Shown here piece after piece: positions 1 through 64,000 of a stretch of 64,000 nucleotides of DNA. Origin of the DNA: Ylistrum balloti (lineage: Eukaryota). Position 1 is the first letter of the stretch; every line of letters starts with the position of its first letter. The notes under the pieces were generated by a model. It had not been told where the DNA came from, made no database searches, and saw nothing but the letters and a program-made list of their open reading frames with translations. The position numbers and the translations under genes were made by a program. The stretch lies in assembly GCF_031769215.1 (NCBI RefSeq), contig NW_026781970.1, positions 992,001 through 1,056,000 of the forward strand. Direction: 5' to 3'.

Positions 1-635
1 TCTGCTACTTTTTATTTATTCTTCAATTAGATGTTTACGTAATAGGATCTGAAACCAGTTGAAAATAAAGGCTAGGATATTGATGTGACTTGTTAGGACA
101 TCATTCTCACTATACATCACACAATGAGCTACATTTCAGATTTAGAAGATCATTTACTTTTTGTACGGGGTTGTAATTTTTAAAACATTAACGACATTAA
201 ACTGACAATATAACATGTTTTGTGTATACGCATGGATGACATCGTACATGTCAATGTTAACTGGCATGTGATACTCTCAAACATTGAAGTGGAAAATAGT
301 AATAAATTTCACTAATGATTTGGATAGTCAACAATAGTTGTGTCATCATTATTTTGCGGTTAAACTGGCACCTGTTTATTACTTATATCCAGGAAATTCT
401 GGTGTAATGCGCCACTTACGGGTCTATTTCACAACTTTTAGACCCGATGTTTGACGTAACATGCATGCCATATACAGAATGTAAAGCAGATACTGTATTT
501 CTTCTTAAACTTGATGTTGTTCCAAAATTATCAGATATATGAATTGAATAATAAGGCTATTTTACACCCCCAATCTAGATTTTGACATTTCTTTCGACCT
601 CAGTCGCCTTCTAGGTTTCCAAGTTTAAGCCCTTA

Positions 636-680
636 GCATCACTGACGAGTCCTAGAGGGACGAAAGAGCTGTATGCCTGT
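636..680 (+). ncRNA. Hammerhead-ribozyme-like core, degenerate (resembles Penelope-like element minimal hammerheads)
   Basis: gcatca-CTGACGA-gtcc(tagag)ggac-GAAA-gagctg-ta; core and stem II are perfect, stem I and III pairing is poor. Confidence 0.5.
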
Positions 681-1569
681 TTGGAAGTTTTGCAGCTGAT
701 GTGCAATGTCCTATTCGGTTTACCCTTACGCGGCAAGTTGGAAATATTTCGCTAGGTTCAAAGTTTATGGTCGGATCTGACCTGACCGCTTTCGCCTGAA
801 TTTAAATAGCTCACCCAGCTTAAAATTTGTCGTCCGATTAAAAAAAAAAATTGAAATGTTTTTTCGCATTTTTATCATTTAAAAAAAAAAAATCTGTTTG
901 TTAGTTTTATAATGTATTATAACGTTATCTATCTACTCGCATTACAAAGATGATAACACGAATACATTGATAATAAATCCAATAAAATGAGTAGTCACGG
1001 ATACAAGCTGTATAGTCACGATGAAGTTAATCGCCCATCCGACCTTAAATATTCTATTAGGTTAATAATTTCAGGCGAAAACCAAAACAACACCATTGAG
1101 ATTTTATCTCATAAACTTGTTTTGAATCATCTCCTTTATTAAGAAGTAACGAGAATTCGAATGATATTTCGTGCTATACAATTATATGCTACCTTGTCGA
1201 GTCGGGTTTTCCATGCATGACATACCGATGTGTATTTATATGGCATAATACGTGTCCTGAATACACATTGTATTTCTCATAGAACGATTATATTACTGCT
1301 TTTATATCACTCGTTACTGCAGGGTCAAGCTTGGACGATATCTCGGCCAACAGGCTTGTATTATTCGGAACTTTACCTAGGTTTCTTAGAAAATATGTAT
1401 AAGTGAATCATTTTTAATTGAAATATTTCATGAATTTAAAATAATGAGTTTCAAATCAGCACCTAATCAGACTGTAAGTGTTTTTGATACAACACTAAGA
1501 ACCAAGACTAGGTATGATCAAATGAAGATCCAAAGGTGGATTAAAATCCCTCTGAGACTTAACTCTAAC

Positions 1570-2460
1570 AATCCGCACTAGGTATCATCACACTGACACT
1601 ACACGCTCTAGGTTCGACCACACTTACACCCAACACTACATTTCATCACACTTACACCCCAAACTAGGTAGAGTCACACTTACACTCTACACTGTGTATG
1701 GTATCACACTGACACTCCACACTAGGTGGGATCACACTTACACTCTACACTGTGTATGGTATCACTCTGACACTCCACACTAAGTATAATCACACTGACA
1801 CCCCACACTAGGTAGGGTCACACTTACACTCTACACTGTGTATGGTATCACTCTGACACTCCACACTAAGTATAATCACACTGACACCCCACACTAGGTA
1901 GGGTCACACTTACACTCTACACTGTGTATGGTATCACCCTGACACCCCACACTAGGTAGGGTCACACTTACTCTCTACACTGTGTGTCGTATCACCCTGA
2001 CACTCCACATCTCGTATAATCACACTGACACCCCAAACTAGGTATGGTCACACTGACACTCCAACACTACGTATGATCATATTTAGACTCCACACTACGT
2101 ATGATCACACTGAGACTCCACACTACGTATGATCACACTGAGACTCCACACTTCGCATGATCACACCGACACTCGACACTACGTATGATCACACTGACAT
2201 TCCACACCTCGTATAATCACACTGAGACTCCACACTACGTATGATCACACTGACACACCAAACAAGGTATTATTACACTGACACTCTACACTACGTATGA
2301 TCACACTGAGACTCCACTCTACGTATAATCACACTGACACTCAACACTAGGTATAATCACACTGACACTCCACACTACGTATGATTACACTGAAACTCCA
2401 CACTACGTATGACCACACTGAGACTCCACTCTACGTATGGTCACACTGAGACCCGTACAC
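1570..2460. repeat. Minisatellite, about 28 bp unit (gatcacactgagactccacactacgtat), roughly 30 copies
   Basis: Period of 28 visible at 2103 and 2131; 86 bp higher-order unit at 1811 and 1897. Confidence 0.9.
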
Positions 2461-2890
2461 CACAGGATGATCATATATTTTAGAAAGACCGCGGACTATT
2501 TCAGGCCGCTCACGGATTTTCCACTTTTTTTTCATTCGGAATCACGACTTTACTTTTGATCGACAGGAATTGTGATGATGACCATGATAGCTTAAAATAT
2601 TCAGAAGTATTGATGGTATTACTTCGTTATTAACAAATATGTTTGTGTAAATCAGTCCGAGTAGTCTTCTTTTTCTCTAAACATGATATTCACTACTGGA
2701 GCTCTATTGATATTTGTCTAATATTTGAATTTCAGATTTAGCTTTCCGTTCACTGAACGAGATCCTAGTGGGACACACGATTGGAAGAACTCAGCGTTGT
2801 TCGTGAAATATGTGTATTAAGAAAGCCTATCGTGGATGTGACATAATATGGTAGTTACATTACAATTGAAAAAGCAAAGTAAAGCGTAGC

Positions 2891-2992
2891 ATGGCTACCA
2901 ACACTGTGGACGATTTGTCTACTTTAGATCATTTTGACAACGATATTCTACTGCAAGTACTGGAGGAAAGGTACAACAAGGACAAAATATAT
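2891..2992 (+). CDS. Gene 1 exon 1 (MATNTVDDLSTLDHFDNDILLQVLEERYNKDKIY)
   Basis: Myosin N-terminal DDL..L...RY..D.IY pattern; in-frame TGA upstream at 2867; donor gtaagt at 2993. Confidence 0.9.
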
Positions 2993-5900
2993 GTAAGTAT
3001 TATATTATAGAAATATTTCATCATCACTGATTTGCATACACTAATAATCGTTTATACTTGTAAACTGCTCTCTGCAATTGTGACATTTCGTCACTTCGAG
3101 GTATACTTGGACTGTACTTGAACTACACGTACACGTATATATTTGGGTGTTCGGACTATGCAACGGAAACGCACTTGCTTTTTATCTAGAAAAGACATAA
3201 GGTCACCTGACCAGGTGGACTTTCCAGGGGTGTTCCGGTCTCTGTCCTCAGTTACATCCCTCATGGGCTTCGATCCATTCCTCGATAGTGACGAATATGA
3301 TTTGAAAGTTCGTTTCACAATCATGGTAAAGTAAATTGAATTTATAGTTTATAGGCCGTAAAGGTTGCAAATTCTGCATGATCAGCTGACAAAATACTGT
3401 GTCAAGGAACAATATGCATTTAAACATAATTAATATTTTACCGATGAAACAGAATATGATAACTCTTTTGAAACACCCTGTCATATTTTAATTGTTTGTT
3501 TTAAAATGTCCCCTGTCTATTATTTGTTCTAATTCTTTCGATATTTTCTGTCTTTTATCAACTTCTGTAATATTTCAATTTAGTGACAATGTCTTTTTAT
3601 CTCTTGAATAATGTTTAGTATCCAATAGCGATATGTTATATTGATTAATATATATCAGGATATAACTTATCACCAAATAAGACATAATAAATAGTGTTCA
3701 TTCTCTGTCTAATTTGTGTAACAATACAATATTTTTCAACAAGACAGTGTAAAAAACCACCTTGATACACGCGAGGAAATACCAGGAAGTGGGTAGATTT
3801 TCGTTCTTCGTCTCTAATTACATTTTTTTTTGTTTTACATTTTTATGTATCATAATGCCTGAAGCGGTATCAGATACCAAGCATATTTTCTTGTTCAAAT
3901 TAAAAATAAAAAATCATACAGTTACGTGGCTTTGATGATATCACACGAGACTAGTCATTTTCGGACAAAAACAGAGCAGCATTTTTGGACATGACTTCGA
4001 GTCGATGGTCGGATTTGTCAGCGCTGTTTGTATATTTATTTTATCATTGTGAAAGGACACTATGACAGATTCACAGCCTGTGTACATTGCGCTACTTGTG
4101 AAATGTACATAGTCCAGTCTGTCGGCTGAGACGATAGAGAAATCCTAGTACTTGGTTGGGATTTGTCAATATCACCAAATGTAAAAACGCCGTTTGTATT
4201 CACTCGTTCGTGTTTGTCTATATCAGATAACAGCCGCTGTGGCGGTTCGCTATTATTATTTTGATTTTTGAACACACAACACGAAAGAATATTTTAAATC
4301 TTTGCCTACCAGGCTGTTAATGTATTAGACATAACGAAGAAGCTGATGACATACCCGAAGAAGCGCTGATATCTGTACACAACACTTATATAAATCAACG
4401 TATCATGATGAAAGTTAAAAATCGATATCAAAAATTGTCAATGCCATTTTAAATTTGATTTGCTTTACGTATTTTTCTTTGCGTTGAAAATATATCTCAA
4501 TTTTACATTGATCTCAAGGACAGGGTTTTCTTGTGTCGACCATACCTTTTGTACGGTTTAAGATATCTTGATGAAGCGTTTATATACAACTGTAACGACA
4601 TCAACAATGAGCAACCAAAATTATCTAGGTATATCTTGACATCATAACCAGTGCACTATAATAAGATAGCCGCTTCTAAAAATGGAACTGAAAAAAAATC
4701 AAGAAATTATCACTTTCTGTTCAGTTTCTTAGACCAAGAATTTAGTAATGAACTGAAATTTTACAAATACTTTCATAATTCGAAATACAGGTCGAGTTCT
4801 TCTTTCATTCCACTCGGCTAAAATTTTCTGGAGTGATAGCCTTCAGAATTCCCTTTAAGGCAACAAAGGACCATGTCCTACTCAACATTGGAGTTCCTAA
4901 CCCATTATAGTATTATTATCCATGTAGGAGAAAAGATATCGAGATAACATCTATAGTCAGACGGCAGTTATGGACCTATAAAAGTCACAGCACGACAAGC
5001 TTTTCTGGACGAGTAGAATTAGTGCTAAGATGACTCGTATAAGCGTATTTGATTGTTAAAAAATTGAGTCTGTAATACACTTGTACCAACATTGCTATTA
5101 GATAACTCTCTTGGAGTATCATAAAAAAGACAACCATGTAATTTACATCTTCATTGCATGTTGCAGGTTTTCCTAATGTAAATAACGCCATTCTCTGTTA
5201 TATTTCTAAAATCAGAGAATTGCTTGTGTACCGATTTATACATGTATATTTTAAATATGAAGACATGAAGTTTCCATGTATAGCTGTATTTAGACAACTT
5301 TAGTAATAGCATTACCCAGAATTGCTCGATTGACTAAGAAGTGTTGATAACTAATAGCTGAAGCTACACTATAGCGAGAATGACCCATACCCCAATGTTT
5401 CAAGGGAAACTTAACAGAAACAGTGTTCACAGTTTCCCACCTACAAAGAAACAAATGTTTGCATAAGCCTTAATATGATATTATGTAAACATACTAACGT
5501 CTGCAAGTTTTACTTCCATTAACTTTTAAATGAAGATATCACATAAGATGAGATGTAAAGCTATATTTAGAAACATCTATTATAAAAAGATTTCCAATGT
5601 TTACAGTTCTTTTTTGCAATATGAGAATATTGTAATGACTGTTTGGGCGTTTTTAGTTACAGCTGCCATATATGCCATCTCATGGCGGAAACTGTGTCAA
5701 GCTGTATTTACCTACGTTATTGGACTGCATAACACAGTTGCCACACAGATAGTGTTTGTTTATCACATGTCTTTAAATCAATAAGTAGAAGGATCAACAA
5801 GCTAAATGTGATTCATTTCCTTCTGAAATGATAGAAATGGGTTGTTATCATTATTGAAGTTTTCTATTGTAATAATTCCAGTAAATATTCATAGATGTTA

Positions 5901-8900
5901 CAGTGAAACTTTTTTTAAATATCAGAAATGTTATGGTTAGTTGATTAGATCTGCTGTTTCGAGTTGAATATATATGGCAATAATTTGAGATAACTTTTTG
6001 GGGAAACACTGCTGATTATAATATTTGATCTGATTGTATGATTTTCCTGGAAATGTTACACTGTATGTTTCCTTGATCACAAGATGAATTTACCATTAAG
6101 GAGTTTTACTACATAACCAGGTTAAAAAATAGTTTGATAGGTTAGTTAGAATTTATAATACACTATGTTGTCTGCAAACTAAAGGTAAGAGAAACATGCA
6201 TTGTGAAAACAGATATCTGTTTCTAATAGGCTCAGGGACAGAAAATGCATAGTTGGATTGCAAAATGATACTAATAAATGCTATTGAACATACGAAAAAA
6301 AAACATCACTGACGAGTCCTAAAAGGACGACGCCGCTAAATGGATGCAATTAAATTTAATATCTAGCTCAGTTAGTATCTAACTTTAAATTTGTTTTGAA
6401 AAGTGATACTCATTTATGTGTCTTTTTTACAATCTTCTTAAAGTACACGTAAACAAAATAACGTGGCATGGTTAAAGAGCAACTTTTTTGGACTTTGAAC
6501 ACTGATATTCATCACACAAGCACCTGCTTCGATTTTAAGTGTTATTGTCATGACTTTGGACTCTGATTTATTATTCATTTCATATCAAGTAAATACTGAG
6601 GTAAGGTTATACAGCACTGCTGAGTGGTTTAACACAGATGTACCTAATACACACCTGATTCAAGTGAAAATAAAATAAATTCCGTTTTATCTTTCAGACA
6701 TACGTAGGAGACATCCTGATTGCTGTCAACCCGTGTTCTCCCCTTTCGATATATGGCCCTCAGGTATGACGTCAACACAAATAGAGAAGTTATATAACTG
6801 GTACCCATATCATACCGATACAAAGTGTGATTGTTCATTTCATTTAATGTTAATTCTCTTCCTAATTCTTAAAACAAAAAGTGCGCGATGCATGCAAGTG
6901 CATATCTTTAAAGATAACGATTATCATAATTTTGAAAGACTAACAACGGGACGGGAATCCGGACCCGGAATACAATGTATTCTGTTTTTACGCCTACACG
7001 TCCCACATCCCCTTGAGTTTATGACTTACTCCTCCCACGTAACAAGTACACTGAGTGAGAGCGTGTGTAAGCGTGGTCGCCGATGGTCAAATATTGTAAA
7101 TGTTTGCGAAATAAACAAAAAATCTGAAATAAAATATTTTTTTCTAAATGTGATATCAAAGGATGATATTGAACTAAAATGACTGGGAATTATGATGCTA
7201 AGAAATGATACTAAGATAAGTCACCTTCCTAACTTTGTTGGTGTCCTGTCTTTGTGTGTTAATGCTAAAAACTGACACTTAGGTAGTTCACCTTCCTCAC
7301 TTTGTAAGTGTCTTTGCCCTGCATATTAATGTTAAATACTGACACTCAGGCAGGTCATCTCCCTCACTTTGTAAGTGTCTTTGCCCTGCGTATTAATGTT
7401 AGATACTGACACTTAGATAAGTCACCTCCCTTACGTTGTTTTTGTCTTGGCCCTGCGTATTTATGTTAAATACTAACACTCAGGCAGGTCACCTCCCTTA
7501 CGTTGTAAGTGTCTTTGCCCTGCATATTAATGTTAAATATTGACACTTAGGTAGTTCACCTTCCTCACTTTGTAAGTGTCTTTGCCCTGCATATTAATGT
7601 TAAATACTGACACTCAGGCAGGTTACCTCCCTTACGTTGTTTTTGTCTTGGCCCTGCGTGTTAATGTTAAATACTAACACTCAGGCAGGTTACCTCCCTT
7701 ACGCTGTTAGTGTCTTGGCCCTGCGTGTTAATGTTAAATACTAACACTTAGGTAGTTCACCTCCCTTACGTTGTTTTTGTCTTGGCCCTGCGTGTTAATG
7801 TTAAATACTGACACTTAGGCAGGTTACCTCCCTCACTTTGTAAGTGTCTTTGCCCTGCATATTAATGTTAAATATTGACACTTAGGTAGTTCACCTTCCT
7901 CACTTTGTAAGTGTCTTTGCCCTGCATATTAATGTTAAATACTGACACTCAGGCAGGTTACCTCCCTTACGTTGTTTTTGTCTTGGCCCTGCGTGTTAAT
8001 GTTAAATACTAACACTCAGGCAGGTTACCTCCCTTACGCTGTTAGTGTCTTGGCCCTGCGTGTTAATGTTAAATACTAACACTTAGGTAGTTCACCTCCC
8101 TTACGTTGTTTTTGTCTTGGCCCTGCGAGTTAATGTTAAATACTGACACTTACGCAGGTTACCTCCCTCACTTTGTAAGTGTCTTGGCACCTCCTTGTAA
8201 TGTTTAATACTGACACTTAGATAAGTCACCTCCATTACGTTGTTTTTGTCTTGGCCCTGCGTGTTAATGTTAAATACTAACACTCAGGCAGGTCACCTCC
8301 ATTACGTTGTTTTTGTCTTGGCCCTGCGTGTTAATGTTAAATACTAACACTCAGGCAGGTCACCTCCCTTACGTTGTTTTTGTCTTGGCCCTGCGTGTTA
8401 ATGTTAAATACTAACACTCAGGCAGTGTCTTGGCCCTGCGTATTAATGTTAAATACTGACACTCAGGCAGGTCACCTCCCTTACGCTGTTAGTGTCTTGG
8501 CCCTGCGTATTCATGTTAAATACTGACACTTAGGCAAGTCACCATCCTCACTGTGGTAGTGATCTGTCCCGGTGTATTAATTGTTAATATTGACATTTAG
8601 GTAAGTCACCTTCCTAGCATTATTAATGATCTGGCCTTGGTTGCTCAATGTCTAGTTAGAGATAATGAAAACGATCCTCCTCCTCTACATTGTAGGCCTA
8701 CATCAGTCACCAGTTAACAAAGTGAAGTTAATGCAATAAATAATATCACAAATAGTATGTTAAGATAGCTCAGATTAAAAACAAATTGATGTGCATTACG
8801 TCATACGCAGGAAAGACGGAAGTATCAGGATCTGAAAGTCCGAGGAAGTCAGCCTCCACATATCTATTGGGTGGCCGATAATGCACACAGGAGTCTGATA

Positions 8901-11900
8901 GAGACTCATCTAAAGCAATGTATAGTTGTTACTGGAGACTCCGGAGCTGGTAAAACCGAGACGACCAAGTACGCTCTACAACACCTTATAAAGCGTGTTG
9001 AAAAATGTGCCGTGCCCGACCTTGTGGAAAAACTCTCTCGGGTAGGCCGATATTGTATCCTAATGTGATGAATTATTTTCTTGAAGTATGAAACGCTCAC
9101 ACAAATCTGTCTGAAGTAGAACTTAATGTACGCAATTGAATATGAAAAAAAGAGCTATTTGCATGAAATGTAAACCAACTGATTTCGGTCGTTTTTAACG
9201 CATCAGTAATTGTGTTTTTCTGTGTGTAGTCTTTGTTTTGGTAAAAGGTGAATTTCTTCATAAATGTGAGCCTGTGATATGGCTTATGTTAGATAGTAAG
9301 AGATCTTATTTTTATGACGACAGGTCAATCCATTGATAGAACTATTTGGCAACGCATCTACTGTCTTTAATCCCAACTCTAGCAGGTTTGGCAAGCTAAT
9401 AGAGTTGTCGTACTTACCGGATGGTACTCTTGTTGGAGGTAAGTTACTGAATAGGGAAATGGAATTTGTATTTCAATTATTAGTGTACATTTTTTTCCGC
9501 ATATTTTGCGAGCTTATTCGATAAAAGAAAGTAGAGAAATGAAAACCCCTAATAATATAGCTATCACAGTAAGTATCTCTTAAAACATTTTGTAAACTTT
9601 TTATTGATGTTTAGAGTAAATGGCGAAAATTGTTTTAAAATGTCGGTCTGTGTAACACGGTATTTTAATGATATATTTCTGAATATCCATTATATTCACA
9701 GGTAAACTACAGACATTTGTGTTGGAAAAATCAAGGGTTGTCTGCCATGGTCTCGGGGACAAAAACTTTCACATTCTCCATGCACTTTTCGCAGGAATGG
9801 AGGAAAACAAGCTCCAATACTACTTCATTGAAGGAGCTGCATCCTATCGGTATGCATCATGCTATAGACAAAACTACAATATAACCTTTAAAGCATTGTC
9901 AGTGTCCAAATAATAACTTGTAAAAATGTATGAGATCTATGTTTTACCGACACACTGGTCTATTATTGACCTCGGGTAGGACAAAACCTGTCTGAGTTAG
10001 ATGTGTATTCCATGGTTTGATATGTACAGTATTTAAAGACAATGTTAAGTAACCACCTATCCCTCGCAGTAATCCAGATAACAAAATAAGACCAATAAGA
10101 TAGGATGAATGATCAGTTTAGATTTAAACATATTTTATTGCATATAAATATACATAAAGGATTGGGCAGAAGTTTTCCAACTTATACTAAGCCCGTTCCA
10201 AGTAATTAGTTTTTAATGATTAGTGAATTGTCATTTGTTGATTTGGACAGTTGGACGGCGAAGATTTACTAACAAATGAAGACTTTACCTAGGCTATTTA
10301 CATTATTTACCGAAATTAATAAACAAAAAGTAAACTGAAATAGATAATACGAATTGCAAATTAAGAGAGGTCAAGTAACGAAATAACAAAACGTAATTGT
10401 ACTCCAGTATAGACCATCTAAATATCATTATTAATGTCCTATGAATAAGATTTAGTATATAAATATTAGTATCACGATTCTATTTTTAATAATTAACGTC
10501 TTAACACTAGTATTGTCATACCATTAATAAGAATTAACTTTATAGTATCAGTTATACTGTAACAACAAAAACTACCAACATACAAATCTAACCATAATTC
10601 CAATTCCAGTTCAGTAATACTAGGGCTTAACATTAACAAAGATTTACATTGAGACTTCTGTACAAAGAGAATAAGACCAATAATCAACAGGCAAATTAAC
10701 GAGCATCAAAAACGTACAGCTTTAAATTACACGAAGGAATAGAATAGTTCTCAAGAAGATCAGTATTACGAACGCAAAACTTTCCCATAATTTTCATCAA
10801 CCTGCATCTTTTTAAACTCTTGGTAACGAATTTGTTTGCCCATTAACTTCTTAATATTAGTATTTCGTTATCCCGTCAATTAATGTCGGTATCTACATAT
10901 CAGAATAACCATCCCATTAAAAATTTACCAGTACAGTTACGATAATCCATATGCTTCGTTTTAGATAAGTAGAGTAACAATTATCGAAAGAAAAGGGACA
11001 TTAACTGTGGTATTTGTACATAGTATGTTTTGTATTACTACCTGTTATTTAACTGAGACTTCTCAACCTTCTGAAAGTAGAATGATCTACTACTTGCCAA
11101 ACTGGTGTATTAACTAGATTAATGTCGAGTAAATAAAAATTAAAGTGTCACATTTTTTGTGTCGTAATAAATAAAGCGGATAACCGGGTTCGTTTCGGGA
11201 CGTTCTTGTTGACCGAATTTCAATCTCCATTGATAAATATCATATGTATAATGTGATTCGCAAGCATTCCTTTACTGGTGATCAATAGAACAACAGATCT
11301 AACGAAATGTTTACAAACTGTTACTTTTAAGAATTCTTCAAGAGGCTGGCGCAGAACCACACAACTGTTCAGGGACATTTCGAGATGCAGAAGAAGAAAA
11401 AGAATTTGCTGACAAATTCCAAGAAGGGATGTTCATTCTCGCAGAACTTGGCTTCTCTGATCAGGTTAATGTTAAGAAATGCTCTTGTACGAGAACAGTT
11501 ACACGTTTTCTCATTTAATCCCCAAGTCTTGGTAATATCTGACAATTTCTCACCTATTGTTTATTTATACTTATATACTTCGCGTTTTACCAATACCTTG
11601 TTTGAACCAGAAAATAGTTTCTCTACTCTACCTTCGAGAAATCGAGCCCGATCATTCATGACTAAGTGAAGAAGCACATATTTCATAAATCATCTTTGTA
11701 ATACTGACAGCGAAAATTTTCATCCTCTGTTATGTAGGAAGTATATCACTTGATACAGATGCTAGCTACAGTCCTTCATATCGGCAACATTGAATTCCAA
11801 GAAGATGAGGGTACTGGAGGAGTGTCTATCGTGGACGAAGTCTACGTTTCAAACGGTAAATGATGTATCTTGACTAAGATATCATATTGATGAATGGCAT

Positions 11901-14900
11901 TACTATATTTTTTTTTGCATGACACATTTATAAAACCTATAAATATGAATGTATACTCATATTGCTTCATTAGGTCAATATTTTTACTCGGTTATGTTTT
12001 CTTAATGATGAATCAGGACATTCTTTTATCACTTTGTTACAGTTATGGAGTTGCTTGGTCTGGGAGAAATAAACTCTGACCCACTTATCAGTGCTCTGAT
12101 AAGTAGACCTCGCGTTGTTATGGGTACGTCATACATTATTACTCCTTCACTTTTAAACAAATACGCGGCAGATATTTCATTCGAGATTTAACACAGTATT
12201 TGATTCGCATAGAAATAAATAGCGACATTATAAACAATATATACAGTCTGCAAATATTCATTCGCATATAAAGATTGGATGTGAAAAGTTAATAATTTAT
12301 TTGACCCCGATTGACACCAAAATGTCATGAAATTGACCCCAAAAGGTCATTGAAATTTCTCTTGATTGCGAATGTTACTTGTGTTGAGAATCATTAGAAA
12401 ATTATTAAACTCATTAAATTATGCATTAAACATTAGATTACAAATATTTCATTTGGTTTATTTTTTTATAGATTAGAATAGGTATAACCTCATTGTGTTT
12501 TGAAGATAGCAACGACATATTGTGATGATACAGCATCAGATATCCGTTTTTCAGTTTTTGCTGTATGTCTCTCACAGAATTCAACCTTCGACAGTACACA
12601 AATTTCATATAGAAGTATTATCCCCCAATTATCATAACTTTTCTCTTTGTAAAACAGGTGAACAAATTGTCTCCTTTAAGACAGTGCAGCAGGCTGAAGA
12701 TGGACGAGATGCTCTTGCGAAGGAATTGTATAGCAGTCTTTTTAACGGAATCATTGACCGAATCAACCTTGTTCTCAGACCTGAACAAAGCAATTCTAGG
12801 TACGTTTCAATATTTACATATATCCTACTAGATCACCCACATTTCAATTCTACTTATGTTAAAGTCCAATATGCATGTATGATTACATATGTTTCTTCTA
12901 ATGGGTTCTTCACTACCTATATGGATTAGTCAGCAGATTATTGGACTGCACAATCACGGATGATATCTGAGGTGCTTGGTTGATGCCATCTACCCGTAGC
13001 GAGTTGTACTACAAGGAGACCAGTCTCCTTGAAATGACCCTGCTTGTTCACGGGTGACAATCCATAATAACATGTATCTATATTGCTCGGAATTCTAATG
13101 ATTTTATTCTTTGATTATGGAAAAAATATTGTTCAGTATGAAATTTCATTGAGTAATTTATGTCTTCAAAATAGTTTGAATTACTTTTATAGAGATGGAC
13201 ACTCGCTCACCATCGGAATTCTTGATATCAGCGGATTTGAAAATCTCAGGTTGAACTCATTCGAACAACTTCTTATCAACATGACCAACGAGAGACTACA
13301 TCAATACTTTCAACAGCAGATCTTCGATGCGGAGCGTGCAGATTACGTGAGGGAACAAGTGTCAACTAGTGACGTCCCATTTAAAGATAATAGTGACGTG
13401 TTGAAGCTGCTTTTCGAGGTAATATGTGTTTAAAAACCTTGATACATGTGATCATTGTTGTAACTGTAAGACCATCATAGTCATTCCACTTTAAAATCAA
13501 TAATTGGAAATCGGAAATTAATTATGCTAATTTTCCATTTTATTCATAAACACTTAATATATTCAGAAAAAGATGTTGTTTTTTTCTACTCAGAAAATTA
13601 TACATATCTATGATAAATTCACATTTTTCATGACTTTTTTTTTAGAGTATTTTATTTTAGCTCTAGAATTTCACATTTCTGTCACACAATTAAAACGTAC
13701 ACAAAAGCATGCGATCTAAATCTAACAAAGTACAATGTAAAAAGAAAACTTTACTTTGATACAGTCCCCAGGCGTGCTGTCCATTTTGGAGGAAGAAGTG
13801 GTCGTTCCGAGGGCCAGTGATAAATCTCTTGTAATAAAGATGGACAAATTCCTCAACACATCGCCATGTTACCACAAGAAAAGATCTCTCATGTTCGGTA
13901 TTGTGCACTATGCCGGAGAGGTAGGTTAGACTTATATGTATAGACTTCTGATTTCATGAATGTTTATGACTTTCTAATGTAGTGGTATGTGTCGTCATAT
14001 CCGATACTTAATATACTTGTAAGGCTTACAAGTACAGCTAAAACTTGCCTAGGTGTTAACCTTCAATCATGGCATGTTTTGGTCCATATTAACATCATGT
14101 AGTGATCATCTATGTAATCCTAGAATATGCTCACCGCAGCACTGGGTCGGTCGAGCAAAGGAAGAGAAAGCTAGAGGTCTCGGGTTCGAATCTTAGTGTA
14201 GGAACTGAAATAAATTATAGCTGTAACGATGGTGCATGAACATCGTTGTAAAGCGTGGAAACTCGAAGACAAATTATTTTCTGGTTAATTTAAGCCACAA
14301 TATACCGCCGGGCTAAAGAGATCTCTTTCACTCGATTGGTTGAGCTTATGAAGTGGCAGGATTCCAGCTTCGAGTTTAAGAGGAAACATTGAAACGAAAA
14401 ATAACCTCTGTTACGGCTATATTCCCATAATCGTTGACGTTAAAGACGGAAATGTGATCGGCGATGTCATTATATGTCGCTTATACACAAATGTTTATTT
14501 GTAAACAGGTCAATATCATTAAAGTTTAAGTTCTCTATATTACAGTAACTTCTACCAAATACATGTCACTGATATATCACCATGGACACTTACATATGGA
14601 ACATCTATACCATGTGGGTTAAGTGTACAAATAATCAACAAACTAGTAGCAACCATATTTAAACGCAAGCCATAATGGAAACAAACGTACTCCTATGCTT
14701 AATATTTTATATACAATTTTCATGGAAAACGAAAGTAAAGTAGTGTCGGTTGGAAATTTTCCGAGAAGTTTTATCACTGACTTAGTATTATTACCTATTA
14801 AGCCAACAAGCCCATCGTAATTCGGTCATATAAACTAAAAATCGATAAAGAAAAGTTGGGAAAAGTCACGTAAGCAAGAGATACAACTGCTCTCTGTCAG

Positions 14901-17900
14901 TATTAGGATACCTATTTGGCATTAAGAGTCTTCCCACTAAATGATCGATAATCTGTCGTCGATATATGCATTTACAAATGTTCATGAAGTACTGTTTTTG
15001 TCCTCTCAACTGCCCTCTCAAACAAAAATATATATTGTTTCTGTGTTTGCTATTACCTAAAATCAACAGAAGGCAATGAAACAGTTATGAGGTTTCGGTT
15101 ATATTACCCTCTTGATGCAAACGGAAGACACTTTTATTTGATCATATTTACAGCGCGCTTGAACCCATAACCTGGCAAGTCATTTGGAATGTGAACGTTA
15201 AATAGCATTGAAGCCAGCATGTACAATAAGGCATTATAAGCAGTGATTTGAAATACGGTCTAAATGACAATACACAATAAACTTACTACTATAAGACTCT
15301 TTGATACGTATTTAGATATCAGTCAGTATGTTTAAAAAATAACTTATACTACGGATTTCATTTTTTTTCCCCTCAATAACATTTGTTTGTAACAAACAGG
15401 ATTCATGCCATCTCAGGTAAAAATGCCTTATCCATGAACGTGTACCACAAAGAGAATCAGCACTATCAATGTCTGCTTAGTCACAGGTCACAAAGTTGAA
15501 AAGATTATCAGAAATATATTTTGTGTATTGCTTGGTTCCATGAGCTCATTTTTGTCTTAATAACTATGCATACTACTTTATTTATTACCAGGTGAAATAC
15601 AGTGCTGAAGGGTTCCTAGAAAAGAACAAAGGGATGCTGTCAGAAAACCTCCGCGAATGTTTTCTCTCTAGTGAAAATGTGTTTGTCAAAAAATATTTTA
15701 TTGAAAACTTCCGCTTCATGAATGAGTAAGTAGATATCTATCTTTGATATGTTACATACCAAGAGAGCAAATCACCTCATTGAAAAAGGGAATATTATCA
15801 GTGACGAAATAGTGTCAAAATTGAAGGAAAACTTTTAGTTGATAACTTTTTAGTTCATTACCCCGATCTAAGAAATAAATTACAGTGCAACTAAAAGTTC
15901 AGAAAACTCTCCAATGTGATAATGAATATCTCCAGTGATTAACCAAAAGCCTTTGTTCAATAATAATGCTTATTTTTGTTTTTCGTTATATATTTTTGAA
16001 TATTCACACCAGTCTTCAAATCTGAATGTCATAATCAAATTCATATTGAAACGGAATGTGTTTTATTTAGATGATTGATGCCCCAATGATTCCTCATTGC
16101 AGGTCTGGACGGGGTAGTCTTAGAGGAAGTTTTCGGTCTAGATTGGAGGGACAGAAGATAAGAGGGAGGTATGAAAATCTGTATCAAATGTTAAAATAGT
16201 CAACTAGTTTTCTTTTTCACAAAATATATTTTACATGTTGATAATTAATGTTGAACACAGATAATTTCATTAACTGAATTATTCATGACTTAAACTTAAG
16301 AATTTTTCTGAAAACAATTCTTAGACAAGTGTGTTGTTCTCTAAAGGGATTACATTTTAGATATTTTTGGTTTGTTTGCTTTTCAATTAGGAGAACATTT
16401 CTATGATCATAAACTCATCGGGAGCAAAATAGTGCAATAATTCCCTAATTCACTCTTGTTGTAGTATGTGCTGAATGACAGCCATTTTATCGCTCTCGTC
16501 TCCTGTATTAGCGAAAAGTTATAATTTCATACCTATCGTATTTTTGATTCTATGCTGAATAGTTAATCCAACTTTAACTATGTATTCTGAAAAGTTAAAA
16601 CTCATCTCTTTACCATTTTCTACATACTGAATAGTTACAATCGCAGTACTTTATCCCCGTAATCAGATTTTGTTTACAGAATAGTTAGTCGTTTAGTTAG
16701 TCTTTAGCATCATCAATATAAAGGATATCAAATGTGTTTGGTTTTAAAATGAACAGACAACGTGAAAAAGGTTATAACTATAATATATTTTGCATTACAG
16801 TACAACTTTTATGTGTTTTTAGACATATGGTTACATTGCGTTATGATGCTTCAACTTTTATCGATGTAGGCTAAACTCTGTTGGTGAAGAAAAATTTGGT
16901 GCCAAAGCCGGGGGCAACAAATTGTATGATAGCGTGGCTAGTCAGTACAAGGTAGGCCAATAATACATATTACAATGTTGTTAACTTGAGGTCGAGCTGG
17001 ATTCGGTAAAGGGACCAATATTGATTTTGCTAAGATAAAAAAAAATAATTACAGCACTTTGGACAATTTAAGATTTCTTACAAACACAACATAATATATA
17101 ACATTATATGGTTTTGCGTTATCGTTGTTATTAACCATGTTCTCATTTTGAGAACTTGACATTGCTTAATTGAATTGATCAATATTCACATGGCGATTGT
17201 CGTTAATGTTTACCTAGATTTTACGGACGAGTGTCAATTCTGCACATCCCTGCAAATTTGACACAAATCGGACGGCCTATTCGGCCTTGACGCTAGGGTC
17301 TAACACGAGTAGGACGACCTTAACGCTTAGTCTGGCATGAATAGGACGGCCTTATCGTTATAGTCTAATGGACCTAGGCGCAAGGGTCTAACAGGAGTAT
17401 AAAGGCGTAATTAATAATAATAAAAAAACCTGGCACGAGTAGGATTGCCTAATCATAATGAGAATAGAACGGCGGAATCGTTAAGTCATGACCCGAAATG
17501 AACGGTCTAATCGCAGAGTCCGAACATGAGTCTAATGGTCCGATCCCTAAGTTCTGACACGAGTTGGGCGGTATATTGCTACAGTCTGGCATGAGTTGAC
17601 GGCCTTATCGCTTAGGTTTGGCACGAGTAGGACGGCCTAGTCGGAAGGGTCTTATGCGAGTAAAACTGCATATTGCTACGGTCAGGCACGAGTGAGACGG
17701 CCTAGGCACAAGTGTGTATAGATATTACAGTTACCAGATGTCATCAATTGATAAACTCAAAACACAAGTTTTGGAGATGCAGGTTGATGAAAAATATGGA
17801 TCTTATAGTGATCTCATTTAAGGATTGAATCTTGCTTATGTCGATTTCATGGGATGACGAATTGAATTGGTCTTGAGACAAATTTAATGAACTGCGAAGC

Positions 17901-20900
17901 AATTTATGTTGAATTTGTCGACATAAGTAAGATTCAATTCTTATATTTCAATTCACGCTTCTTTTTTCTATAGCATGGAAACTGAGGCAGTTTATTTTCT
18001 ACTTTCATTTTCGTTTCTTGTCATCATATCGTCTGCCGTCATACAAGCAAATAGTCCGTCATTTGAAGACAGATTATTGTGAAGGTTGAAATATATTTCA
18101 GCGTGGTTACTTAATATTCAATGAAACTTAAATAAGAACAAAATTTGATATATATTTTCGACAACTTTAATGAAAATTTAAATAAAAGTGTGCAACAAAG
18201 ACAGTATGCATTTGCCCCACAGAGGAATAACGTCTAGACGTGGTGCGCCGGTTCGTAAACGAGCATTTTTTTACAGGCACCGAAGCAGAGAGCAAGAAAT
18301 ATCAGTCGCTTCACATTTTTCTAATTTTGAAACGTAAAGTTACAGTTATTAAATGTTGAATTAAATTTTAATTTTGATGTTTTTAAATCTCATACTTGTG
18401 GTATATTGCCAGTCTAGTAGAAGTTGGGGAGTTTTCTCCCCTTACCTAATATTTGTATTCATACGCAAAGACAATGTTAATCTGGTCAAATTCATTGGTA
18501 AATGAAGCAGATCACATTTAGTAGTTTCATTGATTCTGATTTTGGTAGAAATAGAAATATTTAGGATTGTTTTGCTTTTTTGTGTGATATGAAGGTGAAA
18601 GTGTGTGATGCTTTTTAGTTTCCTTGTTGTTTCATATGTAGTTTACATTATTCTCATTTTAGACATAACTTGCATCAATTGACCGATATTTACATGGCAG
18701 GTGTCGTCACTGAAGCATTTTAGTATTTTCTTCATTGTTGTTTGAAATATTTATGTTCAGCTTATATGCAAATTTTGCTTCATAAATCACATATGCAATT
18801 GATTCCAAGGTGCCTCTCCTGTGCTGAGCATAATTCTGGATCACCAAAATAGTAATTTACGAGGCGCCCTGTTGCACACATCAATGCCCATGACAAGTGC
18901 AATGAATGCAATGAACAATTATTTAGAACTATTTTCTGCAATGTTATTAGTTAAAGATGGGCAGTTGATGACAAAAGGGAGGCAATCCATTTATGAATGT
19001 TGAAATGTATATATATCTGAATCGTACAAAAACATATATATGATATATGTGTGTAAAACACTACAGTTAAGTAGTTATATCACAGTATCTCGCTCTTTCG
19101 AATTCATTATTCTCGGCAAACAAAGGTTACATTTATTGCCAAAATTATAGAAAGATGAACATATAAATGAATATGCCCTCGTGAGATATAAAATGATTAA
19201 AATATTTTTAAAATGTTTATAATGGTATGGAAACCTGGTATTAATTACAGCTGTATACAACATGAAGTTGATTAAATAACCTAAAATAGATGTTAGAATG
19301 AAAAAAATACTTTTAATAAATGAATATATTGCCGTGAAATCACAGTTATATTATTTGGGTATCGGTTATTGTGAAAAAATCATCATATTTCTGATATTAA
19401 GTAGTTAAAGCAATTTAATGACATTTGTTATCATTGCAGAAATCATTGAAATGCTTAATTGACAGAATATCGACGGCCAAACCAAATTTCATCAGGTAAG
19501 ACTAGTTATTTGAATTACATATGCAACGCAAGAATTTTTGATACTTAAGAATAATGTAATGTAGCATAAAGCACCCAATTATTTCTCCTAAATCAATTCA
19601 CACTTTTTTTTTTATACATTTCAATGAACCATGATTAACGTTTATGAAACTGTTTCAAGTATGTAATAAACCTTAACTAGAAATAGTTAAAAGTATCTTC
19701 ATGAATTAAATCAATAAAAATTCAAATTGTATTTAATGCATTTTTTAAAGATGTATAAAGCCCAATTTTGAACTAACATCTGGAAAGTTTGATCGACGTC
19801 TGGTGACCGACCAACTTACTAGTAGTGGCCTGTTGGAAGTTGCAAAAATCCGGAGAGATGGATATCCAATCAGAATGAAGATAGACGTTTTCCGAAAAAG
19901 GTTCGCATTGTTCAAAGTCGTTATATGAAACAAGAAATTTTCAGAACGAAAAAGTTTTTTCCCTATTATTCATGTACTTCGTGCTGATACGAAATGGTAT
20001 GAAATTGATTCTTCTTTGATGCTGCAGGTATCACGTGATTGAAGAAGAAATGCACTTGGTGGACAATGACGACAGAAAGATAGCCGAGGTCATCGCGCAG
20101 CACTGTGGGGTCAAGGATTACAAAATAGGGAAGTCCAAGGTATGTTTTAAAGGGGTATTAAGTAGCTATTTCAAAATCATTCAATGGTTTGTGATAAGTA
20201 AAGTCATGTTCTCAGTGCTGAACATGGCGATATAATTATACACGTACTCGGCTATGCCCAGCGTACTCCCCGTGTACTCCGGTTATTTTCTCCCAAACTA
20301 AGATCTCTCGCGCGGTTCCATCCGAGACTACAAGAATGATTTATGTAAGTTGAAAAGAAGCATCGCAATTGTTGTAAAATAAATAAAGTTAATTATTATT
20401 ATAACGTTCCTTTCGATAATATTGATAGACATAATACACGACCTATTATACCATATGCTGTGTTTTTCATTGCAGATTAAGGTTTGGTGGTCCTTATTGT
20501 TTTCAAAGTATCAAAAGATTTGAAATTCCTCTGTTTTCAGCCTACTTATTATTCAGACAAGTTAAATCTTTATACGTTGAAATGACAGAAAATTCCTTTG
20601 TACTAAATTTAAATCCTTTGTTTCATACTTTCAGATATTCCTGAAACAAGACGGTATTGATAACATAGAAAAGAAAGTAGCGTCCATGGTATGCATAGTC
20701 TATTTATTGTACATACGGTTTAAGCGAAGAAGAAATATCTTAAAACATGAAATAAATCTTATATCTGATCTGAATTTGGCATATCTTATTATCTCTTGCT
20801 TTTAAAACAATTGTTATAATTAGCTCCAGGAAAAGAAAGAACGACAAAAGAAAGAGGAAAGAAAAAAAAGGCAAAGACAATCATCAAATCAGCATCACGA

Positions 20901-23900
20901 GGACAGTTTCGATAATATTAGTGAGGCTGGTTCTGTCAGTTCTGGATATTCAACACCCTCGAACGGCCAGGTTTCAGTTGAAAAGCCACCATCATATTCT
21001 GCTCTCTCAGACATAGAGGCAGATCAAAAGAAAACTGATTCAAATAGTGTGTCATCGAAGAAAGCTTCGTATAACCCTTCAGAAATTGAAGAACAACTTC
21101 CGTAAGTTTTGTTTTTTTCATCACTTCATAACTTTAATACTTTAAAGTGTTTCCGTTTATGTATATAAAAATGGTAAAGACCGCGTTGGTGTTTATATTA
21201 AGAATGTTTTTTTATTTAATCTCAAGCAACGAATAAAACCCTTGAGAGGGTTTGCTTAACCTGTTGAATGTTTCATTCCTTCAGGGCCTACGATGTTTTC
21301 CGTATTACCGAACGAGATGTGGACGAATCGAACGAATTTGAGGAACGAGCGTTGAAAATTATGAGACTTTCTACATGTGTTATGTTGTTTCTTGGAATTC
21401 TTGGTACAGGGACAGCAAGTTTATTGGGCGTTTTGATGACGACTTCCGGCATCAGATTGGTAAGAACATTTGAACAGAAATTAACATTGATTCATCAAGA
21501 TCAAATACCTTGGCGTTGTTATATTTTAAAAATTGTATGTTAAGATATCACACTCAGTTTGCTAGGTGTATTGTGTAAAATATATATTTTATCTAATTTT
21601 CTACATCATAAAATCAATATCTATCACAGGACCACACTCACAAGGACCAATTGATTACAGAGATTCTAGTATGCTACAGTATACCACAGGGTATCACCTG
21701 CCTTGTCTCCTCATTAAAAATTCTCTTCGGTCGAAAGGAATGGCCAAAACTACAATACCTTTTCTTCGTAAGTAAATGAACATGAGGGATTTTTTCCAAA
21801 GTGTCCTATTTATGTAAAATGGACAAATAAAAAAGTACCCAGGATTTCAACATTTAACAATATGTTTTTGAATATAAATTTGAATACCGATATATCAATA
21901 TAGATCCTGTAGCGTATACCCACGATGTTGTGCTACCTAAAGTGAAACAAATAACTCTCTTAATGTATTAAAAAAAATTTTTTTAATAAGAAAAATTATA
22001 ACTAATAATGATTTGTTAAGGTATTCAATATAGCTATGAAAAATACTTTTCGTTTCAGGCGTTACTGCTTAATGCAGCGCAGGCGTGTGGTACTGGATTT
22101 CTTGTGTACCGAATTTTGCCAGAGTATGACACCGTATCTGGAATAACATTGACACTAGCCATTGCCCAGCTACCAACAATACTTAATATTCATCGCCAAA
22201 TTTTCAGACGCCGTAAAAGAAAACTGAAGTTCTTCAAGAGGCTATTTGTAGCCACTTTCTCTATTCTAGCAAGTCTTATACAATTTGGGTTTAACCCAAT
22301 GGTGTATATAACCGAAACATTTGTGCCGAAAGATTCTACTTCCAAAAATGAGGTCTTTCTAACAGTGTCACTTTTTCTTGTTTCCTTCGGCTGGTGTGAA
22401 GCATTTGCTGGAGAGGATATTGACATTGGTTTCATGACCATACCGTTTAAGAAATGGAGGCACGAGATATCTCAGTGTCGAGATAAGACAAACTTTGTAG
22501 CTTGCCCACTTAAAGTGGGTATATTTTTTCTATGTGCCTACCAGTTAGTTCCCGGCGTGACATTTGCTTTTCCTTTGCCAGTGACGTATAAGGATGTCAA
22601 TGTTTCAGTACCAAATAGCAATGAGACAACCATTGAACAAGTAGCTGTATACCAGTCCTTCTTTTCGACATATACACTAATGCTGATTCAAGTGATTTCT
22701 GGATACCTCTGCAGTTATCTGTGTGGAATAGCATGTAAGATCCACATGCAACGATTCTCGTTCTGTCTTGCGCTGTTTTTTGTTCCTATCCTCGCCATGA
22801 GTTTAACTATATGGAGGTGTATGGAAGGTCAAAATTCACTTCCGGTTTTGGAAGGGACAATTGCGTGTCCAGATGATTTGTCTGTTGACGGTTTAAAAGG
22901 AGTTCTTGGCGTTGCGCTGGCTTTGATGTTGTCCCTTGTGATGCTGACATTGCATGTTTGGTTCCCTTCAACAGAACGCATGGCAAAGTTGGAGAGGTAA
23001 GTGTTTGCGAACAATATTGCTCGTGCGACGTCAATACATTGATTTGATACATATGTATTTCATGTTTTATCATTACGTTTGCTTCGACAATACATTCTGA
23101 CTCATTATTTGTAGATTAGATATATTCTGTACTTACTCCTTTATCAAACAGTATGTAGTTTGTACTATTGCCAATGGCACAGGAACAGGCATTTTCATCA
23201 TTAAATACATGTATATATATAGGTTCATAAAGGTTCACTGAATTATGCAATAATGTCTTTTTTTTTAAATATACCTAAGGAAGACTAAGATGATGAATGT
23301 TGTACGTTTGCAACACCTTTTTTTCTCAGAGAAAACTTGGATATTCACACAAATTCATGATTAAATTCAATAAACACATTTGTATGAAGAAGATCTAAGG
23401 ATAATTTCAATGTTTATAAATGCGAATCTGAATATACAGAGTGTTAATGAGTCGTATCTCAAAGAAAATCGAAATTATCTTACATCATTTTTTCAAAAGG
23501 AAATTCGTTTGAGATGATTTGATTTCAATTATCACAACCAATAGATGAATGCATTTTTAAGTAACACTTATCGTCAGTTATATAAAAACGGCTTAAATTT
23601 GAGATAATAAAATCTGAGTGTACTAAGCGCGAAACAGTAAATATTTGAAAATTCCATGTATGGTACAATTTTAATTAGAATCGTGCAATTTTTATAGTGT
23701 TTCAATAACCAAATAGCTAATTTAACAACGAATACTTCATGAGGAGTTATAAACAGATATTTGGAAATGTACTGATAAGATCAACAGAGAATTTAGGAAT
23801 GCATTAAAATCGCACGCGTCTTTGTTTAGATGTTATATACTATATTAATGGTGAATGTAGTGACCGGATTTCTAATATCGTTAATTTCTCTGAATTGTTT

Positions 23901-26900
23901 TTACTACAGATTGTTTTGTCTGCCGATGTGGGATGGTTTTTTCACTGCCATAAATGTTCTCTTACGCCGAAAGGATGACTTAATGGAGACGGAGACTGGA
24001 CGCAAAAAATCTGGCTCTCGTGTGAAAGGAGAGAAAAAGACACGCCCAATGGTCAATATTTGTGCGACCATGTGGCATGAGACCAGACAGGAAATGCTAC
24101 AGCTCCTTAAATCTCTCTTCCGGTGAGATTTTTCATAATGTTCAAAAATTACTTCGAAATATACTAAATCTTATACAATAGTCGTGCAAAAAATACGTAA
24201 AGATTTACATTTATTTTACAGTTGGTTTAAAATGTGTGTGTCTCTCTCTAAACCTAACAGTATACATTGCTAAGTGTGATGACAGAGCTTTTGAGAATTA
24301 GAACGTCATCTAAATTTAATTCTATTCAAAGTTAACGGAATGTAAATTTTTAATGTGGCACGTATTAAAGAGTTATTTCCCTTTCAGTGGCTACACCTTT
24401 CACACAGAGGTGATGCAATTCACATTGCGAGCAGTAAATCATTCAATTATACTTTTTCACAGAAGCATTGCTCGAGATTTCTAAGCTAAGGTAGTTATTA
24501 CAACAAATGTATTTGTGTTATCAATAATTTAAACACTAAACTACATGATGTTTTCCGTTTTAGGTTGGATAGATACTATTCACAAAACGTGAATGCAGAA
24601 AAAGGCTTCGGTGTAGAACGGGACTATTTTGACATGCGGAGTAAGTCCAGATACACTTAACTCGCTAACTAGAGATTATTTCTCGTGGAGTAGTTATACT
24701 GTATAACAATTTATTTTTTACCAGTCATAGGAATGAGAAAATGATTCATTCATTTCAAAAAGGATGAGCGAAATGAAAAAAAGACAATCGATTTTTAAAG
24801 ACAGAAAATCATATGTACCGCTTTGCAGTTATATCTTAATTGATACATTTTGTATAATGGGAATATTCAAAGAAACAATGTTTATTTTTTTCAGAAACAT
24901 GATTTATTTGTGCGCGAACATTTTCCGATTTCATATTACCCAGGTACCAAAGTAATTACTAATTGAATCTGTATTATTGGTCCGAGAAACTAACAACTCA
25001 CCTTTATTGTGATTTATTGCAGTTCACGTGATATTTGATGATGCTTTTTACACTGATTCCAAAACCAAACAGCGTGTGCCAAATGAATATGTCCAGCAAC
25101 TTGTAGAATGTATAGACCAAGCATCGATGTAAGAATGGAACTGATGTTGTATATTAATGTCAAAAAGTGACATTCAATTTCGTTTCCATGAATGTTTTCA
25201 TCAGTAAATATCACTATATTACACATAAACCTGTGCGTTTAAATATGCCCAAAGATTCATATGAAAATTATCTTCTGAAGCACATGAATAGAATTGTTTG
25301 GTATTCAGACAAGAAATAACTACTAGGTCTATCTGAAGGATATACAATATTTTCTCGCACTGTCCAAGTTCATTGTGCAATCTTTATATCTTATTACGTG
25401 GAAACAAAAACAAATCGACCTCATATTTTAAAACTAGCTTCTTTCAACCCTGAAAGACCTCTTTTGGTTTTGCTATGTTTAATGCAATGTGCTCTTTATA
25501 GGTCTGTTGCGAAAGGCAGAATTATGTGGAATAATCATCCCAAGAAATTTACGACTCCTTACGGTGCCAGATTGGAGTGGACATTGCCAGGAGGCGTGCC
25601 AATGTACTTTCATCTAAAGGACAAATCTAAAGTTCGGCATCGAAAGAGGTGGTCACAAGTATGTATTAAAAATTTAACATAAAGGAAACTTGAACTACCG
25701 ATAAGTAATGGTTAGGAAAGTGATGCAGTTATTCAAAATATAATAAAATGTTATCGGTAGTAATTTTATTTGGAAAGTAATATCTATTCGAAGAGTATGT
25801 TATTGATATGATGACAATAACTTATTTTCTAATACACATGTTAAAATCTTTTAATTACAATGAATGGTTTCTGTAGGAATGAAATATATAAATAACTCAA
25901 TACATATAAGTAAGATTATCAAGCATACCTAAGAGAAACTTAAGGAAGTGTCTAGAGAAAGATGCGTCTGATAAAAATCGTGACCTTTTAAAGGTATATC
26001 AAAATGATAAATGCATTTTGTCAGATGTAGTAAGAAATACATCAATGATTTCAGAAAATAGAAATACTAAATCAAATGAGACGAGTAAGATCATTAACTT
26101 TGACAATATAGAAGAACTAATTCCAATTTCCTGCATATATTACAGATTCTCTACTTGTATTACTTACTTGGATTTGAATTGATGGGCGTAGGAAATGAAA
26201 ACGACATCTTGAATAAGAAAAGATCACGTCATCGAGTGAAGACCTTCACCTCCCTCCTAAATAAAATTCCAACCCACAAGATTAAAGAGGTGACAGATAT
26301 ATTATACTTTTCATTAAGGCACAATAAAAAACAAAATAATGTGATCTACAAATTTTGCAGCAAAGAAGCAATTTTTATAGTTGTCGGTTTTTGTTTCAAT
26401 TTTCTTCTTTGTTCTTTCTGAATGAATTTTTTTTTTCAAAATCTTTTAATTCCATCACTTATTACGAATAAATGTTTGTAATTAGACTCGGAACATATAT
26501 TGCACCAAAATCTAAGAATTTAAAAAAAAAAAAAACTTTTACGTGTAGTTTTTATACTTGAAGTATATATTACCTGTATCTATTTTAGGCCTACAACACG
26601 TACATTTTAACATTGGACGGTGATGTCGATTTCCGCCCGACCGCGGTCAAACTTCTTATTGACCGGATGCAGAAAAACGACAAAGTAGCTGCCGTTTGTG
26701 GAAGAATTCATCCGATAGGAAGCGGTGAGTGAACGTTATATTCTAGTTACTGCCATTTGAACTCAGTCTACAAATTCGAACCTTAACTGTATCTGACGGT
26801 GAAAATACCAACACTTTCGATTTCTGAAATATAAAATTGTAATGTATTATTTATAATAGTATGCCTGATCATCTATTGAAAGTAATCCCAAACTTAAGCT

Positions 26901-29231
26901 TCAGATAATATAGTTGCCTATAATTCAATATATTTGTTTTGGAAAATCAGGGCCAATGGTATGGTACCAGCAGTTTGAGTACGCCGTCGGTCATTGGCTA
27001 CAAAAGGCTGCGGAACACGTGTTCGGGTGTGTGTTGTGCTGTCCCGGATGTTTCAGTCTATTTCGTTTTGCCTCACTGATAGACGACAATGTTGTAAAAA
27101 TGTATACAACGCCACCATCTGAAGCAAGACACTATATCCAGTTTGAGCAAGGTAAAGGACAACATATCTTCCAAAAGACTTAAGTAAAACGTTAAGAAAA
27201 TCGATTAACAACACGGATCGTTTACATTTTACATTATTTTTTATGCCTAGTAAGCAATAAGTGAATAATATAAAAATAATCAATGACTGATGATATTGTA
27301 AATAACACAGCATATTCCATTTACCTGGTTTTATAGGTGAGGACAGATGGCTATGTACACTATTACTTCAACAAGGATGGAAGATTGACTACTGCGCGGG
27401 CGCAGATTCTTGGACATTTGCACCAGAGTCATTCAAAGAATTTTTCATCCAGCGACGACGCTGGGCTCCATCTACCATGGCAAATATACTGGATCTCTTG
27501 TCCTCATGGCAATCCACTGTCAAAATGAATGACAACATCAGTACACTGTACATTTTGTATCAGTTCGTATTAATGTCCTCCAGTATCCTGGGACCTGGCA
27601 CTGTTACGCTGATGATTGCGGGATCTTATTCATCAGTTTTTAATATCAATATGTACTATGCGTTATTGTTGTCGTTAGTACCGGTCATTGTTTTCATCGG
27701 AATATGTCTGAAAGGTAAAAATGATACCCAGATAATGATTGCTGGCTTATTGTCATCTATATATTCTGTCGTCATGGTAATAGTGACAGTTGGGATGGTA
27801 CTCAATATGGCTACGGAATCATTATTGAGTCCCAATGTCATCTTTATGATAGGTCTGGCCGTTATATTTTGTGTTGCTGGTATATCTCATCCAAAGGAGA
27901 TTATGTGTCTCGTACACGGAATTCTCTATTATTTGACTGTACCAAGTACCTTCATTTTCTTGACCATTTATTTCCTATGCAACCTAAATGTTGTATCTTG
28001 GGGTACTAGAGAGGGTCCAAAGAGGGTGGATCCAGAGGATGAGGAACGGAAGAGAAAAGAAGAAGAAGAAAAACAAAGAAAAAAGAAAAAAGGTGGAAAA
28101 ATATTCCGTGCTCTTGGTTTATCAACACTTTTTCACGAAGCCTTATCCTTGTTAAAACAAGCAATTGGTGGTATAAAGGAAGAAACAAACAATGCGCCGA
28201 AAACAGATCCAAAAGTGAATGTTGAAGCAGCTGCCGTGAAACAACAAAAAGAACGTCAACCTACTCTACCAATACCACAACCGAAGCCTGATGAACCTGA
28301 AACAGCAACTACCGTGAACAACAGAGGTGCATGGGGTGAGGTAGATTTCCTTGGAAATGAGAAAGTCCAAGATATTTCAAAAGATGAAGAGGAATTCTGG
28401 AAATATATAATTCAGAAATACCTGGAGCCAATTAATGAAGATAAAGACAAACAAATTCAGATTAAAGATGATCTGACAAGTCTAAGAAACAACGTAGTGT
28501 TTGGGTACTTCCTGATGAACCTTTTATTTATGATTGCAATTTTTCAGTTGCAACTCAATGAGGATCAACTGTCTCAGTTCTTTATCCTTGGAGAATACGA
28601 GCCTTTGTCATTGGCATTTTTAAGCGTATTTGCCATAGTCCTTGTAACACAGTTCATCGGTATGCTTCTTCATCGCTGGGGAACGTTTCTTCACCTTATG
28701 TCCAGCACGCGTATAGGACTATGCACACGGAATTATGAAGAAGAATATGCTGAAGTTGCCTTTAAGGAAGCTGGTCGGCTTCAAACTGGGGACCCAGAGC
28801 CAGATTATATAGAAGAACTTGATAGTGACACTGAGGGTGGATCTTCAGGTATCAACACCGTAAGACGATATGACGAAATCCAAGAAGAACAACCTGACTA
28901 TCCCGATGACGATAAATCAGTAATACTCCCTGCAACAACAGTACCACGAGAATGGGTCGGCAACATACCAAAACCAGATTACGGAGAGATGGATCCTGAT
29001 TATCCATCAAGTGAACACGAACCGAGCGGCCAAGCGCATCGATATAAAAATGCATATGAACGCAATTTTTCGAAGAGGTTTGAGACAATGCGAAACAAAT
29101 ACCAGAAACGTTACCAGCGTAGAATGAGTCAGGTTAATGGTCTTAACAACAATAACATAAGTAGGCGGGAGGCCTTGTACAATCGGTCTATAGAAATGAG
29201 AATGAAAAGGCGACAAAGTTTATTCACATAA
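2891..29231 (+). CDS. CHS: Gene 1: myosin motor domain-chitin synthase fusion, 30 coding exons, about 2209 aa (span includes introns)
   Basis: Thirty GT-AG exons join in consistent phase to 6630 nt with no internal stop. Myosin motifs: GDSGAGKT, NSSRFGK, LEKSRV, DALAK, DISGFE, HYAG, RCIKPN. Chitin synthase motifs: CATMWHET, KRWSQ, LDGD, GEDRW, QRRRW, SWGTRE. Confidence 0.95.
6304..6330 (+). ncRNA. Second, broken hammerhead-like core in gene 1 intron 1
   Basis: catca-CTGACGA-gtcc(taaaa)ggac-GA; GAAA is disrupted; same family as the 636-680 copy. Confidence 0.35.
6698..6763 (+). CDS. Gene 1 exon 2 (TYVGDILIAVNPCSPLSIYGPQ)
   Basis: Myosin TY.G.IL.AVNP motif; ttcag acceptor, gtatga donor. Confidence 0.92.
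7205..8620. repeat. Minisatellite, about 67 bp unit, roughly 21 copies, in gene 1 intron 2
   Basis: ctgacact recurs at 7272 and 7339; two or three interleaved sequence variants. Confidence 0.92.
8811..9041 (+). CDS. Gene 1 exon 3 (PPHIYWVAD, P-loop GDSGAGKTE)
   Basis: P-loop motif; 231 nt, phase 0-0; overlaps track ORF 8871-9068. Confidence 0.93.
9324..9438 (+). CDS. Gene 1 exon 4 (switch I, VNPLIELFGNASTVFNPNSSRFGK)
   Basis: Switch I motif; cag/gtaagt splice sites. Confidence 0.93.
9702..9849 (+). CDS. Gene 1 exon 5 (LEKSRVV...NFHILHALFAG)
   Basis: LEKSRV motif; phase 1-2. Confidence 0.92.
10099..10669 (-). mobile_element. Probable 5'-truncated LINE 3' fragment in gene 1 intron 5
   Basis: Minus strand ends ...ataagttggaaaacttctgcccaatcc...gcaataaaatatgtttaaatctaaa, which resembles LINE 3' ends as I recall them. 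Flanked by the 14 bp direct repeat aataagaccaataa (10085-10098 and 10670-10683). Confidence 0.4.
11332..11464 (+). CDS. Gene 1 exon 6 (ILQEAG...LGFSDQ)
   Basis: Phase 2-0 fit; homologous to gene 2 exon 6 (ends GFSDE). Confidence 0.85.
11738..11855 (+). CDS. Gene 1 exon 7 (LATVLHIGNIEF)
   Basis: Myosin LH.GNI.F motif; phase 0-1. Confidence 0.9.
12043..12123 (+). CDS. Gene 1 exon 8 (MELLGL...ALISRPRVVMG)
   Basis: LLG...L..AL pattern; phase 1-1. Confidence 0.87.
12658..12799 (+). CDS. Gene 1 exon 9 (GEQIV...RDALAKELYSSLF)
   Basis: DALAK motif; phase 1-2. Confidence 0.93.
12990..13075 (+). mobile_element. Possible SINE 3' tail remnant
   Basis: gaaatgaccctgcttgttcacgggtgac resembles mollusc SINE tails from memory; not verified. 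Confidence 0.25.
13193..13418 (+). CDS. Gene 1 exon 10 (switch II DISGFE, relay NSFEQLLINMTNE)
   Basis: Switch II and relay motifs; 226 nt, same length as gene 2 exon 9. Confidence 0.94.
13765..13920 (+). CDS. Gene 1 exon 11 (PGVLSILEEE...FGIVHYAGE)
   Basis: G.LS.L.EE and HYAG motifs; phase 0-0. Confidence 0.92.
14130..14450 (+). mobile_element. tRNA-derived SINE remnant in gene 1 intron 11
   Basis: A-box-like gggtcggtcgagc followed by B-box gggttcgaatc at about 14182; cloverleaf not intact; 3' limit uncertain. Confidence 0.45.
15592..15725 (+). CDS. Gene 1 exon 12 (VKYSAEGFLEKN)
   Basis: V.Y...GFLEKN motif; phase 0-2. Confidence 0.92.
16103..16168 (+). CDS. Gene 1 exon 13 (loop 2, SGRGSLRGSFRSRLEGQKIRG)
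   Basis: tgcag acceptor, gtatga donor, open frame, phase 2-2; no family motif, so supported by splice sites and phase only. Confidence 0.72.
16870..16951 (+). CDS. Gene 1 exon 14 (loop 2 end, ...SVASQYK)
   Basis: Matches the myosin TV.SQFK-type motif; phase 2-0. Confidence 0.85.
17270..17710. repeat. Degenerate GC-rich tandem repeat, about 32 bp unit (gtctggcacgagtaggacggcctaatcgc)
   Basis: Recurring ggcacgagt/ggacggcct motifs in gene 1 intron 14. Confidence 0.65.
19440..19495 (+). CDS. Gene 1 exon 15 (KSLKCLIDRISTAKPNFIR)
   Basis: SL..L...P.FIR motif; phase 0-2. Confidence 0.9.
19751..19900 (+). CDS. Gene 1 exon 16 (CIKPN...QLTSSGLLEVAKIRRDGYPIR)
   Basis: RCIKPN and GYPIR motifs; phase 2-2. 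Confidence 0.93.
20028..20139 (+). CDS. Gene 1 exon 17 (converter, YKIGKSK)
   Basis: Converter Y.IG.SK motif; phase 2-0. Confidence 0.9.
20635..20688 (+). CDS. Gene 1 exon 18 (IFLKQDGIDNIEKKVASM)
   Basis: Completes GKSKIFLK; phase 0-0. Confidence 0.88.
20824..21101 (+). CDS. Gene 1 exon 19 (charged helix plus Ser-rich linker)
   Basis: Open frame of 278 nt with gtaagt donor; the acceptor could alternatively be 20830 (same frame). Confidence 0.82.
21285..21459 (+). CDS. Gene 1 exon 20 (AYDVFR and first transmembrane segment of the CHS module)
   Basis: YDVFR resembles the WDVFR motif at the N-terminus of animal chitin synthases; followed by a hydrophobic helix. Confidence 0.88.
21630..21767 (+). 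CDS. Gene 1 exon 21 (transmembrane, LFGRKEWP)
   Basis: Phase 0-0, hydrophobic, gtaagt donor. Confidence 0.85.
22059..22996 (+). CDS. Gene 1 exon 22 (multi-pass N-terminal membrane domain, ends HVWFPSTERMAKLER)
   Basis: In frame with track ORF 22104-23000; several hydrophobic helices; gtaagt donor. Confidence 0.93.
23910..24122 (+). CDS. Gene 1 exon 23 (LFCLPMWDG...CATMWHET)
   Basis: CATMWHET motif of animal chitin synthases. Confidence 0.95.
24564..24640 (+). CDS. Gene 1 exon 24 (LDRYYSQ...DYFDMR)
   Basis: Phase 2-1 fit; gtaagt donor. Confidence 0.87.
25023..25128 (+). CDS. Gene 1 exon 25 (HVIFDDAF...PNEYVQQLVECIDQAS)
   Basis: H..FDDAF motif; phase 1-2. Confidence 0.92.
25502..25658 (+). 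CDS. Gene 1 exon 26 (TPYGARLEWTLPGG...HLKDKSKVRHRKRWSQ)
   Basis: Conserved TPYG.RL and KRWSQ motifs. Confidence 0.95.
26146..26289 (+). CDS. Gene 1 exon 27 (ILYLYYLLGFELMG)
   Basis: Y.YYLLG motif following KRWSQ; phase 0-0. Confidence 0.9.
26589..26724 (+). CDS. Gene 1 exon 28 (TYILTLDGDVDF...VCGRIHPIGSG)
   Basis: DGD metal/nucleotide-sugar motif and CGRIHP. Confidence 0.95.
26951..27151 (+). CDS. Gene 1 exon 29 (YQQFEYAVGHWLQKAAEH...CCPGCFSLFR...QFEQ)
   Basis: Highly conserved CHS catalytic block. Confidence 0.96.
27337..29231 (+). CDS. Gene 1 exon 30 (GEDRW, QRRRW, C-terminal TM domain, SWGTRE, acidic tail, stop)
   Basis: EDR and QRRRW catalytic motifs are in frame with track ORF 27477-29231. 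Confidence 0.96.
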
Positions 29232-32200
29232 GCTATTACAATTAGTCAAGGTAATTTAATCGGAGCAATAAGTGTCCATATATTCTTTAATACAGTTGAA
29301 ATGACCTCGTTTTCAAAATAAGTTGGTTTCAAATGCATATTATATGTAAACTGAATATGTTTCTTCAGTCCCATTTCTTGATCGTAAATAAATTGAAATG
29401 TATTCGCCTTGATTGAAACAAATCGTTTCAATTTGAACCCCGAGGTAGGCAAGTTGGACTTGATATATTTCAATTTTTCTACTGTAATGTCCATTAGTTT
29501 TAATACAACGGTACTGGTTACGTTAAGCAATGGAAGTCTTATCACTACTCAGTATCAGTCTATTCTGCTAAGTTATTTTCCAAAATGCTATATCTGTGAT
29601 ACAATGTAATATCATATACATGCATTGATGTAAATAATGATGTATTTATTCCATGTGTATTTATTCTTTGTTGAAAATATAGCAGTGTTGTAGACTGTGT
29701 TATGTTCCAATGGTATCTCTGGGTTCATAGATATATAATTCATCTCTAGCGTCTTTGAGAATACATTAGTCATAAAACAATTACAAAATTCGTTCCAGGA
29801 AATCAAAGGCATGTGGTCACCCATGTTTTAATAGTTATATTGAGATTTGTAGAGTGTCTTACACATAGCTATTGTCCTACTGGTTAACACTGGTTATTTT
29901 TTTAATTATTTCATGACAAAACAAAGGGATATCTCATTATTGTATATTAAATGTTAACCATCGTGTTCATATTAAACCATGTACAATGTAAAAGACAATG
30001 ATATAATTATGGCATGTTTTACAGATTGCTATCCAGTAGAGAGATATCTCTGTCACGATATTTAGACTGTGACAAATGACACGCAATTATACTGGATTTT
30101 TTCTGTTGTTACGTTTTTATGTCATAAAATTGTTGATGTATGGTTTTGCTCCAAATCTGTCTCTTGACTCACACGATTTTTTAAAACGAAATATCAATTA
30201 ATGTATGGTATTTTATTATGTTTCGCATTGATATATTCGTTCATAGAAGTAGACAAAATCCATGAATTACTAATAGGCTTCTATTTAACCTTTAAACTGT
30301 TTAACTGAAAAGGCGACTGGTGGTAACTCTCTTCTTTTTTATGTATCATACAGTGGTTAAAAGAAAAATCAATTCTTGGGGTAAAAATCATGAAGACTAG
30401 GTAATCAGGTTTGACAATTAACTTTTTCCATTTTTCGACATTTGTTAATTATGCATTAAAAGATTTCAGTGTCGATGTGTAATATATCTGTTTACACTTG
30501 ATTTTCACCTTTCGTAACGTTGAAGTTAGTATCGCAAAACATTTTGCTTACATTCGGTAAAACAATTATACTGCTCATAAACATTTTTATTTTCTTAAAA
30601 ATTGCATGGTATTGTCAAGTATACGTTCACGTTCAGTTATACTAAAACTTTCAGAGAAAATTTACGTCTTTACAATTTCAGTGAATATAAAAATACACTT
30701 ACTTAGGAAATGCGTGTACAGTTTTGTAAATTATATTTTAACATATGATTAAAAAATTACTTTGAATCAATTGTTTTAGATAGATGTGGATATCATATTT
30801 AATATCTTTGGTTTGAATATATGATAAGTTGTTAGCATTTTAAACAGATATATTTATTTCAATCAAAAGCACTCAGAGACAGCACTTAATATACATGTTA
30901 ATTAAATTCATTATTTGAATAGCTTCTGTATCGATTACGTCTTAGAAGTTCTATAAACGACAAATGTGTTTTTATTTTAAACATTTTAATTGCTTGCCAG
31001 CCACTGGTCGTAATTAATTGGTATATCTTATCAAAACTTGCTTTATCAAAAATGCCTGTGTGTGGCATATCTTCATTTATGGAAATGATGTAATTATGCT
31101 TTAACTTTCTGATGCAATAAAGCCATTGACAAGACGTCGCAGCCAACAACTATTTTTGAAACTATAAACGATTTCAATGCTTTTTATATTATATTGCTGA
31201 TTAATGAAGTCTGTATCACTCATAATGGTGATGTATTTTCAGGAAAAATAAGTTCAGCTCTATTTAATAATCAATGATACAAAAATTCCGACGTTAATGT
31301 CTATATTGAAAAAAAGTTTTTAAGAAATATTTTACATCAGATATTGTGCTATTGGTCACATATAATTTATACATGTTTCATAATACTAAGACGTCATATG
31401 GTACGATATGTATTTCTGTAACATATTACGATGCTATACACACCACTAAGAGATGTAACATTGATCTTAGAACAATGAATAACTGAAATAAGTGTTTTGT
31501 TATAGTTTATGTATGTTTGTATTATCGTGGATTTTAGAATTAGTCCTGTCTTCATCGCATTCGTCTCTGTAATGAGATTTATTTGGTGAACTGAAGTGCC
31601 TGATACGAACTAGGATTTTATCACATAATTCTCATTTTAAATGAGATAAACGTTCTTTTATGACTTCATAGTCTACAAGACACCGACAACGCCGAATGTC
31701 AGACAATAGATTTGTTATTTCATTCCCCAAGGATTCTATCAAATAAGTAATTGTCTTATGTAAAATGTATCGTTTGCATCATCATTATATATATCCTTTA
31801 TGTTGTGAATCCTAAAGTGCTTTCATGATTGTCCATTTCATTGCAAAGAGTTCAATATATATTATAATATCATAGACAGCCACAAAACACATGATTTAAA
31901 TTAAATTAAATATTCTAGACATGTTTTATATTTTGAAAGAATGTTCATTTTGAATAAGATATGATTTTGTTATCACATATGTGTTTTGATGATGTCTTTG
32001 TCGTTACATTTTTATGTTTTTTTTTTTTTTTTTTTTTTTTTCAAGTAGCATCTGTTGTCTTGGTGCAATCTGAGTATAAAAGGAAAAACATTGTGAATGT
32101 TTATCATTGATATTATTATGAATTTTTTTTACGTAATTGTTTTATAATTGCTTTTTAAAACTGTTTTTCAACGTACTATACTACCAGTTGATTTATTCTG

Positions 32201-33906
32201 AGGATTAATGTTATTTGTTATTTTCTATTTTTATAACATATGTTTGCTATGTTTCTATGGAAACAGGATTGATTAGGTAATCATATAACGAGAATCTCCA
32301 TGAGTCCCAGAAAGTTGTTTTTTGTTTTATCTGGGCGTACATTCTACATTACAATTGACAAGTGTCATGACCTTTTTCAGTCATTATGATTATGTTCATT
32401 TAATGAGTCCGAATTCCTGTTTAGAATCATCTGTTTTTCACCCATCTGGTCTACCATTCTTTATTCTTCATAGTATATTAATAACGCTGTCGATAACTGT
32501 TTCTGATTAGTCGTTCGATCTCATAGCAACCTCTTAAATATATCCTGTAATGATATGTAACTGAAAAAGTGCAACTCTGCTGATTTATTAACATGTGTAT
32601 ATATGAAATTCAGGTATCGGTTGAAAAAGGAAGTGTAACGTTCAGTAACTGTTGGTTAAACTCACCTTTTTCCACGAATCTGAAAATTAAAAGAAAGAAT
32701 TGCAAACAAATATATCTTATGGGTTGTAAATCATATTATGACAATTTATCACTTTTGATTTATTCCTCCTGAAAGACCCATACCTATATATCATGTTCTG
32801 AATGTCATACTTTATTTATAATGTTTAAGTGTGCAAATAAGATTTAGAGACCAATTGATAAGGATGCTGTTTTAAGAGCACATTGATTACGCGTTTTTAA
32901 AGTCCAAGCTTTTATACACTTTCATAGAGGAAAGTCAGTTTGTTCAAAATAAAAAACACCACTAAGTAAAATAGTTTTCGTGTTATAATATCACTGTTAT
33001 TATGATGACATACACACAAAGATACTTCTACAGTAAAATACAATTTCAGATGTTAGAATGAAATGCTGTATAATATAAAGTGTTTACGTGAACATTTTAC
33101 TTCCGTAATTCTATTCTAATGCACCATTTTAAGGATAAAAAAAACTTTCGACGATTTCACATAATTATACACACTTTTTTATTGGAAGTTTCCAATGTTG
33201 CATTTTATTTTCATTGCTTGTCTATGGTCATGAAAACAGTGACAATTTCTAAGCAACGAATACAGTGTTACGTATCTACTCGACAGATGATTTGAAGTGT
33301 CGTATTTGACAAGATCTCTTTATTTTACAGAGTAAGGGACAACTATCCTGAAAATTTGCAGTCCAAGGAGTCATATATATAGGAGGATTACAAAAAATTA
33401 AAATTCAAAATCAAGTTATGTGAAGAACAATGTGTACATGAAATGTAAGAAAATGCAAATTAATAGTTTATGCATTCTAATTTATATGACCATCAAAGAA
33501 CCCATTGTCCGTATAACAACTGTAAGTAACATCGTTTATCTTCTTATAGATAATAGCGGTATGGTACTCTTCCTGTTTTGGGGTTTATATATATATATTG
33601 CAATTATCTCAGACACGGAGTCTGACACTGAATGTAAAAATTTACATAACAATTACATCAGACACAGTTTGTGACACAAGAAGTGAAATTTTGTCGGTAT
33701 AGGCGCCACATCGAATACACGTGAAATTAGTGTTAACATACATATGGTGACAATTGCACTCATGAATGAACAGTATCGTCGGTAGAAATAAACTTCTTCA
33801 TATGTCACACCTTTTAACTTAATTGCTTGATGCATGATTCAATTAACCTGTAAAATACCTTGCTATTTACTGTTCAGCTTCAGTAACATATTTCTGGCTA
33901 ATTCAG

Positions 33907-34064
33907 TAAACTGGGCCTTTTTTATAAGTAGTTACATTTTTCTTGCTTTGACGTTCGATATATGTCGTTTGGTTTTTTCGGTATATTATACATGTTTTAC
34001 GGTTATTTAAACACATTTACAACGTATTAGAATAAAGTATACATTGATTGAAAAAATCCGGACA
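33907..34064 (+). repeat. Copy 1 of an approximately 155 bp dispersed direct repeat
   Basis: Aligns by eye with 34895-35055 (taaactg.gcctttttta...aaaaatccggaca). Confidence 0.8.
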
Positions 34065-34894
34065 TCATTCTGGAACGGAACTAAAGTTTAAATTATGACG
34101 TGAGATCATCCACGTAGGAATGTTAAAATAACAGAACTCGTCAAATTTGGCTTTGTAATAACAAAGATTATATATGTAAAATGATACAAAGCTCTTTGAA
34201 CGGAAAAAAAACCCCTTACAATTGAGATAAAAGTGGTTTGAACAAAAAGACGAATTAAATATAAGCTGCTTTGAAGGAAATCTCACAAATGAGATCAAAG
34301 CTTCTTGAACAAAAGAGGCATACAATCAAGCAAATGAGAAAAAATCTCTTTGAACACTAAAAACCATGCAAAGGAGATAAACGTTGTGTGAATGGAAAAA
34401 ACAGCACACAAATGATATAAAAACTGATTGAAAAAAAATCATGCAAACGAGATATGAGCTGTTTGAACGAAGATCATACCAATCAGATAAAACTTGTTTA
34501 ATCACAAAATTGTACATATGAGATCAATGTTGTTTGGACAATCACACAAATTTGCGAAAGAAAAATATTCTGTTTTCATTAGAACGACTTTCATATTGTT
34601 CCAACGACTTCATTAAATTTTTTACTTAATAATGACACATTTTTTGTAATAAAAAATGCCTGTCGTTTTACATGTAAGTGCTTCTTTTATCTTTAGTATT
34701 TACGAGGCGTAGCTACTAAAAGATAAGCTCTTTTCTATTACGATTACTTTTACAGGTTCAGAATACAATTCAAATATGATGAACGTCTCGATATCAAAGT
34801 ATATTGGATTTATGACATATTGTAGTAACAAAGAATCATATTATTTTTGTCGTGTACATTGTTTATAATTTTTAAGTAAATTTGAGTTTCGTAC

Positions 34895-35055
34895 TAAACT
34901 GAGCCTTTTTTATAAGTAATGACGCTTGTCTTTGCTTTGACGTTCGAAGTAATATGTCGATGGATTTTTTCGGTATATCATGCATGTTTTACGGTTAATT
35001 AAACACATTTACAACATATTGGAATAAAGTAAACATTGATTTAAAAATCCGGACA
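34895..35055 (+). repeat. Copy 2 of the approximately 155 bp dispersed direct repeat
   Basis: Aligns with 33907-34064, with scattered substitutions and small indels. Confidence 0.8.
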
Positions 35056-35153
35056 AAAAAAGCCAAGAAAAGACATCAACAAAAACCTTATAGACAACAA
35101 AACAGCATTCCTGACCGTCACAAGCACATAGATGAAACCGCAAAAATACAAGA

Positions 35154-35900
35154 AACAAGAGGCCCAAGGGCCTTAACAGTCACATGAGTTCAGTGAGGCT
35201 TGTCATTTCTACTGTTATGACATATTATAGAAATCGTCAATCTCGTAAACAAAGAAAATTAATTCAAATTATACATTACAGAAGTGTAAAGTATTTTTAT
35301 CAAACCTCTATGCTTCTTATAATTATTTTAATCTTCAGCTGTAATATGTCAAAAACGTTACTATATTAAATGTCAAGTCCACTGATTAAGAATATTTAAT
35401 TCCAGCAATTATGGGGAGGAACAAAATAAACTATCAAGATAATTTTTACATATCTTAGTCCTTACCATATTTCCCCGGGATTCTGTCATGGTAAAACACA
35501 ATCTCATTAAACTGCCGTCCCATGGAAATAATGCTAAACATGTTTGACTTATTTCTAATGGAAGTTAAATTGTCCTTTAAATGTGTACCTACAGAAAGTG
35601 CAGTAAAACTTACCTTTCCTCAGGGACTCATGGGGCCGTAAAATTCTCAATTTTTGAAAATCAAAGTAAGACCTTTTCATCACTGGAAAATATGTATTTC
35701 TACCGTATAATTACCTTAAAAGACGATGTCTGACATCTCAGTCTGTTTAACTACTTTTAGCATCACCGATTGAACTACCTGAGAATCAATTAGAATCAAT
35801 AATCTGCATGCCATCTAGCCGTCATCCCATGCTTTCCATTCTTATGAAGGTTAAATTATTTTTACGCAACATATATTAAACTACTGAATCTTTTCAACGA
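35154..35900 (+). mobile_element. Possible non-autonomous Helentron/HINE-like interspersed repeat
   Basis: Begins aacaagaggcccaagggcc, a short palindromic end I associate with bivalve repeats; extent uncertain. Confidence 0.3.
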
Positions 35901-36049
35901 AAAAATATGATGATGAACTTTAAAGTTCTGGCACACAGTGGTACATCACTTCCTTGAAGAGTATTTAACTCTACCATATATGGATCTTGAGAAAGAGTTT
36001 CAATTCATTTATTGCACAAAGAAACAAGAATGCAATAGACACGGGAAGA

Positions 36050-36435
36050 GCCCGCCGTCTGACGAAAGCCACTTTTCACTAAGTCCGACAGAAGCCAGGG
36101 CGCGTGTCTGGAGACCATGAAATAGAGAATACGATCAGAATAGCATTCTTGGCACAACAAAACTTGGTGGTAGAGGTGTTACTTTTTCCTTATTTTTTCT
36201 CCAAACTGTTAACTTCACTTACATGTCCTTGATGGAACTTTGAATGGACAGAAACACCGTGATCAGATCCTTAAACTGTTAGTTATTGCGCATTCCGATC
36301 CTCTTTCATTGGCAATAAGGCCTATTCCAATGCATAAAAATACCCAACCAAAGAGCATGGTGCAGGAAGTGAGAGAGACGCTCTCATACCTTTAATGTCG
36401 CCAGATATTAACTCAATTCAGCATATGTGGGAAGT
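36050..36435 (+). mobile_element. Degraded Tc1-type (DD34E) transposase fragment
   Basis: Translates to SDESHFSL...ARARVWR*...LGGRGV, then LHVLDGTLNGQKHRDQIL, then (frameshifted) SPDINSIQHMWE. These match the Tc1 motifs SDESRF, GGGGVMVW, GTLN...Y..IL and SPDLNPIEH.W. It has a stop and frameshifts, and the 2nd D and the E are lost. Confidence 0.8.
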
Positions 36436-36439
36436 TGAC

Positions 36440-38985
36440 TTGACTGAACATTCGACATACGATGTACAACATTCTTAATTCGCATGTTGTGCACAACGAC
36501 GTACGATATAAAACATATAAAAAAAATCGAATGATATGCACCACGACATATGACACATGGCATTAAGTTTGAATGTTGTTCACCAAGACAAATGACATAA
36601 AACATTAAGAGTTTGAATGTTATGCACCACGACATACGACATACAATATATAAAAATCGAATGATATGCACCACGACATATGGCACATAGCATTAAGTTT
36701 GAATGTTGTTCACCAAGACAAATGACATAAAACACTAAGAGTTTGAATGTTATGCACCACGACATACGACATACAATATATAAAAATCGAATGATATGCA
36801 CCACGACATATGGCACATAGCATTAAGTTTGAATGTTGTTCACCAAGACAAATGACATAAAACATTAAGAGTTTGAATGTTATGCACCACGACATACGAC
36901 ATACAATATATAAAAATCGAATGATATGCACCACGACATATGGCACATAGCATTAAGTTTGAATGTTGTTCACCAAGACAAATGACATAAAACACTAAGA
37001 GTTTGAATGTTATGCACCATGACATACGACATACGACATACAATATATAAAAATCGAATGATATGCACCACGACATATGGCACATAGCATTAAGTTTGAA
37101 TGTTGTTCACCAAGACAAATGACACAAAACATTAAGAGCTTGAATGTTATGCACCACGACATGCGACATACAATATATAAAAATCGAATGATATGCACCA
37201 CGACATATGGCACATAGCATTAAGTTTGAATGTTGTTCACCAAGACAAATGACATAAAACATTAAGAGTTTGAATGTTATGCACCACGACATACGACATA
37301 CAATATATAAAAATCGAATGATATGCACCACGACATATGGCACATAGCATTAAGTTTGAATGTTGTTCACCAAGACAAATGACACAAAACATTAAGAGTT
37401 TGAATGTTATGCACCATGACATACGACATACGACATACAATATATAAAATTTGAATGATATGCACCACGACATATGGCACATAGCATTAAGTTTGAATGT
37501 TGTTCACCAAGACAAATGACATAAAACATTAAGAGTTTGAATGTTATGCACCACGACATACGACATACAATATATAAAAATCGAATGATATGCACCACGA
37601 CATATGGCACATAGCATTAAGTTTGAATGTTGTTCACCAAGACAAATGACATAAAACATTAAGAGTTTGAATGTTATGCACCACGACATACGACATACAA
37701 TATATAAAAATCGAATGATATGCACCACGACATATGGCACATAGCATTAAGTTTGAATGTTGTTCACCAAGACAAATGACATAAAACATTAAGAGTTTGA
37801 ATGTTATGCACCACGACATACGACATACAATATATAAAAATCGAATGATATGCACCACGACATATGGCACATAGCATTAAGTTTGAATGTTGTTCACCAA
37901 GACAAATGACATAAAACATTAAGAGTTTGAATGTTATGCACCATGACATACGACATACGACATACAATATATAAAAATCGAATGATATGCACCACGACAT
38001 ATGGCACATAGCATTAAGTTTGAATGTTGTTCACCAAGACAAATGACATAAAACATTAAGAGTTTGAATGTTATGCACCACGACATACGACATAAAATAT
38101 ATACATATCGAATGATTTGCTCCACGACCTATGACACATAGCATTAAGTTTGAATGTTGTTCACCAAGACAAATGACACAAAACATTAAGAGTTTGAATA
38201 CGACATACGACATACAATATAAAAATCGAATGATATGCACCACGACATATGGCACATAGCATTAAGTTTGAATGTTGTTCACCAAGACAAATGACATAAA
38301 ACACATGTTAACAACATACAATATATAAAAATCGATGATATGCACCACGACATATGGCACATAGCATTAAGTTTATGCACCAAGACAAATGACATAAACC
38401 ATTAAGACTTTGAATGTTATGCACCACGACATACGACATACAATATATAAAAATCGAATGATATGCACCACGACATATGGCACATAGCATTAAGTTTGAA
38501 TGTTGTTCACCAAGACAAATGACATAAAACATTAAGAGTTTGAATGTTATGCACATGACATACGACATACGACATACAATATATAAAAATCGAATGATAT
38601 GCACCACGACATATGGCACATAGCATTAAGTTTGAATGTTGTTCACCAAGACAAATGACATAAAACATTAAGAGTTTGAATGTTATGCACCACGACATAC
38701 GACATACAATATATAAAAATCGAATGATATGCACCACGACATATGGCACATAGCATTAAGTTTGAATGTTGTTCACCAAGACAAATGACATAAATCATTA
38801 AGAGTTTGAATGTTATGCACCATGACATACAATATATACAATATATAAAAATCGAATGATATGCACCACGACATATGACACATAGCATTAAGTTTGAATG
38901 TTGTTCACCAAGACAATTGACATAAAACATTAAGAGTTTGAATGTTATTCATTACGACAAATGACATAAAATTCAGAACTTGAAT
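36440..38985. repeat. Satellite array, 130 bp unit made of three related 42-44 bp subunits, about 19-20 copies
   Basis: Near-identical central copies; 130 bp periodic ORFs in the track; degenerate edges. Confidence 0.95.
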
Positions 38986-39049
38986 GGTGTCTGTCGTATG
39001 TTGAGCCAATTACACGTAACTTGTGTGATATTAAGTAAATGAGCAAGAT

Positions 39050-39400
39050 TGGCAATTTTTTCTACGGAGCAAGCTTCATTGTCTGTCAATGGTATGTAGA
39101 TGATGGGCACATGAATTGTGCCAGAAGCATGGTAGATATATCCGATCTTGGTATCTTTATACAGATCTTGTTGATTAGTTAATATTCTTGATCAATCACT
39201 ATGTTTTGGTGACTTGATGATGTTTCTGTTTATAAGGGACAGTTATATTCAAAGTTGCTTTTCTAGAATTTAGGAATGCCTTTTTAGCACGTCTTTTTAA
39301 ATTCTCTATTGTTAAATATTTCGTCAGATGCCAAACTGCATTCCCATATATCCTGTTAGACTGGATGTTTTCTTTAAATACAGCATGCACAATTAACCCT
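39050..39400 (-). mobile_element. Possible highly degraded LINE reverse-transcriptase C-terminal fragment
   Basis: Track ORF 39199-39390 contains IYGNAVWH...IENLKRRAKK, resembling CR1/L2 LEYG..VW...IE.LERVQ.R; weak. Confidence 0.28.
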
Positions 39401-42400
39401 TATATAAGATATATGGTCTCTAACTTATGGCCAAGTGTTTATATGCCAATCGATTGGCAGTTTACTAAATTGAATTTGTATTCTATCGAAACTACGGTTA
39501 TCATTTCACAACAATCTTTAGTTTTTGAAAATGTTACAGACTCATATTTGACAAATGGCAACTCTCAAACAAATTAATTACAGATTACTATAAACAAATT
39601 GTTTAAGCGGTTACTGTCAGCCAGAGTCAGACCGGCAGCTTCTTCATTTTCTATTCTTAATATTTTAGTATTTTGTCCCTGAGTTTTACCACTGCCGCAC
39701 ACGACATTGTCTTTTCCATATCTAACCAAATTCATCCTTTATCACTCTAACTGACATGAGTTCGTTCGTAATAATAGGTTCAAAAACATATACACTTAAA
39801 CATTCCTAAACTACCATATACATACAACCCACAGTAATACAATAGTTGTGTACATACCTTTTTATTTAGTTAATGTATATTTGAATAATGACAAGGAATT
39901 TACCGAAGTCCTGAAACGTCTCACCTGACAAATGAGCACGTTTGTCACAATTAAACATGACATGCTTGGCCGAATCGGTTGGATGTCTGCTTAATACTTG
40001 ATCTGATGCACGTTTTAAGTACTAATGATATCATCAACTCTTACTATTAAGGTTTCGTGTAAAAATGTTTTAACAAATCCAGAAACGTGTTAATTATGTA
40101 TCATTGAGAACACACAAAGAAGTGCACGAATTTCACGTACAAAATCAAATGAGTAATTTGACTGAGCAACACCGTGGGGATGACACAAGGACACAGGTGA
40201 ATGTTGAAGGTGTGCACAGGTGAGATCATACATTTTAACATGCTCTAAGTTTAATTGTTGTGGTGTGTAACAGGGGCTTGTCAAATGAGGTATTACCTGT
40301 ACTTCTCCGCCTCTCGATACCGGTACCTGTTCATCATTATTGTGTGGAAATACGTCATTAAATTTAACATCGTCACTGCAAAATGCGGTAAAGACGTCGA
40401 GTAAAACTTACAACCATCATTTTTGAAAAGAAGAGATCATAAACTGATGTTTTAAAGAAGAGATCATAAATTGTTGTTAAGGATATAACTGTGTGTACTA
40501 CAATCAACCTCACGTGGACTGTGTAACATAAAATATATCCATGGTTTTCTAGGATACAATTAAGTGTTTCTTACTGTGGCAGAACATCATTAACTGTGAA
40601 GTACTACTACGAACCACAATGCCGGCCTGATGCTTCAACAAAAATCTGGGTAATGATGAATATTTATTATATAAACAAAGGCATATATCATGAAAAATAT
40701 GAACGACATCATGTCAAGAGATCTACATAAAGAAACAATCACTCAATCAAAACAAGGAACTGTCATATTTTTCTATATGAGTTTATACTGAATAAGGTAG
40801 GTGGTATAACAAACTCCAATATTTACAATCGTAATGAAAATGGTCTAGAAAACTAATTAAAACATGGAGTATTTTGTGGTCATTATTCTATGTATCATTC
40901 TTTTGAGCAGTCCCCAGAACGGTCATCAGCCTTCGGTCAAATATGAACAGGACATTCGGAGCCATTAATTACAGTTAATTTAATAATTTATACAGCTTCC
41001 TGTCAAAGACATAAATAGAAAAATAAAGATAAGTAATTATCATTACAGCTAAGGATAATGACATTTTACATTAACATGTGCCTGTTTTAAAGGGAATATC
41101 AAATTTGATAATTGGCAATAAAGTAATCTAACAAAAATGTACTACGTGATTCGATGTAACACATATAGGATGGTCGTCCAAATAATCATGTACTCGTATA
41201 ATATATATAATATATTAAATTGTTTTTCTTGTGATAGCAAAACTTCTTCAAGGCGATAAGGAGGCATAATTGGTTAATGTTATATAAACATTCCTTGGCA
41301 AGACTGGGTACAATTGATCGTTTTCGTCCTTCAAGTTGTTTTAAATAAAACATGATGCCTGTAGATTTACCATCCCCGGACAATATATATACCATATACA
41401 TTTGTCAAGGAAGGTAAATAAGCACAGACGACATGTGTGTATTATACATGTAAAATTATTATCATTATCCGTGCGCAAATTCCTTTATGTCATTGTTATA
41501 TAAACATATGTACATCCTCTGTATTACATGTTGGATTTACTGTATAAATAATAGGATCTGGCGACGAAATTGTTTTAACACGACAGTTTTAGTCACAGGC
41601 CGTCTGGTACATGGTGAATATTAATAATCCTTTTGTATTTTGCATTGATCGTTTCATATTAAGTTAATACATTAGCTGGGATATATAACATGCTTTTGAT
41701 ACAATGCAATTAATAACATTTAGTACCTATCAAACCGAATAAAGAGAAATTGTAGATAATTTAAGACTGGAACCAAGAACTAAATGAAATATACTTTACC
41801 ACATTTCTGAGCAATGTTTATTAAATCATTCATGCTTAATTAATTCCTTCATCAGTACTACAACAATTAATAGTTTATATACATGTGTAATGCTGATGTT
41901 TTAAGAATATTTGATTTTACAAATCACTTTAGTTTCAGTGTTATTTACATGTATATGTGATCATACGATCAATTACTACCACTGACTTCAATATCACTGC
42001 TGGAAGAATTTTAGTTTTCTTGAAATGTTTAGTATCTGTCATATTCTAGATCACTTATCTTAACTTAATAAGTGTCATGGAAAATATGTTTATATTAAAA
42101 AGAATTGCAAATTTGAAATAAGATGGTGAAATAATGCGCAAATCGGAGACAGAAAATGGAAAAAAGTTCCATGAACACCTACAACAATTGGGGGCAAACC
42201 AATGTATTTCGAAATGTTTCCGTGATCGGGTTAGAACGACTAGTATTTTTTGGCCTATAAATGAATTCGTAATAGTAAACGCCACCTTATAGTTCGGCTA
42301 ACATGTTTAGGTCTACCTCAGATTCCCGTTGTGATCAGTTCAAACCATACTTATACCATACTCAGATCGAACAATCACTGTTTGAAAAGTTACCTATTCA

Positions 42401-45400
42401 AGTATGTTTTGTTTTGATATTATCTAGCCATTGCTATTCATATGTTTCATTTTTATTTTAGAAGAGATAACTACACTCATGTACATTATAGACAAAATTG
42501 GTCTGAAAACCCTAAGATGACATTACAATTTAATGTACATTTATCACAAATATTTCAGTTTTCGTTTACTAGGAAGATAAAATAATGATATTAAGTTATT
42601 TTACTAAGGTAAAATAAGAGGTCCTCAGTTTTTAAAAGTTCTGCGTTCCGTCTACAATATTTTGAAATCATTGTAGGATGCTTATGATTATATTTGGAAT
42701 GTATCGACAAAATTAATCTCCTTAAAGTGAGTATGATTAATAACGTAAGTATAAAAATGGTTTAAATTCCCACCGAACGATATTTTAGAATCAAATGATA
42801 TTTCCCTGAGAGGGAACATAAATAATAATCTTACCTAGTCATAACATCGTAAACCAGCGAATCACTGACAGGGACTCTTGTACATAAAACCCTTTTGTTG
42901 CACTCTTTGTGATTCATTCCAGGAAGCCGAATATCTTATAGAAGACTGTTTATTTTTATATCTACATTTGATAAATCTGTTCATACCTCTACCACATAGC
43001 ACAATATGTGCGACATTATCATACATTAACATTAACACAAATGCTATATTGGAGTCTGTGGTAAATAATTAATTAGCATGATAATGCCGTTATGGTGGAC
43101 GATTAGAACTATGTTTCCTCGTAGGCTGAAAGGCTATTTGTTATGGTTAGTACATGTGATTACGACATTGCTCTATTTCATTCAAATGACACAACATTAC
43201 GTTGGAAACCTTCTTTCAAAATATTTTTTCTTAATTAAAGTAGTAATTGCTCAATTATATTTTTTACAACTTTTACAAAAATTCTTATAATTGCTGACCT
43301 TCATGTTTCAAAGATATATGAAACATACATGTGTTAAACATGGTATCATGATTACGAAAAGATCATTAAGTTCTTTGCCCAGCTTGTGCGATTTATCCAG
43401 AGTAGAAAGTAATCCTTTGCTATATAAAAAGGAACAGAAAAGATAATAAATGATAAATCAAGATAAATCGTGTTTCTCAGTCGATTGTAAAGTGCTGGGG
43501 ACCATGCCTGCATCTACAGTAGTAATGTAAATCTTCATTGACCGATGGTCAAACAGTTAGGAGCCGAATACAAATGTTAACAAGTCACGTTTGACAAACG
43601 TAGATGAACCTACATGACCTACCAGCACACAGTTTCCGTTTTGACCGCAGCAGTCATGCAAAACAAACACTGACTTTTGACACACACAAGTGTCTTACAA
43701 AACGGAGTAAACCTAATGCCCAGATATATCTAGCGCCGTCTATCCAATAAGAAAAGGATTTTTTTTGCCTATGAATGCCATATGATATTAGTATCCTAAT
43801 ACGAAAGATGTCATTCGAAATGCTTTTTGTCCTTCAGACGTTTAAACGACTTCATTAAGTATAGTACACTTGGTTAATTGTAGCAGTGTGTTACTCTTGC
43901 ATAGTTTCTTATACGTGAGTTACCTCCAATCCGTACAATGATTTGATGAAACTATAATGAAACTCTCTCTACACCACACTAGGTACTTGTTAATTATAAG
44001 AGAGACTTTACTCTCGTTTTAATATATCGCTGTGACATATTCTTCAGTCATCATACATCTTCCGTTCTCAGCAGTGTGTTTAATTATATGTGCACTGCAA
44101 GTTAAAAGAAAAAAGTGTTCGTAAGTCTTCATAATACGGCAGTAATTCATTGTTATTAGCACCCGCACACATTGTTACTTATGTAATGATGTATAACAGT
44201 CCTGTGAACTGTTTCTATATTTAACCTGAGTAACAAAAGTCGCGCTAAATCCTTGTTAGAACAAATAACTAAAAAAAAACAAAAAGAAAACGAGAGGTTA
44301 GTTAATGACCATAGGATTAAATAGAAAAAACTGTGAGTAATTATCTAGATAACATTTCTACTCGTACCTTCCAAACGTTTTAGTCACCCTCATTCATCAA
44401 AAATTGCTTACGTACCGATATGGATGGCAAAACAAACAAAATGACGTCATTAAATAAGAGGAATTTAACTGGTTTGTAAAATTAGACATGTTGAATAAGA
44501 TATATCACGGAATTGTGTATTATGTATTTATTTAGTATTAAAGATATTATGAAGATGCGATAAGGTAAATAAGATACAAGATTACTATTATCTGTTTCAA
44601 TGTGTTGCTTTAAGTTAATGCATCCAGCAAAGCTGCTTTTAATAATTTCATATATCCACAATATTGCTTTTAAATTTACCCTAGTTGTTACACATAGGAA
44701 CAAGTTCTGTCAGGTGCTTGTGTGCTGATCATGTTATTGTTCTAATGCTTCTCCTCGCATATAAACATATGTCCTCCAGATACATATAAAGTTGTATTTT
44801 TCTTTAGCACATTGATGTTTAAAATTCCATACGGTGATATATTTATATTGTGCGTTTTTTCCAGTTGTCGTGCGCTACATCATTGTTTGTAAAACATGCA
44901 TAATTCCATATTAATCAATGTTGTATATGCCTTATAAGTAACTCCTTTTGCTTTGGATCAAGATTATTTGTTTATATCAATTAGTATCTAATACCCAAAC
45001 TGGTAAAGATATTTAATCATGTCCATACTTATCCATCATTCTATTATAAATGATCTTAATAGATAAATACCTAACATCAATACTAGGTATAAACAATACG
45101 TATTGTGTAAAACAATATATGTTTTGTATAATTTTGACCTGTTATATATCTCATCAATAATACATTTTATGCATAATAAGAGACATCAAAGTACGTGTTC
45201 CATTATATTGTAACATGAAATGTATGCGGCGGTTTCAAACACGTGTCGTTTAATATCTAAAAGGTAGCGTAATAAAAATATTAATTGGCTTTACACAATG
45301 CGATAAGGGTTCTGCAATATAGAAATTTCAAGCCGATTAAAGACAAGTGTGATTTGTAGATCGTGACCCTCACATTTCGATGTATCTGATAGAGCAAAAA

Positions 45401-48400
45401 TGCGGTGAAGATTAACTACCAACTGATGTTTCAGGACACAGCTAATTAATATTTTCGTATGATAATAGTATTTTGATATTTTATAATATCAGGCGCTATA
45501 GCATGCAGGTTACAAAGAGCCTTTAAGAGTAAGTTGTATTACGAATAGAAACAAGTAGAATGGTTAATGTAAAGTTAATCATCTGGATAACGTTTCCTGT
45601 ATTTTTAGTGGGTGGGTGTGGGGGCAAGTTTTTGGTTATTTCATTTTCATTAAGTTTTAGTTTTTTATGTTTATTTATTTTTTTGATTCATTCCTTCATT
45701 TTGTGCGATCTACATGTTTAACGAACGTTTGTAATGAAGAGATATAATTCTCTAAATAGGTTTAAGACATAAGATGAGGAATTACACAGACACGGTAACT
45801 CGAATATCTACTCATATGCACTTGATACAGATCGATATCAATTAGATAACAAGTCCAAAATGCCCAGAAGAAAACAACCAAAAGTTCCGGATGGATTCTG
45901 TAATTAGTATCTTTATCTCTTGAACTCCTGAATATTAAATATTTTATTTTTCACATAATTTTTAAACACCACTGTGGTCTTTGATCATTCAATTGTTTAA
46001 AATCCATTTCATGAACACCCTACTGAATTTCTTATATTTACGAATTTAAGCACATGTTTACATATTGTATAGGCATTAGGGCGTTTGGGGAGATAAATAT
46101 GACGTCACTGTACTGACCACCAGATCGGCTGGTTCCCATCACCAAATGACAGCGAATATTTACGCTTCGTTTTATTCCAATTGTATTGTTCTTTGTTTCA
46201 TATTATTTTATGCATTTTTTACGCTCCATTTCTGTTGTTTTTCATACCAAAGGTAAATATTATTCAGACACTTTCGTTTATACAGTACGTGCCTCTATCG
46301 TTCAGTACTGTTTTATTCATAAATCTATCCATCAACGTGACGTCTGCCTTAAAACGTTCTTATATATAACTTTATGATATCAACACGAAATCTTCATTAT
46401 ACACAAATGGGCATAGACAAACACAGTAAATTGCTGTCCATCTGAGTCAATGATACCATTGAGCCATTTTATGTTTTTCTATTATGATAAATCTACTTTT
46501 GCTGTTGTTTTTGTTGTCTTCACAAATATGTTTTGGTTGTAAATCAAAGCAACTTCTTAATAAAAAACAGCAATCATTCGTTTATTAACCGTTATCGCCT
46601 ATGTCACGAGCTACTAACTTCACATATCCAAATCAATGCTGGGTTATTCACATTGTTCTTTATCTGGAAAAGTTGAAAATGTCGTCATTCTGTTATTTTA
46701 TGAAATAACTTCCCATTTGTAGATAATATTGAGGTATTCTAATAAAGGCGCACATTTGGTATTTGAGGTCAATACTTAGCTTCAGCAATATTCGCCAAAA
46801 ACGAAATTTTGTTTTAATTTCCATTTCTTCGTAACTACGAAATTTGGATTTGAAATTTTAAAGGAATTTTAATAAATGCTGTTTTTTATAATTTGTATTT
46901 TAACAAGTGCGAAATTCAGTGATTCAACTTTTCGTAAATAATTAACATCTTAAAAAGCAATGAGTGATGACATTTTATGTTTTAAAAAGTCAATTTTACA
47001 AAAGCAGCTTCTTAATGTCAGCTTATATTAAAATAATTATCATATAGATCAAGATAACAAAATATATAATATCCTCTATCTTATCTATCCCTTGATGACC
47101 TGCTCTCGCCGACCTTTAGACAAACGTACATGTAACAAACAGTCTGCAACCAGATATGAACGACGGTGGGTTTTTTATCGAGAGACCTAAGGCCTAAGAT
47201 ACGCACTAGTCCATAGTGCCCGGTAATATATGTCGCTCATTAAATGATCACCTTGTATCGCCCGCGGGTCAAACGGTAGCATCTACTAATGATAGGTGTC
47301 AAAGCATGTACGAACATCTCTAATACACACAGAAAGGACATCACAACAGGTAACAGCATGATGTCATTAAATATATATTATATTGCTTAGAATAGGTTGA
47401 TACGCATCAATATCCAATGGGTTTATAGATATATATGGTAAACGCATAGTGCCAATATATATACATAATTATACACATTGGCAAAACCTGAATATACGTT
47501 AAAACAAGAACAGAAGTGTCAAAAGACAATTAATGAAACAAAGAGAAAAATTTGTCTATTGTGTAGAATTTTATCAATAAGACAATAAATTGATTTTGAT
47601 GATATGCATCTGATATCTCAAACAAACTAACAGCCGCCCTAACCCAGCAGCTTCTACACTTCACATTGCTCTTCAGGTCTAGTTTTGTTATCTTTTTGTC
47701 TGGTCGAAAACAAGGATGAAAAAATGTTTTAAGGATGAAAGCCAATATTTTTATTTCTGTGTTTGCTCACTCCAAGTGAATGTGTTATACAATCTTATTC
47801 AGTGTGTGTATAATATAGTTATTTTTTAACTACATGAAGAACTGAGGATGGCATTGCGTTTACTTACATAAGAAAGTGAAAACTATAAGAATGGGGCGTA
47901 TTATATAGGTAAATATGCATTTGTGTTATATTTGGCGTTTCATTCAGTAGTTGGGTTCAGTATCATATAACTTAAGCTAATTGGATAAAATATGTTTTGA
48001 AAATATAGTTCCTGTTTTAATCTGTCATGGATCATTACATCTGTCAAATACAAAGGAAACCATTACAATGTGCCTTTTTCCCTCTGTGGTGTGCCCGCTA
48101 ATAAGTTAGTCGGAGGACTACAGGAAATGGGATATATTTATTGTTTCTACATGACTAGAAGGTTGATCTTTGCATAGTTCTGATATAGCACTAATGTAGT
48201 GACGAATCTCGAACCTCCTACCTTACTGTCATGTAACTAAGGTTAATGCTGGCTGCTTCTCACGTATACAAATCTGACATGACGGATATGCCTGTCATCA
48301 GTGGGACATATATGTGTGGCTTTGTTCTGGTGACGTTAACGCATTTGTCAATCATAGATGAACGATCGATTTTCTTTTTTGATCTTATAATTATGTTAAT

Positions 48401-49666
48401 AAGATTTTCAATCGTAAACCCGCAGATTCGATAACTTCTGTTTAACGTACGAACGTTTTTAGCCTTTGCCTGCATGAAAACCGCTTTCAGACTGGCATCA
48501 ATAGTTTATTTCATACTCTGATGACTGTCCGTGTTAATTCAATTATATAAAGTAAAAATAAGATAGAATGTGTCATTGATACTGTAACATCCTTACACCA
48601 TGCTTTGTGTTAATTGTTAAGTTAAGTGTTAATTCCTTACCAATCGTGACACTTTAACAGGAGCTTCTATAGTTCAATAAGTTAGAAACGTTGACCTATG
48701 CAATCTCAGAGAAAGAGATGTGCGGGGTGCGTGGTTCGACGCTCCCTCACCCTAGTGGTTAATGTTTATTAGAAAACTGAGAAACGGAAACGGTCCAGTG
48801 TTTGTTAACATGGGTGTATACGGATGGTGTTCAGTTAGGTAGTCAACAGCTCCAAAAAGAACCTACCTCAAAAGGACCTGTTGTTCACGGGGCGATAAAA
48901 TCAGCAAGTATTCTGACTAATTTGTCGACCTTTTCAGATTTCGATTTAATCAAATTGACCCGGTTGATTCACAATCACTTAATAAATTGTTAGGTTATCT
49001 ATCTGCGCATCACTTGGATTGATGAAATCCTTCTAAAAAATCTGGAAAAATCACAAAAGTATTTTCAATGCTATTATTTATCCATTTTTTAATTACGTAT
49101 GCTTTAAACAGGATAAACTAAATATACACCCATACTCTTCCGAACTGTGTTATCGTAACAGACATATATTAGATAAATATATGCAATATTTCATAAACAT
49201 GGTATTTTCTTTATTTACTTTTGAATAAATTTATTTCCCAAATTTTTGTGAAGTGATGCAGTATTGATAAGCATTTTTTTTACTTTGATAAAGAAAACAG
49301 CTGGTAACCTTTATAGTTACATCACGAGAGACATTTGAAGACATGGACATTTATTATGTTGCTAGTTTTGAGAATATATGTTCTACGCCCATAAGAAACA
49401 TAACTATGTCTGTGTTTACAATGACCCTAGCAAACACGAAGCAGAATGTAATTACTAAACGAAAGCAATTAATCAAATGAAATTGTTAACCTACTTTAAG
49501 GGTGTTGTTTTCAATAATTGAAATTACTTGTCGTAACCCACCCATATTTAAAACGCCGGTTTCAAAAAAGTATGTTGTACATAGAGAGAATATGTATTTT
49601 GACTCTCTATTCGATAAACTAATCAAGGCACTTTTCACCTGTCAGGCATCCATCAGGTAAAACGAC

Positions 49667-49694
49667 TATAAAACGCATGTAAGAAATCACGTGA
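49667..49694 (+). promoter_or_regulatory. Candidate gene 2 core promoter (TATAAAA and palindromic E-box TCACGTGA)
   Basis: About 400 bp upstream of the ATG, followed by donor-like gtaagc/gtaagg sites and an acceptor at 50020, suggesting a non-coding first exon; speculative. Confidence 0.25.
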
Positions 49695-50077
49695 CAAGGC
49701 CAAAAGTGTGAACAAGGTAAGCACCGCCCAACCTGGCTCTCAGAACGGAGAGTGAAGTCGTTTGCTCGACACGACAAAATGGCTTCCACTTGCCTATCCT
49801 CATTTCCACCTGTTTGCCATATCCAGGAATGAAAACATATTCTTGGAGAAAGTAAGGCAGTTTTGCGGTAGGAGATTTCATGGATGTAACTAGGATTTTC
49901 ATCTTTGTTTTTATCTTTGGTAGATAATTGAAAATCTTCCGCGAGTGATTTGGATTTCATATTGTGATATGGATGTATAGTTATCCCGAAGGTTGAATTA
50001 CTGGATTGGTATATGTTCAGAACCTGACATCTCACTTTCAGTTACAATGGTCAACCTATAGGATTACAACATTCACA

Positions 50078-50170
50078 ATGAGACCAGATGATCTGAGTAA
50101 CCTCGAGGTTCTGGATGAGAATACCATTGTCCAAGCACTGAGAGGTAGATTCCATAAAGATAAATATTAT
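50078..50170 (+). CDS. Gene 2 exon 1 ([31 protein letters not shown])
   Basis: DDL..L...L..RF motif; gtaagt donor; a 5' extension is not excluded. Confidence 0.88.
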
Positions 50171-53100
50171 GTAAGTAAAAACACATATGGAAATTTACTT
50201 TTGTCATTAATTAGATTTTCATATAAATAAGTAACGAAAAGTTGTACAAAAGTATACATCAGTTCAAATAATTTTATGTTATATATTTTTTTAGATAAAG
50301 TAAAGTAGTAAATCTTTGTTAGATGTTCTTTAGATAAATGTATTTTTTATAATACTATCAACAATTTGAAAGGAATGTGTATATAATCGGTGTTGCAACT
50401 GACATATAAGAAAGGATTCTTATCACAAACTTTTCGACTGTTTGTTTCTTTGTGAGTTTAATCATAAGACATCTTTCCAAGAGTAAAAAACAAGGTTACC
50501 AATTAACTGTAAAAATCATTTCTTAATTTGAAGTGAATTCTTGGCGGAATGTTATTCTCACGGTTTGTCTATAGCCATGAAAAATAAAGAAAGTTTCTAC
50601 ACAACGAATATATTTCATAGTATACATAATTCTAACGATATATTGTGATTCAATGATTACAAATTGTATATCTCTTTTACAGACATATATAGGAGATATT
50701 CTAGTTGCTGTGAACCCATGTAAACCTCTCAATCTTTTCGAGAAAACGGTAAGATATATATTGTCTCTATCTTATATATAAAAAATCAGGGTGAGAATAT
50801 ATTGTATTGTATTGTTATGAATGTTTATAATAGATTCATACAGACAATTGTTATAATATTCATATTAAACTAACTTTTTTAAAACTATATCTAATAGATT
50901 TTGTTTAATCTTTTCACTACAAGCACTTGCTATAACAACTCTTGTCTGACTGTTAGGTACTTAACACCGTAATATTTTGCTAAAATGTTCTTGTTTGACT
51001 GTTCACTATTTCGTACAACAAAATATTATTAAAACTGTTCTTATTTGACTAGTTCACTATTCCTAACAACACACTATTACTAATACTGTTCTTGTTTGAC
51101 TGTTCACTATTCCTAACAACAACAAAATTACTAAAACTGTTCTTGTTTGATTAGTTCACTATTCCTAACAACAACAGAATTACTAAAACTGTTCTTGTTT
51201 GTTCACTATTCCTAACAACACACTATTACTAAAACTGTTCTTGTTTGACTGTTCATTATTCCTAACAACACACTATTACTAAAACTGTTCTTGTTTGACT
51301 GTTCATTATTCCTAACAACACACTATTACTAAAACTGTTCTTGTTTGACTGTTCACTATTCCTAACAACACACTATTACTAATACTGTTCTTGTTTGACT
51401 ATTCACTATTCCTAACAACACACTATTACTAAAACCGTTCTTGGTTGACTGTTCATTATTCCTAACAACACACTATTACTAATACTGTTCTTGTTTGACT
51501 GTTCATTCCTAACAACACACTATTCTAAAACTAACAACAACACACTATCACTAATACTGTTCTTTTTGACTGTTCATTATTCCTAACAACACACTATTAC
51601 TAAAACTGCTCTTTTTGACTGTTCATTATTCCTAACAACACACTATTACTAATACTGTTCTTGTTTGACTGTTCACTATTCCTAACAACACACTATTACT
51701 AAAACTGTTCTTGTTTGACTGTTCATTGTTCCTAACAACACACTATTACTAATACTGCTCTTGTTTGACTGTTCACTATTCCTAACAACACACTATTACT
51801 AAAACTGCTCTTTTTGATTGTTCATTATTCCTAACAACACACTATTACTAAAACTGTTCTTTTTGACTAGTTCACTATTCCTAACAACAACAAAATTACT
51901 AAAACTGTTCTTTTTGACTAGTTCACTATTCCTAACAACAACAAAATTACTAATACTGTTCTTGTTTGACTGTTCCTTATTCCTAACAACACACTATTAC
52001 TAATACTGTTCTTGTTTAACTAGTTCACTAGTCCTCACCACCAAGAATCTACTGCTTTTTTTACTTTTCCTCACACGTTTGCTATAAATGTTCTTGTTTG
52101 TCTGTTTAATACTCTTCAACAAAAAACTTTTATAATAACTTTCAATTTTACTTTTCGCTAATCATCACTGTAAAAATTGATATAAATTGTCAAGCGATCA
52201 GGTATCCTCCATCCACTGCTAGCTAGTTTATCTTCTTATCAACACAATAAACATATCGTTTTAATGAGATTATCATCCTAGAAGGAAGGAATGTTCTATT
52301 TGAATTAATGTTATTCTAGACAAATGTAATAAAGATGAAATATTATGCACATAATTAATGTTGTTAAGCCGTTTGGAAGTGCTCTAGTGCCTTTATAACT
52401 GTGTGTTACTAATATATCCTGTATATGCTGCTTTACAGAAAGATTGTTTTACTTTCCTCAATGCAAAACGTGATATTAAAGTATCTTCTTATTACCTGTA
52501 ATTGATGATTTATTTTGGTCTTGAGATAACGAATATAGGCCACGCCTGGTATCTCATCCATTTGTATACTGTTACATAAATTTATCAAAATAAATTGATT
52601 AATTTTGATGTCTTTTAAGTGACAAGACTGTAAAGATTTACATTTGATCAACGATGCAGTCTACATAAATTTACTTGTGACTGTGAGATATTCATTATAA
52701 TATATAGAAGTAGAGCCAAAGGGTTGGTCTGTACAGAGAAACGTAGCATTTAAAGGTCATTACCAGGTTTTCAATGATATAAATTATAAATATTTAAAAA
52801 CAATAAAAGACAGTGTCTATAAATCGCTGCAATAAGTTCAGTTTTTTCAAGTGTGATAAATGCCCGTAACATCATTGACAATGTAACTTTAGACTTAGAT
52901 TATAAGGAAATCGAAATGCGCCCTCTTTGCTGTTTTGGCAATATAACTACATTAACCATGGCTGAAGATATTAAGTATTGTGTCTATTTCAGAACCATGA
53001 GGAGTACGAGAATCTGTTGGTCCGAGCCGAGAAGCCCCCTCATCTCTTTTGGGTGGCTGACCACGCGTACAGGGCATTACTGGAGACCAGTAGGAATCAG

Positions 53101-56100
53101 TGTATCCTGGTTAGTGGGGAATCCGGGTCTGGAAAGACGGAAAGTACAAAGTACATGATACAACACCTCATGAGGATCAGTCCTAGTAATGACAAACACC
53201 TACTCGATAAAATTGTACAGGTAATGCTGACCTTAACATCAAATCTGTGCATAACAACTTTACAGGACAACTCAGGCCAACTGTCAATGTATACACAGAG
53301 ACTTGAATTTTATTTTAAATTTAAGCATTATCCTTATTGTATTTCCCCCATCTGGTGCAAGATTTTTATTTCAACACACACATTTGGAGACTGATGTATT
53401 TTAAAACAGCATTGTTCATTACAAGTTTGTCGCTTTTACTTGATAAACACATCCATGTCGTGGACTAATGTCGAGTTACTATAGAAGTGTTCATTCTATG
53501 AATAACACGGAAAAGTTTTGCAATGTTTGTAAAACAGCTTCTGATGATCTAAAAAAGATATTTACCCCGTTTAGTATGAATTGGAAATAAATTAAAGATG
53601 CTTTATTCATCATATAACTACCCTGTTATTAGTGTAATAATACTTATTACATGAATAGATTACGTGAGTGGTAAACAAAATTTTTCATTCATTTCCATTT
53701 CATATGAGATTTATGAAGCTCGATACAAATTTTTCATTTTACCTTGACAGGGGTTAGGTAAAATGAAAAAAAAAATCTAGGACTCGTTTCATAATTGTGA
53801 TATAACTGGCAAGTTATGTAATTATTCCAATACCAATGCTTAATGCCTACATAATATACGTTCAACATTAACAGGTGAAATATGTATTAACACTTAATCT
53901 AAAGAAAAAAATGTTTAAAGTGATAAATTCGCTGTCACTATAACACTATCTTAATCTATGCTCATTTTACACTGATTCACTGGAAATGTCAATTTAGAAA
54001 TATTAATCTATTATAAAACATTCAATAACAATAAATTTCTTTTTGACAAGTGAAGTGTGATAAAGTACTTAATTTTTGCTTATGTTTGCAAATCTACCAC
54101 ATAAATGTTACTTCTTTGATAAAAAGCTCGTGACATTGTTTTAGTTAACTTTCTACTTACCATGTAGATATATTTTGTAGCAACTTTTTTCTAAATATGA
54201 TTATGAACTATAATTGATATACTGATTAACTCGATCTTCGTTAGTATATGTATTCATGTAGGTTAGCTATTTATCAATCAATCGAGACGTTTCCATTAGA
54301 GTACTGTTTTTATCCTATTCGTCTTTTTGATATTGAGCAGCACAGCCTGTCAGTTGGTTTATAGGTTTCGTATTTCTTTGAAATTGATATTCCTCTGTTT
54401 AATGGCTCGACGCTTCTCTTCAATATTTATGTAATTAATATCACACTCAATTCATGTCGGACCTGTTGTTTAAATTAAATGAATTATTTCGACCGCAACG
54501 TGCAAATAAGACATTAAATGTTTGAACAGGATGACAGATTATGACAATAACAAACAAACTAGATGTTAGACCATCACAACATAATTAATGTTTGGAATAT
54601 TTATACATAATGTGTTTTTTATTGTTAAATATGTCGTTAATGTAACATTAACACAATTACTTTGAGTAGTTATTGATGTTGTCGCTGTAAAGGGTACCAA
54701 TTTTGGGGAATATTTTTTTTCTATAATTTAATCGCCGTTTTCCCTGCATCCGCTGCAGCTTATTGTAACTGTTACTGTAAAAGTTTATATTTTCATGGAA
54801 TACTATTTTTCAATATTTTCGAAGATTTGACAAAGCCACAAAATCAAATGAAACTATGAAATTTGACCGGCTTAATAATAAACTTTACATTGATATTAAG
54901 CATGCGTAAAAATCTCATTTTTTGAGAAAACTATATAAGTGATTTGAAAAATAAATGTTTCGTCCGTTTGATTTATTAAATAGCTAGACAACACTATTTC
55001 TTGTTAAGGGTACTTCGCGAGTGAACTAGATTTTTGTTGATCGGTTTTATTGTCTTTTCTGTCTATTATCGAGATTTACTGAATCTTCGGATTAATAACA
55101 CCAAACGTTATCATATTTGTTTCTGATTTCATTCATCCTTTATATCACACAGTTTTGTTACTTATGTTAGCTCAATAGTCATTTTGTCGATGTGGTAATA
55201 TATCAATTAGGTGTTCAGAGGTGATCTGAGATATCCTATATATCTAAATGCTTATTTGTAATTTTCCAGTCACTTACCAAGAGTTCTGTTGTATATATAA
55301 TTTCTCTGGTTTAAAGTGAACATGCTGGGTGATAAGACGTATACTGTTTGATTAGAGACACTAAACATGTTCCGCCGGAAGGCATAATTTGTTATATATG
55401 TCTTCTTATGTTACCTGCTGTCACTGTCAATTTTTCACCCAAATGAACAATTCAAATTCCTTTGAGTTATCGCTCTTAGTAACATTTCGCAATCTGCATC
55501 ATGGAGAGAAATGTGATGAAAATAAATGAACAGGAGAACTATATAAAAATTAGAAGTAAATTCAAATGATAGATACGAAGAGATCTAATTTGATAATCAA
55601 ACACCGATTTATAAATATAGATAAAAAATAGATTTGGTCATTATATGACACTACATATATTTAGGAATCAAATAAGATTTAACGATCACTTGATGGATGG
55701 TTGATTTCAAAGCAATTAAGGGATAGTATTTCTGTTTAAGTTAACAGTTGTGTTTAGGACTCCCATTTCAAATTTCAGTGTTTGTACATCTTTTCAACTT
55801 ATCAGACATAAGAAAATCACTGAACGTAACAAAAAGCTGTTTGAACTCATTAGTTGACAATACTGTATCTAATTGGAAATCGTGGTAAAAAGTAAAAAGT
55901 GTTTTGCCTTTTCTACAATGTTTATACAGTCCATATGTAAAATAGAAATAATGTTAGTCTCGAAGTTATACTGAATACATGACTGATGTACAAAGATCAA
56001 TAGATTCAACAAGATATATTGATTAGGTTTCCCATTGATTTTAAGTGCAAATAATTGTTAACCATACTTAAGATATCAGTTATTGACATATTTATATACA

Positions 56101-59100
56101 GTTAATCCAATACTTATTGTATATGTTATGTAAGTACAAACATTTCTGTCCTTATGATAAATTGGAACAACTTTACAAGAAATAGTTTAGAATTATCTCC
56201 TGACCTAGCTAAGGACAGTAATCCATAGCCACGCGCCATCGGCTCTGACATTTAGCCCCAAGGTTTTGTTCCTATAATAACCTGTCCCGAGGGTGACAGG
56301 TCTTTCATTACCAGCGACAGAGTTTCGTCAGAATTTCTTTGTCTATGACTAAAGCCTGGTCTAATCGAAATCATTATTACCTGTGACCGGACGGTCCATC
56401 AAGCCTGTCTAAATATATGGCATAACCGTGTTTAGTCACTACTCACATCATGTATATATGCAAAGTGCATTTTTTTATTGTACATTAAGGACCAGTATGA
56501 TGATATACATCCTGATGTGTACTGTGTATAAACTGGACGATGACCGTGTACATGATTAGCATAAGTCATAGAAAGCAATGAACATGTCTACACAAATTAT
56601 GTGCACATTGCATATTTCGCGTATTTATACAAACTGCTTTTTTTACTGCTTTTTACTGACCGTTCTTTGACAGCCCGGCACACTTTTTCCGTATTCACAA
56701 GATCTTGGCAAATGATAATGGCAAATTATTAGTTGTCCGAGTCAAATATCAACATTACATTTACAACCTATAAAAACGAACAAATCATTACACATTTTCC
56801 AAGTATTTGAAAGAAAACAATGAAATGGAACATATATATCTTCTAACAGTAACAAATAAATGTTTTCTATACGATATGTTTTTGTATAATTTTTGTATAT
56901 TTTATATTTATTTAAAGAATGAAATCAATTATACATATATGCATATTTTTACTGCATGTACATTATTACAATCTTAAGTCATTTCGATATTACTCATCAG
57001 TTTGATCATATCAAATACAGTGCTACGACTCATATTTGCATCAAAAACTGCAATACATATATTGATAAAGGAAGACGACAAGCAAACGAATTATTTCCAT
57101 GGAGACTCTTCGAAATGTACCAAGAGAATAATACCAACACTTGCTAATTGACAATGCCTAACGAGTAAATCCAAGTAATGTCATGTTGTCAATAAAGGAA
57201 ACATTTCATGTCAACGAAATTATAATGCTGACCTTCATATTTCAAAAAAATATTAATATGGTGACAGTTTCAGTTGACATAAAATCACTCATCAATTATG
57301 AAAACAATGGTTGTTTTATTTGTTTGTTTTTTATTGCTCAGAAGATTGTTAGAGAAGTTATCCTTAGAATACATTTATGTACGTACATAACATATAGCAT
57401 TTCGAGTGCGAGACAAAAACTGATATAATTTAATTCAATACCTCTATTTAAGATGTTTTGAATAATGCGCAATCGCTTTGGATGCTTTCTTGGCAGGGGT
57501 TTTTTTTTAGACAAACCTGTTAATTGATTGATCAACATTTCAGGTTAATCCCTTACTGGAAGCCTTTGGAAACGCAGCCACAGTTATCAACGGAAATTCT
57601 AGTCGATTTGGAAAATTCATAGAACTTCACTATACCGAAGAAGGGTCATTGCTTGGAGGTAAGATATCAAAAAATTACATACGTCTAAGTCCCCCCCCCC
57701 CCTTTGATTTATCTGTGAAAATGCAGCTTACAGACAAGAAACGTTTTGTTTTGTTTTTATATTTGAATTTTCGTAGTTTTTTTTAATCTATGGAACAGCC
57801 GGCACCTTACGGAATACCAAAAAAGGTATTTCAAAAAGGTGGGAAAGGTTGTCAAAGTTGATATGTACGGAAGTATATCACTTTTGTTGGTGGGGGGAAT
57901 ATAGAGAATACTGGCAATGTAGATATATCTACATAAAAACTGTGTCAAATATTTAGTCATTCCATTCATTCCTTCCATTCCATAACTATGACAATATTTC
58001 TACATATCAACTTTTAAAGACTGTTTTAGAGGTTTCAGATTCACGCTTCTTCTGCAAAAATCTTGAAGCAACAATGATCATTTTGCGCGGAAGATATAAA
58101 ATGGACTACAATTTCCTGTAGTAATCTTATTTTTATTTCATATATTCTTCGCGATGTTTTCCCCATCCTCACATAAAGCTCGATAATTATTCAATTCGAG
58201 TAAGGCCGTCCTTTGAGATGACTTTTATTATCAAGGGACCATAAGAAAACCAATTATTACAAAACCACTACCTCATTAAATAATGCATCATGGAAAAGCA
58301 ACCTATAAAAAGATGTTTATAAAAGTCAACAACATACGCCAAATTTATATATATCGTCAAAGATGGAGATAAATACAGTATGTAAGTTTGGCTTAAAACT
58401 GGAAATGATGATCATTGCTCCGACTGCCTGAATAGATATGGCGCTGCTTATTTATTCCCCCCCCCCCTTTTTTTCTGGATATTGAGTATCAAAATATCGT
58501 CCAAACAACTGACGGTGAGAACGTTAGAGCCCTTAAACAAAAACTTAGCCCCTAGCGGGTGTAGAGGCAGTGTAAGGTGTTCATGCTATACTTACATATA
58601 TGATATACAATACTAGAGTGTGTCAATGCATAAAATCAGCATTGCGCATAGCTTAAATTGATCATCATAAATTATTTCTGTTGCAATTTTGACCAGGTTG
58701 AAATTAATTTGACAGGATTATGAGAGGTTCACGTTATCATGTTGTTGTTTGCATATCATAATTTGACACTATATAAAAAAAACATAAAGAGATTCATTCG
58801 GAATTTACGATATTCTTAAAAATGTTTTCAAGGGAAGGTAAAATACACGTACAAACATTTGCATTTCTATTGAAACCGAAATGCATCATAACTAATAACT
58901 ATCTTGCATTTAATCTTCTTTTATATACCATCAAAGAGACTAAACATTTTATAGACAAGATCAAGAAATCTAGATCGGTATATAGTTAAAATTTTGTGCA
59001 GGTGATGGAAATTTTGCTATTTGAACATGGTTGAGCTTCTATCAAACCAATACTGCAAAGAAATTTGTTATTCATTGCATCAACAATATATCTTTTATGC

Positions 59101-62100
59101 ATTTTTGAAACAGCCATAGGTGTACAACAATTTGCAGGTCATTAATAGTTATTAGATGTACAAGGCATTACTGAATGAGTCATATCGGAGAAATTTAATT
59201 TCCAAAGGTCATCAAATTAATGAAGATATATGATCTTGAAATACTGCACCACCTCGTGTTTAACTCTGTTACAGAAATGCACTAGTAATAACTTAATAGA
59301 TAACAGAAATTTAACATTATACAACCTTGTTGAAGCTTTTTTGATTCGATACTTCTGTCATCGTTTCACTAGGGGAAAGGTCAACCTTAATCATGATCAA
59401 TCTATGTCACAACATTATCGATACGACTGTCATTAAGGACATTACGTGATTGTGTTTAACAACTGATTAAAACTGAAGCCTCCTATACGGTAATTAACTT
59501 TTCCAAAAATGGTGTGTCATGTTTTAAATGCCGTGTACCACATTATGTAAATCATCATAATAGCATACAAAAAGTTAACAACAGAAATTTAGAATAGCAT
59601 TTTATCATAAACATTACTAATTGTATTAAAGTGGCAGTTTAGAATATTTTGAAAATAAAACGCTTCTAGGTATAATGGGAAATGTTTATTAAACAGAATG
59701 AGATAGCAGTCTTACACACACTAGCATACAAAAACTTGACATATTTGTATTCTATATAAAGACGATCAATAAAATCAATTAAGAAAAATTAAACAGATAT
59801 TGTGAAGGTTTTGCTCAATGGTTCTCTACATGTACTTACTTTTTTTCTCCAGCTAAGATTGATGACTATATATTAGAGAAGTCCCGAGTAGTATATCGGA
59901 ATAAAGGCGAGAAGAACTTCCATGTTTTCTACTCTCTTTTTGCTGGTATGTCAAGGGATCGACTCTTATACTACTTCCTGGAGGATCCCGATTGTCATAG
60001 GTAAGATTTAAGAAGATATAAAAAAGAAGATGTCAAATTACAGCAAAAGCTTTGATAGTTGTAATTTTCATTTTTATTAGAAAATTAATATTGTTTATTC
60101 AGATGTTTTTAACGGCGCATCTGTTGTTTATATAATCAATGTATTTTCTACAGAATCATGCGGGATGGTGACCCAACATGTGGGGTATTTCGAGATTCGG
60201 ATGAGTTTCAGAACTACAAAATCATGTTTGGAGAACTAACAGTCATAATGTCCCACATAGGGTTTTCAGATGAGGTACGTTGCAATCACCATCAGCAAAT
60301 GAAAAATATATATTATTCTGGAAGTATGCACACTTTAGACAAATAACTGTTACATTCAATCCGAGAGACACACGAAAACCTATAAATCAAAAGGTCTTTT
60401 CTTGTTATTTATGTTCTGTTCTTAATCTTTCTGCTATATCTTTTTGATAACTGATTAAGGAATATTTCAATATAACCTAAAATTAAACCAAATGTCGACA
60501 AGCTGCAGAAGCTATTCTCATTAATACAATTAAACAATTGTACTTGCAGCACATTTCGGTAATTTTCCTCGTTCTGGCCTCCGTACTACACTTGGCGAAC
60601 ATAGTGTTTATGCCGTGTGAAGAAACTGATGGTGTGACCGTAGCGGACGAATACCCTCTTCACGCAGTCGCCAAACTTTTGGGTATAGAAGATGAAGTGG
60701 AACTCACAGAGGCTCTCATCTCAAATGTCAATTACATCAAAGGTGAATTAAATTATATCGGGTAGATAAAACGCATGACTATAAACATAAATTGGCCAAC
60801 ATTTCCACAGATAATCAACAGAATGCTTAGTCGATTTCGGTCCTTTTTCAATAGCTTCGACTACAACTACAACATGAGAGCATATATTTGTCTTTAAAGT
60901 TTTAGATTGAAAGGGATTGCCAAGAGATATCTAGAGAAAATTTGGAGGTAAGAGGTATTGTAAAGAAAAATTCAACGAACCATGTTTGCTTTCAGGGGAA
61001 CGAATTCAGTCCTGGAAAAATCTTCGGGAAGCAAACGACAGCCGTGATGCTCTGGTTAAAGACTTGTACTCTAGGTTGTTTGGCTGGATTGTTGGCCAGG
61101 TGAACAGAAAATTGTGGATACAGCGGGATGGCAAGACATCAAAGTAAGTCAATAGATCATGAATGAACTTACCATAAAATACATCTTATACTGAGGGTGG
61201 TGTATCGTATTCTGGTATCGTCATTGATGATATTTAAATATCTATCATTCTCTGGTTGTTTGGTTTGGTTGATTCTTCGAAGCGATAAAAAGTAGATATG
61301 TTACACACAAATAGTTAGAAACATTGTATATAATGAGAACTAACTGAAAGGCTGTAACATTTTGTAGTTTCACAAGAGGGCTTACCGTCAGTCTTCTGGA
61401 CATGTCTGGGTTTGAGAATTTCACCAACAACACGTTTGATCAGTTTCTCATCAACATCTCCAACGAAAAGTTACAGCAGTACTTCATGGACTACATTTTC
61501 CCGCGGGAACGCCGTGACTACGAAATCGAGGGTATCGAGTGGAGAGACATTGTATACCACTCAAATGATGACGTTCTCGATCTTGTATTTAGGGTAAGCA
61601 TGTCTTCCACTTCTGTAAAAATATATTTAAACATCAATTTGTGAAATAAAAACGTCTCGTGCGACAATAACAATGGCTGTGAATAGAGTATGGATTCGGA
61701 GAGAATTTAAAACATGCCTGATACGTTTTGAATGAAATTATTATATGTGGATTTCTTTAACATCAATATAACTTTTTGCAGAGACCAGACGGTGTTCTTG
61801 CTTTACTGGATGAAGAATCTATTTTTCCGAAATCAACTGATGTCTCTCTCGTACAGAAACTAAATCAGTACTGTAGGGATACGCATAGATATGTTAAGTC
61901 CTTGGGAGAGCGGACAAGCTTCGGGATCCGCCACTACTCCGAACAGGTACGTCTTAAGTCGTAGAAAAATATCGTATTTAATGAGTCATTACGTTGATCA
62001 GAATACCATTCGCGTACTATTAATTTAATTCTGAATTGGTATTGAAAGGTGCTATTTTCTTGTCTTTTGTACAGCGAATGATAAAAACATTTTGAACTAT

Positions 62101-62448
62101 TTACATGTTAATTCTACCATTGGGACAATAACTTTGTCAGTTACTTAAAGTTTAACAATATCAAATTCAAGTGTTGGAAAAGACCACCTGATCATTTACA
62201 TTCTTGAAAATCTTAATATTCCCCACCTGTATAACACAAATGTCTTCTTTTGAAGTAATAGCTTTGATTTCTCAATGACTAAAGTATCAATGTCCTACAT
62301 TACAGGTGATGTACGACGCCGAGGGATTCCTAGAGAGAAACAGAGACACACTTAGTATCGATCTTGTCACCTGTCTCCTCAACAGCAATAATGATTTCAT
62401 CAAAGATTTGTTCACAGCATCTATGTCCCCAACTGGTACCATATCCGA
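50078..62448 (+). CDS. Gene 2: myosin motor domain gene, probable tandem myosin-chitin synthase paralog; 3' part lies beyond the window (span includes introns)
   Basis: Eleven phase-consistent exons with [27 protein letters not shown]. It shares intron positions and phases, several exact exon lengths (66, 115, 148, 226 nt), the NPC motif and a start directly at the motor with gene 1. The CHS part is not visible, so that identity is inferred. Confidence 0.85.
50683..50748 (+). CDS. Gene 2 exon 2 ([22 protein letters not shown])
   Basis: Motif match; 66 nt like gene 1 exon 2. Confidence 0.92.
50960..52040. repeat. Minisatellite, 50 bp unit (ctgttcttgtttgactgttcactattcctaacaacacactattactaaaa), roughly 20 copies, in gene 2 intron 2
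   Basis: Period of 50 visible at 51301 and 51351. Confidence 0.92.
52993..53220 (+). CDS. Gene 2 exon 3 ([10 protein letters not shown]-loop GESGSGKTE)
   Basis: P-loop; phase 0-0. Confidence 0.94.
57544..57658 (+). CDS. Gene 2 exon 4 ([25 protein letters not shown])
   Basis: Switch I; missed by the ORF track; 115 nt like gene 1. Confidence 0.94.
59853..60000 (+). CDS. Gene 2 exon 5 (LEKSRVV...[13 protein letters not shown])
   Basis: Motif match; 148 nt like gene 1. Confidence 0.93.
60154..60274 (+). CDS. Gene 2 exon 6 (IMRDGD...IGFSDE)
   Basis: Phase 2-0; overlaps track ORF 60158. Confidence 0.9.
60550..60742 (+). CDS. Gene 2 exon 7 ([12 protein letters not shown]...[11 protein letters not shown])
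   Basis: Equivalent to gene 1 exons 7 plus 8 without the intervening intron. Confidence 0.92.
60996..61143 (+). CDS. Gene 2 exon 8 (GERI...[17 protein letters not shown])
   Basis: RDAL.K.LY.RLF.WIV motif; missed by the ORF track. Confidence 0.93.
61368..61593 (+). CDS. Gene 2 exon 9 (switch II DMSGFE, relay helix)
   Basis: Motif match; 226 nt. Confidence 0.94.
61782..61946 (+). CDS. Gene 2 exon 10 ([13 protein letters not shown]...FGIRHYSEQ)
   Basis: LLDEES.FPK motif; phase 0-0. Confidence 0.93.
62306..62448 (+). CDS. Gene 2 exon 11 ([16 protein letters not shown]...SMSPTGTIS)
   Basis: V.Y...GFL..NRD motif; first gtaagt donor at 62449, phase 2 as in gene 1. Confidence 0.92.
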
Positions 62449-63015
62449 GTAAGTAAAGTTAAAAACATCATAGCATAGCATCTATGTCCCCAACTGGTAC
62501 CATATCCGAGTTAGTACAGTTAAAAACATCATAGCATAGCATCCTTTTCCCCAACTGGTACCATATCCGAGAAAGTAGAGTTAAAGACATCATATTAAAA
62601 CATCCATGTCCCCAACTGGTACCATATCCGAGTTAGTACAGTTAAAACATCATATCACAGCATCTATGTCCCCAACTGGTACCGTATCCGAGTAAGTACA
62701 GTTAAAGACATCATATTAAAACATCCATGTCCCCAACTGGTACCATGTCCTAGTGAGTAAAATTAAAAACATCATATCACAGCATCCATGTCCCTAACTG
62801 GTACCATATCCGAGAATGTAGATCATCATATTAAAACATCCATGTCCCCAACTGGTACCATATCCGAGTAAGTACAGTTAAAAACATCATAGCATAGCAT
62901 CCATGCCCCCACTGGTACCATGTCCGAGTGAGTACAGTTAAAAACATCATATCACAGCATCCATGTCCCCAACTGGTACCATGTCCGAGTGAGTACAGTT
63001 AAAAACATCATATCT
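62416..63015 (+). repeat. 61 bp tandem repeat, 10 copies, made of the last 33 nt of gene 2 exon 11 plus donor site and intron start
   Basis: Ten ggtacc cores about 55-61 bp apart; the first copy is the exon end itself. Confidence 0.93.
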
Positions 63016-64000
63016 GATTCTAAATGATTTTTTAAAAGATGTTATTTACTTGTGTATCTTTTGTTATGGTTCATTATCGTCGATGGTTCGACAATTAAGT
63101 CAATAAAAATGAGCTATAAACAACAGGAGTCTTGCGATATATAAAAAAAATAAAAAAGTAAATGTAACTGACAATGTTACAAACATAGGCAAGTGAAGAA
63201 AAAAAACCTAATTAAAACATGAGGAGATGACAATTTGAGTGTTAGAATCCTGGATTTAATTGTATGACTGTTATGTGATTATGACACGATTTAAACATCA
63301 GGAAGACATCGAATCCACAGGCTCCGACATACCTCCCACATGTGACACAAATTACATCTTAGTCATAACTCATTAATTACTGTCACGGAACTTACAGTCA
63401 TGACATGATATCACACAAATTATCTACTCTAATATGTACTTTCAATTGTACTTAAAATTGCATATCTCTTGTCAGTATTCTTGTTTATTTATGTATTTAT
63501 TTAGTGTTAACCGTCCGCTATTACGGCCTTTCTGCTTTTCAAAAGACAAGTCCATACATCATATATGAATAGACTTTCTTTTGGCGGTATCACGAAATAT
63601 ATATTTCCAAAATGAATACATAAGTGCATTATCTATTGAATATAGAATCCGTTATATATGGCTAGTTTATTTCACTTGTCATTAAAAGGTGCAAAGCCTA
63701 AGACAAATTTAATCTTAAGTAAAATGTAACTAAAAACAGAATCAAACATAACTAGAATGTGTTTTCTCAATAGACGTTAAGGTATAATAACCAAAATTTT
63801 GAGTAATGCTCTACAAAGATATCCACAAACAAGGTCACCTAGGACAAAAATGAAGTCAAGCATGCTAAGTTGGTCAAGATCCACGTTAATGTCATCAGAA
63901 GTAGGTTTCCTCTGTATATGAACTTCAGTTTCTTGACGGATGTCATTGGTATCGCGGTGTGAACAATAGAGATAGTTGTTCGCACACCTTTATATATGTA

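What the first reader, a model, noticed from the sequence alone, without database searches (positions are those of the whole stretch)
2891..29231. Complete, apparently intact myosin motor-chitin synthase fusion gene
Seen: a 30-exon frame of 2209 aa joins a full myosin head to a chitin synthase with all catalytic motifs. Established: myosin-CHS fusions are known from bivalves and other lophotrochozoans (for example Atrina and Mytilus shell-associated CHS) and arose independently in fungi (class V/VII CHS). The architecture is therefore not new, but this divergent paralog may be unannotated or split by gene predictors, since most of its exons are missing from the ORF track.
Basis: partly seen in the sequence, partly recalled or inferred. 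Interest (0 to 1): 0.7.

Follow-up and report, generated by a model that had tools for sequence, protein, structure and literature searches.

The report
Scallop myosin–chitin synthase gene, intact
This is a real, intact scallop gene that fuses a myosin motor to a chitin synthase. It belongs to a well-described molluscan family and is already annotated in the public genome, so it is ordinary apart from one small conserved exon that the public model leaves out.

Summary
On the + strand, 30 GT-AG exons (2891-29231) splice into a 6630-nt reading frame of 2209 aa with no internal stop. It joins a complete myosin head to a chitin synthase that has all its catalytic motifs.

The window is Ylistrum balloti DNA, identical to JAUZWB010000564.1. 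RefSeq calls it as one gene, LOC132544183 ("uncharacterized protein"), with the same start and stop.

The RefSeq protein (2163 aa) equals my model except that it lacks exon 21 (21630-21767, 46 aa). That exon encodes a transmembrane helix conserved in all animal type II chitin synthases and is under purifying selection. The omission is probably an annotation slip.

All 30 exons recur one-to-one in Pecten and Mizuhopecten, with dN/dS about 0.07 in both halves.

In the tree the gene falls in a mollusc-wide lineage that is sister to the classic shell enzyme Ar-CS1. The Ar-CS1 orthologue is the next gene downstream, an order also seen in Mizuhopecten and Lottia.

No RNA data were available, so expression as a single mRNA is inferred, not shown. 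Family, fusion and tandem layout are all published.

The parts
2891..2992 (+). Exon 1 (aa 1-34): start codon and the N-terminus of the myosin head
   Evidence: ATG at 2891 with an in-frame stop 8 codons upstream. The same MA(T/S)NTVDDLSTLD start is found in the Pecten orthologue. Donor GTAAGT.
6698..6763 (+). Exon 2 (aa 35-56), myosin head
   Evidence: 100% identical peptide in Pecten and Mizuhopecten.
8811..9041 (+). Exon 3 (aa 57-133), myosin head with P-loop GDSGAGKT at aa 98
   Evidence: Pfam Myosin_head E = 2e-16 on this piece. Motif. Junctions.
9324..9438 (+). Exon 4 (aa 134-171), myosin switch I NPNSSRFGK at aa 149
   Evidence: Pfam Myosin_head E = 7.5e-11..
9702..9849 (+). Exon 5 (aa 172-220), myosin head
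11332..11464 (+). Exon 6 (aa 221-265), myosin head
11738..11855 (+). Exon 7 (aa 266-304), myosin head
12043..12123 (+). Exon 8 (aa 305-331), myosin head
12658..12799 (+). Exon 9 (aa 332-378), myosin head
13193..13418 (+). Exon 10 (aa 379-454), myosin switch II DISGFE at aa 390
   Evidence: Pfam Myosin_head E = 3.6e-21..
13765..13920 (+). Exon 11 (aa 455-506), myosin head
15592..15725 (+). Exon 12 (aa 507-550), myosin head
16103..16168 (+). Exon 13 (aa 551-572), myosin head (loop region)
16870..16951 (+). Exon 14 (aa 573-600), myosin head
19440..19495 (+). Exon 15 (aa 601-618), myosin head
   Evidence: 100% identical peptide in both other scallops.
19751..19900 (+). Exon 16 (aa 619-668), myosin head C-terminal part
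   Evidence: Pfam Myosin_head E = 1.1e-12, profile positions 582-635..
20028..20139 (+). Exon 17 (aa 669-706), end of the myosin head
   Evidence: The Pfam match ends at aa 710.
20635..20688 (+). Exon 18 (aa 707-724), end of the motor and start of the linker
20824..21101 (+). Exon 19 (aa 725-816): charged, Ser-rich linker between motor and membrane domain. No IQ motif was found.
   Evidence: No Pfam family. dN/dS 0.17-0.23, the least constrained part of the gene.
21285..21459 (+). Exon 20 (aa 817-875): first transmembrane helix of the synthase half. The exon 19-to-20 junction splits a codon (phase 2).
   Evidence: AF2 helix at local residues 24-65 of P0001:812-1835.
21630..21767 (+). Exon 21 (aa 876-921, 138 nt, phase 0/0): second transmembrane helix and the start of the third. 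Missing from the RefSeq protein LOC132544183.
   Evidence: the only difference between my model and P0157; the segment, including the LFG...WPS motif, is conserved in animal type II chitin synthases including insects; dN/dS 0.04-0.10; helix at local residues 67-98, pLDDT 84-91; present in six transcript-derived relatives.
22059..22996 (+). Exon 22 (aa 922-1233): the remaining N-terminal transmembrane helices (about TM3-TM10)
   Evidence: Pfam ChitinSynthase_IV_N E = 2.2e-6. Hydropathy. AF2 helices.
23910..24122 (+). Exon 23 (aa 1234-1304): start of the cytosolic GT2 catalytic domain, CATMWHE at aa 1285
24564..24640 (+). Exon 24 (aa 1305-1330), catalytic domain
25023..25128 (+). Exon 25 (aa 1331-1365), catalytic domain
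25502..25658 (+). Exon 26 (aa 1366-1418), catalytic domain
26146..26289 (+). Exon 27 (aa 1419-1466), catalytic domain
26589..26724 (+). Exon 28 (aa 1467-1511), catalytic domain with LDGD at aa 1475
   Evidence: Pfam Glycos_transf_2..
26951..27151 (+). Exon 29 (aa 1512-1578), catalytic domain with QQFEY at aa 1518 and CPGCF at aa 1542
   Evidence: Pfam Chitin_synth_2 E = 1.4e-9..
27337..29231 (+). Exon 30 (aa 1579-2209 plus stop TAA at 29229-29231): GEDR, QRRRW, a five-helix membrane cluster, SWGTRE, a Lys/Glu-rich loop (E22-like), two more helices and an acidic C-terminal tail
   Evidence: Pfam Chitin_synth_2 E = 5e-14.. AATAAA lies 156 nt downstream, at 29387.

Best explanation
The region is a functional single-copy gene of the scallop Ylistrum balloti, RefSeq LOC132544183. 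It encodes a 2209-aa membrane enzyme.

Domain order, from the N-terminus:
- a cytosolic myosin motor (aa 1-710);
- a charged linker (about 710-830);
- about ten transmembrane helices;
- a cytosolic GT2 chitin synthase core (about 1235-1650);
- a five-helix translocation cluster ending in SWGTRE;
- a Lys/Glu-rich outward-facing loop;
- two more helices and an acidic tail.

By homology with Ar-CS1 and solved chitin synthases, it should polymerise UDP-GlcNAc into chitin and extrude the chain through its own membrane channel. The myosin head should tie the enzyme to cortical actin, so that the position of chitin deposition is coupled to the cytoskeleton.

The gene is the scallop member of a mollusc-wide lineage that is sister to the Ar-CS1 lineage, inside Zakrzewski's lophotrochozoan group A. 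It sits directly upstream of the Ar-CS1-type gene, an arrangement older than the bivalve-gastropod split.

Shown here: gene structure, intactness, domains, motifs, fold, orthology, selection and synteny. Inferred: transcription as one mRNA, enzymatic and motor activity, and the tissue where it acts.
For: - Gene model: 30 GT-AG exons, 2209 aa, no internal stop.
- Identity: equal to RefSeq P0157 except for exon 21. The locus DNA is identical to the window and is called as one gene over exactly 2891-29231.
- Domains: Myosin_head E = 4.4e-167 at full profile length, Chitin_synth_2 E = 2.1e-31.
- Motifs: all motor and synthase motifs present. The protein departs from the majority residue at only 13 of the 291 columns that are at least 90% conserved in 54 relatives, and at 1 of the 60 in the motor.
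- Solved relatives: myosin motors at E down to 3.6e-119; chitin synthases ScChs1, CaChs2 and PsChs1.
- Fold: the AF2 model of the orthologous synthase half (pLDDT 74, pTM 0.73) has solved chitin synthases as its top 20 Foldseek hits, E from 2e-15 to 1e-11.
- Conservation: all 30 exons recur one-to-one in Pecten and Mizuhopecten. dN/dS is 0.065-0.075 overall, 0.06-0.07 in the motor and 0.02-0.04 in the catalytic core.
- Phylogeny: 100% SH-aLRT for the scallop clade, for its mollusc-wide lineage, and for that lineage's sister relation to the Ar-CS1 clade.
- Synteny: the same head-to-tail order with the Ar-CS1-type gene holds in the window, in Mizuhopecten and in Lottia.
- Transcripts in relatives: a 7027-nt intronless Logan contig from a member of the same lineage carries motor and synthase in one 2096-aa frame.
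- Literature: Zakrzewski et al. 2014 (PMC3942024); Ar-CS1 architecture in bioRxiv 10.64898/2026.08.31.748318.
Against: - No RNA evidence exists for this species or for any scallop orthologue. The one public run that holds the locus behaves as DNA: its contigs run through introns and show no splice joints.
- No transcript-derived protein fragments of scallop orthologues turned up.
- dS is about 1.2, near saturation, so the dN/dS figures are rough.
- The RefSeq model omits exon 21, so at least one pipeline did not support that exon.
- Two conserved residues of the GWWENF motif are changed to GWCEAF in the scallop clade; the consequence is unknown.
- Tissue and role are not addressed by any data here. 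Members of the same lineage persist in shell-less octopods, so a shell role cannot be assumed.
Confidence: 0.9

Rival explanations
1. The RefSeq 29-exon form, which skips exon 21 and gives 2163 aa, is the true or main product. Exon 21 would then be a rarely used cassette or a dead exon in this species.
For: The public annotation gives only this form. Exon 21 is 138 nt with phase 0/0, so skipping keeps the frame.
Against: Exon 21 is open and has consensus splice sites, acceptor ...TCACAG and donor GTAAGT. It is 85% identical in peptide to Pecten and Mizuhopecten, with dN/dS 0.04-0.10. It encodes a helix and the LFG...WPS motif found in all animal type II chitin synthases, including insects. It is modelled as a confident transmembrane helix. 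All six transcript-derived relatives contain it, whereas the models that lack it are genome predictions: Pinctada P0197, Mytilus coruscus P0188, Liolophura P0178 and Owenia P0199. Removing one membrane pass would put the motor and the catalytic domain on opposite sides of the membrane; this is an inference from roughly 10 helices counted.
Confidence: 0.08
2. Two neighbouring genes, a myosin and a chitin synthase, were wrongly joined by homology-guided modelling and are really expressed separately.
For: No RNA evidence from this species was available.
Against: Intron 19 is only 183 nt, and the exon 19-to-20 junction splits a codon with consensus GT-AG sites. The linker exon and both flanking junctions are conserved in three scallop genera and are under purifying selection. 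The synthase half has no upstream start of its own. The fused architecture is the rule across this clade and is seen in intronless transcript contigs of relatives. Ar-CS1 was cloned as a cDNA (Weiss et al. 2006, cited in PMC3942024).
Confidence: 0.02
3. The gene is a decaying or silent duplicate of the neighbouring Ar-CS1-type gene: an unprocessed pseudogene that happens still to be open.
For: It is much more diverged than the Ar-CS1 lineage, with long branches and about 42% identity to non-scallop relatives. No expression data are available.
Against: A 6630-nt frame across 30 exons without a stop. dN/dS is about 0.07 against two genera at dS about 1.2. 278 of 291 highly conserved columns are kept. 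Orthologues are retained in bivalves, gastropods and cephalopods since before those classes split.
Confidence: 0.02

Closest known systems
Ar-CS1 of Atrina rigida (Weiss et al. 2006) and its bivalve orthologues, the classic shell-associated myosin chitin synthase
   Same: Same architecture from end to end: N-terminal myosin motor, N-terminal helix bundle, GT2 core with QRRRW, five-helix cluster, SWGTRE, a Lys/Glu-rich loop (E22-like), two C-terminal helices and an acidic tail. Same superclade of motor-linked lophotrochozoan synthases.
   Different: It is not the orthologue. Identity is 41%, and the gene sits in the sister lineage. The true Ar-CS1-type gene of this scallop starts about 21 kb downstream, at 50078. 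The residue before QRRRW is I where Ar-CS1 has the 'NQRRRW' form. GWWENF is GWCEAF. Nothing is known about where this paralogue acts.
Scallop orthologues: Pecten maximus LOC117333891, Argopecten irradians 'chs-2-like' (P0155), Mizuhopecten yessoensis LOC110445657
   Same: 84-86% identity over the full length with only one or two single-residue gaps. The same 30 exons recur in Pecten and Mizuhopecten. The same downstream neighbour is found in Mizuhopecten.
   Different: Only species divergence. These models include the exon-21 segment, which the Ylistrum RefSeq model lacks.
Lottia gigantea tandem chitin synthases on scaffold KB202883.1 (LOTGIDRAFT_235019, _127716, _127517). I take these to be the tandem CS2-4 that Zakrzewski et al. 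2014 place in group A.
   Same: LOTGIDRAFT_235019 falls in the window gene's lineage. It lies about 8 kb upstream of _127716 (Ar-CS1 lineage) on the same strand, the same order as in the scallops.
   Different: About 39-41% identity. The equation with 'CS2-4' rests on adjacency and on the paper's text, because its supplementary ID table was not available.
Fungal class V/VII chitin synthases with a myosin motor domain
   Same: Analogous architecture: a motor followed by a chitin synthase.
   Different: Independent fusion. According to Zakrzewski et al. 2014 (PMC3942024), the motor comes from a different myosin group and the synthase from a different clade. Not tested here.

Membership tests
Lophotrochozoan myosin-motor chitin synthases (metazoan type II, motor-linked groups A-C) | Complete N-terminal myosin motor domain with P-loop, switch I and switch II | tested here: met
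   Pfam Myosin_head E = 4.4e-167 over profile positions 1-679 of 679. GDSGAGKT, NPNSSRFGK and DISGFE present. Solved myosin motors match at E down to 3.6e-119.
Lophotrochozoan myosin-motor chitin synthases (metazoan type II, motor-linked groups A-C) | GT2 chitin synthase core with donor, acceptor and product-binding motifs (DGD, QxFEY, EDR, QRRRW) and the SWGTRE motif | tested here: met
   Chitin_synth_2 E = 2.1e-31. All motifs located. Chitin synthase fold on the orthologue's model, with solved chitin synthases as the top 20 Foldseek hits.
Lophotrochozoan myosin-motor chitin synthases (metazoan type II, motor-linked groups A-C) | Motor and synthase in one reading frame of one gene | tested here: met
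   A single 2209-aa frame over 30 GT-AG exons. The public annotation calls one gene with the same ends. The structure is conserved in two other genera.
Lophotrochozoan myosin-motor chitin synthases (metazoan type II, motor-linked groups A-C) | Motor and synthase on one mRNA in this species | tested here: inconclusive
   No RNA run holds the locus, and the only holder is DNA-like. Only indirect support: an intronless transcript contig of a relative in the same lineage.
Lophotrochozoan myosin-motor chitin synthases (metazoan type II, motor-linked groups A-C) | Phylogenetic placement among motor-linked lophotrochozoan synthases | tested here: met
   ML tree of 58 proteins over 1995 columns: the gene nests in a mollusc-wide clade (100) that is sister (100) to the Ar-CS1 clade. 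Support values are SH-aLRT from a quick search, so no bootstrap was run.
Lophotrochozoan myosin-motor chitin synthases (metazoan type II, motor-linked groups A-C) | Motor domain derived from the myosin III/XVI group | not tested
   Taken from Zakrzewski et al. 2014. The preprint read states that no myosin III structure has been solved. No myosin class tree was built.
Lophotrochozoan myosin-motor chitin synthases (metazoan type II, motor-linked groups A-C) | Chitin synthase activity and actin-dependent ATPase activity | not testable with these tools
   Needs recombinant protein or a tissue assay.
Ar-CS1 orthologue group (classic bivalve shell chitin synthase) | Orthology: nests inside the clade holding Atrina Ar-CS1 | tested here: not met
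   It falls in the sister clade. The Ar-CS1-type orthologue is the neighbouring gene at 50078 onwards, whose best match is Mizuhopecten LOC110445656, followed by a Mytilus californianus homologue (P0176) and Atrina Ar-CS1.

The most novel reading that the evidence does not exclude
This fast-evolving sister lineage of Ar-CS1 has been kept beside Ar-CS1 in the same head-to-tail order since before bivalves and gastropods split, and it is retained even in shell-less octopods. It may therefore have a specialised role distinct from adult shell formation, for example larval shell, periostracum, ligament or a non-mineralised chitinous structure. The changed GWWENF motif and the residue before QRRRW might reflect an altered product or altered regulation.
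Probability: 0.3. Interest if true: 0.35.

Novelty: already known. Interest (0 to 1): 0.15.

Why it matters
Myosin-chitin synthases are thought to couple the cytoskeleton to the organic scaffold of mollusc shells. Knowing which paralogue is which matters for biomineralisation work in farmed scallops.

Here the gene, its family and its tandem layout are all already on record. The practical yield is therefore small:
- A corrected gene model. The public protein lacks a conserved 46-aa transmembrane exon, and the same exon is dropped in several other molluscan gene predictions.
- A clear statement that this gene is the sister paralogue of Ar-CS1, not its orthologue, so it should not be assumed to be the shell enzyme.

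Tried and rejected
- RNA evidence. Laying it on 19400-25300 showed contigs running through introns and no joints, so it is DNA. A coverage hole at 20.6-25.1 kb is uninformative by the tool's own note.
- Transcript fragments across the motor-synthase junction. A search with an alignment of four scallop segments found nothing at E <= 1e-30, probably because low-complexity linker words swamped the candidates.
- Spliced fragments of the catalytic half. The only near hit was P0343 (78% identity, 649 aa on a 3-kb contig). It covers just the part encoded by the single large exon 30, so it says nothing about splicing.
- Tree building. treekit's automatic alignment timed out, so I aligned with a faster MAFFT mode.
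- Exact CDS of the orthologues. My first attempt failed on small exons. I replaced it with exon-by-exon codon pairing, which leaves out split codons.
- Lottia naming. The supplementary ID table of Zakrzewski et al. was not held, so the Lottia CS numbers are inferred from adjacency.
- Alternative or duplicated exons inside the gene: none found.
- Other genes between 29232 and 50077 or upstream of 2891: no homologue hits and only short ORFs.
- Rfam: no family at gathering score in the window.

Full report
**Observation**

The + strand between 2891 and 29231 carries many short stop-free stretches. Among them are a myosin P-loop, switch I and switch II, and the chitin synthase signatures LDGD, QQFEY, EDR and QRRRW.

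A search of the last large exon against 1.8 billion protein representatives returned a 2211-aa protein at 88% identity (P0001). tblastn of P0001 against the window gave 30 collinear matches covering residues 1-2211.

I resolved each junction by taking the in-frame GT..AG pair that best reproduced the orthologue. The result is 30 exons, all GT-AG, a 6630-nt CDS and 2209 aa, with one stop at 29229-29231.

**Whose gene it is, and whether it is annotated**

P0001 is Pecten maximus LOC117333891. A search with it found full-length orthologues in Argopecten irradians, Mizuhopecten yessoensis and Ylistrum balloti.

My model is 86%, 84% and 84% identical to the first three. It is identical to the Ylistrum protein (P0157, LOC132544183, 2163 aa) except for one 46-residue gap.

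The record that encodes P0157 is GCA_031769215.1, contig JAUZWB010000564.1. It holds one called gene whose range corresponds exactly to window 2891-29231, and its DNA is identical to the window wherever they overlap.

So the window is Y. balloti, and the gene is annotated as one fused gene, though only as an "uncharacterized protein".

**The one discrepancy: exon 21**

The gap in P0157 is aa 876-921, precisely exon 21 (21630-21767, 138 nt, phase 0/0). The evidence that this exon is real:

- It is open and has consensus splice sites.
- It is present at the same length in Pecten and Mizuhopecten, with 85% peptide identity and dN/dS 0.04-0.10.
- The segment, with its LFG...WPS motif, is conserved across animal type II chitin synthases, including the insect outgroups.
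- In an AlphaFold2 model of the orthologous synthase half (P0001:812-1835, 52-sequence alignment, pLDDT 74, pTM 0.73) it forms the second transmembrane helix at pLDDT 84-91, plus the start of the third.
- Six relatives derived from intronless transcript contigs all contain it. The models that lack it (Pinctada P0197, Mytilus coruscus P0188, Liolophura P0178, Owenia P0199) are genome predictions.

Hydropathy and the model both give about ten helices between the motor and the catalytic domain. Dropping one would leave an odd number and would place two cytosolic domains on opposite sides of the membrane. This last step is inference from a crude count.

A minor skipped isoform cannot be excluded without RNA.

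**What the protein is**

- Pfam on P0157 gives Myosin_head at E = 4.4e-167 over the full 679-position profile (aa 6-710) and Chitin_synth_2 at E = 2.1e-31, plus the N-terminal chitin synthase membrane domain.
- The motor matches solved myosin motors at E down to 3.6e-119.
- The synthase half matches solved yeast, Candida and Phytophthora chitin synthases by sequence.
- By fold, solved chitin synthases are the top 20 Foldseek hits, E from 2e-15 to 1e-11, followed by hyaluronan and cellulose synthases.
- After the five-helix cluster come SWGTRE, a Lys/Glu-rich loop, two helices and an acidic tail. This is the layout described for Ar-CS1, including its charged E22 region (bioRxiv 10.64898/2026.08.31.748318).
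- No IQ motif was found.
- Of 291 alignment columns at least 90% conserved in 54 relatives, the protein departs at 13, mostly conservatively, and at only 1 of the 60 in the motor. The notable departure is GWWENF changed to GWCEAF in all four scallops.

**Is it alive?**

No RNA data were to be had. The single public run that holds the locus is DNA-like. Two protein searches aimed at transcript fragments found nothing useful.

The case for function therefore rests on evolution. All 30 exons recur one-to-one in two other genera.

| Region | dN/dS (vs Pecten / vs Mizuhopecten) |
|---|---|
| Whole gene | 0.065 / 0.075 |
| Myosin motor | 0.074 / 0.059 |
| Catalytic exons | 0.018 / 0.041 |
| Linker exon 19 | 0.225 / 0.166 |

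These are Nei-Gojobori estimates at dS about 1.2, which is close to saturation, so they are rough.

The exon 19-to-20 junction splits a codon across a 183-nt intron and is conserved. That leaves no room for an independent synthase transcript start.

In a relative of the same lineage, a 7027-nt contig carries motor and synthase in a single uninterrupted 2096-aa frame, so it is a transcript.

**Which family member**

I built an ML tree of 58 full-length proteins over 1995 columns (LG+G4, quick search, SH-aLRT only).

- The four scallop sequences form a clade (100), sister to a Mytilus pair (100).
- Both sit inside a mollusc-wide clade (100) with Solemya, Potamilus, Haliotis, Lottia 235019, Littorina and Octopus/Argonauta "chs-1".
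- That clade is sister (100) to the clade holding Atrina Ar-CS1.

The window gene's lineage has much longer branches than the Ar-CS1 lineage.

**Neighbourhood**

- The second myosin head in the window (50078-62449 and beyond) matches Mizuhopecten LOC110445656 best, followed by a Mytilus californianus homologue (P0176) and Atrina Ar-CS1. It is therefore the Ar-CS1-type gene.
- In Mizuhopecten the two orthologues lie in the same head-to-tail order, about 24 kb apart.
- In Lottia the member of this lineage lies about 8 kb upstream of the Ar-CS1-lineage member on the same strand, with a third paralogue adjacent.
- This fits the tandem Lottia CS2-4 that Zakrzewski et al. 2014 assign to lophotrochozoan group A and to duplications in early molluscs (PMC3942024).
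- The same paper documents that the fusion to a myosin arose independently in fungi and lophotrochozoans.
I checked it independently here.

**Mechanism**

By homology, the enzyme should take UDP-GlcNAc at the cytosolic GT2 site. The DGD and QxFEY motifs bind the donor and metal, EDR provides the catalytic base, and QRRRW holds the product. The chain should be threaded through the channel formed by the helices after the catalytic domain.

The N-terminal motor should bind cortical actin, so the enzyme's position or activity follows the cytoskeleton, as proposed for Ar-CS1. None of this was measured for this paralogue.

Because the lineage persists in octopods, which lack a calcified shell, a shell-specific role should not be assumed.

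**Verdict**

This is a correct reading of a real gene, but both the gene and its kind are already known. The only additions are a corrected exon and the paralogue assignment. Interest is low.

Noticed in passing
window 21630-21767; also P0197, P0188, P0178, P0199: The same small transmembrane exon that is missing from the Ylistrum RefSeq protein is also missing from predicted proteins of Pinctada, Mytilus coruscus, Liolophura and Owenia. Transcript-derived relatives have it. This looks like a recurrent gene-prediction omission in this family.
   Followed up: partly
window 22389-22406 (aa 1032-1037, exon 22): The motif GWWENF, conserved in at least 94% of 54 relatives, reads GWCEAF in Ylistrum, Pecten and Argopecten and GWCESF in Mizuhopecten (W to C, N to A or S). 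The consequence is unknown.
   Followed up: no
window 50078-62449 and beyond: The first ten or so exons of a second myosin-chitin synthase gene on the same strand, about 21 kb downstream. It is the orthologue of Mizuhopecten LOC110445656, in the Ar-CS1 lineage. The same order is found in Mizuhopecten and Lottia.
   Followed up: partly
window 7206-8615 (intron 2): Minisatellite of about 18 copies of a 67-bp unit, with a higher-order period of 335 bp and 86% matches. It creates long spurious ORFs.
   Followed up: no
window 36484-38972: A 2.5-kb satellite array in the intergenic region, with 130-bp units in higher-order periods of 267 and 397 bp and 91-94% matches.
   Followed up: no
window 1568-2449: Tandem array of a 28-bp unit (about 31 copies, 76% matches), lying 0.4-1.3 kb upstream of the start codon.
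   Followed up: no
window about 20363-20403 (intron 17): A short stretch that many unrelated contigs of the DNA run end on or start from, with a summed depth of about 3300 against about 10 nearby. It is the edge of a high-copy repeat.
   Followed up: no
window 50980-52035 and 62412-63014: Two further minisatellites, with 50-bp and 61-bp units, inside the neighbouring gene. The second is the subject of another note of this scan (s1-254323).
   Followed up: no

Follow-up and report, generated by a model that had tools for sequence, protein, structure and literature searches.

A myosin-chitin synthase gene of the scallop Ylistrum balloti and its anciently diverged tandem paralog

Introduction

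Mollusc shells mineralise on a chitin scaffold that myosin-linked chitin synthases deposit. A comparable arrangement exists in the fungal class XVII (class V and VII chitin synthases), in which an N-terminal myosin motor is joined to a membrane chitin synthase, a fusion thought to tie secretion to actin. The fungal fusion is independent, involves a different myosin lineage and carries Cyt-b5 and DEK_C domains (PMC3942024, PMC3942036). The founding myosin-chitin synthase of bivalve shell formation is Ar-CS1 of Atrina rigida (UniProt Q288C6), presented where Weiss et al. 2006 is cited (PMC3942024, PMC5379566) as a chitin synthase that bears a myosin domain. Several lophotrochozoan clades of chitin synthases linked to a myosin motor (groups A-C), and the tandem Lottia genes CS2-4, were described by Zakrzewski et al. 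2014 (PMC3942024), who dated the duplication of the paralogs to early mollusc evolution.

The window analysed here is a 64,000-nt stretch of the Ylistrum balloti genome (contig NW_026781970.1, positions 992,001 to 1,056,000). It holds a complete myosin-chitin synthase gene (gene 1) followed by the motor exons of a second gene (gene 2), and it is free of N runs; no stretch resembling human DNA was encountered. Like the Lottia CS2-4 array, it carries deeply diverged motor-bearing paralogs in tandem.

Results

Motor exons of gene 2

Eleven exons of gene 2 lie in the window and every intron is GT-AG (Table 1). The spliced exons gave a stop-free frame of 548 motor residues, out of about 720 in the motor, which matched residues 1-548 of XP_060063734.1 (Ylistrum balloti LOC132544184, 2270 aa; gene length 27.8 kb) with 100% identity and no gaps. 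Pfam analysis showed that these exons covered the Myosin_head profile to position 531 of 679, and the P-loop, switch I and switch II were all present. The motor starts at once, with Myosin_head from residue 4, and Pfam analysis of the full XP_060063734.1 gave no N-terminal kinase or SH3-like domain. No exon past exon 11 was found in a search of 62449-64000, because intron 11 extends beyond the window end.

Table 1. Features of the two-gene locus (window coordinates)
Feature	Position	Strand	Basis
Gene 1, upstream paralog, complete myosin-chitin synthase	2891..29231	+	Pfam Myosin_head, ChitinSynthase_IV_N, Chitin_synth_2 on exons
Gene 1-gene 2 spacer, 20.85 kb	29232..50077		Coordinates
130-bp satellite in spacer	36484-38972		TRF
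Gene 2 exon 1	50078..50170	+	ATG at 50078, donor GTAAGT phase 0; equals residues 1-31 of XP_060063734.1 exactly
Gene 2 exon 2 (VNPC motif)	50683..50748	+	Intron position common to gene 1
50-bp minisatellite in gene 2 intron 2	50980..52035		TRF
Gene 2 exon 3 (P-loop GESGSGKT)	52993..53220	+	Pfam Myosin_head E = 1.6e-20; boundaries from sequence
Gene 2 exon 4 (switch motif)	57544..57658	+	Splice sites and motif
Gene 2 exon 5	59853..60000	+	Phase-1 acceptor, phase-2 donor, like gene 1
Gene 2 exon 6	60154..60274	+	Splice sites, comparison with gene 1
Gene 2 exon 7 (gene 1 counterpart split by extra intron)	60550..60742	+	Pfam, splice sites
Gene 2 exon 8	60996..61143	+	Splice sites, comparison with gene 1
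Gene 2 exon 9 (switch II, DMSGFE)	61368..61593	+	Pfam Myosin_head E = 1.9e-17
Gene 2 exon 10	61782..61946	+	Pfam E = 1.3e-09
Gene 2 exon 11, last within window	62306..62448	+	Pfam; 62448 adjoins GT donor
61-bp minisatellite, 10 copies, in intron 11	62412..63014		TRF and sequence

Intactness and selection

The 61-bp minisatellite of intron 11 repeats the end of exon 11 together with its splice donor, an arrangement that could have crippled gene 2 and left a decaying duplicate, either a motor-only relic or a pseudogene. However, the first repeat copy retains the true donor, and read-through meets a stop at once. The 11-exon frame is intact with canonical splice sites throughout, and the 2270-residue frame runs on downstream. 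The dN/dS of the gene 2 motor was 0.022 and 0.032 against two other scallops, and that of the gene 1 motor was 0.063; these values point to strong purifying selection on both motors. Among the 40 differences listed for the DNA contigs of a second individual, none was exonic, with exons accounting for about 28% of that span. Decay of gene 2 is accordingly very improbable. The minisatellite was not present in the orthologous intron of Pecten or Mizuhopecten.

The chitin synthase half of gene 2

The chitin synthase half was read beyond the window, from the public copy of the same contig, which was identical to window positions 40078-64000 at 23,923 of 23,923 bases. Exon 12 was located at window-equivalent 64536, 536 nt beyond the window end. 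The exon series was colinear from motor to chitin synthase and matched the RefSeq model exactly. The exons for CATMWHET (residue 1343 of XP_060063734.1), EDR (1651), QRRRW (1688) and SWGTRE (1870) mapped downstream on the contig. EDR and QRRRW are among the motifs by which the GT2 domain binds donor, acceptor and product.

Pfam analysis of XP_060063734.1 revealed Myosin_head at 4-722 (E = 1.7e-185) and Chitin_synth_2 at 1533-1770 (E = 2.9e-30); ChitinSynthase_IV_N at 881-1263 reached 22.5 bits, slightly below the 23.5-bit cutoff. There was no IQ, MH2, SH2 or Pkinase hit and no conventional myosin tail. The predicted product of gene 2 consists of an N-terminal myosin motor, a putative multi-pass membrane region and a family-2 glycosyltransferase chitin synthase domain. 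The preliminary description had taken the second motor for a motor-coupled chitin synthase and had pointed to CATMWHET, EDR and QRRRW exons farther 3′ on the contig, with IQ motifs and a conventional tail as the contrary outcome. Chitin_synth_2 and the motif exons bear it out: all three motifs were found, with SWGTRE in addition, and neither IQ motifs nor a conventional tail occurred in XP_060063734.1.

The RefSeq model is computational, and the 2270-residue protein might be an annotation chimera of a motor gene and a separate downstream chitin synthase gene. This has a negligible chance of being correct: the same colinear motor-synthase architecture was present in gene models of more than 15 mollusc species, the Atrina rigida chitin synthase entry, with its myosin domain, is described as cloned (PMC3942024, PMC5379566), and genes 1 and 2 align end to end, with 41% identity over 2212 residues.

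Transcription of gene 2, with motor and synthase joined in one mRNA, is predicted from the RefSeq model and the orthologs. When sequencing runs were searched for the stretch, there was one match, to genomic DNA of the second individual, with no splice joints; the run was assigned to DNA of another individual because its contigs were colinear through introns.

Orthology and phylogeny

A first search with single exons against a 50%-clustered library returned mostly short fragments, and the full-length matches reached about 48% identity. In this set an MH2-tailed myosin (47.5%) and a motor-only fragment (48.3%) stood no farther from gene 2 than the nearest chitin synthase myosin (47.8%). Such matches were unable to tell the two kinds of tail, chitin synthase and MH2, apart, so a profile search of the 90%-clustered library was performed, the profile being the gene 2 exon peptides aligned to the Lottia third-paralog protein (P0033). 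True orthologs of gene 2 were recovered at 72-100% identity, all of them chitin synthase-tailed. Motor identity to gene 2 was 95% in Pecten, 94% in Mizuhopecten, 94% in Argopecten and 79% in Atrina Ar-CS1.

The maximum likelihood tree was built from a trimmed motor alignment, earlier MAFFT alignments having scattered some exon fragments. It showed a gene-2 clade (99/94) and a gene-1 clade (100/100) as sisters (100/97), each containing gastropods and bivalves. The chitin synthase motors and three rotifer motor-only heads formed a clade (100/99) apart from the MH2, SH2, kinase and ankyrin myosins. The preliminary description had named a phylogeny of the heads as a check and a non-chitin-synthase class as the contrary result; the gene 2 head fell among the chitin synthase myosins, next to the gene-1 clade.

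The ambiguous first search would fit an unconventional myosin in its own right, similar to class III, ending in MH2, SH2 or IQ and lacking any chitin synthase. This reading is refuted by the RefSeq identity, the tail domains and the contig extension with its chitin synthase exons in series; the chitin synthase tails of all the orthologs and the 100/99 split between the chitin synthase clade and the MH2 myosins also stand against it. The closest non-chitin-synthase motors, with 40-49% identity to gene 2, were those of class III, class XVI and the MH2-tailed 'myosin III-like' proteins, which are equipped with kinase, ankyrin, SH2, MH2 or IQ domains that gene 2 lacks. Two specific assignments were rejected in turn: a class III myosin (NinaC/MYO3), as the motor runs from residue 4 without Pkinase or IQ and the kinase myosins form a separate clade, and an MH2-tailed myosin (MH2 PF03166, about 1200-1300 residues), as MH2 is lacking and the tree separates the groups. 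Unlike fungal class XVII, the scallop head grouped with III/XVI-like myosins in this tree, which was built without class XVII sequences.

Within the mollusc family, gene 2 is placed as orthologous to Atrina rigida Ar-CS1. The two share an ortholog clade (79% identity over 548 motor residues), the same Pfam architecture (2286 aa in Ar-CS1 and 2270 aa in Ylistrum), and the VNPC, DMSGFE and chitin synthase motifs. Two features set Ylistrum gene 2 apart: its P-loop is GESGSGKT, whereas the clade otherwise has GESGAGKT, and it has the lineage-specific minisatellite at the exon 11 donor.

Comparison of the two genes

The preliminary description had reported a second plus-strand myosin head about 21 kb past gene 1, starting directly at the motor, sharing VNPC and D-x-S-GFE and 10 introns matched in position and phase with gene 1, in a visibly very different protein, and all of this was recovered. 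The motors were 45% identical (244 of 540 aligned residues). All 10 introns of gene 2, and the donor of intron 11, matched gene 1 in both alignment column and phase (phases 0,0,0,1,2,0,1,2,0,0,2 in both). An extra phase-1 intron in gene 1 (11856-12042) divides the counterpart of gene 2 exon 7. Gene 1 itself had about 85% identity over its whole length with Pecten maximus XP_033749200.1. Ten open frames of the spacer gave no Pfam match.

VNPC was present in both genes, as was the second motif (DMSGFE in gene 2, DISGFE in gene 1). These motifs were typical of both chitin synthase myosin clades, in contrast to VNP[F/Y] and DI[F/Y/A]GFE in other myosins. The P-loop of gene 1 was GDSGAGKT, GDSG being a signature of the gene-1 clade. 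The 'different motor chemistry' formerly ascribed to the pair was not supported and comes down to conservative P-loop changes.

Age and conservation of the tandem pair

The tandem duplication of genes 1 and 2 is placed by the motor tree before the gastropod-bivalve split, and the great age earlier proposed for it is upheld. A recent tandem duplication in the scallop lineage followed by fast divergence, as adjacency, shared strand and a common intron map might suggest, is rejected by the tree, in which each gene has its own gastropod and other-bivalve orthologs, by the AU test against a scallop-only clade (p = 7.8e-61, the group having been named after the tree was viewed) and by the same pair in Lottia.

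In Pecten maximus (LR736846.1) the pair was found at 13,423,400-13,456,348 and 13,480,469-13,509,196, both on the plus strand. In Lottia gigantea the gene-2 ortholog is preceded, at a distance of 8.3 kb and on the same strand, by a 2230-aa myosin-chitin synthase. Just the first exon of its N-terminus was recovered, which was uninformative, and the C-terminal exon was used for placement; on this last exon alone (552 residues, on a long branch) the protein fell inside the gene-1 clade (100/98). The Lottia array has orthologs of both Ylistrum genes, ordered and oriented alike, and the gene 1-then-gene 2 arrangement is kept in both Pecten and Lottia. The tandem cluster of the preliminary description, which had called for a synteny check in other bivalves, is seen in Pecten and also in a limpet. 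Spacer length is 21-24 kb in scallops versus 8.3 kb in Lottia. Upstream in Lottia there is also a third paralog (P0033), in head-to-head orientation; the Ylistrum window reaches only 2.9 kb above gene 1. At the gene-1-clade loci of Haliotis rubra and Potamilus no neighbouring gene was found within 10 kb.

Discussion

The best explanation of the locus as a whole, to which we give a probability of about 94%, is that the second motor comprises the first 11 exons of LOC132544184, an Ar-CS1 ortholog in ancient tandem with gene 1, whose product would carry out actin-coupled apical chitin extrusion as expected from its family. Shell-secreting mantle cells would carry the synthase in their apical membrane, where it would extrude chitin. 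Following the family literature, the cytoplasmic motor may bind cortical actin and thereby position or regulate the synthase; such binding would couple the cytoskeleton to the shell chitin scaffold.

The pair has held its order and orientation in limpets and scallops from before the gastropod-bivalve split. Its linkage may be functionally constrained, with regulatory elements shared in the spacer driving a coordinated two-synthase programme in which the motors are sub-specialised, and not a passive leftover of the tandem duplication, but we consider this doubtful. The sub-specialised-motor reading cites the roughly threefold faster evolution of gene 1 and its GDSGAGKT P-loop.

The gene 2 locus is real and intact, but its gene family and tandem layout have already been described in molluscs. 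The label 'unexplored system' given to it before does not apply, as knowledge of the family goes back to 2006 and the tandem paralogs of Lottia were reported in 2014 (PMC3942024). What the locus supplies is a fully resolved map of the 5′ exons, for the first half of each of two adjacent paralogs that diverged long ago, evidence of strong purifying selection on both motors, clade-specific motor signatures (VNPC, D[I/M]SGFE, and GDSG for the gene-1 clade) and evidence that the order and orientation of the pair are conserved between Lottia and scallops. The two genes lend themselves to a natural comparison of whether chitin deposition is tuned in different ways by different motors.

Exon structure of gene 2

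The window had a G+C content of about 33% and no N runs. Translation showed plus-strand open segments encoding myosin-head peptides at 50078-62448 (gene 2, downstream of its paralog, gene 1), and exon boundaries were set from splice signals and frame continuity. The 10 introns were all GT-AG, and the spliced frame of the 11 exons was stop-free and comprised 548 residues. The start codon and last donor coincided exactly with the limits proposed in the preliminary description. Every larger exon matched Myosin_head in Pfam, reaching position 531 of the 679 in the profile.

Coordinates of the features (window positions unless stated; all gene 2 exons were defined by splice signals and frame)
Feature	Position	Strand	Content
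Gene 1	2891-29231		Exons with Myosin_head, ChitinSynthase_IV_N, Chitin_synth_2
Gene 2 exon 1	50078-50170	+	Start codon
Gene 2 exon 2	50683-50748	+	
Gene 2 exon 3	52993-53220	+	
Gene 2 exon 4	57544-57658	+	
Gene 2 exon 5	59853-60000	+	
Gene 2 exon 6	60154-60274	+	
Gene 2 exon 7	60550-60742	+	
Gene 2 exon 8	60996-61143	+	
Gene 2 exon 9	61368-61593	+	
Gene 2 exon 10	61782-61946	+	
Gene 2 exon 11	62306-62448	+	Ends at final donor
Lottia gigantea row	KB202883.1 504214-574093 (loci L007, L008)	-, +, +	P0033, 2230-aa gene-1-type, gene-2-type P0180; spacers about 8 kb

A 50-bp minisatellite in intron 2 (50980-52035; about 21 copies in two adjoining arrays, about 90% matches) accounted for the strongly negative GC skew at 50001-52000. 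A 61-bp minisatellite (62412-63014; 10 copies, 84% matches) began within the last codons of exon 11, and each unit copied the end of exon 11 together with a donor of GTAAGT-like or GTGAGT-like sequence; read-through past the first donor met a stop immediately. Neither Pecten maximus nor Mizuhopecten yessoensis had this array in the orthologous intron, so it is specific to the Ylistrum lineage.

Comparison of gene 1 and gene 2

The coordinates of the two genes gave a spacer of 20.85 kb, in line with the roughly 21 kb first noted. The motors aligned colinearly with 45% identity (244/540 aligned residues), which bears out the remark that the proteins were very different. Each of the 10 gene-2 introns, and the intron-11 donor, matched a gene-1 intron in both alignment column and phase; the claim of shared introns held, with the nuance that gene 1 has one more (phase 1, 11856-12042), within the equivalent of gene-2 exon 7. 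VNPC and D-x-S-GFE were common to both genes, as described, and in the panel of relatives they marked the two chitin synthase myosin clades, other myosins having VNP[F/Y] and DI[F/Y/A]GFE. Apart from the extra intron, the original observation was confirmed.

The P-loop GESGAGKT is near-universal; that of gene 1 (exon 3, 8811-9041) was GDSGAGKT. Orthologs from Pecten and Haliotis rubra shared the Asp; the one from Potamilus had GESG. The spacer contained a 130-bp satellite (36484-38972; about 19 copies, higher-order periods of 267 and 397), which gave rise to a long series of spurious minus-strand open frames.

Identity of gene 2 and its chitin synthase half

A search with exon 3 against 1.84 billion cluster representatives returned mainly fragments. 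Myosin_head and Chitin_synth_2 were found in all six of the best full-length matches scanned (>2000 aa; P0011, P0023, P0033, P0044, P0049, and P0053); two shorter matches had the myosin head only, with IQ motifs in one of them. The best full-length chitin synthase match (48% over the 548 residues) was no closer than myosins with an MH2 (SMAD-type) tail, so a head of another myosin class was still open at that stage.

A profile of the gene-2 exon peptides aligned to a Lottia chitin synthase myosin (P0033), searched in a 90%-clustered library, recovered the scallop cluster. Gene 2 matched the first 548 residues of Ylistrum balloti XP_060063734.1 (2270 aa) at 100% with no gaps, and shared 94% identity with Mizuhopecten XP_021346055, 95% with Pecten maximus XP_033749882, 94% with Argopecten XP_069138132, and 79% with the Atrina rigida chitin synthase Q288C6 (Ar-CS1), of which it is an ortholog.

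The locus of XP_060063734.1 (GCA_031769215.1, JAUZWB010000564.1) was identical to window 40078-64000 at 23,923 of 23,923 bases, which puts the window at positions 992001-1056000 of this contig. The preliminary description had looked to the contig further 3' for CATMWHET, EDR, and QRRRW exons, and these were found: exon 12 begins at window-equivalent 64536, 536 nt past the window end, and exons from 12 onward encode these motifs and SWGTRE. Pfam placed Chitin_synth_2 at residues 1533-1770 of XP_060063734.1 and detected no IQ, kinase, MH2, or SH2 domain in it. The downstream chitin synthase exons and the lack of an IQ domain rule out a conventional myosin tail. The gene 2 model has the myosin-chitin synthase architecture, with the catalytic motifs of both halves.

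Phylogeny and selection

In a careful ML motor tree (59 rows), the chitin synthase heads formed one clade (100/99), apart from MH2-, SH2-, kinase-, and ankyrin-type myosins. Proteins of Pecten, Haliotis rubra, and Potamilus joined gene 1 (100/100), and the clade of gene 2 (99/94) contained a chiton protein, Haliotis and Lottia proteins, and 13 from bivalves, Ar-CS1 among them. The two clades were sisters (100/97), which places the gene-2 head with gene 1 and not with a non-chitin-synthase class. A duplication confined to scallops was rejected: forcing all scallop copies, a group chosen after the tree was seen, into one clade cost 95.7 log-likelihood units (p-AU = 7.8e-61). With gastropods and bivalves in each clade, the proposed old tandem duplication is upheld. 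The full-length Pecten paralogs were colinear end to end, with 41% identity over 2212 residues.

The MH2-tailed myosins (P0091 and relatives; about 1200-1300 aa, C-terminal MH2, annotated 'myosin-IIIb-like') were widespread, occurring in echinoderms, hemichordates, brachiopods, annelids, molluscs including scallops, and a sponge, and in the motor tree all fell outside the chitin synthase clade. Three bdelloid rotifer proteins (P0186, P0188, P0192; motor-only, about 650 aa) were nested within it and shared DMSGFE, one having a small-GTPase domain; these could be truncated gene models, or else chitin synthase myosins whose synthase was lost or replaced. A third myosin-chitin synthase paralog of Ylistrum balloti, P0044 (XP_060077330.1, on another contig; 2426 aa; switch I NSSRFAK and DIAGFE), was more distant.

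The frame and splice sites of gene 2 were intact, and its motor is under purifying selection. For the gene-2 motor, Nei-Gojobori dN/dS was 0.022 with Pecten and 0.032 with Mizuhopecten; the gene-1 motor gave 0.063, about three times as high. These values are rough, dS being near 1 in all three comparisons. Public-run contigs were colinear across the introns with about 1% differences, and so are DNA of another individual; exons accounted for about 28% of the span that these contigs covered, and no exon difference was seen among 40 of the 47 differences.

Synteny and putative function

In Pecten maximus (LR736846.1), the gene-1 ortholog (13,423,400-13,456,348) and gene-2 ortholog (13,480,469-13,509,196) were both on the plus strand, 24 kb apart, and a cyclophilin gene followed gene 2 in Pecten, Mizuhopecten, and Ylistrum. 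In Lottia gigantea, the 2230-aa myosin-chitin synthase shared its strand with the gene-2 ortholog and ended 8.3 kb upstream of it; the terminal exon of the 2230-aa gene, on which its placement is based, fell with P0011 of Haliotis in the gene-1 clade (100/98). P0033 was a third paralog, head to head and farther upstream. The same-strand order of gene 1 then gene 2 was thus found in both species.

These findings fit those of Zakrzewski et al. 2014 (PMC3942024), in whose work motor-linked chitin synthases fell into three clades, Lottia CS2-4 lay in tandem, molluscs had up to 10 paralogs, and duplication took place early in mollusc evolution. According to Sebé-Pedrós et al. 2014 (PMC3942036), the chitin synthase myosins of annelids and molluscs belong within the III-like/XVI group and are convergent with those of fungal class XVII.

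These results support the interpretation as a tandem myosin-chitin synthase pair. It is not an unexplored system: the family and this kind of arrangement are known, and gene 2 stands in RefSeq as 'uncharacterized protein'. What is added here is small: a precise exon map, motif signatures, estimates of selection, and the finding that order and orientation are conserved from Lottia to scallops. By analogy with the family literature (PMC3942024; PMC5379566, where Weiss 2006 and Suzuki 2007 are cited), the gene-2 product would be a membrane chitin synthase of the mantle epithelium, whose cytoplasmic motor would tie the synthase to cortical actin, and it would build the chitin framework for shell mineralisation. 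Gene 1 and gene 2 may plausibly divide their labour, both having been retained separately for about half a billion years.
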